62,016 bases of DNA. It comes from Candidatus Omnitrophota bacterium (GTDB lineage Bacteria > Omnitrophota > Gorgyraeia > Ghiorseimicrobiales > Ghiorseimicrobiaceae). A program made the translations under genes and the position numbers. The notes below the pieces were generated by a model. That model searched no databases. It saw only the letters and a list, made by a program, of their open reading frames with translations, and was not told the DNA's origin. This document shows positions 1 to 62,016 of the stretch, in pieces. Within the stretch, counting starts at the first letter, position 1; the number at the start of each line of letters is the position of its first letter. The DNA lies in contig JAUXSB010000036.1 in NCBI GenBank assembly GCA_030681595.1, forward strand, positions 1 through 62,016, in the 5' to 3' direction.

Positions 1-490
1 GGCCCAATTCTTTTAGGGCTTTTTCTGCCTGCGATTTATTCTTACAGAAATAACTGCGCGGTAAATCCAGGCCGATTTTCTGCATTGCCTTTTTAAACAA
101 TTGCCGGTCCTCGGCCTTAGCAATGGTTTTTTCGTTTGCGCCGATTAACTCTACTTTATATTTCTTTAGGATTCCTAAACGTGCCACCTCCATCGCGGTA
201 TTTAAGCCGGTTTGGCCGCCAAGCGTAGGTAGAAGCGCGTCCGGCCTTTCTTTAGCTATAATTTTTTCAATAATCGCGGGTGTTACCGGCTCAATATAGG
301 TAGCATCAGCAAACTGCGGATCCGTCATAATCGTAGCCGGGTTAGAATTTATCAAGACTACTTTGTAGCCGTCTTCTTTTAAGGCTTTGAGCGCCTGTGT
401 CCCCGAATAATCAAACTCACAAGCTTGGCCGATAATAATCGGGCCGGAACCGATGATCATGATTTTTTTAATGTCAGTGCGTTTAGGCAT
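1..490 (-). CDS. carB: carbamoyl-phosphate synthase large subunit, N-terminal part (gene runs off the left edge)
   Basis: Reverse translation from the ATG at 488-490 gives [58 protein letters not shown]..., the canonical CarB N-terminus. It lies directly downstream of carA on the same strand. Confidence 0.9.
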
Positions 491-512
491 ATTCTCTCGC
501 TTCGCTCAAGAG

Positions 513-576
513 AAACCAGATACCAGTAGCCAGAGACCAGAGAATTTTCTGGTTACTGGTTTTTAGTTGCTGGTTT
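513..576 (-). repeat. long imperfect hairpin built from ACCAGA/TCTGGT words (carA-carB spacer)
   Basis: Arm aaaccagataccagtagccagagaccaga, short loop, arm tctggttactggtttttagttgctggttt. One arm encodes the last residues of carA (KPATKNQ). A homologous spacer lies at 41903-41956, including the shared flank ctcgcttYgctc..gagaaaccag. Confidence 0.75.
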
Positions 577-1671
577 ATTTTTCATCATATCAACAAATTT
601 TGCAAACAAATACCCCGCGTCGTGCGGGCCGGGGCCGGCTTCCGGGTGGTATTGCACGCTAAAAAGCTTAAGCTTCTTACACTCTAGACCCTCGACAGTA
701 TTATCGTATAAATTAACGTGCGTCATTATAATATCCTTGCGTGGGATAGAAGCAATGTCCACATTAAAGCCGTGATTTTGACTAGTTATCGCGACTCTAC
801 CAGTCTTTAGATCTTTAACGGGGTGATTTCCGCCGTGATGGCCGAATTTTAATTTAAAGGTTTTGCCGCCTAAAGCCAAGCCCAGCATCTGATGCCCCAG
901 GCAAATCCCGAAGATCGGAATTTTACCGATTAAATTACGCGCTGTCTGGGTAACATAGGTTACTGCCGCAGGATCCCCAGGCCCGTTAGAAAGCAAAACT
1001 CCATCGGGCTTAAGTTCCAATATTTCGCTAGCCGAAGTATTTGCGGGGACAACTTTAACTTTACATCCCGCTTTTATCAAATTACGCAGAATATTATATT
1101 TTACCCCGCAATCTAAGACGACAACATTAAAAAATCGTGCGGAGTGCGGAGTGCGGAGTGCGGAATTCCAATCATACAACTGCTTACAAGTCACGCCTTT
1201 AACTAAATCAACGCCTTCTAAATGCGGGGAGGATTTTATTTTCTTGACCAAGTTCTCTAGATTAAAATCTTCGGTAGAAATTACCCCTTGCATTGCGCCC
1301 TGTTGCCTTAAGTGCCGGGTTAAAGCGCGGGTATCTATGCCCTGAATCGCTAAAATGTTATATTTTTTCAGATACTCATCTAATGTCAAAGTAGAGCGCC
1401 AATTAGAGCGGATTGAACTTAACTCTTTTACCACAAAACCCGATAGATAAGGTTTAGCTGATTCTACATCTTCCTCGTTAACCCCGTAATTTCCGATTAA
1501 AGGATAAGTCATGGTAACAATCTGGCCGCAATAAGAAGGATCGGTAATAATCTCCTGATAGCCGGTGATAGAAGTATTAAAAACCACCTCGCCAAAGGCC
1601 TCCCCTTTTGCGCCAAAGCCTATCCCTTCAAAAACCGTCCCGTCTTCTAAAACCAATACTGCCTTTTTCAC
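553..1671 (-). CDS. carA: carbamoyl-phosphate synthase small (glutamine amidotransferase) subunit
   Basis: 372-aa ORF. N-terminus LVLEDGTVFEGIGFGA..GEVVFNTSITGYQEIITDPSY; class I GATase part with GICLGHQ catalytic Cys and HPE near the C-terminus. Confidence 0.95.
   Translation of the reverse strand: MKKAVLVLEDGTVFEGIGFGAKGEAFGEVVFNTSITGYQEIITDPSYCGQIVTMTYPLIGNYGVNEEDVESAKPYLSGFVVKELSSIRSNWRSTLTLDEYLKKYNILAIQGIDTRALTRHLRQQGAMQGVISTEDFNLENLVKKIKSSPHLEGVDLVKGVTCKQLYDWNSALRTPHSARFFNVVVLDCGVKYNILRNLIKAGCKVKVVPANTSASEILELKPDGVLLSNGPGDPAAVTYVTQTARNLIGKIPIFGICLGHQMLGLALGGKTFKLKFGHHGGNHPVKDLKTGRVAITSQNHGFNVDIASIPRKDIIMTHVNLYDNTVEGLECKKLKLFSVQYHPEAGPGPHDAGYLFAKFVDMMKNKPATKNQ
1137..1164 (-). repeat. 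tandem heptamer (GTGCGGA)x4 inside the carA coding sequence
   Basis: Four perfect head-to-tail copies read directly. They encode SALRTPHSAR in the linker between the two CarA domains. Confidence 0.9.
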
Positions 1672-2201
1672 TTTAAATGCCTATCCTTATGGTAAATTCC
1701 GTTATAGCCTTCAGTTTCATCTACGTTTAAAAATACTAGTTGCGCTACGCGCGCATTTTGTTTTATTTTGATACCTGCGGGATTTTCTACCACAAGAATA
1801 AATTCTCCTCTTCCTTGAAATCCGGCATCCCAGACACCATGCTGAGTAAATGCACCCGAGCGAAGAAGTGTGGTGCGGCTAAATGCTAGGGCAGTTAAAT
1901 CATTAGGTAGGTTAACTGTCTCATTCGTCCTTATTTTATAAACTCCTTTTACTAAATTCCACCAGCCGTGCTTATCCCCTGGATCTAGCTTCCGGGGTAA
2001 AATACTTTTTGCCTCCGGCACGACTCGTTCTTTATTGGAAAAATCCACCGCACCAGCTGAAACAAACTCAAAAATCTCCGCTACTGTCAAATCAAATCCG
2101 TTCGGCGTCAGCTGAGTTTCTAAATCAAGACAATTCTCAATCAGCTTTTTTTCTACGATTAACTTTTTAATCTGATTTTTATTTAACATGCCTCTTTCCA
2201 C
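1668..2201 (-). CDS. dCTP deaminase / dUTPase family protein
   Basis: C-terminal half ...FSRTTLLRSGAFTQHGVWDAGFQGRGEFILVVENPAGIKIKQNARVAQLVFL matches the trimeric Dcd/dUTPase fold motifs (GxxDxGFxG, QLxF). Position 2201 is a GTG. The ATG at 2189 (MLNKNQ), preceded by GGAAAGAGG, is the more likely start. Confidence 0.7.
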   Translation of the reverse strand: MERGMLNKNQIKKLIVEKKLIENCLDLETQLTPNGFDLTVAEIFEFVSAGAVDFSNKERVVPEAKSILPRKLDPGDKHGWWNLVKGVYKIRTNETVNLPNDLTALAFSRTTLLRSGAFTQHGVWDAGFQGRGEFILVVENPAGIKIKQNARVAQLVFLNVDETEGYNGIYHKDRHLK

Positions 2202-2202
2202 A

Positions 2203-2245
2203 CCCCCGCGGTGTGAAGTTCTTTCACCGCGGGGGTGCTTTTTTA
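2203..2245. other. GC-rich 13-bp hairpin (CACCCCCGCGGTG ... CACCGCGGGGGTG)
   Basis: Perfect inverted repeat with an 11-nt loop, between the truncated LOG-like fragment and the dcd-like start. The T-run lies on the plus-strand side only, so its role for the minus-strand genes is unclear. Confidence 0.5.
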
Positions 2246-2395
2246 CTACTTACCACTTAATAGATGTTTTTTATATAATTTATGACTTTTTCCACCCACT
2301 TTAGCTATATTTTTGCCTAATTTATGGGGAGTTTGCTCCACTTCTGGCGTACAGTTATGCCCGCCAATAACACTGATAATTAGCCTATTTTGCAT
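2246..2395 (-). pseudogene. truncated N-terminal fragment of a TIGR00725/LOG-like (Rossmann, lysine-decarboxylase-like) gene
   Basis: MQNRLIISVIGGHNCTPEVEQTPHKLGKNIAKVGG... resembles the first ~35 residues of that family (xIxVIGG....e.A..lG..IA..G). It then terminates after 49 aa, whereas full-length members are ~150-190 aa. Confidence 0.3.
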
Positions 2396-2402
2396 ATCTT
2401 TT

Positions 2403-3332
2403 TCACAAAGAATCTGTTCCGAGAATAAATTTAAGAATAGCGCTACCAACAGGATCATCGGCATTATACATCCCCATATTCATATCGCGATGGGTATGGT
2501 TTTTAACAATGAGTAAATGCGCACTGCCTCCCGCGCTTTTTAGAGCATTGGTTAATTCCTTACTCTGCGCTATGGCCGGCTCTCTATTGCCCGAAGCAAA
2601 AATAAGAAACTTGGGATAAACGCTATCCTTGGAGATATTATAAAGCGGGGAAGCCGATTTAAGCACCTCGGGATCGGTTCCGAAAGCTTCTTCAATAAAT
2701 CGCTTTACCAGTTTCTCGTTGCTAGCCGCTATAAGATCAAAACTTGCCGTATCCACAGGTATAACCCCGGCAAACTTCTTGGGCTGGAGGCCATATTGCT
2801 GTAAGTAGCCTGAATCAATGGCTAACAAAGCTGCTAAATGCGCGCCAGCTGAATGTCCGGAAATAAATACCCGGTTTTCATCGCCGCCTAATTCATCAAG
2901 ATGCGCAAAAACCCAGGCCACCGCATCAGCGCAGTCCTGCGCATGAACAGGATGCTGAACATCGGGAGACAAACGATAATTTATCGAGACAAACAAAATT
3001 CCTCTAGTAGCGTAGAAACGCCCGTGTTCCTCAGTTCGAGACTTATCCCCCATTTTCCAGCCTCCGCCGTGAATATGTATAAGAACTGGGAATTTGAATG
3101 TTCCTTTCTCGGGAATATAGACATCTAATTTTTTTAGGGGATCCGCATCGCTAGAATAGGAAATATCGAGTTTCTTGGTTATGGAGGATACCTCCCTTTG
3201 AGATTGCCTCTTTTTTAAGAAAGCTCTTAATCTTCCCCGTCTTTCTCCGGCCCCATCTTGGGCAATAGCAATATACTGCATAAAACTAACAGATAGAATT
3301 AAAGCGATTAAAGCACATTTTAAAATTCTCAT
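2403..3332 (-). CDS. secreted alpha/beta-hydrolase (carboxylesterase/lipase type)
   Basis: N-terminal signal peptide (MRILKCALIALILSVSFMQYIAIA), oxyanion HGGGW motif and nucleophile elbow GHSAGA. Confidence 0.8.
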   Translation of the reverse strand: MRILKCALIALILSVSFMQYIAIAQDGAGERRGRLRAFLKKRQSQREVSSITKKLDISYSSDADPLKKLDVYIPEKGTFKFPVLIHIHGGGWKMGDKSRTEEHGRFYATRGILFVSINYRLSPDVQHPVHAQDCADAVAWVFAHLDELGGDENRVFISGHSAGAHLAALLAIDSGYLQQYGLQPKKFAGVIPVDTASFDLIAASNEKLVKRFIEEAFGTDPEVLKSASPLYNISKDSVYPKFLIFASGNREPAIAQSKELTNALKSAGGSAHLLIVKNHTHRDMNMGMYNADDPVGSAILKFILGTDSL

Positions 3333-3412
3333 GCCCCCATCTCCCCTTTTTCCATTACTTTTCGCCTAATTCTTCTTAATTCTTAACACTTTAATCTTAA
3401 ATCTGATTTTAT

Positions 3413-3484
3413 TGCGCCTGGCAGGAATCGAACCTGCACCACCAGCTTCGGAGGCTAGTGCGCTATCCGTTGCGCTACAGGCGC
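3413..3484 (-). tRNA. tRNA-Arg (anticodon CCG)
   Basis: Reverse complement GCGCCTGTAGCGCAACGGATAGCGCACTAGCCTCCGAAGCTGGTGGTGCAGGTTCGATTCCTGCCAGGCGCA folds as a cloverleaf. 7-bp acceptor, anticodon arm CTAGC/CTCCGAA/GCTGG, T-loop GGTTCGATTCC. CCA is not encoded. Confidence 0.9.
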
Positions 3485-3485
3485 G

Positions 3486-4724
3486 TCAAAATAAGCTTAA
3501 CTGCTCTTCCTGCTTGTTTGTTTTATCGTTATCATCAAAAAGTGAGATAGTGCCGTATTCGCCGTCGTATCCGGCTAAGAGCTTTACCTTACCCTGTCTT
3601 ACTTTAAATATCCCTTCGGCGATGCGCGGCGAAATATTTTTCCTGATTTCTTCCTCGCCTGCCTTAAGCAAGATGTTAAATTCGGTGCCGAATTTAGCTA
3701 CTATTGTTTGGTATTCGCGCCCAACCGCAACCGAACCCTTACCCACGCCTCTGGCATTAGCAATAATTTCATCTAAGGGGATTAAATTTTTAAACGGTAT
3801 GGCATTATCCGGCTTAAAACCTTCCGGCCTGTCGGCAAGCTGTTCTACCCTATTCAGTACGCCGATAGTTAAATTTTTGCCGCATTTAGGGCATTTGTTA
3901 TTATTTGCCTTTGTTTCTTTGGGAGAAAATCGCACACTGCATCCGCGATGGCCGTCATAATGATACTTGCCTTCTTCTGGAAAAAATTCTATTGTTGATA
4001 AAAATTTATTTTTGTCTTTGTTCTTCAGGGCGTCTCTGATTGCCGCGTAACTCATTTCGCAGTTAAAAACATTTGCCTCGCGGCCGATTTTCTGCGGCGA
4101 ATGGCTATCGCTGTTAGAAATTAAGCTAAACCTGTCTAAGGCCGACAGCCGCCAATTCATCGCGGGGTCAGACGATAAACCCGTCTCTAAGGCAAATATT
4201 TTCGGTGTGTGTTTTTCAAAACAGTCCCCGATTTTGTCAAAACCCGACATTGAACCAAAGAGCGAAAACCATGGCGTCCAGATATGGCCGGGAATAATCA
4301 TGCAACTTTCATCGATATCAAAGACAATGCGCGCAAGCTCTGCCGCATCGAGGCCCAAGATGGGGCGGCCGTCAGAAGAAAGATTGCCTATCCCGGAAAG
4401 ATAATGGTTAATTTTATCTACTGTCTTAAATGAAGGGGCAAAAATAAGGTTATGTATACGGTAGCCCTTGTTATTTTTGGAATAAATACTGCTTACTTCG
4501 GTGGTCAAGATAAAATGTACGCCATTATACGCAAAGAGGCCGTTACTCTTATCTTCAAGTTTGCTTTTTAATTCCTCAAGCCAAAGATGGTGGGTAAAAT
4601 CACCCGTTCCCATTAAGGCAACGCCCTTTAGTTTTGCCCATTGGGCGATGTGCTCCACATCCATATCTTTGCTTGTGGCACGAGAATATTTGGAGTGGAC
4701 GTGAAAATCAGCGATAAATTCCAT
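3486..4724 (-). CDS. PHP-domain protein of the endonuclease Q (EndoQ) type
   Basis: N-terminal DFHVHSKYSRATSKDM PHP metal-binding motif, further His clusters, and an internal zinc-ribbon CPKCGK, in a ~410-aa protein. Confidence 0.6.
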   Translation of the reverse strand: MEFIADFHVHSKYSRATSKDMDVEHIAQWAKLKGVALMGTGDFTHHLWLEELKSKLEDKSNGLFAYNGVHFILTTEVSSIYSKNNKGYRIHNLIFAPSFKTVDKINHYLSGIGNLSSDGRPILGLDAAELARIVFDIDESCMIIPGHIWTPWFSLFGSMSGFDKIGDCFEKHTPKIFALETGLSSDPAMNWRLSALDRFSLISNSDSHSPQKIGREANVFNCEMSYAAIRDALKNKDKNKFLSTIEFFPEEGKYHYDGHRGCSVRFSPKETKANNNKCPKCGKNLTIGVLNRVEQLADRPEGFKPDNAIPFKNLIPLDEIIANARGVGKGSVAVGREYQTIVAKFGTEFNILLKAGEEEIRKNISPRIAEGIFKVRQGKVKLLAGYDGEYGTISLFDDNDKTNKQEEQLSLF

Positions 4725-4728
4725 TTCC

Positions 4729-4779
4729 GGGTATCAGGTATCAGGTATCACGATTCCGTGTTACTTGTGACGTGCTACA
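4729..4779 (-). repeat. hairpin built from (GGTATCA)x3 words
   Basis: ggtatcaggtatcaggtatca followed by the imperfect complement cgtgttacttgtgacgtgctac, immediately 5' of the EndoQ-like start. The same word family occurs at 60327-60390. Confidence 0.7.
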
Positions 4780-4815
4780 TGAGACCTATTTCTTTAATAG
4801 TTATTTAACATTACC

Positions 4816-4945
4816 TCAATGCGTGCCCTGCCAGTAAACGCGCTTACACTCGGAGCAGACATTGAACACACTTTGAGTATTATAGACGTATTCCGGAACT
4901 TTGTCTTTTATTTTTTCTTTGGGTATTTGTTCTAAAGGCGGGGTT
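4816..4945 (-). pseudogene. relic of the C-terminal zinc-ribbon of a Mut7-C-type RNase gene (no start codon)
   Basis: The minus-strand frame reads ...EQIPKEKIKDKVPEYVYNTQSVFNVCSECKRVYWQGTH*. The CxxC..YWxGxH ending is typical of Mut7-C family C-termini. The frame opens just after a TAA inside the pyrC 3' end and contains no ATG. Confidence 0.3.
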
Positions 4946-6215
4946 CGTTCTTATAGGCTATTTTCCCGCCGCAGAACGTATACTCAACAATGCCTTTTAA
5001 TTTTCTCCCTAAAAATGCCGAATTTTTAGACCTAGAAACGAAATCCTCTTTTTTCACCACCCATTCTTTATTAGCATCAACAATAATAATATCAGCATCG
5101 GCACCTTCACTTAACGTACCTTTATTGATACCCAAAATCTTTGCCGGGCTAAGCGACATTTTATTTACGAGCCCTGTCCAATCTAAAATCTTATGTGTAA
5201 TTAATTCGGTTATGGCGACAGCTAATTCTGTTTCTAGGCCGATTACGCCGAATTCCGCGCGCTCAAATTCAATATCTTTTTCATTGTCCGTATGCGGGGC
5301 GTGGTCTGAGGCAATAGCGTCAATCGTACCATCAGATAAACCCTGCTTTATCGCTCTCACATCCTCTTTACCCCTTAACGGCGGGTTCATTTTTTTATTA
5401 GTATCGTAGCCCAAAACATCTTCTTCCGTTAGCGCAAAATAATGCGGTGCGGTTTCAGAGGTAACTTTTACTCCTCTTTTTTTTGCGTCTCTAATTATTT
5501 CGACTGATTCTTTGCAACTGACATGGGCGATATGCGCTGAAGCATTCGCTTTTTGAGCTAATTCAATATCTCTTTTTATTCTTTTGTATTCGGATTCGCG
5601 CGATATGCCGCGTAACCCCAGCCGCGTTGAGGTAAAACCCAGATTTACGGCACCATTAGCGGATAACGTCTTATCCTCACAGTGGCAAATTACCAAGATT
5701 TGGCTTTCTTTGGCTTTTTTAAAAGCTGCCGACATCAACTCTTCGTTATCAACGGAAACACCGTCATCTGAGATTGCTATTACGCCTTCTTTCTTTAACG
5801 TAAGCGTATCGGCCAATTCTTTACCGAGGCGTCCAAACGTAATCGTACTACAGATATAAACATTTGCCCGCGCTGTCTTCTGAATAATGCCTTTGACTAA
5901 CGAAACATGCTCGGCGCAATCAGGCGCGGGTGTTGTATTCGGCATTGCCAAAACGCTGGTTATCCCGCCCTTTACGGCGGCGAGTGTTCCGGTTTCAACT
6001 GTCTCTTTGTCTTCCCTGCCCGGCTCTCTTAAATGCACATGCATGTCGACCAAACCCGGCAGGATAATTTTGCCTCCGGCATCAATGACTTCTTCTGCTT
6101 CGCGCTGGATATCTTTGGCGACTTGAACTATTTTTATCCCGTCAACTAGAATATCCAGGATTTCGTTGCGGTTATTAGCAGGGTCAACTACAAGGCCATT
6201 CTTAATTAAAATCAT
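4932..6215 (-). CDS. pyrC: dihydroorotase
   Basis: 427 aa. LPGLVDMHVHLREPG metal-binding motif, ...SDHAPH... and the amidohydrolase fold order. Lies between pyrB and the car genes. Confidence 0.93.
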   Translation of the reverse strand: MILIKNGLVVDPANNRNEILDILVDGIKIVQVAKDIQREAEEVIDAGGKIILPGLVDMHVHLREPGREDKETVETGTLAAVKGGITSVLAMPNTTPAPDCAEHVSLVKGIIQKTARANVYICSTITFGRLGKELADTLTLKKEGVIAISDDGVSVDNEELMSAAFKKAKESQILVICHCEDKTLSANGAVNLGFTSTRLGLRGISRESEYKRIKRDIELAQKANASAHIAHVSCKESVEIIRDAKKRGVKVTSETAPHYFALTEEDVLGYDTNKKMNPPLRGKEDVRAIKQGLSDGTIDAIASDHAPHTDNEKDIEFERAEFGVIGLETELAVAITELITHKILDWTGLVNKMSLSPAKILGINKGTLSEGADADIIIVDANKEWVVKKEDFVSRSKNSAFLGRKLKGIVEYTFCGGKIAYKNEPRL

Positions 6216-6224
6216 GTCAGTGTG

Positions 6225-6299
6225 GAGCGTATAGCGTAGAGCGTATAGTAAAAATCTGTAAATCTATTGATTTCCTATGCGCTATCCGCTAAACGCTAT
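6225..6299 (-). repeat. hairpin built from GCGTATAGC words (pyrB-pyrC spacer)
   Basis: gagcgtatagcgtagagcgtatag ... ctatgcgctatccgctaaacgctat. The same word also forms the leader-peptide coding regions at 22009-22043 and 23571-23604. Confidence 0.7.
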
Positions 6300-7223
6300 T
6301 TTCTCCTGTGCTTGCGCCACTAAAAATAAAACCGCCATTCTCACTGCGATACCGTTGGTAACTTGCTCTAAAATCACCGAATTTGCTCCGTCGGCAACGC
6401 TGCTTTCTATTTCAATGCCGCGGTTTATGGGCCCCGGATGCATCACGATAATATTTTTTTTGGCTTTTTTAAGCCTTTCCTCGGTAATGCCGAAATTTTT
6501 AAAATATTCTAATTGTTGCGGGAAGGCGGTACCTAAATCACGCTCAAACTGCATCCTCAAGACATTGACGGCATCGGCATCTTTTAGCGCATCATTAATA
6601 TTATCACTTACTTTTACGCCCATCTTCTCGATTTCCGGGGGGATAAGCATTTTCGGGGCGCATACCGTTACTTGCGCGCCCAACTTTGTTAAACCCCAGA
6701 TATTTGAACGCGCGACCCTCGAATGGGCAATATCACCAACGATACTTACTTTTAGCCCGGAAATATGCCCCAGCTTTTCCTTTAAAGTAAAAATGTCAAG
6801 GAGCGCTTGCGTTGGATGCTCATGCCAACCATCTCCGGCGTTAACCACGCTGATATTGACACGGCGCGCCAGCATTGCCGCGGCCCCTGAAGCATTGTGC
6901 CGGATAACAATAATATCGGCTTTAAGCGCCTCGATATTGGCGCCGGTATCAACTAATGTTTCGCCTTTTTTAATACTGGAACTTTCGGTCGCGATATTTA
7001 TAACGTCGGCGGATAATCTTTTGGCGGCAACTTCGAAAGATACGCGGGTACGCGTGGAAGGTTCATAGAATAAATTGACTACGGTTTTTCCGCGCAGTGC
7101 CGGAACTTTTTTAATCTCGCGGCTAGAAACCTCTTTAAAAGATTCAGCAGTAGATAAAATAAGCTCGATTTCTTCTTTCCCTAATTCTTCAAGCCCCAAT
7201 AAGTCTTTACGAATCCAAGCCAT
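6282..7223 (-). CDS. pyrB: aspartate carbamoyltransferase catalytic subunit
   Basis: 313 aa. FYEPSTRTRVSFE carbamoyl-phosphate motif and HPxQ (HEHPTQAL) motif. Confidence 0.95.
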   Translation of the reverse strand: MAWIRKDLLGLEELGKEEIELILSTAESFKEVSSREIKKVPALRGKTVVNLFYEPSTRTRVSFEVAAKRLSADVINIATESSSIKKGETLVDTGANIEALKADIIVIRHNASGAAAMLARRVNISVVNAGDGWHEHPTQALLDIFTLKEKLGHISGLKVSIVGDIAHSRVARSNIWGLTKLGAQVTVCAPKMLIPPEIEKMGVKVSDNINDALKDADAVNVLRMQFERDLGTAFPQQLEYFKNFGITEERLKKAKKNIIVMHPGPINRGIEIESSVADGANSVILEQVTNGIAVRMAVLFLVAQAQEKIAFSG

Positions 7224-7230
7224 ATTATTT

Positions 7231-7274
7231 CAAGCTACAAGCCACAAGCCGAACAGCTTGAAGCCTGAAGCTTG
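7231..7274 (-). repeat. hairpin built from CAAGC/GCTTG words (pyrR-pyrB spacer)
   Basis: caagctacaagccacaagc-cgaac-agcttgaagcctgaagcttg. Two of the four plus-strand mismatches are A/C, which become G-U pairs in the minus-strand (sense) RNA. Confidence 0.75.
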
Positions 7275-7287
7275 CAACCTGCAGCTA

Positions 7288-7866
<579 letters not shown>

Positions 7867-7918
7867 TTATTTCGTCTAAACAACTTACGTTCACTGTCGT
7901 TCCGTAATTTGTGGCCTC

Positions 7919-7950
7919 AAAAAAATACCTCTGACTTTTAATCAGAGGCT
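7919..7950 (-). terminator. intrinsic terminator in the pyrR leader (attenuator)
   Basis: Minus strand: AGCCUCUGA-UUAAAAG-UCAGAGGU followed by AUUUUUUU, about 55 nt upstream of the pyrR ATG. Confidence 0.7.
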
Positions 7951-7981
7951 ATAATATTTATATATTATTTTATCCATTTTT

Positions 7982-8013
7982 TCCTTGCCGGCCTCGCTGT
8001 GCCAGCTTAAAGG
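7982..8013 (-). promoter_or_regulatory. candidate PyrR-binding hairpin (anti-antiterminator) of the pyr leader
   Basis: Minus strand: CCUUUAAGCUGGCACAGCGAGGCCGGCAAGGA. Lower stem CCUU/AAGG, upper stem GCUGGC/GCCGGC, loop containing CAGCGAGG. The known PyrR binding-loop core is CCAGAGAGG. The hairpin sits at the 5' end of the predicted transcript. Confidence 0.55.
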
Positions 8014-8024
8014 TTATTATATTA

Positions 8025-8052
8025 AGTATACTACATAATTCTTGTTTGTCAA
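8025..8052 (-). promoter_or_regulatory. sigma70-type promoter for the pyrR operon
   Basis: Minus strand: TTGACA - 16 nt - TATACT. Confidence 0.55.
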
Positions 8053-8053
8053 C

Positions 8054-8100
8054 CAAAAATTATAGTTCTTTCCCATGCTTATCGCAAAATGGAAAGAACT
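8054..8100 (-). terminator. intrinsic terminator downstream of the pil operon
   Basis: Minus strand: AGUUCUUUCCAU-loop-AUGGGAAAGAACU (12 bp with one bulge) followed by AUAAUUUUUGG. Located ~200 nt after the pilM stop. Confidence 0.55.
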
Positions 8101-8303
8101 TGATTGCACAGATTTTAAGAAGATTACACCGATTTTACGCCGTAGATTTAATCTGTGTAATCGATTTTTAATCGGCGTAATCAGAAGCTTTCCGAATAAA
8201 ATAGGGCTAAGACAGAAATTTGACAAAGAACGTCTTCATTCGCGGGCGGTTATATCAAATTCTTGCCACAAATTCGGGAAAGCTTCAAAAATATCCAAAC
8301 CAA

Positions 8304-9350
8304 TTAAAGAGCCAGGCCTATAGCAGTAGCCAATAATGAACTTTTGGCTTCGGCTTCTTCTCTTAATGCCGGATTCCGTAATTTAAAATTACCGGCCGGA
8401 CTCCAAAAACTTATTTCTACTTCTAAGCTGGAACTAAAAAATTCATCAATGTCTTTTAGCCTTGCCCCTCCACCGGATAAATATAGCCGGGAGATCTTTT
8501 TTTGGGTCAACCTTTCACAATAATCAAATGAAAGGCGTACCTCATCCAAAATTCCGTTTAAGTTTGAATTTACTATTGTGCTGGCTTCGCTGGACTTATC
8601 CTGGATATTACGCTTTAACTCCTCCGCAGACTTTAAGTCCATATTCATCCTCTCGGAAATTGCCCTGGTTAACTCATAGCCGCCCAGCATGATATCCCGC
8701 GAGAAGCGCACAATATTTTTCTCTAGCACCAATAGCTTAGTAACCTTATGGCCCATGTCCAATAAAGCAACGGGTACATTACCTTTTGCTGAGGCAAAAT
8801 TAAGATGCTGGAAAGCCTCTAATATGGCAAAGCAATCAACGTTTATAGAGCGTGCCGTAAAGCCTGCTTGTTTAACCATCTCTACCCTCTCGGCGATTAT
8901 ACGGCGCTCAGCCCCCACCACCAAAATTAACATCTGGTTATCCAGCGATTTATCCAGCACCTGATAGTCAATAACCATATCTTCCAGCCTGCCGGGGATA
9001 TGTTTGGTTAATTCAAATTCCAATGAACTAATCAAATCTTTCGGGGCCATCTTAGGCATTAACATATAGCGGGTGATGATATTTGTGCCGGAAAAAGAAA
9101 GGTTAACCCCGCCAGAAGTTATGCCGGCAGATTCTACACACTGCCTTATTGCTGCAACAATCGTATCCTTGGGGCTGCCCTCGGCTATGTCTAGAACGGA
9201 AAAAGTAAGCTGGGATTTTTTTTGAGGCCATTTCTTCTTTACCTCTGCGGCCTTAATGCTAAAGGTACCGATATCTAAACCAAAGACGCCGGAAGACACT
9301 GTTTTTTTAGGAGAAAATATATCCTGAATTTTCTTAAAATCAATCTTCAT
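8304..9350 (-). CDS. pilM: type IV pilus assembly protein PilM (actin-like ATPase fold)
   Basis: 348 aa. VFGLDIGTFSIKAAEV phosphate-1 motif, a later LDMGHKVT, and LYLSGGGARL near the C-terminus. Confidence 0.85.
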   Translation of the reverse strand: MKIDFKKIQDIFSPKKTVSSGVFGLDIGTFSIKAAEVKKKWPQKKSQLTFSVLDIAEGSPKDTIVAAIRQCVESAGITSGGVNLSFSGTNIITRYMLMPKMAPKDLISSLEFELTKHIPGRLEDMVIDYQVLDKSLDNQMLILVVGAERRIIAERVEMVKQAGFTARSINVDCFAILEAFQHLNFASAKGNVPVALLDMGHKVTKLLVLEKNIVRFSRDIMLGGYELTRAISERMNMDLKSAEELKRNIQDKSSEASTIVNSNLNGILDEVRLSFDYCERLTQKKISRLYLSGGGARLKDIDEFFSSSLEVEISFWSPAGNFKLRNPALREEAEAKSSLLATAIGLAL

Positions 9351-10918
9351 TTCTTCTCGCCAGACGGGGGATTAGATATAGAAGTCAACGATTTTTTATA
9401 ATATTCCACCGCACTCTTGCGGTCGCCTAAACTCTGGCCGTAGATAACCGCTAAGTTGTAATAAACATCGCGGTCTTCTTCGGTCCCCTTTATGGCCTGC
9501 TTATATTCTTCCGCGGCACGTTCAAATTGAGCAATCTTGGCATAAAGAAAACCTAAATTGTAATGCACATCCTTATTTTCTTTATCATATTTTAAAGCTT
9601 CTACATATTCCTCTATAGCATATTTATATAAGCCTTTGCGTGCGTATAAAAATCCTAGATTTATGTGGATTTGGCTGTCTAATTTAATCTCGCTGGATAC
9701 CAAATCAAGTTGCCGTAAATCAGTGGTGGCAATTTTCTGCAGCGAAGTTAATACGGCATTTTCCCTTTCCAGAACGCCGACTTTACTTTTAAGCTCTAGT
9801 GTATTTTTCTGCTCTGAAAAATTTTTCTCCTGAAGCTTACTTAATTCTTTGGTTAGGCTTACATTTATTTCTTTAAGCGCTTCTGTATCTGCCAATGCCC
9901 GCTTTAATTTCTGCGCAGGCTCCTTCTCTTCCCGGGATTTAAGCTGCTTAGTCAAGTTAGCATTTGTTTCCTTAAGAGACTTTATCTCCGCCTGCGCCTG
10001 CTGGAGCCGGGAAGAAGAATCTGGCACTATCTCTTTTTTCCTGCGTGATTCATCAAACTGCTTAGTCAAGCTAGAGTTAGCTTCTTTGAGAGATACTATC
10101 TCTGCCTTTGTCTGCTCTAATTCGCGGGAAGCTTCCTTTACCGGTTCTTTCTTCCTGCGCACTTCTTCCAATTCTTTAGCCAAGGTGGATTTTTCTTTTT
10201 TGAGCGTATCTATATCCTTAGAGGCCTGCTGGAGCCGGGAAGAAGAATCTGGCACTATCTCTTTTTTCCTGCGTGATTCATCAAACTGCTTAGCCAAGTT
10301 AGAGTTAGCTTCTTTGAGGACATCTACATCTTTTAATGCCTGCTTAAGCTTCTGGGATAATTCCTTCTTTGCCGGGTCTTCTTTGCGTAAATCTGCCAAC
10401 TGACTGCTTAAAGCGGCGTTTTCTTTCTTTAGCAGGGCTATCTCTATAGATGCCTGTTTTAGCCCGGAAGGCTCTACTTTAGAAGCCTTTTTCTGGCGCA
10501 GATGGTCTAATTCCATGGTTAAAGCGGTATTTGATTTTTTTAATGCATCTGCCTCTGCCTGCGCCTGCTGCAGTTTTTGGGAGGTATCCTTTGCCGGTTC
10601 TTTCTTTCTGCGCACTTCTTCCAATTCTTTAGCCAAGGTGGATTTTTCTTTTTTTAGTAACGCTATTTCGGATAGGGCCTGCTTAAGCTTCTGGGATAAT
10701 TCTTCATTAATACCTTTCTTCCTGCGCACTTCTTCCAATTCTTTAGCCAAGGATTCATTCTTTTTATTCAGGACAATGGCTAATTTTTGCGTACGCTCCA
10801 GTTTCTGGCGCAGGCCTTGTTCGTAAAAACTATCGTCGTTCTCTAACGCAGACACGATACCTGTTGCTGTTAAAACCATCATGAAACCGCTGATTAATGT
10901 TAAATATTTTCTGGCCAT
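9347..10918 (-). CDS. secreted or anchored coiled-coil repeat protein with C-terminal TPR repeats (possible PilF/PilW- or FimV-like pilus accessory protein)
   Basis: N-terminal hydrophobic segment. About 350 aa of heptad-rich repeats (KEKSTLAKELEEVRRKKEP..; EANSxLxKQFDESRRKKEIVPDSSSRLQQA). Three TPR units at the end (HINLGFLYARKG.., HYNLGFLYAKIA.., YYNLAVIYGQS..). Confidence 0.6.
   Translation of the reverse strand: MARKYLTLISGFMMVLTATGIVSALENDDSFYEQGLRQKLERTQKLAIVLNKKNESLAKELEEVRRKKGINEELSQKLKQALSEIALLKKEKSTLAKELEEVRRKKEPAKDTSQKLQQAQAEADALKKSNTALTMELDHLRQKKASKVEPSGLKQASIEIALLKKENAALSSQLADLRKEDPAKKELSQKLKQALKDVDVLKEANSNLAKQFDESRRKKEIVPDSSSRLQQASKDIDTLKKEKSTLAKELEEVRRKKEPVKEASRELEQTKAEIVSLKEANSSLTKQFDESRRKKEIVPDSSSRLQQAQAEIKSLKETNANLTKQLKSREEKEPAQKLKRALADTEALKEINVSLTKELSKLQEKNFSEQKNTLELKSKVGVLERENAVLTSLQKIATTDLRQLDLVSSEIKLDSQIHINLGFLYARKGLYKYAIEEYVEALKYDKENKDVHYNLGFLYAKIAQFERAAEEYKQAIKGTEEDRDVYYNLAVIYGQSLGDRKSAVEYYKKSLTSISNPPSGEKK
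9997..10318 (-). repeat. near-identical ~95-bp direct repeats inside the coiled-coil gene
   Basis: 9997-10090 and 10224-10318 differ at only a few positions. A second repeat, ccggttctttcttYctgcgcacttcttccaattctttagccaaggtggatttttctttttt, occurs at 10141-10200 and 10594-10653, with a partial copy at 10713-10752. Confidence 0.9.
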
Positions 10919-10934
10919 TTTTTCCTCTCTTTTT

Positions 10935-12365
10935 CTATTTAATTCTAACCGGCGGACGTATCGGTAACAGCTCTTTCCCTTGGAAAGAGACTGTTTCTTC
11001 GGTCAAATTACGGATTTTATTCATGCGTTCTACCTGCATCAGCTCTGTTGTTGATGTAAGAGCCCCGGAACCAATCAAATGCGGGGTAATAAATATCACT
11101 AATTCTGTCTCGGTAACGCTCTTATCATGGCTCTTAAATAAATTACCCAAAAGCGGTATATCGCCAAGTATCGGTATTTTGGCTTTAGTAAGGCTAAAAT
11201 CTCTCCTGCGCAGCCCTCCTAAGACTATTGTTTCTCCGTCTTTAACCATGACATTGGTCGTGGCCTTACGGTTGGCCACTACAGGCACCCCGCCTACCGG
11301 GTTGCCGCTCTCCGCGCCATACTCTGTATTTACTTCTACGGAAATAAAATTATCCTTGGTAATATGCGGGGTTACCCCCAGTTTTATGCCAATATCCAAA
11401 AACTCGGTTGTGGTAAGCGTACCGCCTCCCTCTGCCTCGCCTGTCGTCTGGTACGGCTTTTTAGTCACGATATCGATTGTTGCTTCCAGATTATCAAGGG
11501 TCACAATACGCGGATTGGCTAAGATCTCTATCTCGGTATTGGTAATAATTGATTGCAGGGTAAAATCTAAATCGGCGCTTTTTAATACCGGATTGCCCCA
11601 CATCGCTGTTGCCCCCCCTGTTACGCTCAACACACTGCCATTTGTAACCTTCCACTTATTACTACCCCCGGCGTTAGGATCCTTAATATTATTCGCCAGC
11701 GTCTCAAGAACGCCCCATTTAAAATTATCGGTAAGCTTTACATCGATTATTAAAGCCTCAATTAATACCTGCGGCGTGTTGATATCCAACTGCAAAGCCA
11801 CTTCTTCAATACGCCTTACCCTTTCTTTTATATCGGTGATAATAAGGCTGTTAGTCCGGATGTCAATATTAGTCTTGCCTCGCGAACTTAAAAGAGAACT
11901 CAACATTCCTTGCACGTCGCTTACCTGGGAAAAATTAAGCCTGATTATCTTGGTTTCAAGGGCGCCGCTTTCCTCTTGCGCATTGCGCCTTCCTAGGCTA
12001 GTAATAATGATAAAGTTACCTTTCTCTATATAAGCCAAATTATAAGTATCTAAGATAACCTCCATGGCTGTTTTCCAGTTGACGTGGGACATTTTTAAAG
12101 TTACCTTTGCCCTCGCATCATCGCTGATAATAATATTTTTGCCGCTAATTTCAGAAAATGCCCGGGCTATATCTTTTATGTCCACATCCCTGTAGTCAAT
12201 ATCAAGAAGTTGGGAGCTATCAACATTCTCAAGGCCTGCTAACGCCACCTGCTCTCCACTAACAGCGTTACCCGCCTCTTCTGCCAAACTCAGCCTCGTA
12301 AAAGCCAGGCAAGCCGCAACAAAAAACAGAATAAATATCCTAAACTTACGCTCTGCTATATTCAT
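10935..12365 (-). CDS. pilQ: type IV pilus secretin PilQ (type II/III secretion system secretin family)
   Basis: 476 aa. Signal peptide, N-domains, and the C-terminal secretin signature ...VVANRKATTNVMVKDGETIVLGGL...IPILGDIPLLGNLFK...TELVIFITPHLI. Confidence 0.88.
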   Translation of the reverse strand: MNIAERKFRIFILFFVAACLAFTRLSLAEEAGNAVSGEQVALAGLENVDSSQLLDIDYRDVDIKDIARAFSEISGKNIIISDDARAKVTLKMSHVNWKTAMEVILDTYNLAYIEKGNFIIITSLGRRNAQEESGALETKIIRLNFSQVSDVQGMLSSLLSSRGKTNIDIRTNSLIITDIKERVRRIEEVALQLDINTPQVLIEALIIDVKLTDNFKWGVLETLANNIKDPNAGGSNKWKVTNGSVLSVTGGATAMWGNPVLKSADLDFTLQSIITNTEIEILANPRIVTLDNLEATIDIVTKKPYQTTGEAEGGGTLTTTEFLDIGIKLGVTPHITKDNFISVEVNTEYGAESGNPVGGVPVVANRKATTNVMVKDGETIVLGGLRRRDFSLTKAKIPILGDIPLLGNLFKSHDKSVTETELVIFITPHLIGSGALTSTTELMQVERMNKIRNLTEETVSFQGKELLPIRPPVRIK

Positions 12366-12430
12366 AGTATCCTCGTTTTCTGCCTAGGGAAGGCATTATC
12401 AGCGCCGAACCCTAAACCGCTTTCGGCAAC

Positions 12431-12850
12431 TCACTCTTTCATTATTAACCTAAAGGTCTTGCCTTCATAACTCAAAGTTACCCCTGTATTATCAATATCT
12501 TCTACTTTAAAGTTATGCCAAATTTGCCCCTCTGTCACAATCTCTTCGTTAATAATCGCCACAGCCTTGCCTTCACGCACCATCAGGCCGCGAAGAGCCA
12601 TCGGAAACATGGCTATTTCTATTTCTTTATCCGGCTTCTTTAACCGGTCATCACCCAGCAGGCTGACAAAGGGATCCCTTAAAACCTTATCTACACCTAT
12701 AACTTCTGCCTTTTCCTCTCTTTTCTTTTCCTCTTTTTGTTCTTCTGCGAAAATATTTGTTTTTATATTAGCAAAATAAACAATAAGCGCAAGCAATAAT
12801 ATATCTATCACCCTGACAATTTTATCTGTGCGTAACGCTGCCTTCATCAT
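12431..12850 (-). CDS. PilP-like small pilus assembly protein
   Basis: 139 aa. N-terminal TM segment, Lys/Glu-rich linker and a C-terminal beta domain (LRGLMVREGKAVAIINEEIVTEGQ...V.L). Position between pilO-like and pilQ. Confidence 0.45.
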   Translation of the reverse strand: MMKAALRTDKIVRVIDILLLALIVYFANIKTNIFAEEQKEEKKREEKAEVIGVDKVLRDPFVSLLGDDRLKKPDKEIEIAMFPMALRGLMVREGKAVAIINEEIVTEGQIWHNFKVEDIDNTGVTLSYEGKTFRLIMKE

Positions 12851-12897
12851 ATCGGCCCAAAATGAAATAAAGCATAAGAATATAATTTAAAACCGTG

Positions 12898-13476
12898 CTA
12901 ATCTGCGCTGAATACGCTTAAAACCAGCGTCACATTGCGTTTTAAGATATCTTTTGTATCTGGTACTATAGTAAGTTCGTCTATCCTAAAAAACCTGTCC
13001 GACTCTTCAATCCGCGCCAAAAACCCTATAAGCTCCCTGTAACCTGCCTTCATCGTGATATTTACGGCATGTTTATACATTAACACCGTGCCTTCTTTAT
13101 TATCCGCCTTCACCGGCTCGGGCGTAAGGCTGGGCCTAATAGAAATAAAATCAACGGCCAATTGTTCGGCTACATGGCTAAGCTTTCCCAGGAAAAAAGT
13201 TATATCTCTCTTCCAAAACAGCCTTTCTTTGCTTTGGGTTATCTCTTGGCTTAAGGTTTCTATCTGTTTTTCCATCTCGGCGTATTGCCTGCGGTAACCC
13301 GAGGCGTCAGGTGCTATCTTTTCCCCTTTTCTAATTTTCGAATTTAACGAAGATAGTTCTTCAACCAGCGGTATAAATATAATGAAAAACCCAATCACCA
13401 AAGCCAAAGCGGCAAAGGCAACTATACCTATAACTATGTATTCCTGCTTTAATGCGCTTTTTTTTGTCAGATACAT
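12898..13476 (-). CDS. pilO: PilO-like pilus assembly protein
   Basis: 192 aa. Single TM, coiled-coil, C-terminal ferredoxin-like region. Gene order is pilN-pilO-pilP-pilQ. Confidence 0.6.
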   Translation of the reverse strand: MYLTKKSALKQEYIVIGIVAFAALALVIGFFIIFIPLVEELSSLNSKIRKGEKIAPDASGYRRQYAEMEKQIETLSQEITQSKERLFWKRDITFFLGKLSHVAEQLAVDFISIRPSLTPEPVKADNKEGTVLMYKHAVNITMKAGYRELIGFLARIEESDRFFRIDELTIVPDTKDILKRNVTLVLSVFSAD

Positions 13477-13512
13477 TCTTTAAATACAGGCAAACCCCGC
13501 TAGATTAATCCG

Positions 13513-14166
13513 TTATTTGATTACCAGGCTTATTTCAAACGCCATTATATCTACCTTAACCCTCTCTACCCTGCCAATCCTTCCCGAAGGGTCGCTGTAT
13601 CCTGCCTCAATATCGCTTTTTTCTAATTTGGTAACCTGACTTATCAAAAGGTCGTTAAAATCAGAGAAAAACTCCTTGTCCTGCTTCATTTTACTAACAA
13701 AAGCGCTTAGGGTGTTTATGGGGGCTATGTTTTCTATGGGCACAAGAAACCCTTTTAAGTTTAAAGCCTCTTTTTGTGCGCCTCTTTGACCCATCCTTAC
13801 AAAACTTATTGCGCTTAGCCCCACCTCTGGCGGCAGAAACGCGCTTATCTGTTTAAGCTTGCTTGACCAAACAAGCCCGCTGGATAAATACCCGCTCAGG
13901 CCGGCTAATTCCTGCTTAAGGCTTACCTGCCTTTTCTTTAAATCTTCTATATTTTCCGACAATAAATCCGATTCTTTCACTTTATCCATCATTTTTGCTA
14001 AAACCTTACCTTCTCTGGCAATCTCAATCCGTATAACAAACCAGACCAGAAAAAACAACAGTATTAAAGAGCCCAGCACCAGCGCCGTTTTACGGATAAG
14101 CAGAATAAGCTCTCCGCTTAATGCCGCAGGGGCTAAATCCGCAGGAAGAAGGTTTATCTTCTGCAC
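13513..14166 (-). CDS. pilN: PilN-like pilus assembly protein
   Basis: 217 aa. The hallmark N-terminal INLLP motif (MQKINLLPADL) followed by a TM helix and coiled-coil. Confidence 0.7.
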   Translation of the reverse strand: MQKINLLPADLAPAALSGELILLIRKTALVLGSLILLFFLVWFVIRIEIAREGKVLAKMMDKVKESDLLSENIEDLKKRQVSLKQELAGLSGYLSSGLVWSSKLKQISAFLPPEVGLSAISFVRMGQRGAQKEALNLKGFLVPIENIAPINTLSAFVSKMKQDKEFFSDFNDLLISQVTKLEKSDIEAGYSDPSGRIGRVERVKVDIMAFEISLVIK

Positions 14167-14168
14167 TT

Positions 14169-14381
14169 TTAGTCCCCTCCGGATAACATCTTGGCAGGCG
14201 ATATCAATTTATTCTTATAATGCAAAATACGCTGGATATCCCTGGAGGTAAAAATACGGTGGTTGTTCCGGTCGCGCCTGACTTCCGGAATTTTCTTACA
14301 TTTAAACCACAAAAATAATGTATTACGCGAAACCCTTACTTTACCTAACACTTCACTGGTAGAATAGAATCTCTGGTTCAT
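14169..14381 (-). CDS. helix-turn-helix DNA-binding protein (excisionase/MerR-like HTH_17 type)
   Basis: 70 aa. YSTSEVLGKVRVSRNTLFLWFKCKKIPEVRRDRNNHRIFTSRDIQRIL fits the HTH_17 pattern. First gene of the pilNOPQ transcription unit. Confidence 0.65.
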   Translation of the reverse strand: MNQRFYSTSEVLGKVRVSRNTLFLWFKCKKIPEVRRDRNNHRIFTSRDIQRILHYKNKLISPAKMLSGGD

Positions 14382-14466
14382 GGCTTCCCTCCGTCAACTA
14401 TTAACAAATGTATGTATCATTATGTATTAATATATATCACCACACATTAAACTTATTTAATGACTA

Positions 14467-14495
14467 TTTGTATCACATAGTGCTTCTCATGTCAA
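14467..14495 (-). promoter_or_regulatory. sigma70-type promoter for HTH-pilN-pilO-pilP-pilQ-TPR-pilM
   Basis: Minus strand: TTGACA - 17 nt - TACAAA, ~85 nt upstream of the HTH start. Confidence 0.5.
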
Positions 14496-14577
14496 GTGTT
14501 ATTTTATTTAGCTGGCTTCCTAAAAGCTTCTGTGGCGCAAGAGGATAACAAGGGATAAATTAGGCGGGCTAGAAATT

Positions 14578-14619
14578 AAAAAATCGAGGTTTACCCGATA
14601 AGGCTTTGTGGCGGGACCT
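14578..14619 (-). terminator. intrinsic terminator after the third beta-helix gene
   Basis: Minus strand: AGGUCCCG-loop-CGGG(UAA)ACCU followed by CGAUUUUUUAAUUU, directly after the stop at 14631. Confidence 0.5.
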
Positions 14620-14630
14620 GGCCCCAGAGG

Positions 14631-16484
14631 TTAATTATCCTGGTAGGAGAGTTCGAGCCAGTTAGATTTGGCGGAATCGATATCAGCCTTCCAGATTAAG
14701 ACCATATTATCGTATATACCGAGGGTGCGGTTCGCCCCCAATTTAGTATTGGCACTATTGGGGATAGTGATGGTACTTGCTGATAGATTTTCTAATATAA
14801 GCAGGTCGCCGTCAGCCTTTCCGTTGGCAATTGCCGTAGTAGTACTTAAGGTATAGCTTGGGTTGGGATCGAAAGGGATATAGCTTGCCGCTCCGGGCGT
14901 TATCGTGCCGCCTGAGCCGGGATTTTGACCTGAAGCCCGCTCAAGAGTAATCTTTTCTTTACCGGTGTATTTGGTGCCGGTACCAGAGTCGCTAATTTTA
15001 GCAGCCGTAAATCCTACCCCGTCAATATAATTAGCAACAAGATAGTTATCATTTTCTAAGGAAGAATTAATTTTTATGCCGTTTACTGCGCCGTCGGCGG
15101 TAGAGCCGCCAATAGAAAAAGATGAAATGAGATTATTATCGGAGTTTCCCTTAATCCAAATCCCAAAGTTACCATCATCGCTGATTAGATTGCCGGTTAG
15201 ATTGTTATTATTAGAGGCAACGACATTGATACTGGCGCAATTAATATCTACTTTTTTGCCATTGGAATATAACAGGTTTGCGGAAATAACGTTGTTGTTT
15301 GAAGAAGACTCCATAGAGATGCCGTTATATGCGTTCTCCTGAATATTATTGCCGGATACAGCATTGCCGGAAGAAGAGTAAAGCCGGATACCAATGCCTT
15401 CCTTCATTTCGCTGGCACTATTATCATATGCCATCCAATGTCTTTGGATATCGTTGGCGGATATAGTATTATTGTTTGATGAGCTAATCATTAGACCGTA
15501 GCCTCCTGACGGGCCAATATGATTACCGGATATAATGTTATTATTAGAAGTACCGAGGACAATATCCTGTAATGCATTATCTTTACAAATATTGCCGGAT
15601 ATAATGTTATTAGCGGAATTTGTCAAGACGAGGCAATAACCTTTGTTACGAAAAATATTATTAGAGATAATATTGCTGTTGGAATTATCAAGCGTTAGGG
15701 CGTAAATATATTCGTCTGGTGCCCCATCCATCCAAACATTATTAATCTTAGATAAAGTCACAGAATTAAAACTTATGCCGACTATACCGTTATAAATCGT
15801 GAGTTGCGAGATGAGTATTCTTGTTACATTTGAGGCGGTAATTCCGTCTATACTAGTGGCAATCTGCAATACCGTGCCTGCGCCTGCGCCAATAAGCGAG
15901 ATGCCGCTTTGCGCAACAGCAGTTGGATTGATAACGATACCTGGCGTTGCAATCGTAACTAAGCCTCCTGTGTCAGGACGAGTATAAGCAAGGTCTGGAG
16001 AAATTTTATCGCTAATATTATAAGTTCCATCCAAAAGATAAACTATGCCCTGTTTTGATTTGTTAACAGGGGTTGTGGCAGAATAAATAATATCAAGGAT
16101 TGCCTGATTTATCTCTTGCTGGTCATCTGTTCCGTCGCAGATATAGTCGGCCCTTTGGGCATCCAAGGAATCGCCTGCGTCATACTGGCCATCCCTATCT
16201 CTGTCCACACCGACTATCTTGGTGGCGACATTTTTATTGGCTGACAACGGTTTCCACTGTGTCCCGTCCCAAACATAAAGCTCCTCATCGATAGAATTAT
16301 AGCGGATTTCGCCTTCGGAACCTGAACCCAAAGTAGAGATATCCACACTATCTAAGCTTACGGTTTTAGCCTTCGTATCGCCAACCACGGTAATGTCTTC
16401 GCCAGCGGCAAAAATCAGGCCACAGGCCACAGGCTGTAGGCTGCAGGCTAAAAAGAAAATTAAAATTAGTTTAGTTAGCTTCAT
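14631..16484 (-). CDS. secreted right-handed parallel beta-helix repeat protein, paralog 1
   Basis: Sec signal peptide MKLTKLILIFFLACSLQPVACGLIFAAG. Many NNIISGN/NNxISxN beta-helix coils. Shared family blocks ADYICDGTDDQQEINQAI, VYLLDGTYNIS, LIGAGAGTVL, ILISQL, TKYTGKEKITLE, and a C-terminal GDLLILEN...LIW...WLEL module. Confidence 0.8.
   Translation of the reverse strand: MKLTKLILIFFLACSLQPVACGLIFAAGEDITVVGDTKAKTVSLDSVDISTLGSGSEGEIRYNSIDEELYVWDGTQWKPLSANKNVATKIVGVDRDRDGQYDAGDSLDAQRADYICDGTDDQQEINQAILDIIYSATTPVNKSKQGIVYLLDGTYNISDKISPDLAYTRPDTGGLVTIATPGIVINPTAVAQSGISLIGAGAGTVLQIATSIDGITASNVTRILISQLTIYNGIVGISFNSVTLSKINNVWMDGAPDEYIYALTLDNSNSNIISNNIFRNKGYCLVLTNSANNIISGNICKDNALQDIVLGTSNNNIISGNHIGPSGGYGLMISSSNNNTISANDIQRHWMAYDNSASEMKEGIGIRLYSSSGNAVSGNNIQENAYNGISMESSSNNNVISANLLYSNGKKVDINCASINVVASNNNNLTGNLISDDGNFGIWIKGNSDNNLISSFSIGGSTADGAVNGIKINSSLENDNYLVANYIDGVGFTAAKISDSGTGTKYTGKEKITLERASGQNPGSGGTITPGAASYIPFDPNPSYTLSTTTAIANGKADGDLLILENLSASTITIPNSANTKLGANRTLGIYDNMVLIWKADIDSAKSNWLELSYQDN
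16416..16449 (-). repeat. CAGGC/GCCTG word repeat inside the signal-peptide coding region of beta-helix paralog 1
   Basis: caggccacaggccacaggctgtaggctgcaggct encodes part of the hydrophobic core (SLQPVACGL). Confidence 0.7.
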
Positions 16485-16498
16485 CTATTTGTCTCCCG

Positions 16499-16575
16499 CT
16501 TCAAGCTCCAAGCCGTATGTTTTAAGCCTGAAGCTTGCGGCTTTGGCTAATTGGAAGCCAAACCACTGCCCTCTG
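16499..16575 (-). repeat. two adjacent word hairpins: a CAAGC/GCTTG type, plus a GGCTTTGGCT..AGCCAAACC unit related to the terminal tandem repeat
   Basis: cttcaagctccaagccgtatgttttaagcctgaagcttg, followed by ggctttggctaattggaagccaaaccactgcc. Compare ggctttggctaagcggaaagccaaaccattgcc at 61909-62016. Confidence 0.75.
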
Positions 16576-16589
16576 GCTTGCGGCTATGA

Positions 16590-18428
16590 TTACTCGCTCA
16601 ACCCAAGCCATTGGGTGCCGTTCCAAATTAATTCCAAAACATCATCATTGTCCAACGCCCTGTTAGCTCCTATATCAACATTGCCGCCGTTTTGTACAGT
16701 TATTGGATCCAACAGGCTTAGATCTTTACATCTTAAGATTAAAAGGTCTCCCTGACTTTTTCCATTTTCCAGAGTAATAGTTTGGTCACTACCGCTTATA
16801 TTATTAAGAATAATGTGGCTTGACGGCGAATACACCGGAGATCCTGAAGTTTTGCCTGCCGGATATACTATTTGGCCGCTGGCTGTTATATCAACTGTTA
16901 TCGGCTCAAAGGTGATTTTTTCCTTGCCGGTATATTTTGTGTTTACACCCAAGTCGTCTATCTTATTTGTGGCAAATGCTGCACCGGTTATATAATTAGT
17001 TACCAGGTAATTATTGTCGGAATTGGAAGGAATCTTTATCCCATATCCTGTGCCGACAGAATCATAGATTAAATTTCCGGAAATCAAATTATTATCATAC
17101 TTATCGTCTGCTGCTCCTGATGCCCCATCCACGAAAATACCATTGAAAGCGCCTGTTTGGCCATTATCATAAAGCGCGTTTCCGGAAATAAGCTGGCCTA
17201 CTCCGGCGTTAAACAAGATACCCTCATGCCGGTTATTGGCAATCACGTTATTGCTGATTATTGAATAATTGGGAATTTTCCCCCATGGCGAATCAGGAAG
17301 CCCCGGATTAACATCTTTATCCCCCCATAAAGCAATCCCTTCTCTTGCGCCGCCGGTTACAGAGTTTCCAGATACAATAGAACGGTCGCCATCAGCCCAG
17401 ATGCCGCCGGTCTTATTAGCGGAAACAATATTATTAGAAATTATATTGTTCGTGCCCGCGTCCCAAAGAGAGGCATATATTTCAGATGGATCATCTTCTG
17501 GAGCTCCGCCAACATCTCCACCAATGAGTATATTATCGGAAACAATGTTATTCTGCGAACTTCGTCCGAGATACAGTTCACCCTCGCTGCAGCGGCTAAT
17601 ATAGTTATGAGAAACGATGTTATTGCTGGAAGTGCCGACCAGCTCAAGGCCATCGGCGTTTTCGCTAGGATTACCCAAATCAATATGTGCGTTACTAATA
17701 ATATTATTGTTGGAGTTCGTACAATAAATACCCGCTCTGCCGCCTTGCGTGCCTCTTATCCAAACTTTATCAATTTTAGAGTAAGTTACGTTATCAAAAT
17801 ATATACCGGCGGATTTCGTCTCGCTGCCGTCAAGCTGAAGTTGAGAGATTAAAAGATTACTCGCCGAGGTAGCGTTGATAATGTAGTATTGTGTTTCGGC
17901 GGCACTTCTTTTTTTAAGTATTGTCCCATTGCCTGCGCCAATCAAGGAGATATTGTTTCTATTTAAAATAATCCCCGCGTTATCTTGTGTCTGGCCTGAT
18001 TGCATAGTAATATCGTAAGTGCCTTCTAACAAATATACTGCGCCGCCTGAGGCAGGACAAGCGGCAATTGCCGCATTAATCTTTACCTGATCATCCGTGC
18101 CGGTACATTGATAAGACGCCTCTGCCTTGTTTTTATCTAAAGAGTCGCTGGCGGCGACAATGATAGTGGCGACGTTCATAGGAAGAGCGATGGTATTCCA
18201 TTGGGCCGCGTCTGAAATATATACGTCATTCTCGGTAGTATCATAATAAATCTGGCCTTCCGGGCCGGCGGGGCTAGGGGCACTTGTCTTTGGCGTTAAA
18301 TATAAGCTAGGCGTATCTATGTCGCCGTCAACGGATAGCTTCTGGGCAAAGGCAGAAGAAACACTGCCGGCAACCACTAACCAGTAACCAGTAACCAGTA
18401 AAATTGTTGTTAGTCTATTTAGCTTCAT
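16590..18428 (-). CDS. secreted right-handed parallel beta-helix repeat protein, paralog 2
   Basis: The ORF is open to 18455, but MKLNRLTTILLVTGYWLVVAGSVSSAFA (start 18428) is a typical signal peptide. Blocks SYQCTGTDDQVKINAAI, VYLLEGTYDIT, LIGAGNGTIL, LLISQL, NNIISN repeats, TKYTGKEKITFE, and a C-terminal GDLLILR...LIWNGTQWLGL. Confidence 0.8.
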   Translation of the reverse strand: MKLNRLTTILLVTGYWLVVAGSVSSAFAQKLSVDGDIDTPSLYLTPKTSAPSPAGPEGQIYYDTTENDVYISDAAQWNTIALPMNVATIIVAASDSLDKNKAEASYQCTGTDDQVKINAAIAACPASGGAVYLLEGTYDITMQSGQTQDNAGIILNRNNISLIGAGNGTILKKRSAAETQYYIINATSASNLLISQLQLDGSETKSAGIYFDNVTYSKIDKVWIRGTQGGRAGIYCTNSNNNIISNAHIDLGNPSENADGLELVGTSSNNIVSHNYISRCSEGELYLGRSSQNNIVSDNILIGGDVGGAPEDDPSEIYASLWDAGTNNIISNNIVSANKTGGIWADGDRSIVSGNSVTGGAREGIALWGDKDVNPGLPDSPWGKIPNYSIISNNVIANNRHEGILFNAGVGQLISGNALYDNGQTGAFNGIFVDGASGAADDKYDNNLISGNLIYDSVGTGYGIKIPSNSDNNYLVTNYITGAAFATNKIDDLGVNTKYTGKEKITFEPITVDITASGQIVYPAGKTSGSPVYSPSSHIILNNISGSDQTITLENGKSQGDLLILRCKDLSLLDPITVQNGGNVDIGANRALDNDDVLELIWNGTQWLGLSE

Positions 18429-18490
18429 CTCTGCCTCGTTTTTAACGCATAACACACTTGCCCGCCGAAGCTTTGTGGCGGGTAGCGCGG

Positions 18491-20371
18491 CTAATTATCC
18501 GCATGGACCAACTCAAGCCATGCCGTGCCGTTCCAGATAAACTTTGAGGTAGTGTTTTTGCTCCATGTCCGGTTATTATCACTACCGCGAATCTCAAAAT
18601 TACTACCGCATATTGATTCATCTCCCACTCTGATAGAATAAGACGATGTGTTTTCTATAATGAGCAGGTCGCCTAATGCCTTGCCGTCATCAATTGCGGC
18701 AAGGCCGGGAAGGGGTAGCGTAGGATCGCCTAGCGTAACATCTGCGCTTCCGTTAACACTTAACCGAAGATAAGTTACTGGACCGGTGCCGGTAGAAGAA
18801 AGGTCAATTTTGCCCCCATTAACAACGGTATAAGTAACCGGCTCAAGGGTAATTTTGTCTTTACCGGTGTATTTGGTGTTGGTGCCGGAGTCATTTATTC
18901 TTCTATCGTATCCGCTACCAACGTATCCTGCGCCGTCAATATAATTGCCTGTAAGATAATTATTAGCACTTTCGGGAGAAACAATATATACGCCATACTT
19001 GCCATTAGCGCCGCCTGCGGCTTTATATATCCGGTTGGAAGAAATCGTATTATCATCAATTCCCGACTCAAGCACAATACCAAAATAGTTCGGCTCGTAA
19101 ATAATATTTCCGTAGATTGAATTACTACCGGCGCTTGACCTCCAAATATAAACCCCAGAATTTCCTGCTTCCTCTATAATATTATTATGGATCAAGTTGT
19201 TCTTAGCATATTCAATCAGAATACCCTGACCCATGGTATCTGTATTGTTAAATTTAATTATATTGCCGGAAATAATATTGTTATCGCAAGGGTAGTATGT
19301 AGAAGGGGCGAGATAATAAGCGAGGAGCTTAATGCCGGTTGCGCCGCCGGTAGTCATATCAATGGAATTATTAGAAATAACGTTACTGGTAGTAAGTTGA
19401 AGAAAAATACCGGTTGAGCCTACCCCCCCAATGGTATTGGCAGAAACAGTATTGTTTGTGCTGGCTGGCGGGTTAGCCATGCTGCCGTAGATTAATACCG
19501 CGAAGCCATTGCTGTAAAACACATTATTATGAATAGTGTTATTGGAAGATCCGACAAGAGATAACCCATTATTATTATTATAAAAATGATTATCGCAGAC
19601 AATGTTCATATTAGAAGAGGAAATAATTACAGCTTGATCTCCTCCGCCAAGTATATTTTCTACCCATACCGCGCTAATCTTAGAATTGGTTACACCGCTA
19701 AAAGACATACCTGTATTAGTACCCCCAAAATCGCCACTGCCGTCAATTCTAAGCTGGGAAATAAGAATATTACTGATATTACTTGCTTTAATAACGCCGT
19801 CTATGCCTTCGAGAACTTGTTTTAGCACTGTGCCTGCGCCGGTGCCGATTAGGGCCTTACCGGAATCCGTGGTGCCACTGGCACCGGTATTATCAAAATT
19901 TATCGAGCCCGATATATTATAAGTCCCTTCCAAAAGATAGATTACTCCCGGTATCTTATTACCTGAAGTATCCACTAATGAATCTATGGCCGCATTTATC
20001 TCGGCTTGGTCGTCTGTGCCGTCACAGATGTAATCCGCGGTTTTATTGGTAAGCCGGGAATCTAAAGCCGGAACTGCGGGGTTGCGAGTTACCCCCACAA
20101 TCCTTGAAGCAATGGTTTTGCCGCCAGCGACTGCATCCCAGCCTGTGCCGTCGGAAACATAAACTTTGTCATTCTGGTAAACCACTCTTCCGCCAGTTCC
20201 GTCTCCCTTTTGAGCGGGAGAAGTTGTTTGCTCAACAAAAGTCGCGGTCTCCGTCTTAAGCTTTCCGCCACTTTCAACGGCAAGGTCGGCGGAAAACAGA
20301 GGAACGAATGACGAAAGGAGAAAGACGAAAATAAAAAATACGCTTGTGCTAATTGATTTACCCGCTTTCAT
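18491..20371 (-). CDS. secreted right-handed parallel beta-helix repeat protein, paralog 3
   Basis: The ORF is open to 20437, overlapping the upstream gene. MKAGKSISTSVFFIFVFLLSSFVPLFSA (start 20371) is the likely signal peptide. Blocks ADYICDGTDDQAEINAAI, VIYLLEGTYNIS, LIGTGAGTVL, ILISQL, TKYTGKDKITLE, and a C-terminal GDLLIIEN...FIWNGTAWLEL. Confidence 0.8.
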   Translation of the reverse strand: MKAGKSISTSVFFIFVFLLSSFVPLFSADLAVESGGKLKTETATFVEQTTSPAQKGDGTGGRVVYQNDKVYVSDGTGWDAVAGGKTIASRIVGVTRNPAVPALDSRLTNKTADYICDGTDDQAEINAAIDSLVDTSGNKIPGVIYLLEGTYNISGSINFDNTGASGTTDSGKALIGTGAGTVLKQVLEGIDGVIKASNISNILISQLRIDGSGDFGGTNTGMSFSGVTNSKISAVWVENILGGGDQAVIISSSNMNIVCDNHFYNNNNGLSLVGSSNNTIHNNVFYSNGFAVLIYGSMANPPASTNNTVSANTIGGVGSTGIFLQLTTSNVISNNSIDMTTGGATGIKLLAYYLAPSTYYPCDNNIISGNIIKFNNTDTMGQGILIEYAKNNLIHNNIIEEAGNSGVYIWRSSAGSNSIYGNIIYEPNYFGIVLESGIDDNTISSNRIYKAAGGANGKYGVYIVSPESANNYLTGNYIDGAGYVGSGYDRRINDSGTNTKYTGKDKITLEPVTYTVVNGGKIDLSSTGTGPVTYLRLSVNGSADVTLGDPTLPLPGLAAIDDGKALGDLLIIENTSSYSIRVGDESICGSNFEIRGSDNNRTWSKNTTSKFIWNGTAWLELVHADN

Positions 20372-20417
20372 TGCTACATCCTTTGTTCTATTAATTTTTC
20401 GCTTTTCATTTTTAATT

Positions 20418-21311
20418 TTACTGTATCCCCACCCCACCCATGGTACTTGTGCCCGCGCCGGATATGGTGACTGAACCAGTGATAATACTTCTATTTAAAC
20501 CTGTGTTGCGCGAGGCATCGGTAAAATTATAGCTGTATCCGCCTTTAATAGTTACGCCTTGGCCGATAGTAACGTTTTCCCATGTCAAGGTTTCTGCGGA
20601 AATCCTAATCTCATGGTCATTGGTTGCCGCGGTAAGATTATCTACCGCTGATGGCGACTCAAGCGGAGAATCAAGCGTATCATGCAACCTTTCTATTTCC
20701 ACAAAAGCCCTTGTCGCCGGGATTACCTTTACCAAAGCCAGCGATTTTATTCTGGCGAGCTGGGTTAAAGTTACCTGGTCCTTAATGCTACCGTCGCTAT
20801 TATATACTTTGCCCGTTGACCTTACCCAAAGGCGACCCGGGACAAAAGTATTAGCACTAGCTACGGTCTTACCAAATGCTATCTTCACCGTATACTTACC
20901 GACAGAATTTGCCGCATCGGGAAAATCCACATCAACATAAAAATCTTGGTAATCAGAACGGATATCGCTGGGGTCATCCGGGTCTGTGCCGGCGGAAGAC
21001 GGACTAGGCACTGCGGCGGCCACCCTATTAATCTTATTGTTAGAATTAGCTACGGTGCCGTTAGCCGCGCCGCCTGTCCCATCTGCCCAGCTTTTATCTT
21101 TGTCATACTCGCAGGATAAATCAATAAACGCCTGCTCAAGGCCGGCTCTGGCGATATATTCAGCAGAGCCTGTAGCCATTTCATGCTCCGCTCTCTTGCG
21201 CTCGCTGATAGTCATCGCCACATAGGCGGTCAAAAGGGCGCTTACCATCGTTACTACGATGATCGCCATAATTAACGCCATACCCTTATTGTTCTTTCTT
21301 GGTTTATTCAT
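20418..21311 (-). CDS. PilX-like minor pseudopilin
   Basis: 297 aa. N-terminal KGMALIMAIIVVTMVSALLTAYVAMTI hydrophobic helix typical of the PilX_N domain. Lies in a pseudopilin gene row. Confidence 0.6.
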   Translation of the reverse strand: MNKPRKNNKGMALIMAIIVVTMVSALLTAYVAMTISERKRAEHEMATGSAEYIARAGLEQAFIDLSCEYDKDKSWADGTGGAANGTVANSNNKINRVAAAVPSPSSAGTDPDDPSDIRSDYQDFYVDVDFPDAANSVGKYTVKIAFGKTVASANTFVPGRLWVRSTGKVYNSDGSIKDQVTLTQLARIKSLALVKVIPATRAFVEIERLHDTLDSPLESPSAVDNLTAATNDHEIRISAETLTWENVTIGQGVTIKGGYSYNFTDASRNTGLNRSIITGSVTISGAGTSTMGGVGIQ

Positions 21312-21319
21312 CTCTTATG

Positions 21320-21384
21320 CTCCAAGCTGCATGCCACAGGCTACAAGCTAAAAGCATGGAGCTTGAAGCCTGAAGCTTGTGGCC
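21320..21384 (-). repeat. hairpin built from CAAGC/GCTTG words
   Basis: ctccaagctgcatgccacaggctacaagct-aaa-agcatggagcttgaagcctgaagcttgtggcc. Same family as 7231-7274 and 16499-16537. Confidence 0.75.
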
Positions 21385-21389
21385 TAAAA

Positions 21390-22058
21390 TTAGTTCCTAA
21401 AATCCACCCTTGCGGACATGGGTACGCTCAAAGCGGGAATATTACCCCTTTGCATTGCTTTGCTTGCGATTACGGTTATGGTCAAAGAATTTCCGGATAA
21501 GGTAAACTGTACACTGCTAATATCGTTGGCTAAAATCCTTCTTTTAGATATATCCAGGCCTCCTCCTGACGAAAAATTATCCCTGATAAACTGGTTTGGT
21601 TTACTGTCAGTACCTACATAATACTTAAGCTGGCCGTTTAGGTTAGTCCCAGATTCGCCTCCATCGCCCCAGACAATATTGCCTAAAGCATCTATCCCTT
21701 GAGACCCCTTTAGCGGTATCATAAAAGCTATTTCGCTTACCAAAACACCCTCTGAAAAAGGAACATTATAGGCAGGGGGCGGGCTAGGATTCAACGTAGC
21801 GGTATCGTATACCCGCGCCTTGCTGGAAAGGCCAAGCTCGCCAACCATCTTACTTAAGGCCTGATTTGCCTGCGCGGAAAGATAAGCTTTAGTAGTACCC
21901 ATACTCAGCGAGATATCATAAATACGCATTGCGCCGAAGGTAACGCCGGAAACAATGGTGAGGATAGAAACGGTCACCAGAATTTCCATAAGAGTAAATC
22001 CTCTTCTTCGTTTAGCGTTTAGCGTATAGCGTATAGCGTATAGTAAAGAATAAATCAT
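21390..22058 (-). CDS. pseudopilin with prepilin-type N-terminal cleavage/methylation domain
   Basis: ...AKRRRG/FTLMEILVTVSILTIVSG is the class III signal peptide (G|F, Glu at +5). It has an unusually long 20-aa leader, MIYSLLYAIRYTLNAKRRRG. Confidence 0.8.
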   Translation of the reverse strand: MIYSLLYAIRYTLNAKRRRGFTLMEILVTVSILTIVSGVTFGAMRIYDISLSMGTTKAYLSAQANQALSKMVGELGLSSKARVYDTATLNPSPPPAYNVPFSEGVLVSEIAFMIPLKGSQGIDALGNIVWGDGGESGTNLNGQLKYYVGTDSKPNQFIRDNFSSGGGLDISKRRILANDISSVQFTLSGNSLTITVIASKAMQRGNIPALSVPMSARVDFRN

Positions 22059-22063
22059 TTTAC

Positions 22064-23623
22064 CTACTCTCTCCCCAAATAAACCTGTGACGGATAGCCC
22101 CGGCTAGCAAGTATCCCGGTAACGTGCACCGGCGAATCTAAAAAGCCGTTTCCGTTAACGTCTTCTGTTTCCGCGCCGGCTCCAAAAGTATCCAATCCGC
22201 CATTTAATGCCTTAGGCAAATCTTCACTGGCATATCCTTGCTTGCCATTGTCTTCGCCGATAATTCTTCCTTTGTTATCCCGAAAAGCGACCGTGATATC
22301 TACCTGATACATCCGGTCCGCGCCGTATGACATCCAATTATTCCCGGTAACTCCGCCGCCGAGTATCCAAAGCCTGCCATAAAAAACAACCGCGTCAAAG
22401 CCACCGGCTGCCCAGGAAGGAACAGCGGAAAGAATCCATTTTATACCATCCGAGGAATACCAAATTTGCCTAAGGTTAGTAGCGCCATCATTACCGCCGA
22501 CAACCCAGATTTTTCCGTCCAAGACAACCGCCCGATGCATGTATCTCGGGATCCAGGCAGCGTTGGCTACCTGCGTCCAGCTTACCCCATCTGAAGAATA
22601 CCAAACATCATTAAGATAACCGCTACTGCCCTTACCGCCTAAAACCCAGATTTTGTTATCAAAGACCACCGCGGCATGATGATATCTCGCGCTCCAGGCA
22701 GCGTCGGCAACCCGTGTCCAGGTCGCTCCATCTGAAGAATACCAAACATCATTACGGTAGCCGCTAGTATCCCGGCCGCCGAATACCCAGATTCTCCCAT
22801 CATATACAAGTGCGGTATGCCCGTCTCGCGCGGTCCATCCTGCGTTAGAAGTTTTCGCATACCATGCCTGCTTGCCATCAGCTAAATCGGCATCACTAAC
22901 CTCCGGCGTATACCAGACATCATTTAACAGGTTTCCCCAGCCCATATCGCCGCCAAGAATAAAAATTCCATTATCAAAATTCACGGCGGGAAAAGAGAAT
23001 CTGCCGGGCCATATGCCTGAACCCAGCGGAGTAACATCAAAAACTAAGGTTTGCACCCAAGCCCAAGTCTTAGCATCGAAATAATGACGGTTATCATAAA
23101 CGATACCGCACTCATTGCCGCCAAGTACCCAGATTTTTGCACCGGTTGTGCTATCACCTTGCGTTACTACAGCGGCGGGATTATAAATATAGGCATCAAC
23201 AGTAAGATTCGGGCCTGCTGTCCAGGTATCATAAATATCCGTAAGCCTGATATTCCCCATGGCGTATTTATTATTTGCGCTATCGCGCAGTGGAAAAATC
23301 CGATTTATATAGAGCATCTCTGCCGTGTCTCCGTCGCCGTCAATATCAGTTACGTCCATTTGATTTGTATCATACCAATCAAAAAGCTTGCGGAAATTCA
23401 TTGCCCGCATTTCCTCCAGCTTCGCCTTTGCTGCCTGTAAAACTGTGGATTGCTTCTGGGTAGTTTCGCTTAAATTTTGGGTAACATTAAAAGAAGTTAA
23501 TGTGGCGGTAAGAAAAACGATCAAAATACCCATAGAAGCAAGGGTCTCAACGAGGGTAAAACCGCTTCTTCGTTTAGCGTATAGCGTATAGCGTATAGCG
23601 TATAATAATAGGCCCGCAGTCAT
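22064..23623 (-). CDS. pseudopilin carrying a large Kelch-type beta-propeller insertion
   Basis: Leader MTAGLLLYAIRYTLYAKRRSG/FTLVETLASMGILIVF (prepilin motif). Then about six Kelch-like blades, e.g. DGRIWVFGGRDTSGYRNDVWYSSDGATWTRVADAAWSARYHHAAVVFDNKIWVLGGKGSSGYLNDVWYSSDGVSWTQV... Asp-rich loops DIDGDGD and EDVNGNGFLD. Confidence 0.8.
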   Translation of the reverse strand: MTAGLLLYAIRYTLYAKRRSGFTLVETLASMGILIVFLTATLTSFNVTQNLSETTQKQSTVLQAAKAKLEEMRAMNFRKLFDWYDTNQMDVTDIDGDGDTAEMLYINRIFPLRDSANNKYAMGNIRLTDIYDTWTAGPNLTVDAYIYNPAAVVTQGDSTTGAKIWVLGGNECGIVYDNRHYFDAKTWAWVQTLVFDVTPLGSGIWPGRFSFPAVNFDNGIFILGGDMGWGNLLNDVWYTPEVSDADLADGKQAWYAKTSNAGWTARDGHTALVYDGRIWVFGGRDTSGYRNDVWYSSDGATWTRVADAAWSARYHHAAVVFDNKIWVLGGKGSSGYLNDVWYSSDGVSWTQVANAAWIPRYMHRAVVLDGKIWVVGGNDGATNLRQIWYSSDGIKWILSAVPSWAAGGFDAVVFYGRLWILGGGVTGNNWMSYGADRMYQVDITVAFRDNKGRIIGEDNGKQGYASEDLPKALNGGLDTFGAGAETEDVNGNGFLDSPVHVTGILASRGYPSQVYLGRE

Positions 23624-23633
23624 CCTAGCTCCT

Positions 23634-23674
23634 AAAATAAAAATGCCATCTGCCGAAGAATTCTAGCAAATGGC
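23634..23674 (-). terminator. intrinsic terminator forming the expression platform of the riboswitch candidate
   Basis: Minus strand: GCCAUUUGCU-(10-nt loop)-GGCAGAUGGC followed by AUUUUUAUUUU, immediately before the SD AGGAG (23629-23633) and the ATG at 23623. Confidence 0.65.
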
Positions 23675-23694
23675 TTCTTGTGTGCATTGCTTCC

Positions 23695-23780
23695 TTCGGC
23701 AATTCAGCCATCCGCCAACGTACTGTGGTGGATCTGTAATTTTGCGCCCCCTGATTACTCAGGGTTTGCCTTTTCGAGAA
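23695..23780 (-). promoter_or_regulatory. candidate c-di-GMP-I (GEMM-I) riboswitch aptamer
   Basis: Minus strand: AAAAGGCAAACC CUGA-GUAA-UCAG GGGGCGCAAAAUUACAGAUCCACCACAGUACGUUGGCGGAUGGCUGAAUUGCC. It has the GGCAAACC core, a 4-bp helix capped by a GNRA tetraloop, the GGGRCGCAAA junction and a second bulged helix, as in the V. cholerae Vc2 aptamer. Confidence 0.65.
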
Positions 23781-23808
23781 ATTTATATTATATTGATTTT
23801 GCATAAAA

Positions 23809-23837
23809 AGTATAGCATATATTTTATAACTTTACAA
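23809..23837 (-). promoter_or_regulatory. sigma70-type promoter of the riboswitch-controlled operon
   Basis: Minus strand: TTGTAA - 17 nt - TATACT, ~25 nt upstream of the aptamer core. Confidence 0.5.
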
Positions 23838-23875
23838 GGGGTATAATCATAACCTATTATTTTACAACGGGTTAA

Positions 23876-23995
23876 CCCCGTTAGAGATAGCCCCGAAACT
23901 TCGGGGCGTCTATTAAGCTTAAAACTAATCATTGCTTCTTGCTTCCTTATATAACACTTACCCCGTAGATGCATCTCTTGTTATCTCTAACGGGG
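23876..23995. mobile_element. MITE-like element copy a (14-bp perfect terminal inverted repeats CCCCGTTAGAGATA / TATCTCTAACGGGG)
   Basis: 120 bp. Internal hairpin GCCCCGAAACTTCGGGGC next to the left end. Flanked on both sides by TTAA. The right flank supplies the pilC stop codon. Confidence 0.6.
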
Positions 23996-25210
23996 TTAAT
24001 GCCCTAACTTCTTAATAATCTCCAGGATCGGCAAAAACATCGAGAGGGCAATCGTGGCAACTATGCCTCCCAAAAAAATGATTAACAACGGCTCTATTAA
24101 AGACATTAAAGCCCCGATAGCCGCATCCGCTTCACTTTCATAAAAATCCGCGATTTTATCCAACATCGGCGAAATACTACCCGTTTCCTCCCCCACCGTA
24201 ATCATATCTACAACCAGGGGGGCAAAAACGCCCTTGCCTGAGGCTTTAAGCGAATCACCGATTTTTTCACCCCGCGAAACCCGGGCCCTGGCACCCATAA
24301 GCCCTTTTTCTACTACCATATTATCAGCAGTTTTGGCTACTATTTCTAATCCATTAATGATGGAAATACCGCTCTTAACCAAGGTGGCCAAGGTGCGGGC
24401 AAAACGCGCGATCACTACCTTAAGGATAATATTGCCGAACACCGGCGTCTTTAAACACGCCCTATCAAAATTATAGCGGCCGGTTTCGCTACGGACATAC
24501 AGCCTGAGGGCAATAACAATCGCGGCTATCGCTGCCAAAAGATACGGATAAAACCCGCGGATAAGATCGCTTATCTTAATTACTATCTGCGTAGGCAGCG
24601 GCAGTTCGATTTGCAGGGAAACAAACATCTCCCGAAACGATGGGATTACTTTAATAAAAATAAAGGATGTGATTAAGACCGACATAGCAACTACTATCGC
24701 CGGATAAATTAAAGCCCCCTTCAATTTACGGGCGAGCTTATCTATTTCTTCTAAGTAACCGGCCATTTTTTCTAAGATCAAATCCAAGGCACCCCCCATC
24801 TCGCCGGCCTTGACCATATTGACATAGATAGAAGAGAATACGCGCGGATGAGCCGCCATTGCCTCAGAAAGGCTGCGCCCGGATTCAATATTAACCTGCA
24901 GGGAGTTAACCATCTTTTTTAAAGTCTTGTTTGTTACCTGATCATGGATAATGCTTAATCCTTTAACTAGAGGCACCCCGGCTTTAACCAGTGTGGCAAG
25001 CTGGCGAGAAAACACTACCAGCTCATTTAGCTTTACCCCTTTTTCTCTGCTAAGAAAAGACATGCCTTCGGCTTTTATTTCGTTAACAGAGACGATTGTT
25101 ACCGGCTCCTTTCTTAAAAAAGAAATGACGCTGGCACGATCGCGGGATTCTACTTCGCCTTGAATACGCTGGTTTTTGACATTAATAATACTATATTTAA
25201 ACTTGGACAT
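23996..25210 (-). CDS. pilC: type IV pilus / T2SS platform protein PilC (GspF family)
   Basis: 404 aa. Duplicated GspF domains and three TM segments. Motifs LATLVKAGVPL and LATLVKSGISI. Confidence 0.9.
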   Translation of the reverse strand: MSKFKYSIINVKNQRIQGEVESRDRASVISFLRKEPVTIVSVNEIKAEGMSFLSREKGVKLNELVVFSRQLATLVKAGVPLVKGLSIIHDQVTNKTLKKMVNSLQVNIESGRSLSEAMAAHPRVFSSIYVNMVKAGEMGGALDLILEKMAGYLEEIDKLARKLKGALIYPAIVVAMSVLITSFIFIKVIPSFREMFVSLQIELPLPTQIVIKISDLIRGFYPYLLAAIAAIVIALRLYVRSETGRYNFDRACLKTPVFGNIILKVVIARFARTLATLVKSGISIINGLEIVAKTADNMVVEKGLMGARARVSRGEKIGDSLKASGKGVFAPLVVDMITVGEETGSISPMLDKIADFYESEADAAIGALMSLIEPLLIIFLGGIVATIALSMFLPILEIIKKLGH

Positions 25211-25211
25211 T

Positions 25212-26840
25212 TTATCCTTCCGGGGTTACCCGCATAATCTCTTCTACGGCGATTTCTCCTTTTAAGGCCTTCTCTATGGCGTCCTCTCTTAGCGTGCGCA
25301 TGCCGTGCGCGCGGGCGTAAGCTCTGATTTCATCTAACGGTGCCCTCTTTAATATCATCTGCCGCACAACATCATCCACGCTTAACGCCTCCACCACAGC
25401 AACCCTTCCCAAATAACCGCTCTTATTGCAGGCATCGCAACCCGCCCCGCGATAAAGTACGACATTTTTCTCTAAAACAAACGCCGATAAGCCGGCAATG
25501 CTTCCGGTGGGAACCTCATACGGCTCTTTACATTTTACGCAGATTTTACGCGCCAAGCGCTGGGCCGCGACTAAAATTAAAGTGGAAGCAATAAGAAAAG
25601 GCTCAACCTTCATGTCCATAAGCCGCACTATCGCGCTGGGCGCGTCATTAGTATGCAGGGTGCTTAAGATAATATGCCCTGTCAGGGCTGCCTTCATTGC
25701 TATGTCCACAGTTTCATAATCACGAATTTCTCCGACCATTATTACGTCGGGGCTTTGCCTCAATACCGCCCGAAGGGCCGCGGCAAAATTAAGGCCGATA
25801 TCCGGTTTTACCTGTATTTGCGTCAACCCTTTCATCTGGTATTCTACCGGGTCTTCAACGGTAACTAAATGTTTGTGGGGAGTATTTAGCCTGCCCATAA
25901 TGGAATAAAGCGTGGTAGATTTTCCTGAACCGGTGGGGCCGGTCAAAAGAATCATCCCGTATGGCTTGCTTGCTGCCTCTGTAAATGCCTCCAGCGCGTA
26001 AGTAGAAAACCCCAGCCTTCCTAAATCCATAGACATGCTGGTTTTATCCAAAATCCTTAAAACTGCCTTCTCCCCGAAATGAACGGGTAAAATGGATACG
26101 CGGAAATCCACCTCCTTGTCTTTTAATTTTAAAGAGAACCTGCCATCCTGCGGCGTGCGCCTTATGGTTATGTCTAAACCCGACACAATCTTAATCCTGG
26201 CAATGATAGCCGCGGTATTCTCGCGAAATAACGGGGTACGTTCCTGCATAATACCGTCTATACGGAACCTTAAGCGCAACACATCCGAATACGGCTCTAT
26301 GTGAATATCACTTGCGCGTAAATCAATCGCATCTTTAACAATATTATTAACCATGTTGACTATCGCGGCGTCTTGGCTAACCCTGATTATTTCTTTAATA
26401 TCAAGGCCCTCCTCATCAACAGCGGCAGGCTTCCAAATAAGCTCAAGCTCTCTGTCTTTCTTAAGCGTTTCCTCGCCGATTAACAGGTCTATTACCAAAG
26501 AGCTATAATAATCATCCTGCGATTTTTTGATTTGAGGGGCGGTAGCCACCACCGGCTGGATATTGCACTTGGTAATAATCTTGAGGTTATCCAGCACAAA
26601 CACTTCAAAAGGGTCCACCATTGCAACAGTCAAAACCATCCCCATTTTTGCCAAAGGCATAATGCGGTAACTGCGCGCGAGATGTTCGGGAACAGCCTTT
26701 AAAACATCCGTGTCTACTTTATATTTAGCCAGATTTATCGGGGGGAAACCAGAATCTTCAGAAACGGCGATTAATTCCCTCTGTTCTTCGGAGACCTCTT
26801 GTAAATCAACAGCTTTTGGTTTTTTGATTCCTTCTTTCAT
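25212..26840 (-). CDS. pilB: type IV pilus assembly ATPase PilB (GspE family)
   Basis: 542 aa. T2SSE_N-type N-terminal domain, Walker A GPTGSGKST, Asp and His boxes, and the C-terminal CxxC..CxxC cluster (CVKCKEPY ... CDACNKSGY). Confidence 0.9.
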   Translation of the reverse strand: MKEGIKKPKAVDLQEVSEEQRELIAVSEDSGFPPINLAKYKVDTDVLKAVPEHLARSYRIMPLAKMGMVLTVAMVDPFEVFVLDNLKIITKCNIQPVVATAPQIKKSQDDYYSSLVIDLLIGEETLKKDRELELIWKPAAVDEEGLDIKEIIRVSQDAAIVNMVNNIVKDAIDLRASDIHIEPYSDVLRLRFRIDGIMQERTPLFRENTAAIIARIKIVSGLDITIRRTPQDGRFSLKLKDKEVDFRVSILPVHFGEKAVLRILDKTSMSMDLGRLGFSTYALEAFTEAASKPYGMILLTGPTGSGKSTTLYSIMGRLNTPHKHLVTVEDPVEYQMKGLTQIQVKPDIGLNFAAALRAVLRQSPDVIMVGEIRDYETVDIAMKAALTGHIILSTLHTNDAPSAIVRLMDMKVEPFLIASTLILVAAQRLARKICVKCKEPYEVPTGSIAGLSAFVLEKNVVLYRGAGCDACNKSGYLGRVAVVEALSVDDVVRQMILKRAPLDEIRAYARAHGMRTLREDAIEKALKGEIAVEEIMRVTPEG

Positions 26841-26843
26841 TTA

Positions 26844-26990
26844 CCCCGTTAGAGATAGCCCCGAAACTTCGGGGTGTCTACTCTTCGTAATCCTGCTGAT
26901 AAAATTTATGCTTCTATAATCACCAAACCCCGCTTGCTATGAAGAAAAGCGTTATCCCCGCCAGACTGAAGTCGGGCTGGTCTAACGGGG
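26844..26990. mobile_element. MITE-like element copy b
   Basis: 147 bp. The left module CCCCGTTAGAGATAGCCCCGAAACTTCGGGGTGTCTA is nearly identical to copy a. The right end is GGTCTAACGGGG (10-bp inverted repeat). It fills the whole spacer between the MshE-like ATPase stop (26992) and the pilB start (26840). Confidence 0.6.
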
Positions 26991-26991
26991 T

Positions 26992-28212
26992 TCATTTAGT
27001 AGTTACCCTTACCACCTCTTCCATTGTAGTTATGCCCCCCGCCGCTAAGCTCACCGCGATCTCCCGTAAAAGAATCATCCCTTCTTCCCGGGCGCACTTA
27101 CGGATTTCTGATTCGGGAGCGTTAGAGATAATGAGTTTCCTGATATTGGGGCTTACTTCCATAGTTTCTGCCAAGGCGACCCTGCTTTTATATCCGGTAT
27201 TATTACATCCAACACAGCCTTTGGCTTTATACAGCTGCGACACCTCTTTTATTCTCGGGTTTTCCGCTTTAATTCCGGCGGCCACCTCCATGGATACCGG
27301 ATACGGCTCTTTGCATTCGGAACAAAGCGTCCTCAATAAAACCTGGCAGGAAATTAAAAGGCAGGACGAGCTAATCAGAAAAGGTTCCACCCCCATGTCT
27401 CTTAGCCTTATCATGGCGCTGGAGGCAGAGGTGGTATGCAGAGTAGAAAGCAAAAGGTGCCCGGTTAAAGCCGCCTTAACCGCGATATCCGCCGTCTCAG
27501 AATCGCGAATTTCTCCGATAAGAATAATATCGGGGTCCTGTCTTAATATTGAGCGAAGCGCAGATACAAACGTAAGCCCGATGCTCTCCTGAACCGCCAC
27601 CTGATTTATCCCGGATAATTCATATTCAATCGGGTCTTCAACAGTAAGGATATTGGTCTCGACTGAATTAATAAAATTTATTGCCGAATAAAGCGTGGTA
27701 GTTTTGCCGGAGCCTGTCGGGCCGCAGACTAAAATCATGCCGAACGGCTTAATTAGGTTGCGCTTAAATAAAACGAGTGTCCTCTCATCAAACCCCAATT
27801 TATTTATATCTAAAATTATCTTTGATTTATCCAAGACGCGCAAGACTATCTTTTCCCCCATGCTCGTAGGAACTATTGAGACGCGGAAATCCACATCACG
27901 CGCCTGAAACTGCATACGGAACCGCCCCTCCTGCGGCAGGCGGTGCTCGGCAATATCCAGGCCTGCCATTACTTTAATGCGGCTGACTATGCCCGAATGG
28001 AATGAAACCGGCAGAGTTATACGCTCATAGAGGATGCCGTCTATCCTATAACGAATCCTCACCGCTTCAGGGTCCGGTTCTATAAAAATATCACTGGTTT
28101 TCTGGTCTATACCGAGAGCTAAAATTTTGGTCACCGCTTTTACCGTTGGCCCATGCGCAACTATGGACTTAGAAATATCCTGTTCAAGTTTTTTAGATTC
28201 CTCCTGCTCCAT
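26992..28212 (-). CDS. GspE/MshE-type secretion ATPase lacking its N-terminal regulatory domain
   Basis: 406 aa. Walker A GPTGSGKTT, Walker B/Asp box, His box, tetracysteine CSECKEPY ... CVGCNNTGY. The start ATG overlaps the end of the upstream MshEN ORF by 20 nt and has its own SD, AGGGAG. Confidence 0.88.
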   Translation of the reverse strand: MEQEESKKLEQDISKSIVAHGPTVKAVTKILALGIDQKTSDIFIEPDPEAVRIRYRIDGILYERITLPVSFHSGIVSRIKVMAGLDIAEHRLPQEGRFRMQFQARDVDFRVSIVPTSMGEKIVLRVLDKSKIILDINKLGFDERTLVLFKRNLIKPFGMILVCGPTGSGKTTTLYSAINFINSVETNILTVEDPIEYELSGINQVAVQESIGLTFVSALRSILRQDPDIILIGEIRDSETADIAVKAALTGHLLLSTLHTTSASSAMIRLRDMGVEPFLISSSCLLISCQVLLRTLCSECKEPYPVSMEVAAGIKAENPRIKEVSQLYKAKGCVGCNNTGYKSRVALAETMEVSPNIRKLIISNAPESEIRKCAREEGMILLREIAVSLAAGGITTMEEVVRVTTK

Positions 28213-28651
28213 AATTCTCCCTTTGCGCCTTCTTTAATTCTGAAGGCGTAGTAACAAAAATTTTTATCTTCAGGCCCAGGGCTTCCTCTAAGCCCTTAAG
28301 CGAATCTTCATCTAGCGGGTTTAACATCGCCACGGTAAGAATGTTGCCTATCCTGTCTACGGGCATGATATTAAATTTTTCGGCGCTTTCTTGAGGAACG
28401 AGCGTTAGGGTTTCCTCATCGATAGAACAGTTGGCAATCTTGATATAGGGATAGCCCAATTGCATTGCCAAAGCGCTGTAAATTTCCTCCTCGGTGACAT
28501 AACCTAAATCGCTTAAGACTTCGCCTAAAACCTTCCCCTTGCACTTGGTGCGCTGCAAGATTAATGCCTCTTCCAGGCGTTCTTTAGTAATTACGCCTTT
28601 TTCTAAAAGGAGTTCACCAAGCCGGGTTTTTAATCTTCGTTTTGGCGGCAT
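28193..28651 (-). CDS. stand-alone T2SSE_N / MshEN domain protein (predicted c-di-GMP receptor)
   Basis: 152 aa. RLGELLLEKGVITKERLEEALILQ matches the MshEN motif RLGxx(L/V/I)(L/V/I)xxG(L/V/I/F)(L/V/I)xxxxLxxxLxxQ exactly. A second, degenerate copy follows (VLGEVLSDLGYVTEEEIYSALAMQ). Confidence 0.75.
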   Translation of the reverse strand: MPPKRRLKTRLGELLLEKGVITKERLEEALILQRTKCKGKVLGEVLSDLGYVTEEEIYSALAMQLGYPYIKIANCSIDEETLTLVPQESAEKFNIMPVDRIGNILTVAMLNPLDEDSLKGLEEALGLKIKIFVTTPSELKKAQRENYGAGGI

Positions 28652-28662
28652 ATCTTATGGGC

Positions 28663-28816
28663 ACATAACTTACGAACATATGGTGCAGTAAGTTATAAGT
28701 GCGAGTTAGGCCCCACACCCAGATACTTCGAAGTATTTCTTCCTTAAGCTGGGTGTGGGGTTAAATTCAACCAGATAAGTTATGCCGCCGTATAATTAGG
28801 CATCCATAACTTATGC
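28663..28816 (-). repeat. cluster of three hairpins (TATAACTTA words; CCCCACACCCAG/CTGGGTGTGGGG)
   Basis: cacataacttac...gtaagttataagtg (28663-28701). A perfect 12-bp stem at 28711-28722/28749-28760 encloses the palindrome atacttcgaagtat. ataagttatgcc...ggcatccataacttat (28775-28816). Confidence 0.75.
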
Positions 28817-28818
28817 CT

Positions 28819-31800
28819 TTATTTAATTTTCCTGCTTAATACTTTTTTTATCAAGAGCTGCATCTCTTTATTTTTTTCAATCTCAAGCAAACCGGATAAA
28901 ACATCGTCGGAATTTTTAGTGCCTATTACGCCCAGCGCTGACACCGCCTGCCGGCGCAACTCTAAATCTTCATGGTAAAGAAACGACTCAATTGCTTCAG
29001 ACAAACCCTCCTTGCCGAGGTAGCCGGCCAACTCCAGAAGAATCGACAGGTTTTCCTTGTTTTTTTCCTCGGACAAATATTTCTTTACTTTAACCAAGGC
29101 TGTCTCGCCCATTTCTTTTAAGACTGCGGCTACGCGTTTACGCATCGCATATCCCTCAAAAGAATCTTTGGCAATTTTCTTTGCGCTTAAGCAGATATCT
29201 AGCAGCGCATCGCAAGAAGCGCTACCTAAAATCTCAAGTAACGCTTTTACCCGTTTAGGCTCAGCCTGAAAATAATCCAAGATAACGGCAACCAGCATCT
29301 CCAAAAAGTTAACCACTTTTAATGTGCTTTGAATAAAGGTTGTTATCGCGCTATATAGGGCGGTATCTTCGGGAGCCTGAGATTTAAGCCTCTTCTCCAG
29401 GATGCTAAAAACCTCGGCAATAAACACCGCGTAATCTTTCCTAGAAGTCTTCTCTACGACCAAATACAACTCTTCCGGCTCCAGGCTTTTCATAAAGTCT
29501 TCGCTTAGCCATTTTATAATATCTAATATTTCGCTATAAACTTTGGGGTCGGCCTCAACCCTTAATATTTCAAGGAACACCTGGCATCTGCTTAAAATAT
29601 GGGTATCTTTACATATAAATTCTTTAATAATTTTGCTTATTTTTTTATGCGTCTCCAGATCGCTGGCTAAAGCTTTAAGCATAAATGATTGAATCAAGCT
29701 TTTAAACCCCGGGGTATCCTGCCCGTAAAACAGCTCTTCCATAAAGGCGCCGACGAGGCTTAAATCAATTGTCGCAAACTCTTCTTGCGGTAAATCGAGA
29801 AGGGCCTTTAACCTTTTCTCTCTCGCAAGCTTATTCCAACCGGACTTGCTACAAAGCGAGCCGACAGTCTCTTTATCCATCCCTAATTCCGTAAGCTTTG
29901 CCTCGACCAACGGCAGGACCTCCCGTTTTTTAGCCGCGGACGGCGTAGCCTTATCAATTAAATCTTTTACCACTAAAGGGTTATCTGAACCCTCGCGGAT
30001 ACTGCGCTCTATAAGGCTGACGATCTCCTGCGCGGAGAGCTTATTGATAATCTCTTCGGTAATGTTTGTTTTATTGGAAGAGGTTATCTGCGGCTTTAGG
30101 CGGATAAACTTAGCCTTCAGTTTCCAGTCCAATTCCTGAATAACCTTAGCTAAATTCTCTACCGCCTCGGAGGCGGCAAGGCGCTCAACAGGAATTTGCG
30201 CGCTGATTTTTTTTATCGTTTCGGCAAGCACATTAATTTCACCGGTTTTATCTTGCTTTCCGCTGGAGGCGGCAATTTTACTTATAGCCTCCGCAAACTT
30301 CCGCGGCTCCTCGGCGATCTTGGAAAGAAAGCTTTTTTTATCCACATCATCGTGGCCGACCTTACCGAGGAGAAACTCCATCATCATCGCGTCTTCAAAC
30401 TTCTTGCGTGGCCCTGCCCTGCCCAAGCTAGATTTGGCAATTTCTTCATAACTAAACTCATCTATCCTGATATGGGCCAGCCTTTTTTCCTGAATAACCG
30501 CCTTCCATATATTCTTATTCGTCGCTGAGCGCCTTGGCTGGCTAAAATTATCTAAAAATATACTTACTTCTTCTTCGTTAATACCCTGAGTAAATGAAAG
30601 GGATTTTATGTTGCTTTCTACCATAAGAGAAATAAAATCTCCTTCGCCTAATTCCTGAATCTCACGCAAAGAAAAACGCCTGCCGTTTATTACAAGGCTG
30701 TTTCCCGATTCGATAATCTCTAATCTCGGCGTATCTTGCAGGATCAACTCCAGGCTATGGTAAATATCCATCACGAAATTGTTGCGTATAGAGCTACCCG
30801 TGGGGTAAAGCTGAAAATTCTTTACCGCCGACTGGGTCAATTTTATCAGCCGGGATATCTCGACTCGCGTCAGCGCAACCAGCTCTAATTTAATCTCTTT
30901 CTCTTCTCCTGTTTTTATTGCTCTGGCGGCAAATTCCTTGAGGTAATCAACGACTTCTGCCGGATTGAATAGATCCGAGGCCCTTTCTTCTAGGAGGCGG
31001 CCGTATTTGTCGGAAATAACTCCGGCGGCGGCCTTTCCAAAATGCAGCGAAAGATCAGCCGCCACATCGGATAAATCATCCTCGTGCTCTGAGGCCAACA
31101 TCTCGCCTATTTTCTGATGCAGGTTTTTTTGCTCTTCTTCGCTTAACTCGTTATACAGCGCGTCCTGTATCCCGCTGCTAATAAAATTAAATTTGCCGAT
31201 TTTCTCCGACTCTTTTACCAAATGCTTCTTCTTCGCCCGGGCCATTACTTCAAATATGTAACCTTCGTTTTTTTCGCCTAATTTTTTAAGTAAATCGACA
31301 CTAAAGTCTTCTCCGATAACCGCTGCCTGCACTATCAGCTCCTTAGTTTCTTTATCCAGCGTCTTTACCCGCCTCTTAATAGTTTCTTCCAATGAATTGG
31401 GTATATCTATTGCCTCAAGGCCCGCGGCCAGGCCCCATCCGTTATCTTTATAAACTAAAAGCTTATTCTCCGCCAGCGACTTAAATATCTCCTCAATAAA
31501 AGCCGGGTTTCCTTTAGTGATCTCAAAAATAGAGTCGCTTAATTCCTTGATTTGTTTTAAGCCGGGGAACATCGCTTCAATCATCTCACGCGTATCGCGT
31601 TTAGCTAAATCCGGTAACGGTATTTCTATGGCATTTTCGCCGTTATGCAGATATTCTAACAACTGCGCAAGGGCGCTTTTTTCTCCCCGCTCAACAACAG
31701 GTTTGCCTTTTAAGGTAGCTATGGCCAATATTTTTCTTTTCTTCTCGTATTTAATGAGGTAATGCAATAATTCTATGCTGGCGTTATCCGCCCACTGCAA

Positions 31801-32865
31801 ATCATCAAAATAGAGGATCAACGGATTCTTAGAATTTATCGCGATCAACAAATCCAACATTGACTTAAACAGTAACGCCCTTGCTTCTTTGCCTGCCAAG
31901 GACGATCTTGCGCCCTCTATCTGCGGAAGCAATTTAGCCAATTCGGCTAATTCATCTTCGGGGAGAATAGAGATGAGTTCTTGGGCCTGCAGGCTATGCG
32001 GGCGTATATTGCTTAAATAATTATCTAGTGCTGCGGCAAAAAGATAATAAGGGTCTTCCGCATGTTTGTGAGCGCCTTTGGCGGTAAGGACTACCGCCTC
32101 ATTTTTGGCATAATTACTAAACTCTTCCGCTAACCTGCTCTTCCCCGTGCCTGTCTCGCCGTAAATAAGAACGGCGGTTAAAAGGCCCTTGCTTAAAACC
32201 GTACCGCTATATGCCTCTTTAAGCTTCGCCATCTCGGTATCTCTGTCAATAAATTTTGGGCAAGGAAAAAAATCCAGGGCCATCTGGGTAGCCGCGCTCT
32301 CCAGAGTAACTTCCTGCGAATACGAAATTTGGTTTTTCCCTTTTTCCTTAGATAAATAGAGGGCCTTATCGGCAAGGTCTATCAGCTTATCTACCTCGGT
32401 AGAATCAGCCGGGCAAAGAGAAAAACCCATGCTTATAGTCAGGCGTATCTCCTGCCCATCTTTAGCCCGGAAAGATGTTTGGGCTATTTGTTCAACTAAA
32501 CGCTTTCCCAGGCTTAGTCCCGTCTCTTTGTCAACTCCGGGGAGTAATACCATAAACTCATCTCCGGCGTAGCGTATTACCATATCAGTCAGCCTGCGGG
32601 TTTTCTTCAGCGCTTCAGAAAACTGTTTTAAAATTTCGTCTCCGGAAAGATGCCCGCATGTGTCATTTAACTCTTTAAAATTATCTATGTCTATGATAAA
32701 TACTCCCAAAGAATAATCGCTGAATTGCGATTTTTTGATTTCCTGGGGAAGAAACTCGTAGAGGTAATAACGGTTAAATAACCCCGTCAGAGGATCAATA
32801 AAGGTGGGTTTTTCAAAACGGATGTCTTTAACCGGTTCCTGAGGGCGCAATTTCTCATTGTCCAT
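28819..32865 (-). CDS. GGDEF (diguanylate cyclase) - STAND/AAA_16 NTPase - helical/HEAT-repeat protein
   Basis: 1348 aa. N-terminal GGDEF domain (DPLTGLFNR, DIDNFKELNDTCGHLSGD, RYAGDEF with RLTD five residues upstream, which is I-site-like). Walker A GETGTGKSRL and Walker B LILYFDDLQWAD. Long alpha-helical region ending in HEAT-like repeats (EDLELRRQAVSALGVIG). Confidence 0.8.
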   Translation of the reverse strand: MDNEKLRPQEPVKDIRFEKPTFIDPLTGLFNRYYLYEFLPQEIKKSQFSDYSLGVFIIDIDNFKELNDTCGHLSGDEILKQFSEALKKTRRLTDMVIRYAGDEFMVLLPGVDKETGLSLGKRLVEQIAQTSFRAKDGQEIRLTISMGFSLCPADSTEVDKLIDLADKALYLSKEKGKNQISYSQEVTLESAATQMALDFFPCPKFIDRDTEMAKLKEAYSGTVLSKGLLTAVLIYGETGTGKSRLAEEFSNYAKNEAVVLTAKGAHKHAEDPYYLFAAALDNYLSNIRPHSLQAQELISILPEDELAELAKLLPQIEGARSSLAGKEARALLFKSMLDLLIAINSKNPLILYFDDLQWADNASIELLHYLIKYEKKRKILAIATLKGKPVVERGEKSALAQLLEYLHNGENAIEIPLPDLAKRDTREMIEAMFPGLKQIKELSDSIFEITKGNPAFIEEIFKSLAENKLLVYKDNGWGLAAGLEAIDIPNSLEETIKRRVKTLDKETKELIVQAAVIGEDFSVDLLKKLGEKNEGYIFEVMARAKKKHLVKESEKIGKFNFISSGIQDALYNELSEEEQKNLHQKIGEMLASEHEDDLSDVAADLSLHFGKAAAGVISDKYGRLLEERASDLFNPAEVVDYLKEFAARAIKTGEEKEIKLELVALTRVEISRLIKLTQSAVKNFQLYPTGSSIRNNFVMDIYHSLELILQDTPRLEIIESGNSLVINGRRFSLREIQELGEGDFISLMVESNIKSLSFTQGINEEEVSIFLDNFSQPRRSATNKNIWKAVIQEKRLAHIRIDEFSYEEIAKSSLGRAGPRKKFEDAMMMEFLLGKVGHDDVDKKSFLSKIAEEPRKFAEAISKIAASSGKQDKTGEINVLAETIKKISAQIPVERLAASEAVENLAKVIQELDWKLKAKFIRLKPQITSSNKTNITEEIINKLSAQEIVSLIERSIREGSDNPLVVKDLIDKATPSAAKKREVLPLVEAKLTELGMDKETVGSLCSKSGWNKLAREKRLKALLDLPQEEFATIDLSLVGAFMEELFYGQDTPGFKSLIQSFMLKALASDLETHKKISKIIKEFICKDTHILSRCQVFLEILRVEADPKVYSEILDIIKWLSEDFMKSLEPEELYLVVEKTSRKDYAVFIAEVFSILEKRLKSQAPEDTALYSAITTFIQSTLKVVNFLEMLVAVILDYFQAEPKRVKALLEILGSASCDALLDICLSAKKIAKDSFEGYAMRKRVAAVLKEMGETALVKVKKYLSEEKNKENLSILLELAGYLGKEGLSEAIESFLYHEDLELRRQAVSALGVIGTKNSDDVLSGLLEIEKNKEMQLLIKKVLSRKIK

Positions 32866-33073
32866 TAGGAGTTATTATATAGCCTGCGCTATCGTGATGT
32901 CAATATGTTACTTGTATTAATAATACGCTAACTCTTTTAATCTCTAAATGTTTTGCGAATTCTTCCGGGGGATAACGGGAAAAGCGTAGGCAGATATTTT
33001 TCTAAAAAATTTTGCCGGGTAAACGGTGGGAGAATCGTAAATCCGCGCATTGGCTAAAAGCGCGCATAAAACG

Positions 33074-33625
33074 CTAGATCCAGCCGGCGACAATCTCAGA
33101 CAAAACTACGATATCTTCGGTGCAGAAGATTTTGGCAATACTGCGGTCAAAATGAATATTTGCCTCCGGCTCGAACTCGGAATCGCCGCGCCACATATTA
33201 ATTAAAAGCGGGATGCTTTCAAATGTTTCTATGACAATGCTGACGTCGGCCAGTTGCGTCCTTTTTGCCCCAAAACGCTCCAGCAATTCCAAGAGCCCGT
33301 CGGGATTTGTGCCATATTTACGCAATATCCGCGCAATTACGCGCTTTTTAAAGGTAGGGTAATAGCCGATGCTGCCCGGTAATTCTTGAAAAGAAATCCA
33401 CTCGCCGGTTAAGACAGGAAGGCCTTTAAGCGACTGGATAAGATAATGCAGAAGGACAATCGTTATGTGGTCTTTTGCCGGGACATTACATGCGAGAGAA
33501 AGAACCCGTCGCTTTTCCATATCGATGCTGTAATTATCCGCCAAAAAAGAAACGGCAGCCTCGTTTTTTTGAACAAGGCTGCCTAGCTCTTCCCACGCTT
33601 TGGATAATGCCGCATCATAAGGCAT
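33074..33625 (-). CDS. DUF3786-like protein
   Basis: 183 aa. ...ITIVLLHYLIQSLKGLPVLTGEWISFQELPGS..YYPTFKKRV... and ...IPLLINMWRGDSEFEPEANIHFD resemble the DUF3786 pattern as I recall it. No functional inference is possible. Confidence 0.45.
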   Translation of the reverse strand: MPYDAALSKAWEELGSLVQKNEAAVSFLADNYSIDMEKRRVLSLACNVPAKDHITIVLLHYLIQSLKGLPVLTGEWISFQELPGSIGYYPTFKKRVIARILRKYGTNPDGLLELLERFGAKRTQLADVSIVIETFESIPLLINMWRGDSEFEPEANIHFDRSIAKIFCTEDIVVLSEIVAGWI

Positions 33626-33634
33626 AACAATACC

Positions 33635-34327
33635 TTATTCGTATTTTATGTCGTCGAGATAAAAAATAACACCGTCGGGGTTAACATCTATATTGGTCGA
33701 CCAGACAAATCCTCCGATAATATGCGTTAGGTCTCTGCCTGATAAATCTATTGTGTATTGCTTCCATTCGCTAGTCAATGTCAGCGGGCCGACACCGGCA
33801 GTATCGGAATCCGAATATTCTCCGGAAATACCCCCCATTTTAATCTCTTGGATTACCTCGCCGCCTTTTTCGCCGCGAATCCAGAAAGTAAGTTTAGTCG
33901 CGCCGCCTAAATCATGGGATTTATCTACCCCGCCCCAATTATTTGCCGGGTACTGCCAGTAAATCCCTGCCCAGCGCGCCCCGCCTGTTGCTTTACTATT
34001 GTAGGTAACTTTAATACAAGTTGCGCCGCCGTGCGGATTATCGCCTGAGGCGTCTTCAAATTTTATATCCATATAATCACCCATCCAGCCCGAAGGAATA
34101 AAGTGATTGTCCGGTGAAGACTTATCCGAATATACCGGAAAAACCTTAAACGCGCCCTTTTCTGCCGGCACAACAGCCCGCTGCTCAACCGGCACAGCCG
34201 GCGTAGATACGACCATTGATGCCTTTTCTTCGGACGGAACACTCCTTGTTTCTTCGCCCTTGTTGCCGCCGCAACCCGACATCCACACTAAAAACACTAA
34301 AGATAGTACCCCTATTAGTTTTGCCAT
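33635..34327 (-). CDS. lipoprotein with C-terminal carbohydrate-binding-module-like beta-sandwich
   Basis: Lipobox LVWMSGC. The C-terminal region (ATCIKVTYNSKATGGARWAGIYWQYPANNWGG...TFWIRGEKGGE...WKQYTIDL) looks like a CBM/CIA30-type jelly roll. Confidence 0.5.
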   Translation of the reverse strand: MAKLIGVLSLVFLVWMSGCGGNKGEETRSVPSEEKASMVVSTPAVPVEQRAVVPAEKGAFKVFPVYSDKSSPDNHFIPSGWMGDYMDIKFEDASGDNPHGGATCIKVTYNSKATGGARWAGIYWQYPANNWGGVDKSHDLGGATKLTFWIRGEKGGEVIQEIKMGGISGEYSDSDTAGVGPLTLTSEWKQYTIDLSGRDLTHIIGGFVWSTNIDVNPDGVIFYLDDIKYE

Positions 34328-34390
34328 TTTGCGCCCCTTTCTTTAATAATGTATCGTTAATATAATAACACAAAACCCGCTCCGGTCAAG

Positions 34391-34511
34391 CCCCGTTAGA
34401 GATAACCCCGAAGTTTCGGGGCGTCTATCACACATAATTTTATTGATTAAGCCGTTGTTTCTATAATTAAGTGTTGCTGCATAAATGCTAAACAAGGTAT
34501 CTCTAACGGGG
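34391..34511. mobile_element. MITE-like element copy c
   Basis: 121 bp. Perfect 14-bp inverted ends CCCCGTTAGAGATA/TATCTCTAACGGGG and internal hairpin ACCCCGAAGTTTCGGGGC. Flanked by the direct repeat TCAAG on both sides. Confidence 0.65.
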
Positions 34512-34573
34512 TCAAGCAAAAATGCCGGTGAATTGGCTTAGCTTAAATACCGGGGGTGTTTTGCTGTAACTGA

Positions 34574-37500
34574 TTAGTTAAAGGCGAGTTTTACCTCTCT
34601 TAAATCCTGGCTGGCTTGGAGGACTGTAAAGAACCGGCTTGCTTCTTCGTCTAATTCTTGCCGCTGGCTTAATTGACTTAATAACTCTAAGATAGCCGCC
34701 TTCTGGGTAAGGTCTTTAATGAGGCCATATTTTACAAAAGATATTATTTCGTGGACATGTAGCAGGGCCAAGCTATCCCAGCCTTGATTTAAAGCCCTTG
34801 TTGCGCGCAGGATTTTTACGTCCGCGGCGTTAAGGCTAGATACATATTTTTCGTCTTTAAGGATTAATTCTATTTTGCTTAGGTCGATACCGCCTTTATC
34901 CGCCTCCGATAAACCACTATCTCTGTATGTTTGTAACGGCATTATTCTATTTAGTGACGCTTCATTTTCCCCGGCTAACGCCGCGGTGGATTGCTCATCA
35001 GGCGTGTTTTGAATAGTGGCGAGTTTTTTAAAATCATCCACGACGCTTGTGATATTTTGATATTCTGCTTCGCCAAAACGGGCCTTTGCTTGGCTTAATT
35101 TTTCCTTTACCTTAGCGATAAACGCTTCAAGCTCTTTTACTTTTTCGCCACCGCTAAAATTATCTTTTATTATCGCGCTCAGCAATTCTTCCCGGTCGTC
35201 TTCCTGTATCAACCCTCCGGGCAAACTTAAGGCCTTTAGGGCTGTTTCTTTCAGCGCTTCCGCAACCTGCGGAACCATGCTTAATTCTTTGCTTAATCTA
35301 CCCTGGCGCTTTAAATAATCCAATGTATTTAAAAAATCGCCTGCCGCTTTATCCATCGACAAAGGAGAAAAAGCAAGGCTGCTGCCATCTTTTTTTAACA
35401 CCTTTCCTTCGCTATCCAAATCAAACACTAATGTATTTAAGCCGCGTTTGGAGAATCTGTAGCCCCGGCTATCCAATAAGACGACCAGCTTATCAAATGC
35501 GCTATCATTAACCGAAAACTCGGCGCTTGCTTCCTGCGCTGTATTCCTTACTCTCTCCCAAAAATCACTATAAGGCTTAAAAAGATTTTCATACCCGAAA
35601 CCCCCGGCAAGCATTCCGTTTTTAGAAAACACGGCCTCTGTTCCTAAAGCCACCGGAACAAGCTTAAGGCCGGCATCGGTTTTTTGGTTTTTGTAAACCA
35701 TAAATTCCATTAAAGGAGCAAGCCCTTGCCCGGAAGCCTTATTGCCTATAAGAATATACCCGCCTTCTTTTACATTTTTTGCCAATATGCCCAATACTTC
35801 ATTTTCCCGCCCCTTATAATAATCCATACCGTTAAAGAAACGCACAACATCCGCCTTTTCTTCCAAGGCCAGATTAAACAAATCACCCTCTTTGAATTTT
35901 AAATTCGCAAGCTCATAATCTTTAAAAGGGCTGACGATTCTTTTATTACCATTTTCATCTTTGAAAACATTGTTTTTAATCAAAAGCTCCCTGCGCCTTA
36001 AAACATTCTCTATCTCTTCCGGAGACAAAGAATCACTTCCCGCGTATCCATATAAGAATTGTTCGTTTGCGTCGAAAAAAGCAACAATCTCTTCACCCAA
36101 ACCAAGCGGCCTTCCGGACATGTCGGTATAAATCTCTACTGTTTCCTGCGGGATAATACGGTCCATGCCTATAACATTTGCCCGTCCGCCCAAAGCCGCG
36201 GCCAACTCATTTGTAGTCGCGGGAATACGGCCCATACCAATATCTAAAACCACGGGCTTGCTTTCCTCATTCCCAGGCTCATCTTTAAGCAAGCTGCTGA
36301 TGTAAGGGTGTGTTGCCGCTAATCTCTTTTCGTAAGTTGTTCCGGGGGTTAAATGCCCTATTTCACGCTCGTCTATTTTTCTAGAGGAATAAGCATTAAC
36401 GATCCTCTCGGCGGTTTTAAGATTCCCCTCCGCGGATAATTTTAGCAGATAAACATCGCTTGCTTCTATATTCTCTATTTTATTAAATCCGTCGAGCGCC
36501 TCTCGATAAAGCGGCAACGCGTCTTTAAACGCTCCTACTGACATATATCTGTTTGCCCGCCCAAGGATCTCCTCTGCCCCCGAGGAAACGGATTGCGTTT
36601 CGTTATTCGCCAGCGGCGAGCCGGCAGCGGCATTTTTTAACCTTAAATTTTTAAACGGAATATCTAAAACAATTTCTTTTCTGCCGTCATCTTTTATTAG
36701 CGCAGAAAGCCTGCCGCCAACCTTATTCAGAGATCTTTCTACAGCGCTTAAGCCTTCGCCTAATCCCCCCAGGCCGCCGTATTTTGCCTTATCATCAGCG
36801 GTGAGCTGTTCGGGGCTTAAGCCGTTATCAATAAAGCTGATTTTTAAATTATCTTCTTCTATTTTAAAAGACGCCTCTATCTTTCCGGCATATCCTTGCG
36901 GCCTTAAAATACCTTTTTCCTTTAAGTAGTCTTCCTTGTAAAAAAAGTTGACGGCATCAGAGGCATTTTTTCCAATCTCCCCTAAGCTTTCTTTTAAGTT
37001 AAAATCATTTTTTGGGTCAAGAAAAGACGGGTCATACTCGACAGGCAAAGAGGAGATAAATTTATTCATCTGATATAGATAGATTTTTTCCCGCGGGAAA
37101 AACTCAAGCGGCTTGCTTATAAAATCGGCTAAGGCATTCTTTATCTTTAATCCCTCCCCGTTTATACTGCCCGGGACAAAAAGGTTAGATTGTTTCTTGC
37201 GGGATAATATATATTCTATTCTTTCACCAATGCTCGGGTGGGTCTCCCTGTCCTTTATTCTTCCCTTAATCAGCCCGGCTTTTTCTGCCTCGTCAAATAA
37301 TTCGGGCGTCCTTTTAAGTATACTTACCGCGTCTTCAATGCTATGGCCCTCTTTTTCTATCAGCTCGACTGCCCGCCAATCCATATTATGCTCTTTTTGT
37401 TTTACCGCTTTTATTTTTTCTTTTTCCGGCTTAAATAATCCACTAAAGGTATTTTTAATATTTTGGAATACGCTCGCATTATCGCTATTTTCTAGCTCCG

Positions 37501-38995
37501 CGAGCTCGTGAGCGAATAAAAAAGCAAGCCCCCCCCCGCTAATCTCGCCTGCATGGTATTTGGCAATAATAAAATTGTGCGCCAGTACTTTCCCGAAGGC
37601 CGGCTGTAAAACTATCAAGCCCGGTAAATCGTCTTCAAAATAAAGCCCGGCCGGTTTATATTTTAACACGGGTTTTAGCGCTGTGAATATATCCTCCGGC
37701 GTGGATATCTTTTTCCCTGCTGCTCTGCCTCCCGCTGCCGCGGCGATGGCTGGCCCTTGCCCGCCAGAGGCAAGATTTTTTTTCATTGACGACGCGACAG
37801 AAACAATCTTTAATTCCGTCCGGGACATTTCATTACGAAAAGTCGGATCCGTGCCGCCGATAACAACCAGATTAGAATCATTGGCGAGATCAACTTTTAT
37901 TTTATCTAAGATGCCGGGGGTTTTTAGCGCATCGTTAAGCCCCACCACCTTAAGAGGCGAGGCTGTACCTACGCTGCCTCCTGTACCTAGTGTACCCGGG
38001 ACTGAAAAACCTGTAGTAGTGCCTTGACCGGCCAAGTCCATCACTATGCCGCCGCTCCAATACATCCGCCTTAAACCGAAAAGAGTATCCTGTAATTTAT
38101 ATTCACTTTTTTGATAGGAATCAACATATTCCTGCCAGATTTTCTGCTTTGCCCAAGGGAGCTCCGATTCTAATCCGTTTGTATAGCCGCGGTTAATGCT
38201 CAAGGCAAAGACGCTGGCTGATGATTTATGCTTTCGCTTAAACCACTCTGCCAAAATAAGCGAATGGTAAATCTGGCGTAGCGGCGCATAGGCAGGCCCG
38301 CTATTTATTTCATCTGTCAACGCCGGCAGGATAATCTCTTTCATTAATTTTTCCATAACTACCTGCGTTTCATCCTGCGGGTTTTCTTTTAGGTATTCGT
38401 TTTCCGATAAAACTTTCAGTTTTGCCGAGGCAACCAAAGCACCGTCTTCCGTCTCAACCACCACCGCCTCATCAGGGACAATCCAGACACGGTTGGAGGT
38501 GGCGATTTTCATCTTCTTGACGTTATCTTTGCCGATTGCCGCGTAAAGCTTTTCCCAGAATTCTTTTCCTTTTGCATTTGCCGGATGCAGGTATTTAGCC
38601 GCATCTTTTTTTAGCTGCAAATCCTCTTCGAGCAGAACCCTGCCCATATCTGTTTTAGCGAGCTCTTCGGAAGCGATTCTTTCGGGCTCGTCCGGGCGAA
38701 GATTAACCCAGAGCGTATGGTTAGGCAGGGTTACCCCTAAGAAAAAATAATTGATAAGTTTTTTGGCTTCCCGGTCTAAGTTTTCTTTTGCCTGTGGATT
38801 TACGCCTAAAAGAAAATTAAAGTAGTTAAAGGGGTTGGCAGAATTGACGCTCAGATATTTAAGTACGGGGGGTTGCCCAAAATTAACCCGGGGGTTTACG
38901 GCAGGCAAAACCTGAGCAAGCCCCGAAGAATGGGCGCAAAAACACAAAGCTGCCGTCAAAGCGATGGTTTTCTTAAAAAGGGTGCTATGTCGCAT
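34574..38995 (-). CDS. very large secreted multidomain protein (degenerate M48-like region, GHKL-ATPase-like domain, TPR-like region, class I SAM-methyltransferase-like domain)
   Basis: The ORF is open to 39040, but MRHSTLFKKTIALTAALCFCAHSSGLA (start 38995) is the signal peptide. FAHELAELEN ... ETHPSIGERI resembles an M48 site with HExxE instead of HExxH. NASDAV / DNGLS / GGLGGLGEGLS resemble GHKL N, G1 and G2 boxes. VVLDIGMGRIP ... VIGMDR resembles SAM motifs I/II. Confidence 0.6.
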   Translation of the reverse strand: MRHSTLFKKTIALTAALCFCAHSSGLAQVLPAVNPRVNFGQPPVLKYLSVNSANPFNYFNFLLGVNPQAKENLDREAKKLINYFFLGVTLPNHTLWVNLRPDEPERIASEELAKTDMGRVLLEEDLQLKKDAAKYLHPANAKGKEFWEKLYAAIGKDNVKKMKIATSNRVWIVPDEAVVVETEDGALVASAKLKVLSENEYLKENPQDETQVVMEKLMKEIILPALTDEINSGPAYAPLRQIYHSLILAEWFKRKHKSSASVFALSINRGYTNGLESELPWAKQKIWQEYVDSYQKSEYKLQDTLFGLRRMYWSGGIVMDLAGQGTTTGFSVPGTLGTGGSVGTASPLKVVGLNDALKTPGILDKIKVDLANDSNLVVIGGTDPTFRNEMSRTELKIVSVASSMKKNLASGGQGPAIAAAAGGRAAGKKISTPEDIFTALKPVLKYKPAGLYFEDDLPGLIVLQPAFGKVLAHNFIIAKYHAGEISGGGLAFLFAHELAELENSDNASVFQNIKNTFSGLFKPEKEKIKAVKQKEHNMDWRAVELIEKEGHSIEDAVSILKRTPELFDEAEKAGLIKGRIKDRETHPSIGERIEYILSRKKQSNLFVPGSINGEGLKIKNALADFISKPLEFFPREKIYLYQMNKFISSLPVEYDPSFLDPKNDFNLKESLGEIGKNASDAVNFFYKEDYLKEKGILRPQGYAGKIEASFKIEEDNLKISFIDNGLSPEQLTADDKAKYGGLGGLGEGLSAVERSLNKVGGRLSALIKDDGRKEIVLDIPFKNLRLKNAAAGSPLANNETQSVSSGAEEILGRANRYMSVGAFKDALPLYREALDGFNKIENIEASDVYLLKLSAEGNLKTAERIVNAYSSRKIDEREIGHLTPGTTYEKRLAATHPYISSLLKDEPGNEESKPVVLDIGMGRIPATTNELAAALGGRANVIGMDRIIPQETVEIYTDMSGRPLGLGEEIVAFFDANEQFLYGYAGSDSLSPEEIENVLRRRELLIKNNVFKDENGNKRIVSPFKDYELANLKFKEGDLFNLALEEKADVVRFFNGMDYYKGRENEVLGILAKNVKEGGYILIGNKASGQGLAPLMEFMVYKNQKTDAGLKLVPVALGTEAVFSKNGMLAGGFGYENLFKPYSDFWERVRNTAQEASAEFSVNDSAFDKLVVLLDSRGYRFSKRGLNTLVFDLDSEGKVLKKDGSSLAFSPLSMDKAAGDFLNTLDYLKRQGRLSKELSMVPQVAEALKETALKALSLPGGLIQEDDREELLSAIIKDNFSGGEKVKELEAFIAKVKEKLSQAKARFGEAEYQNITSVVDDFKKLATIQNTPDEQSTAALAGENEASLNRIMPLQTYRDSGLSEADKGGIDLSKIELILKDEKYVSSLNAADVKILRATRALNQGWDSLALLHVHEIISFVKYGLIKDLTQKAAILELLSQLSQRQELDEEASRFFTVLQASQDLREVKLAFN

Positions 38996-39129
38996 AGTTA
39001 AATAATTTAAGTATAATAAGGCTATATATAAATATACCACATTTTTGCGGCGGGTATAAGAGGATAGGAAAGTTTCGAAGAAAGCGCTTTCAAAGAAAAA
39101 CCCTAACTGTAAAAAATTAGAGTTTTATT

Positions 39130-39310
<181 letters not shown>

Positions 39311-39319
39311 AAAAAATAT

Positions 39320-39396
39320 TGGCGACCCCAACGGGATTTGAACCCGTGTCGAGAGCTTGAAAAGCTCTTGTCCTAACCAGGCTAGACGATGGGGTC
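39320..39396 (-). tRNA. tRNA-Glu (anticodon UUC), CCA encoded
   Basis: Reverse complement GACCCCATCGTCTAGCCTGGTTAGGACAAGAGCTTTTCAAGCTCTCGACACGGGTTCAAATCCCGTTGGGGTCGCCA. Anticodon arm AGAGC/TTTTCAA/GCTCT. Confidence 0.9.
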
Positions 39397-39442
39397 AACG
39401 CTTACGCTAAATGCAAAATTCAGAACGGAAAATGTAAAATCC

Positions 39443-41881
39443 CTACTCCTCTTCGCCTTCTTCGGCGATGACCGGAGCGACACAAGAAACCCGATCTTTA
39501 TCTCCCAGTTTAATCAGACGCACACCTTGGGCTGAGCGGCCGGTTTCGCGGATATCTTTTATGGCACAACGCAAGAACATCCCGTTTTGGGTAATCACCA
39601 TCAGCTCATCATTGTCGTTCACCGTCTTTAACGCCACTGCTTCGCCATTTTTATCGGTAACTTTAATATTTACTACGCCTTTGCCGCCGCGCGAGGTTAA
39701 CCGGTATTCTTTTACCGGGGTGCGCTTAGCAAAACCCAGCTCGGTAACAGTTAATACCGTAGCCTCTTTGTCGGCCACTATCATAGCGATAACTTCATCT
39801 TTCTTGGCGAGCGTTACGCCGCGCACGCCTTTCGCGCCCCTCCCCATATCCCGGACCTTTTCCTCGGAGAACCTAACAGCTTTACCCTGGCGCGTGCCAA
39901 TAAATAATTCCTTCTTCCCATCGGTCATTTCCACACCGATAAGCTCATCATCTTTTTCTAAGGTAATCCCGATAATGCCGCCCTTACGCGGGTTGCTGTA
40001 AGCATCAAGCTTAGTTTTTTTAATTAAGCCTAATTTAGTCACCATCACTAAATATTTATCCGCGGAAAATTCCTTCACCGGGATAGTAGAGCTAATTTTA
40101 TAGCCCTGCTCCATCGCCAATAAGTTAACAATGGCCTTACCTTTAGACACGCGAGAGCCTTGGGGGATTTCATAAACTTTTAGCCAATGCACCTGGCCTT
40201 TATCGGTAAAAACCAAGAGGTAGTCTTTGGTTGAGGCGACAAAAAGGTGTTCAATAAAATCTTCTTCTTTGAGATCCGCTCCTGTTGCCCCCTTGCCGCC
40301 GCGCTTTTGCTTGCGATAAGAGCTTACCGGCAGGCGCTTAATGTAGCCGCCATGACTAATCGTTACCACTACATCTTCTTCGGCAATCAAATCTTCTACT
40401 TCCAGCTCTTCTACTTCACCAACAATGTCTGTGCGGCGCTCATCTCCATATTTCTTTTTTAAATTTTCCAGCTCTTCTTTAATAATTGCCTCTATTTTTT
40501 TCTCGGAGGCAAGTATCGCGCGGCATAGCTCAATCTTCTTTAAGAGCTCGGCATATTCGGCATCTATCTTATCTTGTTCAAGGGCAGTCAAACGCTGCAG
40601 CTGCATCTCAAGGATCGCCTGCGCCTGAATTTCTGAAAGCTCAAATTCCTTCATCAAGCGCTCTTTGGCAACCTCTGTATTTTTTGAGGTTTTGATTGTT
40701 TTTATAATGCGGTCAATATATTTTAAGGCAATCTTTAAGCCTTCTAAAATATGCGCGCGCTTTAATGCCTTATCCAGCTCAAACTGCGTCCTCCGCCGGA
40801 TAATTACCTTACGGTGGGTAATATAATACTCCAGCATTTGGCGCAGGTTCAAAACGCACGGACGGTTCTCTACCAAGGCAAGCATAATAACCCCGAAGGT
40901 GCCTTCCAGCTGGGTATGCTTAAACAACTGGTTTAGGACAATCTGCGGCTCGGTATCGCGCTTGAGCTCTATCACGATGCGCATCCCGTCTTTATCCGAC
41001 TCATCGCGAATATCAGAAATTCCCTCAATCTTTTTATCATCCACTAAGTCGGCGATAGATTCAATCAAGCCTGATTTTTGCACTTGATACGGTATCTCGG
41101 TAACAACTACCCAATCTTTGCCGTTTTTCTGGTGTTCAACTATTGCCCGGGCGCGCACCAAAAGCTTGCCCCTGCCGGTTAAATACGCCTCTTTAATGCC
41201 GCCCTTACCGCAAATAATCCCGCCGGTCGGAAAATCCGGGCCCTTAATATAATGCATTAAATCTTTTATCCCAGCCGTAGGGTGCTCAAGAAGATATATT
41301 ACCGCATCGACCACTTCATTTAAATTATGCGGGGGAATATTCGTTGCCATGCCTACAGCAATGCCGCTTGATCCGTTAACTAACAAATTAGGCAATGCCG
41401 CCGGAAGTAACAACGGCTCTTTCAACGAGGCGTCAAAATTCGGCCCGAAATTCACCGTTTCTTTATCAATATCGGCAAGCATCTCATCGGAAATTGCGGC
41501 AAGGCGAGCCTCTGTGTACCTCATCGCTGCTGCCGCGTCCCCATCAACCGATCCGAAATTGCCTTGACCGTCGACCAAGGGATAGCGTAAAGAGAAATCC
41601 TGGGCCATGCGCACTAAGGTATCATAGATAGCCACATCTCCATGCGGATGATACTTACCCATGGTTTCGCCGACGATACGCGCGCATTTCTTATAAGGCT
41701 TAGAGTGCTCGAGATTAAGCTCCTGCATAGCATACAGTATACGCCTATGCACCGGCTTAAGCCCATCGCGGACATCGGGCAAAGCACGGCCGACAATAAC
41801 GCTCATGGCGTAATTTAAATACGAATCCTTTACTTCTTCTTCGATATAAACCGGGATTATTTTTTCGCCCCTTGTGTACAT
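39443..41881 (-). CDS. gyrA: DNA gyrase subunit A
   Basis: 812 aa. N-terminus ...[30 protein letters not shown], catalytic-Tyr region AAAMRYTE, C-terminal beta-pinwheel repeats. Confidence 0.97.
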
Positions 41882-41902
41882 CTACCCTCGCTTTGCTCGG
41901 GA

Positions 41903-41956
41903 GAAACCAGCTTACAGTAACCAGAGATACCAGATTTTTCTGGTTTCTGGCTTCCG
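41903..41956 (-). repeat. ACCAGA/TCTGGT word hairpin (gyrB-gyrA spacer), homologous to 513-576
   Basis: aaaccagcttacagtaaccagagataccaga-tttt-tctggtttctggcttccgg. Shares the flank ctcgctttgctcgggagaaaccag with the carA-carB spacer. Confidence 0.75.
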
Positions 41957-41965
41957 GCCCCTAAC

Positions 41966-46019
<4,054 letters not shown>

Positions 46020-46030
46020 AAGACCAATCC

Positions 46031-47125
46031 TTAACCTAGCCGCATTGGCAAGACCACATACACATAGCCATTATGGCGGATTACCCCGGGTTTTTCACCG
46101 TCACTCAATTCTAGTATAATATCTTCTGTTTTTAAATTTTTCAAGACATCTATTAAATAATTCGGGTTAAACCCTACCACTATTTCTCTGCCCCCGTATT
46201 CTACGCCAATTTCTTCTCTGGATTCGCCAATATCAGGCGTGGATTTGGAAACTACGATTTTATTTTTAAATACTTCTATTTTTACCGCTTGATAATCAGG
46301 GGTATAAAGCAGGCTCGCTCTTTTCAGGGCAGCCATAAAAACATCCCTACCCACTTTTATCTTGTTATCCACAGCCTGTGGAATAACCTGTTGATAATTC
46401 GGAAATTCCCCTTCAATTAAGCGAGAAATTATTAACAGGTTAGATAAATCAAACATTACCTGGTTAAACCCCAAAACAATAGAAACCACACCCTCATCCT
46501 TAAGGTTGCGCATTAACTCTTGTATCGTTTTAACCGGTATAATCATTTTTATTTCCTGGTTTATAGAAGCGTTTAATTTTCTCTCCACCACCGCAAGCCT
46601 TCTTCCATCCGTGGCTACCATTTTTAACATATCTTGCTTTATTTCTACTAGCATACCATTCAAAACATATCTCGTTTCATCGTGAGAAATAGCAAAATAA
46701 GTTAAATTTAACAACTCTTTTAGTGTTTTCTGCTCAACACTAACTACTTTCTTATCTTTAAACTCCGGTAATTTAGGGAATTCATCCTTGGGTAACCCCA
46801 TTAATTTAAACTGACATTTCTGTGAATCAATAATTACAGAATTGTTTTTCTTTACAGTAATATCAATATTACCTTCCGGTAAATCCCTAATTATTTCAAA
46901 AATTTTCTTTGCCGGCACAGTGATCGCGCCCTGTTCTTGAATATTGTTTGCGGGTATATTTATTAATATTCCTATATCCAGGTCTGTGGCGACAAGTTTG
47001 ATGTTGTTATTTTCAGTTTCAATTAAAATATTAGAAAGTATCGGCAGGGTATTTTTAAGACTTACTATATTTTGCATAATCTGAAGGTTATTTAATAGGT
47101 CTTCTTTAAAAATCTGGATTTTCAT
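46031..47125 (-). CDS. dnaN: DNA polymerase III beta sliding clamp
   Basis: 364 aa, three-domain clamp. N-terminus MKIQIFKEDLLNNLQIMQNIVSLKNTLPILSNILIE. Follows dnaA. Confidence 0.95.
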   Translation of the reverse strand: MKIQIFKEDLLNNLQIMQNIVSLKNTLPILSNILIETENNNIKLVATDLDIGILINIPANNIQEQGAITVPAKKIFEIIRDLPEGNIDITVKKNNSVIIDSQKCQFKLMGLPKDEFPKLPEFKDKKVVSVEQKTLKELLNLTYFAISHDETRYVLNGMLVEIKQDMLKMVATDGRRLAVVERKLNASINQEIKMIIPVKTIQELMRNLKDEGVVSIVLGFNQVMFDLSNLLIISRLIEGEFPNYQQVIPQAVDNKIKVGRDVFMAALKRASLLYTPDYQAVKIEVFKNKIVVSKSTPDIGESREEIGVEYGGREIVVGFNPNYLIDVLKNLKTEDIILELSDGEKPGVIRHNGYVYVVLPMRLG

Positions 47126-47252
47126 TATTATTCCTCCGATGATTACTAACTATATTAAACAAATAAAATAGTAGTTGTAGTAGTAGTGGTGAATATAAAC
47201 TTTGATAAGCCTGAAACTACACGGGCTTGCGCGGGTTGTAAATAAAAAAACC

Positions 47253-47261
47253 TGTGGATAA
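47253..47261. promoter_or_regulatory. perfect DnaA box (TGTGGATAA) in the dnaA-dnaN spacer
   Basis: Exact reverse complement of the consensus TTATCCACA, 9 nt past the dnaA stop and next to an AT-rich stretch (47126-47200). Confidence 0.7.
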
Positions 47262-47269
47262 GGTTTTAA

Positions 47270-48601
47270 TTAACTCTTAATATCCGTGCTTAATTTGTCA
47301 ATAATATCAGAGATCTTTTTGTCTTCTTTAATTTCCCGTTTTATTTTATTACACGCATAAAGCACTGTGGTGTGGTCTTTGCCGCTAAAAGCTTCACCTA
47401 TATCGGGAAGTGAGTGGTTGGTTAATTCCCGGGTTAAATACATCGCAATTTGGCGAGGTAGCACAAATTGTTTATTGCGTTTTTTGTTTTTTAGCTCTCC
47501 CACGCTCAGGCTAAAAAAGTCCGCGACAGAACGCTGTATCAATTCAATAGTGACGGTTTTTTTAGTTTCTTTTAACATGTCTTTTAAAACCTCCCGAGCT
47601 AAATGTAAAGAAATAGCCCTTTCTTCCAGTGAAGAATAAGCCACTACTCTAATCAGCGCGCCTTCCAATTCACGGATGTTGGTCTTTATGTGCTCAGCGA
47701 TAAAGGAAATTACCTCGTCAGGGACCTTAAACGGTTCAAGTTCTATTTTTTTTCTTAAGATGGCTGCGCGGGTTTCAAAATCCGGCGGCTGGATATCGGT
47801 GACTAAACCCCAGCTAAAACGGCTGATAAGCCTTTCCTGTAGGTTTGGAATTTCTTTTGACGGCCTGTCGGAAGACATAATAATCTGTTTGTGGTTGTCG
47901 TATAAGGCGTTAAAAGTGTGGAAAAATTCTTCTTGCGTGGATTCTTTGCCGGCAATAAACTGGATGTCATCAATCAGCAAGATATCAACATTTCTGTATT
48001 TAGCGCGGAAGGCGTTAGTGGAATGGCCACGGATAGCCTCGATTAATTCGTTGGTAAAACATTCGGAAGTAGTGTAGGAGATTTTTATTTTGGGGTTGCG
48101 TTTAAATGAAGCCAAGCAGATTGCCTGCATTAGATGGGTTTTGCCCAACCCCACCCCGCCGTAAATAGACAAAGGATTATAGGCTTTTGCCGGCGCGTCT
48201 ACTATGGCTAAAGCCGCGGCATGGGCAAACCTGTTAGATGAGCCGACGATAAAGTTTTCAAAAGAATAGCGCGGATTTATATGCGGCAAATTTATCGTTG
48301 GGGTAATAGATCTGGCTTGTGGTGGGTTTTGGGTTTGCGCCGGTTGTTGGCCGCCAGCCTCGGGAATGACAGATAGGCTTATGTTCAGGCCGGGCTCTAT
48401 GCCGTTTAAGATTTCCCGCAGCAGGCTAGAATAGTGCCTTTCAAACCACCCCTTGAAAAAAACATCGGGCATTTCCAATATCAGGGTGTGCGGATGTTCT
48501 AATCTTGCTTTTATGGGGTCAAACCAAGTTTGTTTAACGACGGTCCCAACCTTTTCTTCAATGATTTTTTGGGCCCGTGACCAGATAGGATATATATCCA
48601 T
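47270..48601 (-). CDS. dnaA: chromosomal replication initiator DnaA
   Basis: The ORF is open to 48676, but the likely start is MDIYPIWSRAQKIIEEKV at 48601; the extension would cover a DnaA box. AAA+ Walker A GGVGLGKTHL, box VII and a C-terminal DNA-binding domain (HTTVLYACNKI). Confidence 0.95.
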   Translation of the reverse strand: MDIYPIWSRAQKIIEEKVGTVVKQTWFDPIKARLEHPHTLILEMPDVFFKGWFERHYSSLLREILNGIEPGLNISLSVIPEAGGQQPAQTQNPPQARSITPTINLPHINPRYSFENFIVGSSNRFAHAAALAIVDAPAKAYNPLSIYGGVGLGKTHLMQAICLASFKRNPKIKISYTTSECFTNELIEAIRGHSTNAFRAKYRNVDILLIDDIQFIAGKESTQEEFFHTFNALYDNHKQIIMSSDRPSKEIPNLQERLISRFSWGLVTDIQPPDFETRAAILRKKIELEPFKVPDEVISFIAEHIKTNIRELEGALIRVVAYSSLEERAISLHLAREVLKDMLKETKKTVTIELIQRSVADFFSLSVGELKNKKRNKQFVLPRQIAMYLTRELTNHSLPDIGEAFSGKDHTTVLYACNKIKREIKEDKKISDIIDKLSTDIKS

Positions 48602-48928
48602 AAGGAAAGCTACGAATTCACAAGTTATCCACAGGTTATTTGTCAACGGATAAAAATATGTTACGGCTAAAAGCAATATGATCTACCGGACAGCATAATG
48701 TTTGTTTTTCGCCAGTTTCTGACCGGGAATTTTGACAACCTGTGTAGGTTTTTGTTGCCTGTAACAGCATAAGAATTATAACAGAGGAATATTTTTTTGC
48801 AAGAAAAATTTTCAATAAGCGTATAACTTAGGAGCGTAAAAGGGCGAGCATATTAGGCGAGCGGGTATAAGTTGTGCCGTCATTTATTTCGCTTGACTTA
48901 ATAAGGCGTTGTGTTATAATTTTTCATT
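48602..48928. other. candidate oriC / divergent promoter region between dnaA and rpmH
   Basis: Perfect DnaA box TTATCCACA at 48625-48633, degenerate box-like sites (e.g. TTATCCGTT on the complement of 48645-48653) and an AT-rich tract at 48780-48815. The coding strand switches exactly here. Confidence 0.6.
48893..48920 (+). promoter_or_regulatory. sigma70-type promoter of rpmH
   Basis: TTGACT - 16 nt - TATAAT, ending 8 nt before the rpmH ATG region. Confidence 0.6.
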
Positions 48929-49066
48929 ATGAAAAAGCATCTTAAGACACCTACGCATATAAAGGGTAAGCGTGTGCATGGTTTCCGACGGAGAATGCGC
49001 ACGCGTTCGGGGGAGTTAGTTCTTAAAAGAAGAAGACAAAAAGGCAGAAAGAGGCTTACGGTCTAG
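48929..49066 (+). CDS. rpmH: 50S ribosomal protein L34
   Basis: Not in the ORF track (45 aa). [45 protein letters not shown] is a typical L34. Confidence 0.9.
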
Positions 49067-49098
49067 TTGTCGCTGGCCGGGGCCGGAGTTGTTGAAAA

Positions 49099-49308
49099 AT
49101 GAAAAGATTAATCCTTTGGGGGTTAGCCTTTTATAAAAATTATATATCTGTTGTTCTGCCGAAATCTTGTCGTTTCTGGCCGAGCTGTTCCTGTTATGCC
49201 CGCGAATCTATAAAGAGGTATGGCGCGCTAAAAGGCGGATTACGAGCTCTCTGGCGCATTGTCCGCTGCCAGCCTTTTTCTGCCGGTGGTTATGACCCAG
49301 TCAAGTAA
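49099..49308 (+). CDS. yidD: membrane protein insertion efficiency factor YidD
   Basis: 69 aa. ...CRFWPSCSCYARESIKRYGALKGGLRALWRIVRCQPFSAGGYDPV is the YidD signature. Confidence 0.9.
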   Translation: MKRLILWGLAFYKNYISVVLPKSCRFWPSCSCYARESIKRYGALKGGLRALWRIVRCQPFSAGGYDPVK

Positions 49309-49324
49309 AAGTAATAATTAGCTT

Positions 49325-50842
49325 ATGGAAAAACGTACACTCTTAGCGATAGTGTTATCGGTGGTTGTTTTATTTATTTATTCTACATTTGCTTCTCGGA
49401 TGTATCCAGTTGCAAACAAAGAAGATACATCTAAAAAAACAGCGCTTGTACTGCTGGAAAAACCAGTTACGCCATCTGCTGATATAGCTTTACCCCAAGA
49501 ATCAACGGTCGATGAATATTTTCAATGGGAAACGGATAAGATGAAAATATTTTTCGCCAACCCCGGTGCTCGTATCAGCAGAGTAGAGTTAAAAGAGCAT
49601 AATACTAGTTTTTTTCTAGAAGATTTGTTGGTTTTTAATGATGAAAAAACCAGTGATTTTAAGGTTGAAAGAACAAAAGACGCAATAATTTTTACTTTTA
49701 GGGATACAGATCAAGAGATTATTAAGCGATATTCTTTACATAACAATAGCTATTACATAGAGTTAGAGCATACAATTCGCAGATTTAATACGTCTGCGCC
49801 TTCCGCTTGTAGAGTATGGCTAAATTCAAAATTAATTAAACAGACAGATCAGGATAATCGCTTCATGGAGTTAGCGATTGCCCAGCCGAAAAATATTGTT
49901 CGTAAGGCCCTGCTGGGCTTAAAACCGAGCACCTTTCAGTCAGATAAGGTTGATTGGGTAGGCCTACGGGATAGATATTTTGCTTTTATTTTGCGTCCTG
50001 AGAGCAAGATCGAAAAGATTATAACCCAGCAAAATAATGAGCAGGTTCTGGTTGAGGTAGTGTTAGAATCTAAGGAGGTGGATAAATTTACCCTCTATTT
50101 GGGCCCGCAAGATATTAGATATCTAAATGCGGCGAACCTAGGCTTTGAAAATATCCTTTATTTCGGATTTTTTGATACCATTAGCCAGGTTTTGCTTTCG
50201 GTGTTAAAATTTCTTTTTGGCGTTACGCATAACTGGGGAGGAGCAATTCTTTTGTTTGGTTTCTTAATTTTTATCTCCATGTATCCCCTAACCCTAAAAC
50301 AGATGCGTTCGATGAAAGAGATGCAGATTTTACAGCCAAAAATTAAGGAACTACAGGAACGTTATAAGGGGGATAGCCAGAGATTAAACAAGGAAATCAT
50401 GCAGTTATATAGAGATCATAAAGTTAACCCGCTAGGCGGGTGTTTGCCAATGTTGCTTCAAATGCCCATCTTTTTTGCTTTATATCAAGCTTTGATGCGT
50501 TTTGTGGGTTTAAGAGGAGCGAAATTTTTATGGATAAAAGATTTATCTCAGCCGGATAGGTTCATAATGCTTCCGAATAAATTGCCCATTATCGGGAGTG
50601 AAATCAATATACTACCAATACTAATGATGGTAAGCATGTTTATGCAACAAAAGGTGAGTATGGGAGCTATGTCAGGCGGTAGCTCTGCAGAGCAGCAAAA
50701 ATTAATGTTAATTCTTATGCCATTGTTATTCGGCTTTCTTTTTTATTCCATGCCGGCAGCTTTAGTTTTATATTGGTTTGTGTATGGCGTTTTGAGTGGC
50801 GCTCAACAGTGGCTATTAATGCGAAGAAGGCAGGCAGAATAA
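49325..50842 (+). CDS. yidC: membrane protein insertase YidC
   Basis: 505 aa. N-terminal TM, periplasmic domain, and a C-terminal 60-kDa IMP core (LQPKIKELQERYKGD...NPLGGCLPMLLQMPIFFALY). Confidence 0.93.
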   Translation: MEKRTLLAIVLSVVVLFIYSTFASRMYPVANKEDTSKKTALVLLEKPVTPSADIALPQESTVDEYFQWETDKMKIFFANPGARISRVELKEHNTSFFLEDLLVFNDEKTSDFKVERTKDAIIFTFRDTDQEIIKRYSLHNNSYYIELEHTIRRFNTSAPSACRVWLNSKLIKQTDQDNRFMELAIAQPKNIVRKALLGLKPSTFQSDKVDWVGLRDRYFAFILRPESKIEKIITQQNNEQVLVEVVLESKEVDKFTLYLGPQDIRYLNAANLGFENILYFGFFDTISQVLLSVLKFLFGVTHNWGGAILLFGFLIFISMYPLTLKQMRSMKEMQILQPKIKELQERYKGDSQRLNKEIMQLYRDHKVNPLGGCLPMLLQMPIFFALYQALMRFVGLRGAKFLWIKDLSQPDRFIMLPNKLPIIGSEINILPILMMVSMFMQQKVSMGAMSGGSSAEQQKLMLILMPLLFGFLFYSMPAALVLYWFVYGVLSGAQQWLLMRRRQAE

Positions 50843-51025
50843 ATGGAAAGCATAGAGATAGAAGGTAAGACCGTAGAAGAGGCAATTAAGAAAGCGTTGG
50901 CTCAATTAAAAGCCAAGCGTTCAGAAGTGCAGATTAAGATTATTTCTGAAGAGGTGCGCGGCTTATTTGGCATGCCGGGAGCCAAGCCGGCAAAAATAAG
51001 AGCCACGCTAATAGTAAAAAAATGA
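50843..51025 (+). CDS. Jag_N-domain-only protein (truncated Jag/KhpB homolog)
   Basis: 60 aa. IEIEGKTVEEAIKKALAQLKAKRSEVQIKIISE matches the Jag N-terminal domain. The KH and R3H domains are absent. Confidence 0.6.
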   Translation: MESIEIEGKTVEEAIKKALAQLKAKRSEVQIKIISEEVRGLFGMPGAKPAKIRATLIVKK

Positions 51026-51061
51026 CCTTCTTATGCCAAAAATTTTGACGCAGAAATAAAA

Positions 51062-51077
51062 TGCTCCACGTGGAGCA
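51062..51077. promoter_or_regulatory. parS-like 16-bp palindrome TGCTCCACGTGGAGCA (also the stem of a hairpin with flanking A/T runs)
   Basis: Perfect palindrome. 12/16 identical to the consensus parS TGTTNCACGTGAAACA, with symmetric substitutions. Located 23 nt upstream of parA. Confidence 0.45.
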
Positions 51078-51099
51078 TTTTATAACTTGTTTAATTACA

Positions 51100-51945
51100 A
51101 TGGGTAAGGTAATCGCGATTTGCAATCAGAAGGGCGGAACCGGTAAAACTACTTCGGCGGTTAATCTCGCGGCCTATTTATCCTTAGAGGGTAAAAAAGT
51201 TTTATTAATTGACTTGGATGCGCAGGCGAACGCCACTAGCGGGTTAGGCATAGATAAGTTAAAAGTAAGCCGAAGTATCTACAGCGCGCTTTTAGAGGAT
51301 GCGCCGTTAACAGATTTAATTCTGCCTACGGTAATACCAAATTTATTTTTAGTTCCGGCTAATATTGATTTGAGCGGTTGCGAGATAGAGTTGGTTGGCG
51401 TAATGGCGCGGGAATACCGCCTGCAAAAAGCCATTCAGCCGGTTAAGGATGATTTTGATTTTATTTTTATTGACTGTCCGCCGTCCCTCGGTTTATCGAC
51501 GATAAATGCGCTTTGCGCGGCAGATTCGGTTTGTATTCCGGTGCAGTGTGAGTATTATGCTTTAGAAGGACTGGGGCAGCTTTTAAATACTATCTCTTTA
51601 GTACGAGAGAACCTCAATTCGCATTTAAATGTAGAGGGTGTCATTTTAACCATGGCGGATTTTCGCACTAATTTAACGCGCGAGGTAATTGCTGAGACCC
51701 GTAAGTATTTTTCTTCGGATCAGTTACAGGTTAAGGTCTATAATACGATTATCCCGCGTAACATCCGCTTAAGTGAAGCGCCGGGGTTTGGAAAACCCAT
51801 TGCTTTGTATGACAAAGAATCCTTGGGCGCTAAAAAATACTTAGAATTGTCTTACGAAATGCTAGGTTTAGGCGTTGAGGCATTAGATATCAATAGCCAT
51901 AATTCTAAATCTAATATCGAGTTAGGAGAAAATAATGTCCAATGA
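51100..51945 (+). CDS. parA: chromosome partitioning ATPase ParA/Soj
   Basis: The ORF is open from 51061, inside the palindrome. The likely start is MGKVIAICNQKGGTGKTT (deviant Walker A). Confidence 0.9.
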   Translation: MGKVIAICNQKGGTGKTTSAVNLAAYLSLEGKKVLLIDLDAQANATSGLGIDKLKVSRSIYSALLEDAPLTDLILPTVIPNLFLVPANIDLSGCEIELVGVMAREYRLQKAIQPVKDDFDFIFIDCPPSLGLSTINALCAADSVCIPVQCEYYALEGLGQLLNTISLVRENLNSHLNVEGVILTMADFRTNLTREVIAETRKYFSSDQLQVKVYNTIIPRNIRLSEAPGFGKPIALYDKESLGAKKYLELSYEMLGLGVEALDINSHNSKSNIELGENNVQ

Positions 51946-52816
51946 GACAAGGAGAGCATTAGGTAGAGGGTTAAGCGCTTTAATCCCGGAAAAAGTTTTG
52001 GAAAAACCGGAATTAAAAGAAGAAATCAAGGGGATGGTAAATTTAAAAATTGAGCAAATTATGCCTAACCCCTATCAGCCGCGAGAAGAATTTAATGCGC
52101 AGGCCCTAGAAGAGTTGGCCGCTTCAATCAAGGAAAAAGGTTTTATTCAGCCGATAATTGTGCGTAAAAGCTTAGACGGTAAATACGAATTGATAGCTGG
52201 CGAGCGCAGGCTTCGTGCTGCTAACTTATTGCGTTGCAATGAGATACCAGCAATAATTAAAGAGGTAAACGACGAAGAGTCATTGGAGTTAGCTTTAATT
52301 GAAAACATTCAAAGAGAGGACCTAAATCCTTTAGAAGAAGCGCAGGCTTATCAGAAGCTAGTCGATCGCTTTGGTTTTACGCAGGAAAAGATTGCTCAAG
52401 TAGTGGGTAAGGCCCGGGCAACCATTAATAACGCGTTGCGTATTTTAAAATTGCCGGCGAAGATCCAGGAAAGCATTAAAAAAAATCTTTTATCTTTCAG
52501 CCATGCGCGGGCTCTCTTGGAGATAGAGAATAAAGAGGAGCAGCAGGTTTTAGCTGACAAAATCATTTCTTCGGAATTATCTGTCAGGGAGCTGGAAAAT
52601 ATATTAAAGCATAAGCGGCGTGAAAAAAACAAAAAGCCGAAAGCCGCCGCACTTCAGAAAGAACCCCATGCCGTGGCGGTAGAAGAAGAGTTGCAGCATA
52701 TTTTATGCACCAAGGTAAGAATTATGCAGGCGAAGAAGCGCGGCCGCATAGAGATAGAATTTTATTCGCCGGAAGACTTGGAAAGAATTTTGGGCGTGCT
52801 GTTAAAGAAAAAATGA
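51935..52816 (+). CDS. parB: chromosome partitioning protein ParB/Spo0J
   Basis: 293 aa. ParB box GERRLRAA, HTH region and a C-terminal dimerisation domain. Confidence 0.92.
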   Translation: MSNETRRALGRGLSALIPEKVLEKPELKEEIKGMVNLKIEQIMPNPYQPREEFNAQALEELAASIKEKGFIQPIIVRKSLDGKYELIAGERRLRAANLLRCNEIPAIIKEVNDEESLELALIENIQREDLNPLEEAQAYQKLVDRFGFTQEKIAQVVGKARATINNALRILKLPAKIQESIKKNLLSFSHARALLEIENKEEQQVLADKIISSELSVRELENILKHKRREKNKKPKAAALQKEPHAVAVEEELQHILCTKVRIMQAKKRGRIEIEFYSPEDLERILGVLLKKK

Positions 52817-52907
52817 GGCCCCGTTCTTCCCGCGTTGGTTTGGCTAAGGCGTTGCCTCGAGGGGGCAGGCATATTTTGAAATAATAAATTTAAGGAGGAA
52901 GAGCGGG

Positions 52908-53417
52908 ATGAAGAACACGCAGGCGACCTTAGTGTTGATTAAGCCGGATGGCTTAAAAAAATCTTTGACAGGCAATATTTTGGCGCGGCTTTCCGAGACG
53001 AAGCTGGAAATCATTGCGGCAAAGGTAGTGCGGGTTTCTAAGGAATTAGCCGAGCAGCATTATTACCACTTAAAAGATAAGCCATTTTTTCCCGAGTTGA
53101 TTAAATACCTTCAGGGGGAGCTGCACGACAGAAAAAAAGTTTTAGCCCTTGTTTACGGCGGCGAAGATGCCATAAATAAGGTAAGGCAGCTTGCCGGCGC
53201 AACTAATCCCGAGGAGGCAGACCCGACGAGCATCAGAGGTTCTTACGGCAGAATCACCACCAAGGGTTTATATGAAAATGTAATTCATGCCTCAACCAAT
53301 GAAAGCGAGGCAGAAAGAGAAATAAAACTTTGGTTTTTACCCGAAGAGATAATCGTAGATTTGTATCATGCGAAAATAAAGACTCAGGATCAATGTACGC
53401 ACCGCGTCTGGGCGTAG
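52908..53417 (+). CDS. ndk: nucleoside-diphosphate kinase (with C-terminal extension)
   Basis: TLVLIKPDG..., NVIHASTNESEAEREIKLWF (active-site His region). Confidence 0.85.
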   Translation: MKNTQATLVLIKPDGLKKSLTGNILARLSETKLEIIAAKVVRVSKELAEQHYYHLKDKPFFPELIKYLQGELHDRKKVLALVYGGEDAINKVRQLAGATNPEEADPTSIRGSYGRITTKGLYENVIHASTNESEAEREIKLWFLPEEIIVDLYHAKIKTQDQCTHRVWA

Positions 53418-53520
53418 ATACAGGATTTCCGCTGAAGGCGGATTCGTCTCCGGCGCAGAGGGCGGAGAGCTTAAGAATTAACCAGGATTTCATTATTTAA
53501 GAAGAACAAAAGGATCGCGT

Positions 53521-54366
53521 ATGCTTACAGGAATGACCGGTTTTGGCCGCGCGCAATTAAGGTATGGTAAAATACATTTTACGCTGCAGATGAGCAGTGT
53601 CAATCACCGTTTTTTCGAGGTGGTGTTCCATATTCCGGGGAGCCTGATTTACCTGGAAGATAAAATTAAACACTATCTGCACAAAAGGATAAAAAGGGGC
53701 AGGATTACGCTTAATCTTTCTGTCTCGGGGAATCTTTGCAGTAAGGCCTCTTTAGATAAAGAATTGGCCAAAGAATACTTTCGGGCGGTATGCGCATTAA
53801 AAAAAGAAGTATCTCTTTCTGGGGAAATAAGCCTTGCGCAGTTGAGCGCTATGCCGGGAGTGTTGAGCCCGCAGGAGAGCGTACTCCCTGAAGAGGTAAT
53901 CTGGCCAAGAATAGAGAAGCTGTTAATTTCAGCCTGCGATAATTTATCCCGGATGCGGCTTAAGGAAGGAGAGGCGATAGAGAAAGATGTTTTGTCCCGG
54001 CTGGGTAAAATAAATACGAAGCTGTTATTTATTAATCGTAAGATACCGGTAGTTATCGCGCAGAAATGTAAGCGTTTCGGATCATCCGGTATAAGCAGCG
54101 AAGAAACAAACGCGGCAATTAGAAATTGCGATATAGCCGAAGAAGTTACGCGCCTTGCTTTTCATGGTAAAAGTTTTGCCGCGAAAATAAAAAATAACCG
54201 CAGGCGCGTTCCCCTCGGAAAAGAGTTGGACTTTATTACACAAGAGATGCAGCGTGAGGCGAATACGATGGGCGCGAAAGCACAGGATGTTCATTTAAGT
54301 GCCGCAGTTATAGAGATGAAAAGCCAGATTGAGAAAATCCGGGAACAGATACAGAATGCGGAGTAA
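53521..54366 (+). CDS. yicC: YicC family protein
   Basis: 281 aa. N-terminus MTGFGRAQ and C-terminal DIAEEVTRL...QEMQREANTMGAK motifs. Conserved yicC-gmk-rpoZ order. Confidence 0.85.
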   Translation: MLTGMTGFGRAQLRYGKIHFTLQMSSVNHRFFEVVFHIPGSLIYLEDKIKHYLHKRIKRGRITLNLSVSGNLCSKASLDKELAKEYFRAVCALKKEVSLSGEISLAQLSAMPGVLSPQESVLPEEVIWPRIEKLLISACDNLSRMRLKEGEAIEKDVLSRLGKINTKLLFINRKIPVVIAQKCKRFGSSGISSEETNAAIRNCDIAEEVTRLAFHGKSFAAKIKNNRRRVPLGKELDFITQEMQREANTMGAKAQDVHLSAAVIEMKSQIEKIREQIQNAE

Positions 54367-55063
54367 AAAACCAGAAACCAGTCCCAAAAGTAGAAATACT
54401 ACGCAGAGAAACATCGGGATCCCGAAGATTATCGTACAAAGTAACTGCATTCGGGAAAACCAGAAACCAGAAAGTAAAAAAATAGGGCTTATTTTTATTG
54501 TTTCCGGCCCTTCAGGCTCAGGCAAGACGACGCTGATAAAGCATCTGTTGGGAAAAGATGAATACAGAAATAACCTAAAAAAGGCAGTAACTTGCACGAC
54601 GAGAAAACCCCGCGGCAAGGAAAAAAACGGCCAAGATTATATTTTTATAAACGAGCGGGAATTTAAAAACAGGATTAAGAGAAAAGAGTTTTTTGAATGG
54701 CAGAGGGTTTTAGGTAGTTTTTACGGTACGCCGCAAGACGAGGTAGAAAAAAATCTCCTCTCGGGCAGTGACGTCATTCTTTGTATCGATGTCAAGGGGG
54801 CCGAGTTTCTGCGGGGCAATAGAAAATGCCGTTTCGTATATATTTTTATCCTGCCTTCGGGAAAAGACTGGCGGCAAACCTTAAAAATAAGGTTAACTAA
54901 GCGTTCCAGCGAGCCGCAACGAGAGATAGAGAAACGCTTGAAACTGGCCGAAAAAGAAATATTCCGCGCAAGAGATTATGACCACGTGGTCATAAATAAA
55001 AACATTGAAGAGGCAACAGATGAGCTTGGTTCGATCATCGCTTGCGAGAGGCTGAAAGGTTAA
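54356..55063 (+). CDS. gmk: guanylate kinase (start uncertain)
   Basis: Core LIFIVSGPSGSGKTTL... The only canonical in-frame starts (54329, 54356) add a ~40-50-aa low-complexity extension. That extension is encoded by AAAACCAGAAACCAG direct repeats and the palindrome TCGGGATCCCGA. Confidence 0.8.
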   Translation: MRSKKPETSPKSRNTTQRNIGIPKIIVQSNCIRENQKPESKKIGLIFIVSGPSGSGKTTLIKHLLGKDEYRNNLKKAVTCTTRKPRGKEKNGQDYIFINEREFKNRIKRKEFFEWQRVLGSFYGTPQDEVEKNLLSGSDVILCIDVKGAEFLRGNRKCRFVYIFILPSGKDWRQTLKIRLTKRSSEPQREIEKRLKLAEKEIFRARDYDHVVINKNIEEATDELGSIIACERLKG

Positions 55064-55207
55064 ACGAGCCCGTCTGCGGCGGAAATTCGCGCAGATTTTA
55101 TTTTGTGACTTTATCCCTTGCTTAGGCGCTTGTCCCGAAGTTTCGGGACTACGCGAGCTTCGGGATTTATTTTCCCGCTGTCAGCGGAAAAATTAAGGAG
55201 AGATAAT

Positions 55208-55417
55208 ATGGAAAATGTTCCGCTGGAAAAGTTACTAAACGTAACCGGCAATTCACTGTATAAATTAGTAATTTTGGTGTCGCGCCGGGCAATAGAGATT
55301 GCTGAAGGTGCGCCCAAGTTATGCGACGTAAATTCTACGGTTAAGCCGGCAAGCATTGCCTTCCGCGAAATCTTAGAAGGCAAAGTGTCTTGTAAGAAAA
55401 TCAAGAAAAGCGAATAA
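55208..55417 (+). CDS. rpoZ: DNA-directed RNA polymerase subunit omega
   Basis: MENVPLEKLLNVTGNSLYKLVILVSRRAIEIAEG... The upstream part of the 55118 ORF covers a hairpin-rich spacer. SD AAGGAGAG. Confidence 0.85.
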   Translation: MENVPLEKLLNVTGNSLYKLVILVSRRAIEIAEGAPKLCDVNSTVKPASIAFREILEGKVSCKKIKKSE

Positions 55418-55953
55418 TGAGGAGCAAAAAAATTATTTTAGGCGTAACCGGCAGTATCGCGGCCTATAAAAGCGCGGACATTATCCGGCGCCTACAGGAT
55501 GAAAAAATTCAAGCCGTGGTTATTATGACCAAAGAGGCAGAGGCATTTATTACGCCCCTGACTTTAGAGGCGCTATCCGGCAATAAAGTTTATAAGGAGA
55601 TGTTTGGAGGGCGCGAATACAGCGATATAGAACACATTTCTTTAGCCGATCAGGCAGATTTAATTTTAATTGCGCCGGCAACCGCGAATATCATTGCCAA
55701 AATCGCCGCGGGCATTTGCGATGATTTATTGACTGCCACGGTTTGCGCCGTCAAGGCGAAGGTTTTAATCGCTCCGGCGATGAATGAAAATATGTATTTG
55801 AATAAAATCACGCAGGAAAACATTAGGAAATTAAAAGCGCTTGGTTATAAATTTGTCGAACCGAAAAAAGGAAGGCTTGCCTGCGGGAAAGTAGGCGTTG
55901 GTTGTTTAGCTGATGTTGAGACGATAATTAAGGAAGTTAAAAAGGTTCTTTGA
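55417..55953 (+). CDS. coaC: phosphopantothenoylcysteine decarboxylase (flavoprotein, CoaC domain only)
   Basis: 178 aa. KIILGVTGSIAAYKSADIIRRL..., PAMNENM. No CoaB half follows. Confidence 0.8.
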   Translation: MRSKKIILGVTGSIAAYKSADIIRRLQDEKIQAVVIMTKEAEAFITPLTLEALSGNKVYKEMFGGREYSDIEHISLADQADLILIAPATANIIAKIAAGICDDLLTATVCAVKAKVLIAPAMNENMYLNKITQENIRKLKALGYKFVEPKKGRLACGKVGVGCLADVETIIKEVKKVL

Positions 55954-55958
55954 GATTT

Positions 55959-56030
55959 GGCGACGTAGCCAAGCGGCAAGGCAGTTGTCTGCAAAACAAC
56001 TATACAGCGGTTCGAATCCGCTCGTCGCCT
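55959..56030 (+). tRNA. tRNA-Cys (anticodon GCA)
   Basis: GGCGACG TA GCC..GGC A GTTGT CTGCAAA ACAAC TATAC AGCGG TTCGAAT CCGCT CGTCGCC T. A clean cloverleaf; CCA is not encoded. Confidence 0.9.
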
Positions 56031-56109
56031 TGAATTTTGCTTCGCAAAATTCAATCCCGAGCAACCGTAGCATTAATAATTAGTTGCGAGGGATCTTAGA
56101 AAGCATAAC

Positions 56110-56192
56110 GGGCAAGTGGTGGAATGGCATACACGAAGGACTTAAAATCCTTTGGCTGTAAGGTCGTGAGGGTTCGACTCCCTCCTTGCCCA
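56110..56192 (+). tRNA. tRNA-Leu (anticodon UAA)
   Basis: Acceptor GGGCAAG/CTTGCCC, anticodon arm AAGGA/CTTAAAA/TCCTT, long variable arm, T-arm GAGGG/TTCGACT/CCCTC. Confidence 0.9.
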
Positions 56193-56200
56193 TTAAAATA

Positions 56201-56271
56201 GAACTAAGATTAAAGAGCTAAGAATTAAGATAAAAAATGCCCGAATTTTCTTAGATCTTAGTTCTTGGTTC
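56201..56271 (+). repeat. hairpin built from CTAAGA/TCTTAG words (tRNA-Leu - tRNA-Val spacer)
   Basis: gaactaagattaaagagctaagaattaaga ... tcttagatcttagttcttggttc. Confidence 0.7.
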
Positions 56272-56287
56272 TTTTGTCTGATTTTGA

Positions 56288-56364
56288 GGGCTCATAGCTC
56301 AGTTGGTTAGAGCGTTTCCTTGACATGGAAGAGGCCGGAGGTTCGAGTCCTCCTGGGCCCACCA
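56288..56364 (+). tRNA. tRNA-Val (anticodon GAC), CCA encoded
   Basis: GGGCTCATAGCTCAGTTGGTTAGAGCGTTTCCTTGACATGGAAGAGGCCGGAGGTTCGAGTCCTCCTGGGCCCACCA. Confidence 0.9.
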
Positions 56365-56479
56365 TATAAAATTAAAAGCTCAAAATACAAAATGAAAAAT
56401 TAGTAGTTTTAAAGCATTCATGTTCGCGTATCTTAGCGCAGGCAAAGATTTGTAGTTGAGGTTAAATTAAGGATAAGAA

Positions 56480-56978
56480 GTGTTTTTTTACGAAGAGATA
56501 TTAAGGGCGTTTCAAAGGCAAAAAGTAAAATATGTGCTTGTGGGCGGGATTGCGGTTAATCTCCTTGGTTTAATGCGTAGCACGGCAGATTTGGATATCC
56601 TTGTTGAGATGAGCGATGATAATCTTAGGAAGATTGTTGGCATTTTGACAAGCCGGGGCTATCGTGTTAAACAACCCGTAGAACCAGTGAAATTAGCAGA
56701 TTAGGAAAACAAGAGAGAGTTGGATTAAAAATAAGCATATGAAAGCGTTTAATTTTTATAAAGAGGACGAGCTAAAAGAAGTTGATATAATTATAGAATC
56801 CCCCGTTTCTTTCCATGAAGCGAAAGAAGATGCTGTGCGTATCAAAATCGGCAGTTTAATTTTGCCGGTAATTTCTATAAAAAATCTGATTAAGATGAAA
56901 CAAAAGACTGGGCGCGCAATTGATAAGTTAGATATAGAAGAGTTAAGGAAGATAAGAAAACTAAAAGGAAGTATATGA
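56480..56978 (+). pseudogene. nucleotidyltransferase-fold protein split by a frameshift (two ORFs, 56480-56704 and 56739-56978)
   Basis: ORF1 carries YVLVGGIAVNLLGLMRSTADLDILV (NTase G..R..D.D motif) and stops at 56702. The +1 frame is open from 56697 (QIRKTRESWIKNKHMKAF...) and continues into ORF2. A 1-nt shift near 56695-56700 would therefore fuse them into one ~155-aa protein. Confidence 0.5.
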
Positions 56979-57133
56979 TTTTTAAATGGGAGACAGAAAA
57001 AGAGCGGCTTTTAAGACTTATGCGGATTGATCCTAAGAAAAAATTAGAGTGGTTAAGACAGATGAATGAATTTATTCTGAAATGCTCGTCAAAACAAACC
57101 AAATTGCTGCGATGGAAATTAAGAGGGATTTAG
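56975..57133 (+). CDS. small hypothetical protein (52 aa) coupled by an ATGA overlap to the nucleotidyltransferase module
   Basis: MIFKWETEKERLLRLMRIDPKKKLEWLRQMNEFILKCSSKQTKLLRWKLRGI. It is below the ORF-track cutoff. Its 3' end overlaps the thrS 5' region. Confidence 0.35.
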   Translation: MIFKWETEKERLLRLMRIDPKKKLEWLRQMNEFILKCSSKQTKLLRWKLRGI

Positions 57134-58860
57134 ATACTTTAAGGCATTCTTGTTCGCATATAATGGCTCAGGCGGTAAAGGAGCTGTGGCCAGATACTAA
57201 GCTGGGGATTGGGCCAGCGATCGAGGAAGGATTTTACTACGACTTTGATACTTCGACTGCGCTCAGCGCAGGTAAAAAAGAACCTTTCACCCCCGAAGAT
57301 TTAGAAAAAATAGAAAAGAGGATGCGGGAAATAATAAATAAGAATTTGCCTTTTATCCGCGAGGAATTGGCTAAAGATAAGGCACAAGAGTTTTTTGCGG
57401 GCAGAAAAGAAAATTATAAAGTAGAGTTGATTAATGAATTGCCCGACGAGAGAGTTTCGATATATAAAACAGGCAGTACCTTTATCGATTTATGTAAAGG
57501 GCCGCACCTAAATTCTAGCGGCGAAATAAAAGCGTTTAAATTATTGTCTATAGCGGGAGCCTATTGGCGGGGAAGCGAAAAAAACGCCATGCTGCAGCGT
57601 ATTTACGGTACGGCATTTTTTTCGCAAAAAGAACTGGATGATTATCTCATCCTTCTCGAAGAAATAAAAAAGCGCGACCATAGAAAACTCGGGGCCGATT
57701 TAGAGTATTTTAGCATTGAAGGAGAGATGGGGCCGGGCCTTGCTTTTTGGCATCCCAAGGCAGGGTTATTGCGTAAAATTATTGAAGACTTCTGGAAAAA
57801 CGAACACCTCAGGCGCGGCTATGGCTTGGTGAATACCCCGCATATCGGCAGGGCCGAACTTTGGAAAACCAGCGGGCACTTGGAATTTTATAAGGACTAC
57901 ATGTTTCCGTTGATGAAGATCGAAAATCAGGAATATGTGTTAAAGCCGATGAACTGCCCGGGGCATATCCTGATTTATAAAAGTAAGACGCGTAGTTATC
58001 GCGAGTTGCCGCTTAAGCTCGCAGAATTAGGTACGGTTTATCGCTATGAGCGTTCAGGCGTATTGCATGGCCTTTTGCGTGTGCGGGGCTTTACTCAGGA
58101 TGACGCGCATGTTTTCTGCCGCCCGAATCAACTCGAAGAAGAAATACAAAAGGTTTTGGATTTAACTTTTACATTCTTAAATAAGTTCGGTTTTTCTCAA
58201 TGCGAAGTTTATGTATCTACCAAGCCCGAAAAGCACGTCGGAGGCGATGCGCATTGGGCTAGCGCGACAGAGGCACTCAAAGGTTCCTTAGATAAAAAAG
58301 GGATAATTTGGCAGGAAGATCCCGGTGAGGGCGTTTTCTATGGCCCAAAAATCGATATAAAAATAAAGGATGCGCTTGGGCGCGCGTGGCAGTGTACGAC
58401 CATTCAGGTAGATTTTAATCTCCCGGAGAGATTTGATATTGCATACATAGATGAGGATGGCGGCCAGAAGCAGCCGGTTATGATCCATCGGGCGATATTC
58501 GGTTCTTTAGAGAGGTTTCTAGGGGTTTTGCTTGAGCATTACGCCGGAGACCTGCCTTTGTGGTTGGCACCTACGCAGGTAGTAATTATACCGATAAAAG
58601 ATTCCTGTCTTGATTACGCCGGCAGGGTTAAAGAAAAGCTTTTAGATTCAGGCCTGCGCGCGGAATTAGATGAACGCCGCTCGACTCTAGATAAAAAAAT
58701 CCGTGAAGCAGAATTACAGAAGACGCCTTATATTTTAATTATCGGCGAACGTGAAGTAAAAGCCGATAAGGTTTCGGTGCGCAAAAGATTAAAAGGAGAT
58801 TTAGGGGTAATGGCGATAGAGGGATTTATTAAAAGTATCAAAGAGGGAGATGGAAAATGA
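57112..58860 (+). CDS. thrS: threonine--tRNA ligase lacking the N-terminal TGS domain
   Basis: The ORF is open from 57082; the likely start is MEIKRDLDTLRHSCSHIMAQAV (editing-domain HxxxH). Class II motifs and a C-terminal anticodon-binding domain are present. No TGS-like sequence lies upstream. Confidence 0.9.
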   Translation: MEIKRDLDTLRHSCSHIMAQAVKELWPDTKLGIGPAIEEGFYYDFDTSTALSAGKKEPFTPEDLEKIEKRMREIINKNLPFIREELAKDKAQEFFAGRKENYKVELINELPDERVSIYKTGSTFIDLCKGPHLNSSGEIKAFKLLSIAGAYWRGSEKNAMLQRIYGTAFFSQKELDDYLILLEEIKKRDHRKLGADLEYFSIEGEMGPGLAFWHPKAGLLRKIIEDFWKNEHLRRGYGLVNTPHIGRAELWKTSGHLEFYKDYMFPLMKIENQEYVLKPMNCPGHILIYKSKTRSYRELPLKLAELGTVYRYERSGVLHGLLRVRGFTQDDAHVFCRPNQLEEEIQKVLDLTFTFLNKFGFSQCEVYVSTKPEKHVGGDAHWASATEALKGSLDKKGIIWQEDPGEGVFYGPKIDIKIKDALGRAWQCTTIQVDFNLPERFDIAYIDEDGGQKQPVMIHRAIFGSLERFLGVLLEHYAGDLPLWLAPTQVVIIPIKDSCLDYAGRVKEKLLDSGLRAELDERRSTLDKKIREAELQKTPYILIIGEREVKADKVSVRKRLKGDLGVMAIEGFIKSIKEGDGK

Positions 58861-58861
58861 T

Positions 58862-58962
58862 GTTTCGTAAGGTTTTGTTAGGTTTCGTAATGTTTCGCGA
58901 GGTTTCAAGAGGTAACTTTACGGAATCCTATGTAACCTAACTTAACGTAACATTACGTAACT
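58862..58962 (+). repeat. hairpin built from GTTTCGTAA / TTACGTAAC words (thrS-infC spacer)
   Basis: gtttcgtaaggttttgttaggtttcgtaatgtttcgcgaggtttc ... atgtaacctaacttaacgtaacattacgtaac. Confidence 0.7.
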
Positions 58963-58983
58963 TTAAAAATAAGGAGGTGGGCT

Positions 58984-59490
58984 ATTCGTAAGTTTATACG
59001 AGTAAATGAAAGGATTCGTGCTCCAGAAATAAGAGTGATTGGCCCAGAGGGCGAACAGCTGGGGGTAATGACCCCTAGCAAAGGTTTAGAGGTGGCTTTA
59101 CAGAGCGGGTTAGATTTGGTAGAGGTTGCTCCCGGTACTCAGCCGCCAGTCTGCCGGGTTATGGATTTTAGCAAGTATAAGTATGATCAGGAAAGAAAAG
59201 AACGTGAAGCAAAAAAACATCAGAAGGCAGTACATTTAAAGGAAATCAGGTTTAAGCCTCACATTGAAGAGCATGATTATCAAACCAAGCTGCAGCATTT
59301 AATAGAATTCCTGAAAAAAGGCGACAAGGTAAAAGTGGCGCTTATATATCGAGGCCGAGAGATGAGTCATCAGGAGTTAGGTAGGCGGATAATTGATAGG
59401 CTGATTGCTGATTCCGCCAGCGCTGGGCAGATGGAAAAACCGCCCGTTTTAGAAGGCAGGATGATTATAATGGTGGTAGCGCCCAAGTAG
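58984..59490 (+). CDS. infC: translation initiation factor IF-3 (AUU start)
   Basis: The frame of the 59035 ORF extends upstream as IRKFIRVNERIRAPEIRVIGPEGEQLGV, the conserved IF3 N-terminus. ATT at 58984 lies 5 nt after the SD AAGGAGGTG. AUU initiation is the known infC autoregulatory feature. Confidence 0.85.
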   Translation: MRKFIRVNERIRAPEIRVIGPEGEQLGVMTPSKGLEVALQSGLDLVEVAPGTQPPVCRVMDFSKYKYDQERKEREAKKHQKAVHLKEIRFKPHIEEHDYQTKLQHLIEFLKKGDKVKVALIYRGREMSHQELGRRIIDRLIADSASAGQMEKPPVLEGRMIIMVVAPK

Positions 59491-59557
59491 ACTGACGAAG
59501 CTTTAATATAAAACAAATATTGCTTACAGTAATAATATACAATAAGAGGAATAAAAC

Positions 59558-59758
59558 ATGCCAAAACTTAAAACTAAAAAAGGCGTAGCTAAACGTTTTC
59601 GTTTAACCAAGTCGGGGAAAATTAAACATCGGTCTTCTTTCCGCGGGCACTTATTGAGCGGGCGGGCAAAGAACAGGAAGAGAGGGCTAAGGCGCGGCAA
59701 TATCTTGTCCGGCCATGCCGACATAAAATCAATTAAAAGGCAGTTACCGTATGGATAA
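59558..59758 (+). CDS. rpmI: 50S ribosomal protein L35
   Basis: MPKLKTKKGVAKRFRLTKSGKIKHR... Confidence 0.93.
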   Translation: MPKLKTKKGVAKRFRLTKSGKIKHRSSFRGHLLSGRAKNRKRGLRRGNILSGHADIKSIKRQLPYG

Positions 59759-59917
59759 AAAAACAGCATAGATAGGTACATACATAAGTTGTTTATCCCG
59801 AAGAGAGAAAAACCGCCCTGCTAAAATAAGGGTGGAACCGGGGTTATATGTTGCGCCGGAAGCAAAACACTCGAAAATTTGTAACAAATTTTCTCGTAGC
59901 TTTCGGCATTAATTCGC

Positions 59918-59958
59918 GCGTATAACTTACTCATGCTACGCATTCGTAAGTTATACGC
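59918..59958 (+). repeat. perfect 13-bp hairpin GCGTATAACTTAC / GTAAGTTATACGC just upstream of the rplT SD
   Basis: Read directly. The TATAACTTA word is shared with 28663-28816 and 48820-48875. Confidence 0.85.
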
Positions 59959-59975
59959 TCATTAAGGAGTAAATC

Positions 59976-60329
59976 ATGGCAAGAGTAAAAACTAATGTAG
60001 CAAGAAAAAGAAGGGTTAAGCGTACCTTAAAAGCGGCAAAGGGTTATTGGGGGGATAGAAGTAAGCGTTATAAGCATGCCAAGCTTACGGTAATGCGTGC
60101 TGAGAGCTATGCCTATCGTGACCGTAAGCGCAAGAAAAGAGATTTCCGTAAACTTTGGATTTCCCGTATTAATGCTGCCTGTCGCGCGGAAGGATTAACC
60201 TACAGCCGGTTTATTCAGGGCTTAAAAAAGGCGCAGGTACAATTGGATAGAAAGTCGTTGGCGGAATTAGCCGTAAACGATACGGCGGCTTTTAGTAAGC
60301 TGATCGAGATTACGAAAGGAAAGGCTTGA
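59976..60329 (+). CDS. rplT: 50S ribosomal protein L20
   Basis: [36 protein letters not shown]... Confidence 0.95.
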
Positions 60330-60390
60330 TACTTTACACATGATACTTGATACAGGCGTATTATTTTGTGTCAAGTGTCAGGTATCAGGT
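60327..60390 (+). repeat. hairpin built from GATAC/GTATC words
   Basis: cttgatactttacacatgatacttgatacagg ... ttgtgtcaagtgtcaggtatcaggtgg. Several mismatches are U-G pairs in the plus-strand (sense) RNA. Confidence 0.7.
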
Positions 60391-60412
60391 GGCACGTAAA
60401 AAAGGGATTAAG

Positions 60413-61066
60413 ATGTACGTCATAATTATCGGTTGCGGCAGGGTTGGTTCGGAATTGGCAAAACTATTGTCTAACGAAGGCCATAACGTGGTTGTTATAG
60501 ATAGAAACCGCGCCGCTTTTGAACGTTTGGGTGGGACATTTAACGGCGTGACCCTGGCCGGAAACGGTTTTGATTTGGAATTATTAAAGCAGGCAGGGAT
60601 TGAGCAGGCAGATGCTTTTTGCGCGGTAACCAATGGCGATAACAGCAATTTAGTTTCCGCGCAAGTTGCTAAAAAGATATTCAAAGTCCCGAAGGTTATC
60701 GCCCGCGTATACGACCCCCAGCGGGCGCATATATATTCTAGCCTTGGGCTTGATGTCTTAAGCGGGACTATTCTTTTTGCCGCGATGGTTAGGGATAAAA
60801 TTATTGAAACGAGGTTTTCCGATTATTTAATCGAGACTAAAGAATTGGGTGTAATAGAAATAGATGTAAAGGGGGCGCTGGTAGGAAAGACTGTGGAGCA
60901 GGTGAATATACCGGGCGAACTGGTTGTTACCGCAATAATCAAAATGCGCGGGGTAATTATTCCAGAGCCGCAGACAGCGCTTAAAGAAAAAGAGACTTTG
61001 ATGGCGGTAGTAAAGGTGGCAAGCTTAGCGAAGATAAAAGAAAAATTAGGCATAGGCGAGAGGTAA
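60413..61066 (+). CDS. trkA: TrkA/KtrA-type potassium transporter NAD-binding regulatory subunit
   Basis: Likely start MYVIIIGCGRVGSELA (Rossmann GxGxxG). RCK_N plus RCK_C organisation. Confidence 0.8.
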   Translation: MYVIIIGCGRVGSELAKLLSNEGHNVVVIDRNRAAFERLGGTFNGVTLAGNGFDLELLKQAGIEQADAFCAVTNGDNSNLVSAQVAKKIFKVPKVIARVYDPQRAHIYSSLGLDVLSGTILFAAMVRDKIIETRFSDYLIETKELGVIEIDVKGALVGKTVEQVNIPGELVVTAIIKMRGVIIPEPQTALKEKETLMAVVKVASLAKIKEKLGIGER

Positions 61067-61102
61067 AACGTTGTGTTTGCGGCCTATGGTTAGGTTTAAG
61101 GT

Positions 61103-61765
61103 ATGAATATTTTAATCGTCGGGGCAGGTAAGGTGGGTTATTTTTTGGCGAAGAGGCTCATCGCCGATAAGCATACAGTAAGCATCATTGATAAAGACCG
61201 CGCAACTTGCGAAGAGATAGCTAAAGAACTGGATATTTTAGTTATTCACGGCGATGGCTGTGACCCGCGTATTTTAGAAGAGGCGGGGGTTGAGCGCGCG
61301 GAGGTGGTTGCGGCAGTGACCGGCGACGATGAGGATAATCTGGTAGTTTGTCAGATCACCAAAGAAAGATTTAATGTCCGCCGCACCGTAGGCAGGATTA
61401 ACGATTCAAAGAACGAAAAAATTTTTACAGAATTAGGCGTAGATGTGCCCATAGATTCTACCGCCATCATCGCCAAAATCATTAAAGGCGAAGCTGCTTT
61501 TGAAGATTTTGTAAACTTGATGAGTTTTCAGCGGGGGAAGCTCGCTATTGTGCGGCTTGATTTACCGGAAGATTCACCGGTGATTAATAAGAAAGTAATG
61601 GAAGTGGAGCTCCCGCCGGATGCGGTTTTGGTTTCAATCTTGCGCGGAGATGAAGTTATCATCCCTAAGGGCAATACTGTTTTTATGCCCAGCGACGACG
61701 TGATTGCTATTACTTCAGTTGGCAATGAAGCCCGGTTGTTGAAAATACTGGTGGGTAAATTATGA
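61103..61765 (+). CDS. trkA: second TrkA/KtrA-type regulatory subunit
   Basis: MNILIVGAGKVGYFLAKRL..., RCK_N plus RCK_C. Confidence 0.8.
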   Translation: MNILIVGAGKVGYFLAKRLIADKHTVSIIDKDRATCEEIAKELDILVIHGDGCDPRILEEAGVERAEVVAAVTGDDEDNLVVCQITKERFNVRRTVGRINDSKNEKIFTELGVDVPIDSTAIIAKIIKGEAAFEDFVNLMSFQRGKLAIVRLDLPEDSPVINKKVMEVELPPDAVLVSILRGDEVIIPKGNTVFMPSDDVIAITSVGNEARLLKILVGKL

Positions 61766-61893
61766 ATAAAGTAATCAGGGGCCCTCTCAATGCCGCCCTG
61801 GGTATAGCGGTTGAACTTCTTTATGTTGCATGTATTATACTGGCGGGCCTCTTTATTTGCTGGTTTTTGTCTTTGCCGCATTCCGCAATTTAG
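61762..61893 (+). CDS. possible 43-aa membrane peptide (ATGA-coupled to trkA)
   Basis: MNKVIRGPLNAALGIAVELLYVACIILAGLFICWFLSLPHSAI. One hydrophobic helix. No homology argument is available. Confidence 0.25.
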   Translation: MNKVIRGPLNAALGIAVELLYVACIILAGLFICWFLSLPHSAI

Positions 61894-61908
61894 TTGTGGC
61901 ACCCCTAT

Positions 61909-62016
61909 TTATGGCTTTGGCTAAGCGGAAAGCCAAACCATTGCCTTACCGGCTTATGGCTTTGGCTAAGCGGAAAGCCAAACCATTGCCTTACCGGCTT
62001 ATGGCTTTGGCTAAGC
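61909..62016 (+). repeat. 45-bp tandem repeat, at least 2.4 units, truncated by the window end
   Basis: The unit ttatggctttggctaagcggaaagccaaaccattgccttaccggc occurs at 61909-61953 and 61954-61998, with a partial unit to 62016. All copies are identical. Each unit contains the hairpin ggctttggct/agccaaacc. Confidence 0.9.

Follow-up and report, generated by a model that had tools for sequence, protein, structure and literature searches.

The described systems closest to this locus differ for each of its parts. MshEN domains serve as c-di-GMP receptors in MshE of the MSHA pilus of Vibrio cholerae and in the T2SS ATPase PA14_29490 of Pseudomonas aeruginosa (PMC11731258, PMC12943098, PMC4624765). 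The likeness lies in the 24-residue motif RLGxxLLxxGLLxxxxLxxxLxxQ, carried in a four-helix bundle before GSPII/T2SSE_N, and in a motor of the PilB/GspE family as its target, which are common to both. The MSHA locus, like the present one, encodes a TPR protein; it also carries a GGDEF/EAL-type gene, mshH/csrD. In contrast to MshE, the putative receptor described here is a separate 152-aa polypeptide, its motor has no N-domain, a second, motif-less PilB lies alongside, and 7 aa, not 5, separate the two motifs. The PilB-PilZ-FimX system of Xanthomonas citri is similar in that c-di-GMP reaches the extension ATPase through a separate receptor/adaptor and not through a fused domain (PMC8389850). 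The fold used there is the degenerate EAL of FimX plus the PilZ adaptor, whereas here it is MshEN, and the X. citri locus has no dedicated cyclase or riboswitch.

Among riboswitches, the GEMM-I aptamers Vc2 and Vc1 of V. cholerae (RF01051; PMC4744006) share with the present aptamer P1, P2 with its GNRA loop, P3, the G20/A47/C92 residues, and the C-G interhelical pair. The present copy differs in scoring slightly higher on RF03167, in having a decoy embedded in a terminator with a predicted OFF polarity, and in its targets, which are minor pilins and beta-helix proteins. The c-di-GMP-I-GGC variant (RF03167) was reportedly defined by Weinberg et al. in PNAS in 2017. In its printed Rfam consensus the A47 equivalent (model position 37) is a conserved G, whereas all six aptamers of the present group have A. 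Cyclic-dinucleotide riboswitches that directly gate type IV pilus genes have other precedents. In Clostridioides difficile, a c-di-GMP-II riboswitch of ON polarity induces pilA1, the major pilin gene, and in Geobacter, GEMM-Ib (cGAMP) riboswitches lie near pil and cytochrome genes. Those cases differ from this one in class or ligand; here the switch is predicted to be OFF, the targets are tip pilins and cargo, and the host belongs to a diderm candidate phylum.

The mycobacterial cyclase-AAA_16-TPR proteins are class III nucleotide cyclase-STAND fusions. Such fusions (TIGR03903 TOMM kinase/cyclase) resemble the sensor protein of this locus in having an N-terminal cyclase effector with helical repeats and a STAND module of the AAA_16 type behind it. 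The effector here is instead a GGDEF domain, HTH and kinase domains are absent, and the family occurs only in Omnitrophota, usually in a pilus locus.

Results

The locus and its conservation

The window, which is the whole 62,016-nt stretch that was analysed, comes from an uncultured bacterium, an Omnitrophota relative. It contains a type IV pilus/secretion cluster with its own predicted c-di-GMP synthase, a putative free-standing c-di-GMP receptor, and a riboswitch, with all genes on the minus strand. A sequence-only reading had described these elements between 14631 and 32865; each was found at the position it had given, with scores well above chance, but the extent was too short. The machine, which is of the PilB/C/M/N/O/secretin type IV-pilus-like class, goes on downstream to 8304:

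8304–14381, minus strand: assembly and outer-membrane unit, from domain searches, with the same set in related loci L244 and L247

The genes of this unit encode a MerR-like HTH protein (70 aa), a PilN-like protein (starting INLLP), a PilO-like protein, a 139-aa T2SSB-like protein, a PilQ/GspD secretin, a TPR protein, and PilM. Searches of the window for a prepilin peptidase (PilD), PilT, a major pilin, or a further prepilin-motif ORF found none, in agreement, for the first three, with the earlier reading.

The order GGDEF-STAND, MshEN, truncated ATPase, PilB, PilC, and minor pilins recurred in about nine or ten other loci (L075, L076, L234–L236, L238, L239, L244, L246, and L247). Protein identities across these syntenic loci ranged from 34% to 97%, and this co-conservation in related Omnitrophota upholds the proposal that the genes form one module and not a chance juxtaposition. 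A secretin gene lies directly upstream of the GGDEF-STAND gene in L075 and L076, and in L247 an extra CHASE2-GGDEF-HD-GYP gene heads the pilNO-secretin unit.

The riboswitch and the genes it precedes

The riboswitch has its own promoter and terminator and precedes a unit encoding a Kelch-pilin, two pseudopilins, and three beta-helix paralogs. The features of this part of the locus are as follows:

23809–23837, minus strand: sigma-70-like promoter before the riboswitch (TTGTAA, 17 nt, TG-n-TATACT), from the sequence
23688–23784, minus strand: c-di-GMP-I (GEMM-I) aptamer with its extended P1 (Rfam match 23694–23779)
23634–23702, minus strand: expression platform, its sequence kept in L244, L234, and L075
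22064–23623, minus strand: Kelch-pilin, modular and prepilin-like, 519 aa (N_methyl and Kelch matches)
21390–22058, minus strand: pseudopilin, 222 aa, G|FTLMEIL (Pfam/NCBIfam and motif; orthologue in L075)
20418–21311, minus strand: PilX/GspK-like minor pseudopilin, 297 aa (weak matches only)
14631–20437, minus strand: three paralogous right-handed beta-helix proteins (NosD, Beta_helix, and Phage_depo_C matches) of 648 aa (18491–20437), 621 aa (16590–18455), and 617 aa (14631–16484), each with a Sec-type signal peptide
14583–14599, minus strand: terminator-like hairpin and T-run ending the riboswitch-controlled unit, from the sequence

The aptamer scored 61.3 bits with Rfam model RF03167 (E = 4.9e-12 for the whole window), above the curated gathering score of 59, and 103.6 bits with a purpose-built model, R1. 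Matches at or above the gathering score were also obtained in L239, L244, and L247. RF03167 was the best Rfam family for L239 (59.8 bits) and L247 (64.7 bits) as well as for the window, and the closely related L244 aptamer scored 63.2 bits on canonical c-di-GMP-I, RF01051 (gathering score 35). Although the GGC-variant model gives the window aptamer its highest score, its equivalents of the c-di-GMP contact residues G20/A47/C92, as listed in PMC4744006, read canonical G/A/C, and this triad was present in six of six aptamers. Fifteen of 28 pairs covaried, changing on both sides, and 89% of cells were paired, compared with at most 51% when the partners were slid. The L234 aptamer has lost internal-loop residues, including the C44 equivalent. 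The promoter box TGCTATACT also precedes the aptamer in each of L244, L234, L239, and L075.

Six of the nine loci of this kind that were readable past pilC have the riboswitch; it was not found in L238, in L246, or in the 354 nt available of L076. Because some loci lack it, RNA-level control is not essential to the module, and the riboswitch is a variable add-on.

The 3' strand of P1, UUGCCGAAGGAA (23691–23702), can pair with a decoy, UUCUUCGGCA (23651–23660), that lies inside an intrinsic terminator (stem 23645–23674, U-run to 23634) followed by the ribosome binding site AGGAG at 23629–23633. When transcripts of the window, L234, and L075 were folded without the 3' arm of the terminator, the decoy was occupied by the P1 3' strand. 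Conservation is higher in the decoy and terminator than in the helices of the aptamer. Because P1 has no conserved competitor other than this decoy within the terminator, the standard OFF arrangement, the riboswitch is probably an OFF switch, with c-di-GMP terminating transcription of the fibre/cargo operon. The earlier proposal of c-di-GMP action on these genes at the RNA level thus stands as to the riboswitch itself, but the conserved platform predicts termination and not the induction that it implied.

The same parts could make an ON switch, with c-di-GMP inducing the pilin/beta-helix operon alongside activation of the ATPase in a coherent circuit. This is biologically simpler, and both ON and OFF switches are known among c-di-GMP riboswitches. 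The full-length window leader folded as antiterminator in one context (its MFE) and as terminator in another, these folds being thermodynamic and not co-transcriptional, and L239 keeps the terminator base and has no obvious decoy. However, the P1 3' strand lies outside the terminator stem, and therefore ligand binding cannot directly hinder terminator formation; moreover, the full-length L075 leader folded as P1 plus terminator. We regard ON polarity as rather unlikely and retain the OFF switch below.

Domain matches, prepilin motifs, and signal peptides agreed with the earlier description of three pseudopilins and three secreted beta-helix paralogs downstream of the riboswitch. In the Kelch-pilin (cleavage motif G|FTLVE), the globular domain of the pilin is interrupted by a Kelch beta-propeller; L075 and L246 have full-length orthologues, as does L244, with two copies, and the protein is a candidate fibre-tip adhesin. 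For the 297-aa pseudopilin, the matches to PilX_N (E = 0.0057) and GspK (E = 4e-4) were both under the curated cut-offs. The beta-helix paralogs are 31–35% identical to one another, two of the three have a phage-depolymerase-type C-terminal beta-sandwich, and such proteins are kept in L244, which has three, and in L246, which has at least one. They are candidates for secreted or fibre-associated cargo that binds or degrades glycans. After the hairpin at 14583–14599 there is a TTGACA-type promoter ahead of the next unit.

The GGDEF-STAND protein

28819–32865, minus strand: GGDEF(AGDEF)-STAND(AAA_16)-helical/HEAT protein, 1348 aa (Pfam and NCBIfam matches)

Two of the three domains previously assigned to this protein were recovered, GGDEF at residues 22–179 (144 bits; cut-off 23.8) and AAA_16 at residues 205–372 (73 bits; cut-off 32.6); the HEAT assignment is weak, the HEAT_2 score of 22.7 bits falling short of the cut-off of 27.7. 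TIGR03903 matched residues 206–614 (NCBIfam, E = 7e-34). The motifs read were RLTD-MVIRY-AGDEF, DIDNFKELND, and the Walker A GETGTGKS. The AGDEF sequence (at about 32554–32568) is a non-canonical active site that departs from GG[DE]EF, which counts against a cyclase; the RxxD I-site, 5 aa upstream, is intact. The family comprises about 20 clusters, all of 1339–1374 aa barring fragments, and all named members are from Omnitrophota.

The protein is predicted to be a signal-activated diguanylate cyclase. It might instead be a c-di-GMP (I-site)/GTP receptor or scaffold, or a STAND defence protein or other sensor that merely lies beside pilus genes. The AGDEF deviation would fit this, many degenerate GGDEF domains being receptors, as would a distant homologue in L248 that does not adjoin pilus genes. 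Against it, R..DMVIRYAGDEF and the metal-/guanine-binding D.DNFK.LND are kept in five orthologues, I-site included, and the AGDEF cyclase VCA0965 of V. cholerae was shown by experiment to be active (PMC3974145). In addition, PADLOC gave no match, and the conserved gene order and the secretin genes described above tie the protein to the pilus machine. We therefore consider a non-cyclase role improbable and keep the diguanylate cyclase prediction.

The putative MshEN receptor and the motor ATPases

28193–28651, minus strand: stand-alone MshEN putative c-di-GMP receptor, 152 aa (Pfam MshEN, NCBIfam c-di-GMP_motif)
26992–28212, minus strand: truncated PilB/GspE-type hexameric ATPase without the N-terminal MshEN/N1 domain, 406 aa (T2SSE, 423 bits)
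25212–26840, minus strand: full-length PilB-like ATPase with an MshEN-fold N-domain without the c-di-GMP motif, 542 aa (Pfam/NCBIfam)
23996–25210, minus strand: PilC/GspF platform protein (T2SSF, 197 bits)

The 152-aa protein scored 64 bits with Pfam MshEN and 63.6 bits with the NCBIfam c-di-GMP_motif model (cut-off 38), and its PDB sequence matches were PilF GSPII, PilB, and MshE 5HTL. Motif I (residues 10–33, RLGELLLEKGVITKERLEEALILQ; 28553–28624) matches the consensus exactly, as the sequence-only reading had stated. Motif II (28460–28531) is partly degenerate, and the spacer between them is longer than the usual 5 aa. In orthologues, position 1 of motif I is K or T, and three close ones have H, R, or N in place of the second conserved Gly; the MshEN consensus has been widened to (R/K/L)LG... 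(PMC11731258).

The 406-aa ATPase has the T2SSE domain only and aligned to positions 165–563 of the PilB model. Its ATG lies within the end of the MshEN ORF, with a 20-nt overlap, which suggests, as proposed before, that the two are translationally coupled; the genes for PilB and PilC follow. The NCBIfam c-di-GMP_motif model gave no match to the 542-aa PilB, and PilC and GspF models scored about equally with the platform protein.

The two-ORF layout with an overlapping ATGGA start is repeated in L075, L076, L234, L236, L238, L239, L244, and L246. Stand-alone MshEN homologues form at least 42 clusters of 137–157 aa, and in a second locus type they adjoin PilT and a GAF-GGDEF cyclase. Because they also occur there, MshEN is more than a local gene split, and because they adjoin full-length PilB genes in that setting, they are not PilB fragments. 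The 152-aa protein belongs to a stand-alone MshEN family. The earlier view of a split MshE was right about the separate ORFs; the refinement is that the split is not a one-off. A frameshifted or decaying mshE/pilB, or an assembly error, with the three elements together by chance, is very improbable: the 152 and 406 aa together come close to a whole MshE in length, and the ORFs overlap, but both ORFs are intact in at least nine independent assemblies at 53–97% identity, which contradicts decay, as does the stand-alone family.

Discussion

We consider it fairly likely that this locus is a single conserved, Omnitrophota-specific type IV-pilus-like/type II-secretion-like machine under c-di-GMP control at three points. 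At the first, the GGDEF-STAND protein would be a dedicated diguanylate cyclase whose C-terminal helical/HEAT region reads a cue. The cue would lead to NTP-dependent STAND oligomerisation and thereby juxtapose the N-terminal AGDEF domains, as cyclase catalysis requires, and the RxxD I-site may provide product inhibition.

At the second, the motifs and conserved gene order suggest that c-di-GMP binds the 152-aa MshEN protein, which would be made in a fixed ratio to the truncated ATPase through the overlapping ORFs and would supply in trans the regulatory N-domain that this motor is missing. The full-length PilB, having no motif, would be independent of c-di-GMP.

At the third, the GEMM-I aptamer with its own promoter is predicted to control the unit of Kelch-pilin, two pseudopilins, and three beta-helix proteins. 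From the conserved alternative pairings, ligand-stabilised P1 would keep the strand UUGCCGAAGG from the decoy UUCUUCGGC, so that the terminator forms and transcription stops. If this is true, the net logic is that a rise in c-di-GMP would engage the MshEN-dependent motor on existing machines while synthesis of new tip pilin and cargo is halted.

Gene order in the window and in related loci

The genes of interest lie on the minus strand and are listed below from upstream to downstream.

Features of the locus (window coordinates)
28819-32865, minus: 1348-aa protein with GGDEF domain (144 bits), AAA_16 STAND module (73 bits) and helical tail (HEAT_2, sub-threshold)
28193-28651, minus: MshEN-only protein, 152 aa (Pfam MshEN, 64 bits)
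26992-28212, minus: T2SSE ATPase, 406 aa (423 bits), with a 20-nt overlap with the MshEN ORF
25212-26840, minus: PilB-like ATPase with MshEN and T2SSE domains, 542 aa
23996-25210, minus: PilC (T2SSF, 197 bits)
23694-23779, minus: riboswitch aptamer, in the 372-nt gap between the PilC and Kelch-pilin genes
22064-23623, minus: prepilin-like protein with a Kelch propeller, 519 aa
21390-22058 and 20418-21311, minus: two further pseudopilins
18491-20437, 16590-18455 and 14631-16484, minus: three beta-helix proteins
14599-14583, minus: terminator-like hairpin which, with a new promoter, divides the beta-helix genes from the next unit
to 8304, minus: next unit, encoding a MerR-like HTH protein (70 aa), PilN-like, PilO-like and T2SSB-like proteins, secretin, a TPR protein and PilM

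Gene neighborhoods of the stand-alone MshEN proteins fell into two locus types. Type A loci have the order GGDEF-STAND, MshEN, truncated PilB-type ATPase, PilB, and PilC; they comprise the window and the related loci L244/L245, L234/L235, L236, L238, L239, L075 (the same contig as L156), L076, L246, and L247. Type B loci have the order (HAMP-)GAF-GGDEF, PilT, MshEN, two PilB genes, PilC, and a 143-aa pilin; their PilT is 355 aa long and exceeds the pilT_fam cut-off. The order proposed by the sequence-only reading to form one module was thus recovered in related genomes, and its conservation as a unit excludes chance juxtaposition. As judged from these gene contexts, a cyclase beside a free MshEN protein and pilus motors is a recurring theme in Omnitrophota, with interchangeable sensor modules. 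Among named relatives, the nearest are Candidatus Omnitrophica/Omnitrophota MAGs.

The closest relative, L244 (MshEN 97% identical), has its riboswitch within the gene row and carries two Kelch-pilin paralogs. The first (8085-9644) directly follows pilC and precedes the riboswitch; the second (10001-11464) lies behind the riboswitch and is 84% identical to the window Kelch-pilin. Two relatives also have a gene of the 23S_rRNA_IVP family, encoding a small four-helix protein (131 or 122 aa), between pilB and pilC (L244 6377-6772; L076 17634-18002); it is absent from the window.

A gene for a MerR/excisionase-like HTH protein of ~70 aa is conserved in the window (14169-14381, minus), L244 (18913-19125), and the distant type A locus L247 (3778-3987), each time heading a pilN-pilO-secretin-TPR-pilM unit; the protein may be a local transcription factor. 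In L247 this unit is itself headed by a CHASE2-GGDEF(weak)-HD-GYP protein (1185-3635), which is likely a c-di-GMP phosphodiesterase. No c-di-GMP phosphodiesterase was seen in the window.

Beyond the pilus unit, one flank of the locus contains pyrimidine-synthesis genes. The other contains DUF3786, two proteins of unknown function, a tRNA gene, gyrA, gyrB, dnaN, and dnaA; these last four genes show that the chromosomal origin region is covered by the window. The GyrB gene (41966-45706, minus) contains an intein that bears an HNH endonuclease domain; the GyrB and Toprim domains are separated by Intein_splicing and HNH_3 matches. Neither the 1488-aa ORF (34574-39040, minus) nor the 412-aa ORF (3486-4724, minus) had a Pfam match, and the former had no PADLOC match. 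The TPR-protein gene contains an internal repeat of 114/228 nt (9996-10433, minus), and thus a recent internal duplication. A perfect 45-nt tandem repeat (2.4 copies) occupies positions 61909-62016 and continues past the window end.

The putative GGDEF-STAND cyclase

The GGDEF-STAND protein reads RLTD-MVIRY-AGDEF, which puts an RxxD I-site five residues before the active site, the canonical spacing. Its DIDNFKELND segment supplies the metal-binding and guanine-binding residues in the pattern DxDxFKxxND. All five readable orthologues kept both R..DMVIRYAGDEF and D.DNFK.LND. The strict GG(D/E)EF motif is replaced by AGDEF in the window and in each of these five; because the AGDEF enzyme VCA0965 synthesizes c-di-GMP (PMC3974145), cyclase activity remains plausible.

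Profile scores bore out the GGDEF and AAA_16 parts of the proposed GGDEF-STAND-HEAT architecture: the STAND module scored 73.2 bits with AAA_16 (cut-off 32.6) and has the Walker A sequence GETGTGKS. The HEAT part fared less well. The sole match in the C-terminal 900 aa was to HEAT_2 at 22.7 bits, below the threshold of 27.7, so that the C-terminal repeat sensor is a putative one. The STAND module resembles that of the cyclase/kinase-STAND fusions of TIGR03903, which matches residues 206-614 (E = 7e-34); a PADLOC search with the protein gave no match.

A search with the sensor part gave ~20 clusters of 1339-1374 aa apart from a few fragments, all of them GGDEF plus AAA_16 (plus HEAT_2) and, where named, all from Omnitrophota; the only other matches were three weak ones to AAA_16. 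In metagenomes, the STAND and sensor part of the protein retrieved only two real relatives, one of them (L156) on the contig of L075. The other metagenome matches were weak AAA_16 matches from gut metagenomes and were not considered relatives. The distant GGDEF-STAND homologue at L248 is not linked to pilus genes.

The stand-alone MshEN protein and truncated ATPase

The MshEN consensus consists of two tandem 24-residue motifs, (R/K/L)LGxx(L/V/I)(L/V/I)xxG(L/V/I)(L/V/I)xxxxLxxxLxxQ, separated by a 5-residue spacer (PMC11731258). The sequence-only reading had assigned an exact MshEN motif to the 152-aa protein. That is true of motif I (residues 10-33, RLGELLLEKGVITKERLEEALILQ), which matches the published motif exactly; motif II (VLGEVLSDLGYVTEEEIYSALAMQ) is partly degenerate, retaining LG, G10, L21, and Q24 and deviating at positions 7, 11, and 17, and the spacer is 7 aa rather than 5. 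The NCBIfam c-di-GMP_motif model scored 63.6 bits (cut-off 38), and Pfam MshEN spans residues 65-150. By sequence, the protein has both the four-helix bundle and the GSPII/T2SSE_N subdomain. Its PDB sequence matches, over residues 3-147, were to Thermus PilF GSPII-A/B/C, PilB, and MshE (5HTL).

The 406-aa ATPase aligns to positions 165-563 of the PilB model and therefore lacks exactly the N-terminal domain. A free-standing MshEN domain next to an ATPase was correctly recognized from the sequence, since an MshEN-only ORF overlaps the ATPase ORF. One alternative is that the pair is a frameshifted gene or pseudogene; conservation of the arrangement and the existence of a stand-alone MshEN family, with at least 42 clusters of 137-157 aa in a database search, led to its rejection. 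The recurring gene contexts of these proteins indicate that the two-ORF arrangement is real and old.

A c-di-GMP-I aptamer with the canonical ligand-contact triad

The candidate GEMM-I riboswitch was substantiated with Rfam: an aptamer of clan CL00126 with P1/P2/P3 architecture is present at 23694-23779 (minus), the RF03167 (GGC variant) model scoring 61.3 bits, above its gathering score of 59 (whole-window E = 4.9e-12). Clan competition masked the score of the window with the canonical c-di-GMP-I model, RF01051. The aptamer of L244, nearly identical to that of the window, was assigned to RF01051 with 63.2 bits (gathering score 35).

The ligand contacts of c-di-GMP-I are G20, A47, and C92 in Vc2 numbering (PMC4744006). 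The corresponding segments of the window aptamer are ...AAAAG-GC..., ...GCGC-A-AAAUU..., and ...UUG-C-CG..., and the P2 loop is the GNRA tetraloop GUAA. The same G/A/C triad was found in the L244, L239, L234, L075, and L247 aptamers. The printed RF03167 consensus has a conserved upper-case G at model position 37, the equivalent of Vc2 A47; the window, L239, L234, L244, L075, and L247 all have A there. Because of this A, the presence of G20 and C92, and the assignment of the L244 copy to RF01051, the aligned sequences identify the window element as a canonical-triad c-di-GMP-I aptamer and not a GGC variant. For L075, cmscan placed a C at position 47 when aligning a large insertion; this placement was rejected because MAFFT and a model-based alignment put the 53-nt insertion before an intact GCAAAAUCACAGG.

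Homologous aptamers occupy the same place in L244, L239 (59.8 bits), L234 (34 bits), and L075 (34 bits). In L234 the P2 internal loop is symmetrically deleted, and L075 carries the 53-nt insertion. In the distant L247, two minor pilins precede the aptamer (64.7 bits) and two large proteins without assigned function follow it. Searches of L238, L246, the type B loci, and the 354 nt that could be read of L076 gave no aptamer. In a model-based alignment of five aptamers, which was itself fitted to the model, 15 of 28 pairs had changed on both sides, which supports the helices, and 89% of cells were paired, as compared with at most 51% when the partners were slid; values as high were reached in none of 500 shuffles.

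Low-scoring matches to our own aptamer model (R1) at window 31654-31721 and L076 8144-8225 were attributed to chance (E = 0.16 and 0.47). An EGFOA-assoc-1 match at 23907-24036 (16 bits, gathering score 224) was noise.

Predicted switch polarity

P1 is followed by an intrinsic terminator (23674-23634) composed of GCCAUUUGCUAGAA-UUC-UUCGGCAGAUGGC and a U-run, and next after the U-run is an AGGAG ribosome binding site. One segment inside the terminator, UUCUUCGGCA, has complementarity to the P1 3' strand, UUGCCGAAGGAA, and therefore mimics the P1 5' strand; we call this segment the decoy. Both the decoy and the terminator arms are fully or almost invariant across the window, L244, L234, and L075, and better conserved than the aptamer helices. 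In folds of window, L234, and L075 transcripts ending just before the terminator 3' arm, the P1 3' strand paired with the decoy, and the full-length L075 leader folded as P1 plus terminator. The L239 platform differs from that of the window, and equilibrium folds of the window leader varied with context.

Because the P1 3' strand lies outside the terminator stem, bound ligand would be unable to block the terminator. Ligand would instead fix P1 and free the decoy, so that the terminator could form and transcription would end. The parsimonious reading of these leaders is that the riboswitch is probably an OFF switch.

Pilus machinery, prepilins, and beta-helix proteins

The window encodes a Type IVa pilus core of PilB, PilC, PilM, PilN, PilO, and the PilQ secretin; PilN was assigned from its INLLP start and position, and the PilO and PilP-like matches were weak. 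The observation of the sequence-only reading that the 62-kb window contains no major pilin, prepilin peptidase (PilD), or PilT was correct. These genes may be located elsewhere in the genome; the type B loci of other Omnitrophota carry PilT and a 143-aa pilin. With respect to a Type II secretion system, the GspE, GspF, and GspD models scored nearly as high as those of PilB, PilC, and PilQ, all below the equivalog cut-offs, and the only match to a Type II secretion pseudopilin was a weak, GspK-like one. No GspG, GspC, or GspL was found in the window, PilM/N/O being there instead.

A regex scan of all six frames of the window gave only two prepilin signals, G|F(T)L(V/M)E. A scan of GTDB genomes for the Kelch-pilin was swamped by generic Kelch proteins; only the match at L001 spanned the N-terminus, and L001 has no riboswitch. 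The three beta-helix paralogs are 31-35% identical, each with a Sec-type signal peptide, and a PDB sequence search with one of them gave no match.

Heptanucleotide tandem repeats characterize this genome: the window contains five exact period-7 arrays of at least three copies, none of periods 5, 6, or 8-12, and no exact arrays in 50 shuffles; TRF gave ~20 further degenerate heptanucleotide arrays. Heptanucleotide arrays are at 23575-23604, 22013-22043, 18378-18401, 4730-4750, and 1137-1164, and also at 16416-16449, 20304-20330, 20394-20419, 6226-6248, and 7231-7250. Two of them (TACGCTA x4) fall where both prepilin genes encode their leader peptides. Among orthologues, the leaders have different 7-nt repeats in L234 and L244 and none in L238, L239, and L075. 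Since 7 is not a multiple of 3, a change in copy number would toggle the prepilin genes, and the arrays may serve phase variation.

Interpretation of the locus

Each component of the locus is of an already known kind, and we infer ligand binding and enzyme activity throughout. What appears to be new is the packaging of a phylum-specific GGDEF-STAND cyclase, a family of putatively trans-acting MshEN proteins, and a riboswitch; a literature search found no paper describing this combination. The gene contexts suggest that the MshEN family is coupled to a PilB lacking its N-terminal domain or, in type B loci, to PilT. The sign of the riboswitch on the putative tip-pilin and beta-helix cargo genes is predicted to be negative.

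A more elaborate reading, which we regard as unlikely, is that the locus encodes a c-di-GMP-switched machine with two motors and an incoherent feed-forward pulse. At low c-di-GMP the riboswitch would be open, and the motif-less PilB would assemble a short pseudopilus, tipped with the Kelch protein, to export or display the depolymerase-like beta-helix proteins. Once the STAND sensor fired, for example on contact with host or prey, c-di-GMP would bring the free MshEN adaptor to the truncated ATPase, and this motor would take over the PilC platform. Simultaneously, the riboswitch would halt further synthesis of tip and cargo, producing the pulse. Generalized, this reading would make the stand-alone MshEN proteins a class of trans-acting c-di-GMP adaptors that serve PilB- and PilT-type motors throughout Omnitrophota.

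Omnitrophota are uncultured, mostly ultra-small, and thought to depend on host or prey (PMC10066038). The few interaction tools predicted for them include type IV pili, and type IVa pili are widespread in the phylum (PMC10066038); this main Omnitrophota study does not mention c-di-GMP, riboswitches, or secretins. In annotation more widely, a top Rfam match to the GGC variant may conceal a canonical ligand-contact triad. The type A and type B loci may also provide natural cases of an MshEN receptor acting in trans, and the cyclase a case of a GGDEF effector on a STAND scaffold. For the Omnitrophota pilus, the locus offers a compact, testable regulatory model whose parts are a STAND-gated cyclase specific to the phylum, a family of free-standing MshEN receptors, and a riboswitch whose logic can be read.

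What the first reader, a model, noticed from the sequence alone, without database searches (positions are those of the whole stretch)
14631..20437. Three tandem paralogous secreted beta-helix proteins embedded in the pseudopilin operon
Three 610-630-aa proteins follow the pseudopilins with short spacers and one terminator after the last gene. Each has a Sec signal peptide and shares the same ordered blocks:
- An N-terminal G.I.Y....LYV.DG..W motif.
- (A)DYICDGTDDQxEINxAI, VYLL(D/E)GTY(N/D)I, LIG(A/T)G.GT(V/I)L and (I/L)LISQL.
- Multiple NNIISGN-type coils, then TKYTGK(E/D)KIT(L/F)E.
- A conserved ~70-aa C-terminal module, GDLLI(L/I).N......(L/F)IW.G..WLEL.
Their position suggests they are either cargo of the secretin or tip/adhesin components. 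The conserved termini could be a recognition or docking module. The function is unknown.
Basis: partly seen in the sequence, partly recalled or inferred. Interest (0 to 1): 0.7.

Follow-up and report, generated by a model that had tools for sequence, protein, structure and literature searches.

The report
Swappable tailspike-like proteins in pilus operon
An uncultured Omnitrophota nanobacterium keeps three secreted, phage-tailspike-like sugar-recognising proteins inside its pilus/secretion operon, and their middle parts are swapped between close relatives, as expected for proteins that recognise the surfaces of other cells.

Summary
Three co-directional minus-strand genes (about 626, 612 and 617 aa) each have their own ribosome-binding site and a Sec-type signal peptide, and share the listed blocks at roughly 39% identity.

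Each protein has a family-specific N-terminal motif, a 12-13-coil right-handed beta-helix (NosD/AlgE-like) and a C-terminal PF25692 phage-depolymerase beta-sandwich.

Full-length relatives occur almost only in Omnitrophota-type MAGs. Every one of about a dozen loci with readable flanks places 3-6 tandem copies next to genes of the same type IV filament (T4P/T2SS-like) operon.

Between close relatives the machinery is 80-92% identical. The helix centres of genes A and C are unrecognisably different, with saturated synonymous divergence and sharp breakpoints. A contig 92-100% identical in the flanks carries a different centre in gene C.

No catalytic motif is conserved across the family.

In the window a c-di-GMP-I-type riboswitch heads the pseudopilin plus beta-helix unit.

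Best reading (about 0.55): Sec-exported glycan-binding, possibly glycan-cleaving, proteins released or displayed by this filament machine, with exchangeable specificity cassettes for host or prey surfaces. Cargo versus tip-bound is unresolved.

This is a new variant of a known kind. Interest is about 0.62.

The parts
18491..20371 (-). Beta-helix paralog A (626 aa from ATG 20371; the ORF extends to GTG 20437). Sec signal peptide, N-terminal motif, NosD/Beta_helix coils, C-terminal PF25692-like module.
16590..18428 (-). Beta-helix paralog B (612 aa from ATG 18428). AlphaFold2 model has mean pLDDT 86.
14631..16484 (-). Beta-helix paralog C (617 aa).
19010..19870 (-). Hyperdivergent central cassette of A. 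It is about 37-46% nt identical to the syntenic ortholog in L009, against 75-84% in its flanks. Synonymous sites are saturated.
15050..16080 (-). Hyperdivergent central cassette of C. In contig L187, which is 92-100% identical downstream, identity collapses upstream of about 15050, at the TKYTGK block, while in-frame beta-helix coils continue.
14583..14599 (-). Weak terminator-like hairpin plus T-run after gene C.
23694..23779 (-). c-di-GMP-I clan (GEMM-I) riboswitch aptamer, upstream of the Kelch pseudopilin and hence of the pseudopilin plus beta-helix unit.
   Evidence: ortholog in L009; conservation and compensatory changes
23634..23674 (-). Riboswitch expression platform: a terminator hairpin (GCCAUUUGC...GCAGAUGGC) plus a U-tract. 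An alternative pairing with the aptamer's P1 3' strand acts as an anti-terminator.
22064..23623 (-). Pseudopilin (519 aa) with a prepilin motif (RSG|FTLVE) fused to a Kelch beta-propeller.
21390..22058 (-). Minor pseudopilin (222 aa) with an N_methyl motif.
20418..21311 (-). PilX_N/GspK-like pseudopilin-type protein (297 aa) without Glu5.
14169..14381 (-). 70-aa MerR-like HTH protein that travels with the beta-helix array. It is 91% identical in L009 and about 70% in distant loci.
8304..14166 (-). PilN-like protein (INLLP motif), PilO, a 139-aa T2SSB/PilP-like protein, the secretin, a TPR protein and PilM.
23996..32865 (-). GGDEF-AAA-HEAT protein (1348 aa), a stand-alone MshEN domain (152 aa), a PilB/GspE-like ATPase (406 aa), an MshEN-PilB/GspE-like ATPase (542 aa) and the PilC/GspF platform protein.

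Best explanation
The three genes encode Sec-exported, tailspike-like glycan-recognition proteins. They may also be glycan depolymerases. They act as dedicated partners of an Omnitrophota type IV filament (T4P/T2SS-like) machine.

Proposed mechanism:
1. In the window and its closest relative L009, a c-di-GMP-type riboswitch heads the minor pseudopilins plus A, B and C. Co-transcription is inferred from gene order and spacing.
2. Each protein crosses the inner membrane through Sec and folds in the periplasm into three parts: an N-terminal mini-domain, a 12-13-coil right-handed beta-helix, and a C-terminal beta-sandwich.
3. The filament machine then releases it through the secretin (type II secretion mode) or carries it out bound to the pseudopilus tip. 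The machine comprises two c-di-GMP-sensing PilB/GspE-like ATPases, PilC, Kelch-tipped pseudopilins, PilMNOP and the secretin.
4. Outside the cell, the solvent-exposed face of the central helix binds, and perhaps cuts, surface polysaccharide of the host or prey cells on which these ultra-small bacteria are thought to depend.
5. The termini are the constant scaffold. The centre is an exchangeable specificity cassette replaced by homologous recombination anchored in the conserved blocks. This resembles the way phages swap tailspike receptor-binding domains.

Shown here: gene structure, signal peptides, fold, conserved operon linkage, mosaic evolution and the riboswitch.
Inferred: export through this machine, glycan ligands, and a role in host recognition.
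For: Fold.
- Pfam finds NosD, Beta_helix and PF25692.
- The AlphaFold2 model has pLDDT 86.
- Top Foldseek matches in the PDB are AlgE4/AlgE6, Geobacillus virus E2 ORF18, the RbmB lyase, the HK620 tailspike and GH87 enzymes.
- Top matches among viral models are tail fibre, tailspike and EPS-depolymerase proteins.

Export.
- 55 of 67 family members have Sec-type signal peptides and none has a prepilin motif.

Operon linkage.
- Arrays of 3, 4 or 6 copies sit next to genes of the same operon in every locus with readable flanks.
- The array occupies three different slots: ATPase|array|PilC, PilC-HTH|array|Kelch pseudopilin, and PilX-like|array|HTH-PilN.
- Linkage therefore survived rearrangement.
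- Positional orthologs 1, 2 and 3 are conserved within lineages.

Cassette exchange.
- Against L009 the machinery is 80-92% identical at the protein level, with dS 0.28-0.67.
- The beta-helix genes are only 51-63% identical in tblastn, with dS 0.9-1.8.
- Synonymous sites in the centres of A and C are saturated, while their termini stay 70-88% identical.
- Contig L187 is 92-100% nt identical from PilN into the C-terminal part of gene C. It then drops to about 50% at the TKYTGK block and continues as in-frame beta-helix coils.
- Its centre matches no sampled allele above 48%.

Regulation.
- A riboswitch hit at 61.3 bits lies upstream of the unit.
- It is conserved with compensatory changes in L009.
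- The operon also encodes a GGDEF protein and two MshEN domains.

Organism and lifestyle.
- The closest GyrA relatives are Omnitrophota MAGs at 81-87%.
- Published work argues for host-dependent or predatory lifestyles and near-universal T4aP in this phylum (PMC10066038).

Precedents.
- Tapirins are beta-helix cellulose binders encoded beside the T4P locus (bioRxiv 10.1101/359786).
- Bdellovibrio uses chimeric fibre proteins to recognise prey (PMC10769870).
Against: - There is no experimental or proteomic evidence of secretion, surface display or glycan binding.
- No acidic or His residue is conserved family-wide in the helix centre, and the AlgE catalytic motif YG(F/I)DPH is absent. Enzymatic activity is therefore unproven, and binding alone is equally possible.
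- The window holds no major pilin and no recognisable retraction ATPase. The machinery scores equally as T4aP or T2SS, below every equivalog cut-off. The export mode cannot be read from the genes.
- The riboswitch was detected only in the window and in L009.
- The strongest swap evidence, L187, is one short, low-coverage contig with a probable frameshift.
- Gene B evolves much more uniformly than A and C.
Confidence: 0.55

Rival explanations
1. The proteins are non-catalytic adhesins held at the tip or side of the filament, in the manner of tapirins or PilY1. The family-specific N-terminal motif would dock onto the Kelch-propeller or GspK-like pseudopilins, and the three paralogs give three binding specificities. 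This overlaps the best explanation and differs only in 'bound, not released' and 'binds, does not cut'.
For: - No catalytic residues are conserved in the centre.
- The N-terminal module is conserved, family-specific and has no Pfam match.
- The genes are adjacent to pseudopilin genes in two of the three operon layouts.
- The tapirin precedent has a conserved N-terminus for cell association and a variable beta-helix for binding (bioRxiv 10.1101/359786).
Against: - The proteins have no pilin-like N-terminus or anchor.
- In a third of the loci the array sits between the ATPases and PilC, away from the pseudopilins.
- The closest folds are mostly enzymes.
- Docking could not be tested.
Confidence: 0.25
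2. The proteins are periplasmic or secreted enzymes that modify the cell's own exopolysaccharide (epimerase or lyase, like AlgG, AlgE or RbmB). The polymer would leave through the secretin, as in secretin-dependent slime secretion.
For: - The best sequence and fold matches are the mannuronan C5-epimerases AlgE4, AlgE6 and AlgG and the RbmB lyase.
- c-di-GMP control is typical of EPS systems.
- Secretins can serve polymer export (PMC12475490).
Against: - The epimerase catalytic motif is not conserved.
- A housekeeping enzyme acting on the cell's own polymer should not have its active region replaced between near-identical strains.
- No glycosyltransferase or polysaccharide export genes occur in the operon or elsewhere in the 62-kb window.
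Confidence: 0.1
3. The genes are domesticated or hitch-hiking phage tailspike genes with no functional tie to the operon. The region would simply be a tolerant insertion hotspot.
For: - The C-terminal domain is phage-type.
- Toxin-antitoxin modules (AbiEii, HEPN/nucleotidyltransferase) are inserted between copies in several loci.
- The array position within the operon varies.
Against: - No phage genes flank any array.
- The window is core chromosome, about 30 kb from dnaA and the origin.
- No relatives were found in viral contigs.
- Linkage and positional orthology are maintained across lineages in which the secretin is only 37-40% identical.
- Low dN/dS in the termini (0.06-0.25) shows purifying selection.
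Confidence: 0.05

Closest known systems
Phage tailspike / capsule-depolymerase proteins (e.g. HK620 tailspike; Klebsiella and Acinetobacter phage depolymerases carrying the PF25692 C-terminal domain)
   Same: - Right-handed parallel beta-helix followed by the PF25692 beta-sandwich.
- A short conserved N-terminal module.
- Mosaic evolution with conserved ends and exchanged receptor-binding centres.
- Several paralogs encoded side by side.
   Different: - Encoded in a chromosomal type IV filament operon, not in a virion module.
- Carry Sec signal peptides.
- No phage relatives found.
- Trimer state and catalytic residues unknown.
Tapirins of Caldicellulosiruptor (beta-helix cellulose-binding proteins encoded beside the T4P locus)
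   Same: - Secreted or surface beta-helix proteins genetically tied to a type IV pilus locus.
- A conserved N-terminal part proposed for cell association, and a variable beta-helix that binds polysaccharide (bioRxiv 10.1101/359786).
   Different: - No tapirin chain is listed among the sequence-profile matches or the 50 Foldseek matches shown.
- Tapirins occur in Gram-positive Firmicutes without a secretin.
- Here there are 3-6 tandem paralogs inside the operon, with cassette exchange.
Type II secretion substrates encoded next to their system (pectate lyases of the Dickeya Out system, pullulanase PulA; from general knowledge)
   Same: - Sec-exported, periplasmically folded polysaccharide-active proteins, many of them beta-helix.
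- Exported through a secretin by a pseudopilus machine.
- Genetic linkage to the machine.
   Different: - The machinery here has a PilMNOP-type alignment complex and Kelch-fused pseudopilins.
- It reaches no GspE/F/D equivalog cut-off.
- Catalytic residues are not identifiable.
- Hypervariable centres are not a feature of those enzymes.
Mannuronan C5-epimerases AlgE4/AlgE6 (A-module), AlgG, and NosD
   Same: These are the best sequence-profile and fold matches. They share the N-cap (GxxDDxxxIQxAI...GGxVYLPxGxY) and Asn-ladder coils.
   Different: - The catalytic YG(F/I)DPH(D/E) motif is absent.
- There are no R-modules and no nos genes.
- The N- and C-terminal modules are different.
Bdellovibrio mosaic adhesive trimer (MAT) fibre proteins
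   Same: A predatory bacterium deploys a family of phage-fibre-like chimeric proteins with conserved and variable parts to recognise diverse prey (PMC10769870).
   Different: The fold is different (fibres, not beta-helices), the genes are not in a pilus operon, and there is no sequence relationship. This is an analogy only.

Membership tests
Right-handed parallel beta-helix / CASH superfamily (Pfam PF13229 Beta_helix, PF05048 NosD) | HMM match above the gathering score | tested here: met
   All three proteins score 50.8-77.6 bits against cut-offs of 23.6-25.9.
Right-handed parallel beta-helix / CASH superfamily (Pfam PF13229 Beta_helix, PF05048 NosD) | Predicted fold is a right-handed beta-helix | tested here: met
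   The AlphaFold2 model has pLDDT 86 with regular three-strand coils. Foldseek probability is 1.00 to AlgE4, the HK620 tailspike and RbmB.
Phage tailspike / depolymerase | C-terminal depolymerase beta-sandwich (PF25692) | tested here: met
   B scores 39.5-42.5 bits and C 26.0 bits against a cut-off of 25. A scores 23.3 bits, just below the cut-off.
Phage tailspike / depolymerase | Encoded in a phage genome among virion genes | tested here: not met
   The neighbours are type IV filament genes. The window is core chromosome with dnaA, dnaN and gyrBA. No relatives were found in viral contigs.
Phage tailspike / depolymerase | Homotrimer with an N-terminal particle-binding domain | not testable with these tools
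   No multimer prediction was available. The N-terminal module has no Pfam match and only a weak hit to phrog_15511 (E = 2e-4 for C).
Mannuronan C5-epimerase (AlgE A-module / AlgG) | Catalytic YG(F/I)DPH(D/E) motif (Tyr, Asp, His) | tested here: not met
   In the profile alignment to AlgE6 and AlgE4 the motif region faces non-conserved family positions. No family-wide conserved Asp, Glu or His exists in the centre.
NosD (nitrous oxide reductase maturation) | Encoded with nosZ, nosF, nosY and nosL | tested here: not met
   No nos genes are present in the 62-kb window or in related loci.
Type IV pilin / pseudopilin | Class III signal peptide (G|F-x-x-x-E) and a hydrophobic N-terminal helix | tested here: not met
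   0 of 67 family members carry the motif. Only two ORFs in the window have it, neither of them A, B or C.
Type II secretion exoprotein | Sec or Tat signal peptide and periplasmic folding before export | tested here: met
   55 of 67 members have Sec-like N-termini. Folding in the periplasm is inferred.
Type II secretion exoprotein | Export depends on the cognate secretin, ATPase and pseudopilus | not testable with these tools
   Only conserved genetic linkage could be shown.
Tapirins | Sequence or structural homology to the tapirin C-terminal beta-helix | tested here: not met
   No tapirin chain appears among the 33 PDB profile matches or the 50 Foldseek matches shown. I did not verify that tapirin entries are in the library copies.
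Tapirins | Encoded adjacent to a type IV pilus locus | tested here: met

The most novel reading that the evidence does not exclude
The conserved triplet forms an exchangeable 'tailspike' module, possibly a heterotrimer held together by the conserved N- and C-terminal modules. It would be mounted on the Kelch-propeller tip of a type IV filament, turning the pilus of an ultra-small episymbiont or predator into a phage-tail-like device for recognising and penetrating the host surface. Host range would be set by recombinational cassette swapping and expression gated by a cyclic-dinucleotide riboswitch.
Probability: 0.2. Interest if true: 0.85.

Novelty: new variant of a known kind. Interest (0 to 1): 0.62.

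Why it matters
Omnitrophota are widespread, uncultured, ultra-small bacteria thought to live on or prey upon other cells. How they recognise and breach hosts is unknown. Published work points to type IV pili and giant proteins (PMC10066038; bioRxiv 10.1101/2023.11.21.568195).

This locus supplies concrete, testable candidates for host-specificity determinants: a conserved array of secreted tailspike-like proteins wired into a filament or secretion machine. Their ligand-facing centres are exchanged between strains much as phage receptor-binding proteins are.

If confirmed, three things would follow:
- It would be a cellular counterpart of phage tailspike cassette evolution.
- The cassette alleles could serve as a marker for predicting host range from metagenomes.
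- The proteins would be a source of new glycan-binding or glycan-degrading specificities.

Tried and rejected
- Profile search with the about 60-aa N-terminal module (A3) against 5.8 billion proteins. Nothing reached E <= 0.001 because the domain is too short for that database size. This wasted a search, so whether the module occurs in other architectures is still open. The exhaustive search suggests that some multi-thousand-aa proteins contain N-module plus helix units.
- The Kelch pseudopilin as a marker for operon-wide co-occurrence. The scan was swamped by generic Kelch proteins from many phyla.
- Viral contig scan with the family alignment. No relatives were found, but the scan is limited to its back-translated patterns.
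- L003 (an Omnitrophota single-cell genome) initially looked like scattered homologs. The hits are beta-helix segments inside 3864-aa and 2185-aa proteins, not family members. The Saccharibacteria, Chloroflexi and archaeal hits are partial, generic N-cap and coil matches.
- Diversity-generating retroelement or invertible-DNA mechanisms. No reverse-transcriptase family appeared in the Pfam scans of the window's large ORFs. There are no inverted repeats and no long identical repeats among the paralogs.
- Lipoprotein anchoring. Only 5 of 67 members have a lipobox-like string, and it is not conserved.
- NosD function and epimerase function were rejected (see the membership tests).
- The intrinsic terminator after gene C is weak and not better than shuffled sequence.
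- Literature searches found no description of this array. The library is incomplete, so prior description cannot be excluded.


Full report
**1. What is there**

The region holds three co-directional ORFs on the minus strand: 18491-20437, 16590-18455 and 14631-16484. Shine-Dalgarno-like sequences sit 5-9 nt before ATG 20371, ATG 18428 and ATG 16484. This gives proteins of 626 (A), 612 (B) and 617 (C) aa, with spacers of 46, 62 and 105 nt.

The paralogs are about 39% identical. All three have a basic N-terminus, a hydrophobic core and an A-x-A-like site. Across 67 family members, 55 have such Sec-type N-termini, and the remainder look like mis-called starts. None has a prepilin motif, and a lipobox is not conserved.

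The hairpin after gene C (14583-14599) is a weak terminator candidate. It has six base pairs plus a T-run, and the region folds no better than shuffled sequence.

**2. Surroundings**

The genes lie inside one minus-strand type IV filament gene cluster. In transcription order it contains:
- a GGDEF-AAA-HEAT protein (1348 aa);
- a stand-alone MshEN domain (152 aa);
- a PilB/GspE-like ATPase (406 aa);
- an MshEN-PilB/GspE-like ATPase (542 aa);
- PilC/GspF;
- a 372-nt intergenic region;
- a prepilin-type protein fused to a Kelch propeller (519 aa);
- a second pseudopilin (222 aa);
- a PilX_N/GspK-like protein (297 aa);
- A, B and C;
- a 70-aa MerR-like HTH protein;
- PilN-like (INLLP motif), PilO, and a 139-aa PilP/T2SSB-like protein;
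- a 476-aa secretin, a TPR protein and PilM.

NCBIfam scores are nearly equal for the T4aP and T2SS models and below every equivalog cut-off. I therefore call it a type IV filament system, not a T2SS or a T4aP.

The window has only two prepilin motifs and no major pilin.

The rest of the window is core chromosome:
- pyrimidine biosynthesis genes;
- dnaA, dnaN, gyrB (with an intein) and gyrA;
- a GC-skew sign change near 48-49 kb;
- yidC, parAB and thrS.

GyrA is 81-87% identical to several Candidatus Omnitrophota MAGs.

**3. Fold and family**

Pfam finds NosD and Beta_helix in all three proteins. It finds the phage-depolymerase C-terminal beta-sandwich PF25692 in B and C, and just below the cut-off in A.

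The AlphaFold2 model of B, built from a 67-sequence alignment, has mean pLDDT 86. It shows four parts:
- a signal helix;
- a three-stranded N-terminal mini-domain carrying the G.I.Y...DG..W motif;
- an N-cap helix followed by a regular right-handed beta-helix;
- a C-terminal beta-sandwich.

The best Foldseek matches in the PDB are AlgE4/AlgE6 mannuronan epimerase A-modules, Geobacillus virus E2 ORF18, the RbmB lyase, the HK620 tailspike and GH87 glucanases. The best matches among viral models are tail fibre, tailspike and EPS-depolymerase proteins.

The PDB profile search agrees. It also shows that the epimerase catalytic motif YG(F)DPH is not conserved.

Family-wide, the centre conserves only the Asn/Ile/Gly ladder. 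No Asp, Glu or His is conserved there.

The N-terminal motif has no Pfam family. In the window it occurs only in these genes.

**4. Distribution and context**

The word-indexed search found about 65 full-length relatives. Nearly all come from Omnitrophota-type MAGs or metagenomes, often with several on one contig.

The exhaustive HMM search returned two kinds of protein among its best 150 hits:
- about 75 proteins of roughly 600 aa matched in a single stretch;
- many proteins of 2,000-7,000 aa with multiple beta-helix stretches.

About a dozen independent loci have readable flanks. In all of them the family sits next to genes of the same operon type, as arrays of 3 (most common), 4 or 6 copies. 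The arrays occupy three different slots:

| Slot | Loci |
|---|---|
| ATPases / array / PilC | L099, L098, L015 |
| PilC-HTH / array / Kelch pseudopilin | L011, L013, L014 |
| PilX-like / array / HTH-PilN | window, L009, L091 |

L096 (ATPases then array) and L092 (PilX-like then array) reach the contig end inside the array. Only the upstream side of their slot is seen.

Linkage has therefore survived rearrangement. The small HTH gene travels with the array.

A neighbour-joining tree on the conserved termini groups genes by position (first, second, third) within lineages. The triplet is therefore old, not a set of recent duplicates.

Toxin-antitoxin modules are inserted between copies in several loci.

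**5. Mosaic evolution**

Against the closest long relative (L009), tblastn identities for the machinery are:

| Protein | Identity to L009 (tblastn) |
|---|---|
| ATPase (542 aa) | 91% |
| PilC | 92% |
| PilN | 88% |
| PilO | 89% |
| Secretin | 85% |
| PilM | 87% |
| HTH | 91% |
| A | 54% |
| B | 63% |
| C | 51% |

The loss of identity is concentrated in the helix centre. For A and C the termini are 70-88% identical, while residues of about 240-440 are 12-32% identical.

For those centres the syntenic ortholog is not even among the best matches.

Synonymous divergence is 0.28-0.67 for the machinery genes and 0.9-1.8 for the beta-helix genes. It is saturated in the centres of A and C, while dN/dS in the termini is 0.06-0.25. 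Neighbouring genes should share synonymous divergence. The pattern therefore indicates replacement by divergent alleles, not just fast amino-acid change.

Nucleotide identity falls from about 78% to about 40% within a few hundred bases at 19870 and 19010 (A) and at 16080 and 15070 (C).

A 1,450-nt metagenome contig (L187) gives the sharpest view. It is 92-100% identical to the window from PilN through the HTH gene, the intergenic region and the C-terminal part of gene C. Upstream of about 15050 it drops to about 50%, exactly at the TKYTGK block, and continues as in-frame beta-helix coils of different sequence. That centre matches no sampled allele above 48%.

No long repeats, inverted repeats or reverse transcriptase were found. 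Ordinary homologous recombination anchored in the conserved blocks is the simplest mechanism.

**6. Regulation**

Rfam places a c-di-GMP-I-clan aptamer at 23694-23779 on the minus strand. It best matches the GGC variant RF03167, at 61.3 bits against a gathering score of 59. It lies between PilC and the Kelch pseudopilin.

The orthologous position in L009 matches canonical RF01051 at 63.2 bits. The two sequences are almost identical in the core and the platform. They differ by compensatory changes in the variable hairpin.

Downstream, a hairpin (23645-23674) plus a U-tract precedes the ribosome-binding site. The P1 3' strand can instead pair with part of this hairpin. Ligand binding is therefore predicted to favour termination, making this an OFF switch. 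This rests on folding alone, and the ligand of the variant class was not verified here.

With the GGDEF protein and two MshEN domains, the locus appears wired to cyclic-dinucleotide signalling at three levels.

**7. Interpretation**

The best-supported reading is that A, B and C are Sec-exported glycan-recognition proteins, possibly depolymerases. The filament machine would either release them through the secretin or carry them on its tip. Their central helix face would be an exchangeable specificity cassette aimed at the surfaces of other cells.

This fits the host-dependent or predatory lifestyle proposed for Omnitrophota (PMC10066038). It also has two precedents: tapirins (bioRxiv 10.1101/359786) and Bdellovibrio chimeric fibres (PMC10769870).

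I put this at about 0.55. The tip-bound, purely adhesive version is a close variant at about 0.25.

Two other readings are less likely:
- Modification of the cell's own EPS (about 0.1). It is disfavoured by the missing catalytic motif, the cassette replacement and the absence of polysaccharide synthesis genes.
- Phage hitch-hikers (about 0.05). It is disfavoured by deep conserved linkage and purifying selection on the termini.

**8. Known versus new**

The fold, the C-terminal domain and the idea of beta-helix proteins linked to pili or T2SS are all known. The literature I could search does not describe the following:
- a conserved 3-6-copy array of tailspike-like proteins embedded in an Omnitrophota type IV filament operon;
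- its strain-level cassette exchange;
- the riboswitch in front of it.

I rate this a new variant of a known kind, with interest about 0.62.

Noticed in passing
window 23634-23779 (-): A c-di-GMP-I-clan riboswitch (best match the RF03167 GGC variant, 61.3 bits) lies between PilC and the Kelch pseudopilin. It has a terminator-type expression platform and is predicted to be an OFF switch. It is conserved in L009 4821-4902, where it scores as canonical RF01051.
   Followed up: yes
window 25212-32865 (-): A 1348-aa GGDEF-AAA-HEAT protein is followed by two PilB/GspE-like ATPases. One has its c-di-GMP-binding MshEN domain split off as a separate 152-aa gene that overlaps the ATPase gene by 20 nt. 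The split is conserved in distant loci (L011, L014, L015), so it is not a frameshift artefact.
   Followed up: partly
window 22064-23623 (-): A prepilin-type protein is fused to a Kelch beta-propeller (519 aa). It shares an unusually long conserved leader with the next pseudopilin (..LLYAIRYTL.AKRR.G|FTL.E). L009 carries two such genes. It may be a PilY1-like tip adhesin built into a pseudopilin.
   Followed up: partly
window 14169-14381 (-): A 70-aa MerR-like HTH protein with no effector domain is the most conserved gene of the locus (91% identity in L009, about 70% in distant loci). It always sits directly before or after the beta-helix array.
   Followed up: partly
L013 7114-7969; L014 7329-8184; L015 19583-21192; L001 4952-5835 and 7676-8274: Toxin-antitoxin-type genes are inserted between or beside beta-helix paralogs in L013 and L014 (AbiEii) and L015 (HEPN/nucleotidyltransferase). 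L001 has unannotated small ORFs in the equivalent positions. The array may be a hotspot for insertions.
   Followed up: no
L003 758-12352 and 14017-20574; proteins P0135-P0240: Beta-helix units of this type, some including the N-terminal motif region, are embedded many times in proteins of 2,000-7,000 aa. These include two proteins in an Omnitrophota single-cell genome, which suggests a link to the phylum's giant proteins.
   Followed up: partly
L103 8001-8531; L104 8001-8672: Small stand-alone PF25692 proteins (176 and 223 aa), found with the C-terminal module profile, lie among phage terminase, portal, adaptor and connector genes.
   Followed up: partly
window 41966-45706 (-): gyrB is interrupted by an intein with an HNH endonuclease domain. 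The ORF is 1246 aa.
   Followed up: no
window about 47270-49325: dnaA and dnaN on the minus strand face yidC and parAB on the plus strand. The GC skew changes sign here, so this is probably the replication origin. The filament operon lies 15-40 kb from it.
   Followed up: no
window 34574-39040 (-) and 3486-4724 (-): A 1488-aa ORF and a 412-aa ORF have no Pfam match.
   Followed up: no
window 18458-18482 and 14591-14615: A similar GC-rich stem-loop sequence (CCCGCCACAAAGC...) follows the stop codons of gene A and gene C. Its function is unknown; it could be an RNA processing or stability element.
   Followed up: no

Follow-up and report, generated by a model that had tools for sequence, protein, structure and literature searches.

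Within the window, the whole 62,016-nucleotide stretch of DNA that was analyzed, the reverse strand carries a gene (22064–23623, stop codon included) whose 519-amino-acid product is delineated by the ORF list, Pfam and AlphaFold as a Kelch-bearing minor pilin, hereafter the Kelch pilin. All other features described below lie on this same strand. The ORF starts with an ATG located 5 nucleotides downstream of an AGGAG. A motif scan places the leader peptide at residues 1–21 (23561–23623), ending at Gly(−1), and the junction reads G21/F22-T-L-V-E26-T-L, such that both the glycine at −1 and the glutamate at +5 are present. This leader is unusually long because a segment of heptamer repeats lies within it. 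The heptamer, TATACGC, occurs in two leader regions, and there is also a pair of 45-nucleotide direct repeats. The ortholog in L001, one of eight related metagenomic loci (L001–L008), has a plain leader of 11 amino acids (MKNEGLRIKKG/FTLVE). The Pfam N_methyl model scores 20.0 bits on the Kelch pilin, slightly below its cut-off of 21.2, and is matched in all eight family members tested. Glu5 is also widely kept, at 90% or more across an alignment of 46 relatives. The prepilin motif named in the original prediction is confirmed. The protein contains a single cysteine. Neither a prepilin peptidase (Peptidase_A24) among the ORFs nor a major pilin gene was found in the 62-kb window.

Residues ~135–432 (22328–23221) form an inserted six-bladed Kelch propeller, recognized by Pfam, by six GG motifs, by Foldseek and by its absence from short homologs. 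Two Pfam Kelch models match above their cut-offs (PF24681, E 2.8e-40; Kelch_1, PF01344, E 1.6e-21). The motif '[IL]W[IV]xGG' recurs six times, at residues 164, 220, 278, 325, 372 and 418, and TRF detects a 141-nucleotide period over blades 3–5. The repeats are ~47 amino acids long and carry the GG doublet and the conserved aromatic residue (here tryptophan) of six-bladed Kelch domains. In an AlphaFold model built with 46 sequences (pLDDT 83.4, pTM 0.80), which supersedes an earlier, weak run with nine sequences (pLDDT 64.8), this region folds as a propeller. The best Foldseek match is the Kelch domain of LZTR1 (E 4.8e-19, target TM 0.78), further matches include KLHL, KLHDC2 and designed six-blade proteins, and the best 50 are all six-bladed Kelch domains. 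The six-bladed Kelch-type architecture had been proposed from the sequence and is borne out; the ~350 amino acids originally assigned to the blades shrink to ~300.

Pilin sequence flanks the propeller on both sides. The N-terminal half, residues 22–134 (23222–23560), was delineated from AlphaFold secondary structure and by alignment with short pilins, and is modeled with an alpha1 helix (24–74), a short helix, beta1 (109–113) and beta2 (119–129). The C-terminal half, residues 433–519 (22067–22327), was defined by alignment, AlphaFold and a motif scan of relatives. It contains beta3 (438–448), Asp/Asn-rich loops including the EF-hand-like DVNGNGFLD (488–496), and beta4 (499–506). Together the halves are predicted to adopt a pilin fold, with a long alpha1 helix and a four-stranded sheet to which the propeller is added. 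The conserved tail that follows the propeller is 85 amino acids long, and a C-terminal extension, RGYPSQVYLGRE, is restricted to Kelch-bearing members.

When the propeller was deleted from the query, a search retrieved 72 cluster representatives, of which some 10 contain Kelch repeats (344–571 amino acids). Most of the others, about 60, are pilins of 145–200 amino acids, some of which match the deleted query in a single stretch (positions 1–193). An hhalign comparison of the deleted scaffold with the short pilins gives a probability of 100% (E 1.2e-46, 151 columns), and in a multiple alignment the entire propeller appears as one gap between beta2 and beta3. Because ordinary short pilins can be aligned with both halves from one end to the other, the propeller is a true insertion. 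Judged from these alignments and the predicted model, it is inserted in the beta2–beta3 loop of a small (~150-amino-acid) pilin and not appended to it. The full-length alignment of the deleted sequence and the strands on either side of the propeller (109–129 and 438–506) thus agree with the original view that the propeller is inserted into, and covalently part of, a pilin. We also considered whether different modules tend to enter at this site; at the sensitivity used, every relative recovered either carried Kelch or had no insert, and this idea was set aside.

The class of the scaffold is less firmly established. The best matches of the uninserted relatives are gspI, PilV and ComGE, all confined to the N-terminal 50–75 residues and all below threshold (gspI, TIGR01707, 34.1 bits with a cut-off of 44.35; PilV, TIGR02523, 32.3 bits with a cut-off of 52.2). 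The Kelch pilin itself matches neither TIGR01707 nor TIGR02523 at E≤0.01, and searches of PDB chains with the deleted scaffold and with a short-pilin profile return only alpha1 similarity to major pilins. We therefore designate the scaffold as putatively GspI/PilV-like on the basis of sub-threshold N-terminal matches and gene order. As with GspI, PilV and ComGE, the scaffold measures ~150 amino acids without the insert and comes first in its minor-pilin operon. Compared with those proteins, it is distinguished by tandem EF-hand-like loops. The motif D-x-[DNS]-x-[DNS]-G-x-hydrophobic-[DNE] occurs in 42 of the 46 relatives, mostly in two copies 12 residues apart, and these Asp/Asn loops sit between the last two pilin strands. 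Of the two Asp-rich loops initially likened to calcium-binding sites, the C-terminal EDVNGNGFLD (487–496) belongs to this motif, which is conserved throughout the scaffold family, and the resemblance stands. It does not stand for DIDGDGD (93–99), which is shared by the closest relatives only and falls within a low-confidence loop. Calcium bound in the EF-hand-like loop might stabilize the C-terminal region, replacing the usual pilin disulfide in this protein with its one cysteine.

The Kelch-pilin gene is followed by two further minor-pilin genes. The first (21390–22058) encodes a 222-amino-acid protein with the junction G/FTLMEIL, an N_methyl match of 29.8 bits and a TIGR02532 match above cut-off, and is syntenic in L001–L008. 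The second (20418–21311; 297 amino acids) has a weak N-terminal resemblance to PilX_N (E 0.0057) and GspK (E 4.4e-4). Its PilX/GspK-like N-terminus lacks Glu5, and every related locus has a syntenic partner. Sequence comparison of these two pilins with PDB chains revealed nothing beyond alpha1 similarity to major pilins. Next come three genes (14631–20437) for paralogous secreted right-handed beta-helix proteins of 648, 621 and 617 amino acids (Pfam Beta_helix, NosD, Phage_depo_C). All have signal peptides, and two of the three have a phage-depolymerase-type C-terminal domain. Beta-helix genes are present in L001–L005 and absent from L006–L008.

Genes for assembly of a type 4 filament surround this operon, with an adjoining T2SSF gene, two T2SSE genes, PilM, PilO and a secretin. 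The upstream block (23996–32865; Pfam, NCBIfam) encodes a GGDEF-AAA16-HEAT protein, a stand-alone MshEN c-di-GMP-binding protein, two PilB/GspE-type ATPases, one of them with an MshEN domain, and a PilC/GspF platform protein. The NCBIfam c-di-GMP_motif model scores 63.6 bits in this block, against a cut-off of 38. The downstream block (8304–14166; Pfam, NCBIfam) encodes a putative PilN (217 amino acids), PilO, a T2SSB-like protein, a secretin, a TPR protein and PilM. When NCBIfam models are compared, PilB outscores GspE, PilC outscores GspF and PilQ outscores GspD (253 versus 234 bits), and PilM, at 151.3 bits, exceeds its cut-off of 133.

This arrangement is shared among relatives. Fusions of a pilin with Kelch repeats, which the original prediction had suggested searching for in public genomes, were found in the eight related loci and in ~10 cluster representatives. 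A pilus machine wired to c-di-GMP surrounds the pilin genes in these loci. The Kelch-pilin gene adjoins T2SSF in every locus whose upstream flank is available (L001, L002 and L004–L008; L003 is cut), two further small pilin-like genes lie alongside it in L001–L008, and it is the first of the three minor-pilin genes in all related loci except one. P0125 and P0152, which lie on short contigs, are left out of this gene-context comparison. In MAGs labeled Omnitrophota and Planctomycetales, the same operon of three pilins begins with the scaffold in its uninserted form. One scan of a genome collection yielded at least six loci with relatives, the labels among the matches listed being Omnitrophota and Planctomycetes; a scan with another pattern set found no relative.

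A c-di-GMP-I class riboswitch aptamer (23694–23779) ends 70 nucleotides ahead of the Kelch-pilin ATG, consistent with the original description of this gene as the first after the riboswitch. The aptamer matches Rfam RF03167 (c-di-GMP-I-GGC) with 61.3 bits, marginal for a 'GGC' variant given the gathering score of 59; its score and its position in a 5′ leader place it with c-di-GMP-I (GEMM-I, Rfam clan CL00126). Orthologous aptamers occur in L001 (RF01051, 63.2 bits) and L004 (RF03167, 61.5 bits). Three loci thus keep the riboswitch, whose aptamer and platform stems both show compensatory changes and which lies directly upstream of the Kelch-pilin gene in one sub-lineage. A sigma-70-like promoter with a TG extension (TTGTAA-17-TATACT, 23809–23837) was located by consensus scan and is conserved in L001. 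Folding predicts an expression platform (23634–23702) that is conserved in L001 and L004 with compensatory changes. It comprises antiterminator strands at 23702–23691 and 23660–23651, and an intrinsic terminator stem at 23674–23666 and 23653–23645 followed by a U-tract at 23644–23634.

This element looks like a transcriptional OFF switch. The 3′ strand of P1 is predicted to compete with an antiterminator, and a terminator follows, implying that ligand binding would terminate transcription. The tip operon would then be expressed at low c-di-GMP. However, the terminator is thermodynamically favored in L001 and L004 even when the P1 strand is not sequestered, and the direction of switching is therefore insecure. 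In Vibrio, the MshEN domains of MshE activate pilus assembly at high c-di-GMP, and by analogy an OFF riboswitch would fit oddly with the MshEN domains encoded here. A c-di-GMP riboswitch also lies upstream of pilA1 in C. difficile. As in such c-di-GMP-controlled pili, the locus joins a GGDEF protein, MshEN domains and a c-di-GMP-I riboswitch placed before pilin genes. The riboswitch described here precedes a minor-pilin (tip) operon, whereas that of C. difficile precedes a major pilin gene.

On this evidence, we consider the gene to encode a minor pilin of modular build. It would belong to a type IV pilus-like machine (type 4 filament) under c-di-GMP control in a bacterium of Omnitrophota type, and we give this reading a probability of about 60%. 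The Kelch propeller is probably a built-in binding head for the type IV pilus. A prepilin peptidase encoded outside the window would cleave the leader behind Gly21, and the Kelch pilin and its two downstream partners would form a priming complex on the platform. A major pilin, likewise encoded elsewhere, might then polymerize beneath this complex, such that the complex ends at the filament tip; this location is assumed after the GspIJK and PilVWX complexes. The propeller would be exposed there, and its loop-rich face could bind a target, with candidates including a glycan or protein on the surface of host or prey, or the co-encoded beta-helix depolymerases. From this arrangement we infer a role as tip adhesin.

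The beta-helix genes invite two other explanations. The machine could be T2SS-like, with the Kelch pilin capping a short periplasmic pseudopilus ('piston') instead of serving as an external adhesin, and with the propeller recruiting or pushing secreted beta-helix depolymerases through the secretin. In L001–L005 and in the window, the minor-pilin genes are immediately followed by genes for one to three beta-helix proteins with Sec signals, and most of these proteins have a phage-depolymerase C-terminal domain. The locus has neither a major pilin gene nor a PilT-type retraction ATPase, the three-member minor-pilin set recalls the GspI-J-K core, and the pilus models lead those for GspE, GspF, GspD and GspM by a small margin only. 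Nonetheless, those pilus models (PilB, PilC, PilQ) do score higher, PilM is a separate actin-like protein above its own cut-off, and neither GspC nor GspL was found. Moreover, L006, L007 and L008 retain the Kelch pilin together with both partner pilins but have no beta-helix genes, so the propeller cannot depend on beta-helix proteins. We regard a T2SS-like piston as unlikely. A display platform is a still more doubtful explanation, in which tailspike-like depolymerases are held at the pilus tip by the propeller, or else by the third minor pilin through its beta-helix-like C-terminus, to form a phage-tail-like device that recognizes and digests polysaccharide on the surface of host or prey. 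Beta-helix proteins with Phage_depo_C often co-occur with the pilins, a host-dependent or predatory lifestyle has been proposed for Omnitrophota, with a part for type-4a pili in attachment (PMC10066038), and CofB-CofJ is an earlier case in which a minor pilin at the tip serves a secreted protein as adapter (PMC8179133). The argument draws on gene context, however, and that context is missing from the loci that have no beta-helix genes.

Two further possibilities concern the nature of the protein itself. Its pilin-like N-terminus could stay uncleaved and only tether a Kelch protein of the periplasm or surface to the membrane, in which case the protein would be no filament subunit. The sub-threshold N_methyl score and the lack of a prepilin peptidase in the window would agree with this, as would the NCBI annotation of the relative P0063 as 'kelch repeat-containing protein' only. 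We find it very improbable given that both halves are homologous over their full length to bona fide short pilins, that Glu5 is so widely kept among relatives, and that the gene holds a fixed place among minor pilins next to PilC in eight loci. The original prediction also raised a PilY1-like tip adhesin fused to a pilin. The general resemblance consists of a beta-propeller and calcium-type loops occurring together with minor pilins. No PilY1/PilC Pfam domain matches the Kelch pilin at E≤0.01, PilY1 is not among the best 50 Foldseek matches, and the loops belong to a pilin scaffold that also occurs without the propeller. Homology to PilY1 is accordingly rejected as next to impossible, and the link is one of analogy.

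That analogy is itself loose. PilY1/PilC adhesins and the Kelch pilin share a bulky beta-propeller associated with a minor-pilin tip complex, with calcium-type loops nearby, but PilY1 is a non-pilin protein whose C-terminal propeller belongs to family IPR008707, whereas the Kelch pilin is a pilin with a Kelch propeller. Because the propeller of PilY1 is a docking rather than an adhesive module (PMC8179133), the functional comparison is limited, although the Kelch pilin may play an analogous role in contact with surfaces or hosts.

A closer parallel is offered by modular pilins such as S. sanguinis PilB (vWA module) and PilC (lectin module), for which an InterPro survey lists more than 1,200 proteins in 264 architectures (Raynaud et al. 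2021, PMC8179133). Like these, the Kelch pilin combines a pilin module with a domain that has no specific tie to pilus biology, the Kelch match being above cut-off. The modules of modular pilins are predicted to be displayed at the filament tip and to bind ligands (PMC8179133). In S. sanguinis PilB and PilC a short linker attaches the module at the C-terminal end, whereas that of the Kelch pilin lies between beta2 and beta3. The Kelch pilin also differs in bearing a beta-propeller, a module uncharacterized in any pilin, and in coming from a diderm candidate phylum. In its insertion topology it instead resembles ComZ of Thermus thermophilus and GspK of the T2SS, tip-located minor pilins with a domain inserted in the beta-sheet (PMC8179133), and ~85 scaffold residues follow the propeller. 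Like GspK, it belongs to a three-member minor-pilin set. The inserts differ, being a beta-solenoid in ComZ, an alpha-domain in GspK and a Kelch propeller here, and the carrier is a small GspI/PilV-like subunit rather than a GspK/PilX-like one.

The novelty of the protein is lower than the original prediction implied, since modular pilins are a described class and the N_methyl-Kelch architecture (IPR012902-IPR006652) is already catalogued, once, in Dataset S1 of PMC8179133. Our literature search found no paper that joins 'minor pilin', 'beta-propeller' and 'Kelch'. A paper on cable bacteria names both Kelch proteins and pilins, which lie there in separate gene clusters.

Even so, the Kelch pilin indicates that a small tip pilin of GspI/PilV type can accept a whole ~300-residue propeller within one hairpin loop, which widens the modular-pilin idea beyond C-terminal grafts to insertions into a loop of the smallest tip subunit. 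The inserted and uninserted versions of this scaffold constitute a natural pair for studying how bulky cargo passes through a pilus machine and secretin. More speculatively, and as something of a long shot, the Kelch pilin might form the receptor-binding head on the pilus of a host-dependent or predatory Omnitrophota nanobacterium, acting with or presenting the tailspike-like polysaccharide depolymerases at a phage-tail-like tip that recognizes and digests the envelope of the host. The tip operon would be gated by a c-di-GMP OFF riboswitch, with possible phase variation through the heptamer repeats of the leader. For the Omnitrophota, which are uncultured, ultrasmall and suspected to live on other cells, the protein provides a concrete candidate attachment molecule, and its locus brings together three layers of c-di-GMP control and depolymerase-like enzymes. 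It has the size of a soluble domain, such that expression and ligand screening should be possible without culturing its host.

The 519-aa open reading frame at 22064..23623 on the minus strand, whose ATG lies five bases after an AGGAG sequence, encodes a pilin-like protein (here called the Kelch pilin) that carries the expected prepilin motif, G|FTLVETL, at residues 21-28. The Pfam N_methyl model matches it at 20.0 bits, slightly under the 21.2 cut-off, and Kelch matches are far over theirs (PF24681, E 2.8e-40; Kelch_1, E 1.6e-21). The motif '[IL]W[IV]xGG' occurs six times at spacings of 46-58 residues, and blades 3-5 are so closely alike that TRF detects a 141-nt period in their DNA. A Kelch-type propeller is therefore present as claimed, although it spans ~300 aa rather than the ~350 aa originally stated. 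The gene is indeed the first after the riboswitch, as a c-di-GMP-I class aptamer (23694-23779, minus strand; RF03167, 61.3 bits versus a gathering score of 59) ends 70 nt upstream of the ATG. Thus, the reading frame, prepilin motif, Kelch matches and upstream aptamer together establish the original observation as real.

A search of 5.8 billion proteins with the Kelch pilin returned mostly Kelch-only matches and eight full-length relatives (31-84% identity), one of which NCBI labels 'kelch repeat-containing protein [Candidatus Omnitrophota bacterium]'. A propeller-deleted query (residues 20-135 joined to 432-519, 114 N-terminal and 88 C-terminal aa) was searched against 1.84 billion cluster representatives at E<=0.001. 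Among its 72 matches, about 10 are Kelch-bearing (344-571 aa), and most of the others (about 60) are ordinary pilins of 145-200 aa, several of which align unbroken across query positions 1-193. Pilin-Kelch fusions are thus found beyond the window, but the family is rare (about 10 clusters at 50% identity, 1-2 sequences each). When the propeller-deleted family is compared profile to profile with 36 short pilins, the probability is 100% (E 1.2e-46, 151 columns). In the joint alignment, the propeller of every Kelch-bearing member corresponds to a single gap in the short pilins, located between a 'G-x-I...' strand and an 'L-x-V-x-V-x-W-R-Q-x-G-R-I-I-G-E-D' strand. An AlphaFold model built from a 46-sequence alignment (pLDDT 83.4, pTM 0.80; a previous run with 9 sequences reached a pLDDT of only 64.8) has the same order: a helix (24-74) and two strands (109-113, 119-129) precede the propeller, and two more strands (438-448, 499-506) follow it. 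The propeller is therefore covalently part of the pilin, as predicted, and is flanked by pilin strands on either side.

The segment before blade 1 resembles a fourth strand in most relatives (for example 'NWIEAT'), and blade 6 exits after its third strand. This pattern suggests that the propeller closes in Velcro fashion, which would place its ends next to each other, as loop insertion requires. A neighbor-joining tree restricted to scaffold columns groups 11 of the 12 Kelch-bearing members in one clade, consistent with a single or very few insertion events. Kelch-bearing members also have in common a C-terminal extension (…RGYPxQxYLGRE) absent from the short pilins.

All top 50 Foldseek matches in the PDB are six-bladed Kelch domains, in keeping with the predicted blade number, and a further Foldseek search agrees. 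They include LZTR1 (E 4.8e-19, target TM 0.78, rmsd 3.8 Å), KLHL12/17/20, KLHDC2/3/10 and designed six-blade proteins. No PilY1 structure is among these 50, and the Kelch pilin has no PilY1/PilC match in Pfam. The suggested kinship with PilY1 is therefore left as a functional analogy only; a PilY1 fused to a pilin is refuted as homology by Pfam and Foldseek, and we give it virtually no credence. PilY1 uses its propeller as the carrier module for docking to minor pilins, with the variable N-terminus as effector (PMC8179133).

The best NCBIfam matches of the short relatives are gspI, PilV and ComGE, all under cut-off (gspI, 34.1 versus 44.35 bits), and PDB sequence searches with the scaffold find similarity at alpha1 only. 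We therefore call the scaffold 'GspI/PilV-like', for its sub-threshold resemblance to both, and claim no membership. Of 46 relatives, 42 carry a strictly defined EF-hand-like motif (D-x-[DNS]-x-[DNS]-G-x-hydrophobic-[DNE]), usually twice, 12 residues apart, between the final two strands. The Kelch pilin has a degenerate, expanded first copy and an intact second one (DVNGNGFLD, 488-496). Of the two Asp-rich loops previously likened to calcium sites, EDVNGNGFLD (487-496) falls within a motif conserved throughout the scaffold family, whereas DIDGDGD (93-99) is confined to the closest relatives. Classical pilins stabilize their C-terminal region with a disulfide, and the pseudopilin GspG is a precedent for Ca2+. 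The Kelch pilin has one cysteine; from what is established for GspG, we infer that Ca2+ may replace the disulfide.

All genes from 8304 to 32865 lie on the minus strand. The pilus locus begins with a 1348-aa GGDEF-AAA16(STAND-like)-HEAT protein (28819-32865), found at the same position in three related loci (L001, L002, L005), which is likely a dedicated c-di-GMP source or sensor of the machine. Next come a stand-alone MshEN protein (NCBIfam c-di-GMP_motif, 63.6 bits versus a cut-off of 38) and a PilB/GspE-type ATPase without N-domain. These overlapping genes (26992-28651) represent a split ATPase whose c-di-GMP-binding MshEN is a separate 152-aa protein, a division kept in the same three loci. 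An MshEN-ATPase and PilC/GspF follow, then a terminator-like hairpin, promoter and riboswitch, and the Kelch pilin. Directly after it are a second minor pilin (222 aa, N_methyl over cut-off) and a third, PilX/GspK-like one (297 aa, 20418-21311). The last 60 or so residues of the third resemble parallel beta-helix coils (…VTIGQGVTIKGGYSYNF…IITGSVTISGAGTSTMGG), and its gene runs 20 nt past the start of the first beta-helix gene; together these features may hint at an adapter role. The three paralogous beta-helix proteins (14631-20437) have Sec signals, and two of them (16590-18455 and 14631-16484) carry a phage-depolymerase beta-sandwich domain at the C-terminus. Right after the signal peptide all three carry G-x-I-x-Y...D-x-[VL]-Y-[VI]-x-D-[GA]-x-x-W, similar to an Asp-box-like hairpin in the Kelch blades, 'DVWYSSDGxxW'. 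Next on this strand come a putative PilN and then PilO, followed by a T2SSB-like protein, secretin, a TPR protein and, last, PilM. Pilus models score slightly over T2SS models for the machine components, and PilM exceeds its cut-off. No PilT, major pilin or prepilin peptidase was found within the 62-kb window.

PilC, the Kelch pilin and two further small pilins occur together in eight metagenomic loci (L001-L008; the upstream flank of L003 is cut off); in L005 the pilin trio is reversed in order and divergent from PilC. The closest locus, L001, contains tandem Kelch-pilin paralogs (10001-11560, with 47% identity to the window protein, and 11857-13380, with 84%). The first immediately follows PilC and has no leader region; the second, the ortholog, lies downstream of a promoter and riboswitch. 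This arrangement suggests that the tip subunits are alternatives, each controlled in its own way. The window genome retains the riboswitch-controlled copy alone. Among the matches listed, the uninserted scaffold is first in a similar three-pilin operon in MAGs labeled Omnitrophota and Planctomycetales.

The window, L001 and L004 all keep the aptamer, both hairpins of which show compensatory changes. The presumed ligand is c-di-GMP; the window aptamer is called the 'GGC' variant by a small margin only, and canonical c-di-GMP-I is the call for its near-identical L001 counterpart. The segment 3' of the aptamer (UGCCGAAGGAA in the window, GCCGAAAA in L004) has two alternative pairings. With the 5' flank, UGCCGAAGGAA would give P1; alternatively it pairs with UUCUUCGGCA (UUUUUCGGC in L004), and this second partner shares bases with the 3' half of a conserved hairpin that runs into a U-tract (23674-23634). 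The free window platform adopts an antiterminator fold (-19.7 kcal/mol), and sequestering its first 13 nt yields a terminator fold (-16.2 kcal/mol). We infer a transcriptional OFF switch in which ligand causes termination, but this direction is not secure because the L001 and L004 platforms favor the terminator in both folding conditions.

Tandem TATACGC heptamers, about 5 copies each, occur at four window sites (10 matches versus 0.04 expected): 23571-23604, 22009-22043 and 6225-6247 on the minus strand and 6276-6298 on the plus strand. Two of the arrays, one in the Kelch-pilin gene and one in the following pilin gene, fall within the leader-peptide coding region and encode LLYAIRYTLxAKRRxG|F, so that the first ~45 nt of both genes are nearly identical; the L001 orthologs lack heptamers. 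Slippage of the 7-nt unit would cause a frameshift. These direct repeats flank exactly the Kelch-pilin gene body, whose deletion or duplication they could promote. The other two form an inverted pair (hairpin) between pyrB-like and pyrC-like genes. Elsewhere, an intein bearing an HNH endonuclease domain interrupts GyrB (41966-45706, minus strand; Intein_splicing, E 2.8e-20; HNH_3, E 9.4e-6). The genes dnaA and dnaN (46031-48676), with a GC-skew sign change near 48 kb, indicate that the chromosomal replication origin lies within the window. Three reading frames have no Pfam match at E<=0.001: 34574-39040 (minus strand, 1488 aa), 3486-4724 (412 aa) and 33635-34327 (230 aa).

The neighboring beta-helix genes bear on two other explanations. 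The machine might be a pseudopilus of the secretion type, with the beta-helix enzymes handled at its tip; this is unlikely, and is weakened by the loci that lack such enzymes (present in five of eight, absent from three). Less probable again is a Kelch pilin that serves as a display platform for these enzymes. That the pilin-like N-terminus is a mere membrane anchor seems very improbable. Toxin-antitoxin-like pairs (NTP_transf_2 with HEPN/HepT) also lie among the beta-helix genes of L003, L004 and L005.

Inserted modules are already known in the pilins ComZ and GspK (PMC8179133), which the Kelch pilin resembles in this respect, and the dataset of that modular-pilin survey lists N_methyl with a Kelch repeat once (PMC8179133). 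Our literature search found no paper uniting minor pilin, propeller and Kelch. New here are the family definition, the loop insertion in a GspI/PilV-like scaffold with uninserted counterparts, the conserved locus and the riboswitch link. Type-4a pili are reported to be encoded by nearly all Omnitrophota, for which host attachment has been proposed (PMC10066038). We consider the Kelch pilin to be a modular minor pilin with a Kelch insert that keeps a constant place beside the other minor pilins of a pilus-like machine wired to c-di-GMP (probability roughly 0.9). A fuller account, somewhat better than an even bet when taken jointly with this structural part, is that the leader would be cut after Gly21 and that the Ca2+-stabilized protein would form a priming complex with the two downstream minor pilins, ending at the filament tip, where the exposed propeller would act as a binding head expressed at low c-di-GMP.

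Follow-up and report, generated by a model that had tools for sequence, protein, structure and literature searches.

The c-di-GMP and pilus locus

The window, i.e., the whole stretch of 62,016 nucleotides that was analyzed, stems from Candidatus Omnitrophota, and its GyrA is 87-89% identical to many proteins from metagenome-assembled genomes (MAGs) of Candidatus Omnitrophota. It additionally encodes dnaA, gyrB, yidC and thrS. The gyrB gene (window 41966-45706) is a reading frame of 1246 aa that is split by an intein, of which the N- and C-terminal splicing regions were detected. Between gyrA and the GGDEF gene lies an open reading frame of 1488 aa (window 34574-39040), which had no NCBIfam match at E <= 1e-5.

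The leader described here is embedded in a cluster that is encoded entirely on the minus strand, in the order GGDEF-family protein, MshEN, T2SSE, MshEN-T2SSE, T2SSF, promoter and riboswitch, and Kelch pilin. A PilQ/GspD-type secretin is also part of the cluster, further on. The protein families were assigned with Pfam, together with NCBIfam for the upstream part:

23996-32865, minus strand: upstream part of the locus, with the cyclase, a stand-alone MshEN protein, a T2SSE ATPase, an MshEN-T2SSE ATPase and a T2SSF protein
28819-32865, minus strand: GGDEF-family cyclase, 1348 aa
28193-28651, minus strand: stand-alone MshEN protein, 152 aa, its reading frame overlapping that of the T2SSE ATPase by 20 nt
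22064-23623, minus strand: Kelch pilin, a type IV pilin-like protein of 519 aa, encoded by the first gene after the leader (N_methyl and Kelch families)
16590-22058, minus strand: N_methyl pilin-like protein (222 aa), PilX_N-like protein (297 aa) and two NosD/beta-helix proteins

The translation of the cyclase gene contains the motif RYAGDEF, thus AGDEF and not GGDEF, and the sequence RLTD, which represents an RxxD I-site at the canonical spacing. The stand-alone MshEN protein has two 24-residue c-di-GMP-binding motifs, RLGELLLEKGVITKERLEEALILQ and VLGEVLSDLGYVTEEEIYSALAMQ, both of which appear to be intact; the definition of this motif reportedly stems from Wang et al. 2016, a study to which PMC12448109 refers. 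The gene order from the cyclase to T2SSF is kept on the contigs L001 and L003 of two relatives, and on both the MshEN protein is likewise split from its T2SSE ATPase. As judged from the translations and the leader, the single locus pairs predicted c-di-GMP synthesis with one protein receptor (MshEN) and one RNA receptor.

The Kelch pilin carries the prepilin N-methylation motif RRSG/FTLVE, followed by a long N-terminal helix. The alignment of orthologs revealed that the Kelch beta-propeller is inserted between this pilin helix and a conserved C-terminal segment, and the AF2 model (mean pLDDT 64.8) has a helix at residues 24-74 and a confident propeller core. Full-length homologs were found only in metagenomes and MAGs, from Omnitrophota and relatives. 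The genes at 16590-22058 are probably co-transcribed with the Kelch-pilin gene; their order is repeated in L001, L003, L004 and L006, and one of the NosD/beta-helix proteins ends in a phage-depolymerase C-terminal domain.

A MITE/REP-like element with a length of about 128 nt also occurs in three intergenic copies in the window (23872-23999, 34387-34515 and 26840-about 26990); it has perfect terminal inverted repeats of 18 nt (TTAACCCCGTTAGAGATA) and an inner hairpin (GCCCCGAAnnTTCGGGGC). The copy that starts at the stop codon of the T2SSF gene is situated just in front of the riboswitch promoter, and another separates the two T2SSE genes. L001 and L011 lack the element at these sites.

A predicted class-I c-di-GMP aptamer in the leader of the Kelch-pilin gene

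The whole 62-kb window was searched with cmscan against 4227 Rfam families, using the gathering thresholds. The search returned five tRNAs and one other match, at 23694-23779 on the minus strand, and a local E-value scan gave the same result. The best model for this match was RF03167 (c-di-GMP-I-GGC, clan CL00126), with 61.3 bits compared to a gathering score of 59 and an E-value of 4.9e-12. Clan competition conceals one more overlapping family of CL00126 that likewise reaches its threshold, so that its score for the window is not shown; presumably, it is RF01051 (gathering score 35). The parts of the aptamer are the following, the last two lines being based on the alignment to the model:

23694-23779, minus strand: c-di-GMP-I (GEMM-I) aptamer, UCUCGAAAAGGCAAACC-CUGA-GUAA-UCAG-GGGGCGCAAAAUUACAGAUCC...GGAUGGCUGAAUUGCCGAAG
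23776-23775 with 23698-23697, minus strand: P1, CG paired with CG, extendable to UUUC/GGAA
23764-23749, minus strand: P2, with a GUAA tetraloop
23741-23701, minus strand: P3, with bulges in the predicted receptor region for the tetraloop, an A (5' side) and GG (3' side)
23770, 23743 and 23699, minus strand: equivalents of the ligand contacts G20, A47 and C92
23746 and 23708, minus strand: predicted equivalents (C23746, G23708) of the interhelical pair C44/G83

G20, A47 and C92 (Vc2 numbering) are the bases that contact c-di-GMP, and their roles as well as the C44/G83 pair have been described (PMC4744006, PMC6140456). The original prediction had been made from the letters alone and had proposed a GEMM-I riboswitch, with all its elements on the minus strand of this leader. 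Reading of the sequence located every one of these elements, and the canonical bases G23770, A23743 and C23699 as well as the score of 61.3 bits bear out the class. The comparison with the covariance-model threshold, which had been suggested as a check, came out positive not only for the window, but also for the L001 ortholog (RF01051, 63.2 bits compared to a gathering score of 35). The GEMM-I core had been thought to include the usual junction. The core is indeed present, but the junction reads GGGGCGC and not GGGACGC, the family consensus, of which the A is highly conserved. On this basis the leader contains a genuine class-I c-di-GMP riboswitch aptamer, with c-di-GMP as its predicted ligand.

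Homologous leaders

The contigs of homologs were gathered for the relatives of the Kelch pilin, and protein-guided scans with an alignment of the pilin N-terminus were performed in addition. Together with the window, four homologous leaders were obtained, and each of them is located directly upstream of an orthologous Kelch-pilin gene:

L001, 7790-7871: pilin identity 84%; RF01051, 63.2 bits
L006, 88-174: pilin identity 39%; RF03167, 64.9 bits
L011, 2748-2879: pilin identity about 45%; 34.3 bits, below the threshold

The low score of L011 is explained by an insert of 53 nt with two 10-bp hairpins (L011 2781-2835), which is located between the C44 equivalent and the G-C closing pair, i.e., between GGGC and GCAAAA. 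The aptamer of L011 is otherwise intact, including P2, P3, G20, A47, C92 and the platform.

The element is absent upstream of the Kelch-pilin gene in L003/L009 (gap of 22 nt), L004 (97 nt) and L007/L008 (164 nt), which have the same gene order. It follows that the riboswitch is an addition that is restricted to a lineage and precedes one type of Kelch pilin. The protein-guided scans added only L009 (contig shared with L003), L010 and L011, and a search for homologs with the pilin N-terminus alone yielded no match. Exact-pattern scans of metagenome and genome contigs for the lineage-specific P3 and junction sequence did not yield a match either. Pattern scans of viral contigs yielded 13 + 1 matches, none of which is a riboswitch according to Rfam; the match on the viral contig L026 is a chance match within a coding sequence.

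Promoter and expression platform

The leader is flanked by a promoter-like site and by the signals for termination and translation. The following features were located:

23809-23837, minus strand: promoter-like site, TTGTAA (23837-23832), 17 nt, TGcTATACT, with TATACT at 23814-23809
23692-23701, minus strand: anti-terminator 5' strand UGCCGAAGGA, overlapping C92 and the 3' strand of P1
23660-23651, minus strand: anti-terminator 3' strand UUCUUCGGCA, consisting of bases of the terminator loop and 3' arm
23645-23674, minus strand: intrinsic terminator hairpin GCCAUUUGCU-A-GAA UUC UUC-GGCAGAUGGC, 13 bp with one bulged A
23674-23665 and 23654-23645, minus strand: terminator arms GCCAUUUGCU and GGCAGAUGGC, read from the sequence
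23634-23644, minus strand: U-run AUUUUUAUUUU, directly 3' of the terminator stem and kept in the four leaders
23633-23629, minus strand: Shine-Dalgarno sequence AGGAG, read from the sequence
23623-23621, minus strand: ATG of the Kelch-pilin gene, read from the sequence

In the consensus scan the promoter-like site had 9 of 12 matches and a TG in front of the -10 hexamer (extended -10). In the window this extended -10 precedes the aptamer by about 30 nt. Promoter-like matches are not rare in the AT-rich spacer, where five were found compared to 2.2 expected, so that conservation is the real argument for a promoter. The sequence TGnTATACT does not differ between the four leaders, in contrast to the -35 hexamer, which is not kept. 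The site fits an extended -10 promoter, with a predicted transcription start near 23800-23804. The promoter-like site TTGTAA-17-TATACT, which had been placed upstream of the aptamer from the beginning, is present, and its -10 hexamer is the same in the four leaders.

The terminator hairpin has an energy of -14.4 kcal/mol and is seen in the minimum free energy (MFE) structures; across the homologs 96% of its cells are paired. A simple terminator scan flagged the orthologous terminators of L006 and L011 (13 pairs including 6 G-C pairs, a loop of 4 nt and a T-run), but missed the hairpin of the window because of its bulged A. The "terminators" that the same simple scan reported on the plus strand are nothing more than the P2 and P3 hairpins read on the complementary strand. 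The original prediction had described a stem of 10 bp and a U-run in front of the Shine-Dalgarno sequence. Its arms and the U-run were recovered, but the stem is longer, extending to 13 bp with a bulged A.

The two anti-terminator strands can form a duplex of 10 bp with -14.3 kcal/mol. All ten pairs are possible in four of four leaders, and the few differences retain pairing (from G-C to G-U and back). A competing pairing that overlaps the 3' arm of the terminator had likewise been proposed, and it is this duplex that was found. Because its 5' strand contains C92 and the 3' strand of P1, the anti-terminator and the ligand-bound aptamer are mutually exclusive. The energy gap between the forced states, calculated for three leaders, was 1.1 kcal/mol (window), 2.8 kcal/mol (L001) and 3.8 kcal/mol (L006). 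Folding showed that the Shine-Dalgarno sequence is free in the anti-terminator state as well as in the terminator state. A helix of AGCAA and UUGCU was considered as an ON-type element and rejected, as it is too weak with 5 bp.

Direction of the switch

The preferred reading is that the leader is a canonical GEMM-I riboswitch with its own extended -10 promoter, within a type IV pilus / type II secretion-like locus, and that it exerts OFF control on the Kelch pilin and the genes behind it by transcription termination. The probability of this reading is roughly 0.72. The OFF direction is likely, but it is provisional and was deduced from the architecture of the leader. At low c-di-GMP, UGCCGAAGGA, i.e., the 3' strand of P1 and its 3' neighbours, would be free, and it would pair with UUCUUCGGCA once that segment leaves the polymerase. 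The anti-terminator would then occupy the terminator loop and the first bases of the 3' arm, which would lead to read-through. Bound c-di-GMP would contact G23770, A23743 and C23699 and close P1. The closed P1 would sequester the anti-terminator strand, the 13-bp hairpin and the U-run would form, and transcription at high c-di-GMP would end about 10 nt in front of the Shine-Dalgarno sequence. As closure of P1 by the ligand excludes the anti-terminator, the predicted logic is OFF.

Folds of growing transcripts were calculated for the four leaders. In all of them the anti-terminator was the MFE helix after ...UUCGGCA had emerged. In three of the four leaders the terminator displaced it only after the emergence of GAUGGC; in the window the anti-terminator remained the MFE helix up to the full length. 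Blocking of the 3' strand of the aptamer led to a modest increase in the probability of the terminator, which rose from 0.909 to 0.999 for the window and to 0.93-0.999 overall. The equilibrium ensembles without ligand already favour the terminator (P = 0.90-0.99), and read-through therefore has to depend on a kinetic trap. In its competition with the terminator the anti-terminator targets the 3' arm and not the 5' arm, an arrangement that is seen less often than the textbook one.

The same aptamer could also be coupled to an ON platform, or could act on translation or RNA stability instead of termination. c-di-GMP more often turns pili on, which counts against OFF control here, and the locus has its own cyclase and MshEN receptor. 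The default could indeed be OFF, since the terminator is favoured without ligand, and positive effects of class-I riboswitches have been found for Vc1 of V. cholerae and Cdi-1-1 of C. difficile (PMC4744006, PMC6200980). However, the 5' arm of the terminator starts about 25 nt past the aptamer and does not overlap with it, so that there is no evident way for the ligand to prevent formation of the terminator. The sole conserved alternative helix is the one between the 3' strand of P1 and the 3' arm of the terminator, which gives OFF logic, and an effect on translation is disfavoured by the unsequestered Shine-Dalgarno sequence in both states. An ON platform or another level of action is thus unlikely. 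In C. difficile the class-I c-di-GMP riboswitches are almost uniformly OFF switches, and the class-II riboswitch of pilA1 is an ON switch (PMC6200980).

Assignment of the aptamer within the clan

RF03167 ranked first among the models for the window (61.3 bits) and also for L006 (64.9 bits), and for the window it still did so when P1 was trimmed (49.1 bits). The aptamer could therefore belong to the c-di-GMP-I-GGC variant, perhaps with an altered ligand; the letters GGC in the name are taken here to denote positions 20, 47 and 92. The difference between the two core consensus sequences that stands out is CGC-G-AA in RF03167 versus CGC-A-AA in RF01051, at the A47 position. The window has an A at this position (A23743), as have all three homologs, and the G47 of the variant is thus absent from all of them. 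In addition, the nearly identical aptamer of L001 is assigned to RF01051. Membership in the GGC variant is therefore very unlikely. The first rank of RF03167 is probably explained by the extent of this model, which covers P1 but not the distal part of P3.

G20, A47 and C92 are invariant in the four leaders, and the positions of C44 and G83 are likewise kept. The presence of A47 together with G20 and C92 indicates a canonical c-di-GMP-I aptamer, in spite of RF03167 as the top model. GEMM-Ib elements, which sense 3',3'-cGAMP, have the same fold, belong to the same clan and also occur near pilus and extracellular-function genes. It is nevertheless highly improbable that the leader is such a sensor, because GEMM-Ib elements have an A at position 20 (PMC6140456), which is a G in four of four leaders, and because the locus carries a GGDEF-type cyclase and an MshEN receptor for c-di-GMP. 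At the level of the sequence, the aptamer of the window is a canonical GEMM-I aptamer, and neither a G47 "GGC" variant nor an A20 cGAMP sensor. Caution is called for in annotation, since taking over the best Rfam match, the "GGC" variant, would give a canonical aptamer the wrong label.

Structural support by covariation

The pairs of the GEMM-I aptamer and of the terminator were counted in an alignment of the four sequences (window, L001, L006 and L011). In total, 98.1% of the pair cells were paired, in contrast to 30-50% with slid partners. Compensatory double changes were observed at ten pairs, comprising six of the six pairs of P2 and four pairs in P3. None of 500 shuffles matched the observed pairing, a result that is indicative rather than statistically strong with n = 4 sequences. 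The three-helix junction of P1, P2 and P3 was recovered in agreement with the model match, which with n = 4 is again indicative.

Instead of a functional RNA, the leader could contain a match by chance, a relic in decay or a small ORF, as might be suggested by an ATG-started frame of 59 aa across the leader (23625-23804) and by the complete lack of the element in L003, L004 and L007/L008. This is hardly credible in view of the match with E = 4.9e-12, the compensatory changes in P2 and P3, and the co-conservation of promoter, aptamer and platform down to homologs with pilins that are only 39-45% identical. As a gene, the 59-aa ORF was rejected, since length differences of 4 nt and 1 nt between the window and L001, in P3 and the linker, break its frame.

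Comparison with known systems

The canonical riboswitch of the window resembles the family RF01051 and the Vc2 riboswitch of Vibrio cholerae in the three-helix junction, the GGCAAACC core, the GNRA-capped P2 and the CGCAAA junction. P3 is likewise bulged, at an A on its 5' side and at two bases on its 3' side, and G20, A47, C92 and C44/G83 are shared as well (PMC4744006). In contrast, the A in GGGACGC is replaced by a G in three of the four homologous leaders, the 3' bulge of P3 is GG instead of AG, and the distal part of P3 differs. Differences are also found in the host phylum, which is Omnitrophota, and in the regulated gene, which encodes a Kelch-propeller pilin. With RF03167 the leaders share a P1 sequence (CACG...CGAAG in L006) and a core that fit the variant consensus, but that consensus has a G at the A47 position, where the window and the homologs have an A.

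The succession of an aptamer and an intrinsic terminator is also found in Cd1/Cdi-1-3 and other class-I riboswitches of C. difficile (flgB, zmpI), which are OFF switches (PMC6200980). These riboswitches control genes for surface appendages and extracellular enzymes (PMC6200980), as would be the case here. In contrast to C. difficile, OFF control is only predicted for the leader of the window, and the operon encodes pilins, pseudopilins and beta-helix proteins, not flagella. Cdi-2-4, the leader of C. difficile pilA1, is similar in that a c-di-GMP-sensing leader precedes a pilin gene and acts on read-through (PMC6200980), but it has the class-II aptamer fold and the opposite (ON) logic.

By analogy with the repression of zmpI, it is plausible that high c-di-GMP would uncouple the adhesin-like pilin and its putative polysaccharide-degrading cargo from the assembly machinery. 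The riboswitch might also belong to a c-di-GMP circuit that is complete within the single locus, but such a circuit is rather doubtful. In it, the AGDEF cyclase would produce c-di-GMP, which would affect the secretion/pilus ATPase via the stand-alone MshEN protein, and the OFF riboswitch would at the same time uncouple the Kelch-propeller tip/adhesin pilin and the depolymerase-like beta-helix genes from those of the machinery. It would represent an incoherent feed-forward arrangement, and relatives with two Kelch pilins, like L001, would switch the displayed pilin variant.

The leader is a new example of a well-characterized riboswitch class, which standard Rfam annotation would detect, and it leaves the knowledge about the class unchanged. 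It is of interest for its host phylum, for the unusual gene that it is predicted to regulate and for the three layers of c-di-GMP wiring: c-di-GMP sensing at the RNA level and at the protein level (MshEN) adjoin a cyclase in one locus. A literature search did not yield any riboswitch described in Omnitrophota; co-mentions of the two terms occurred in three papers, and the published one that was checked concerned unrelated contexts. With this assignment a pilus/secretion locus receives a regulatory annotation that can be tested, in a phylum that is known almost entirely from metagenomes.

Variation at the Kelch-pilin genes

L001 contains two tandem Kelch-pilin genes (6085-9464), which are 47% identical to each other's type. 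The promoter and the riboswitch are present only in front of the second gene; the first one starts 13 nt after the T2SSF gene. The pilus/pilin operons of relatives also contain inserted small accessory genes (L001 4377-4772, L006 2620-3030 and L005 3616-7204), namely genes for 23S_rRNA_IVP four-helix-bundle proteins, a HicA/HicB pair and a HEPN/nucleotidyltransferase pair.

A tandem repeat of the heptamer CTATACG (gene strand) is located where the Kelch-pilin gene of the window codes for the signal peptide (23571-23604), with 4.9 copies and 96% matches. The unit is not a multiple of three, and gain or loss of a copy would thus shift the frame of the Kelch pilin. The repeat may confer phase variation by slipped-strand events on top of the riboswitch control. 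At the same spot of the Kelch-pilin gene, L001 has another heptamer, AAGGATT, in two copies.
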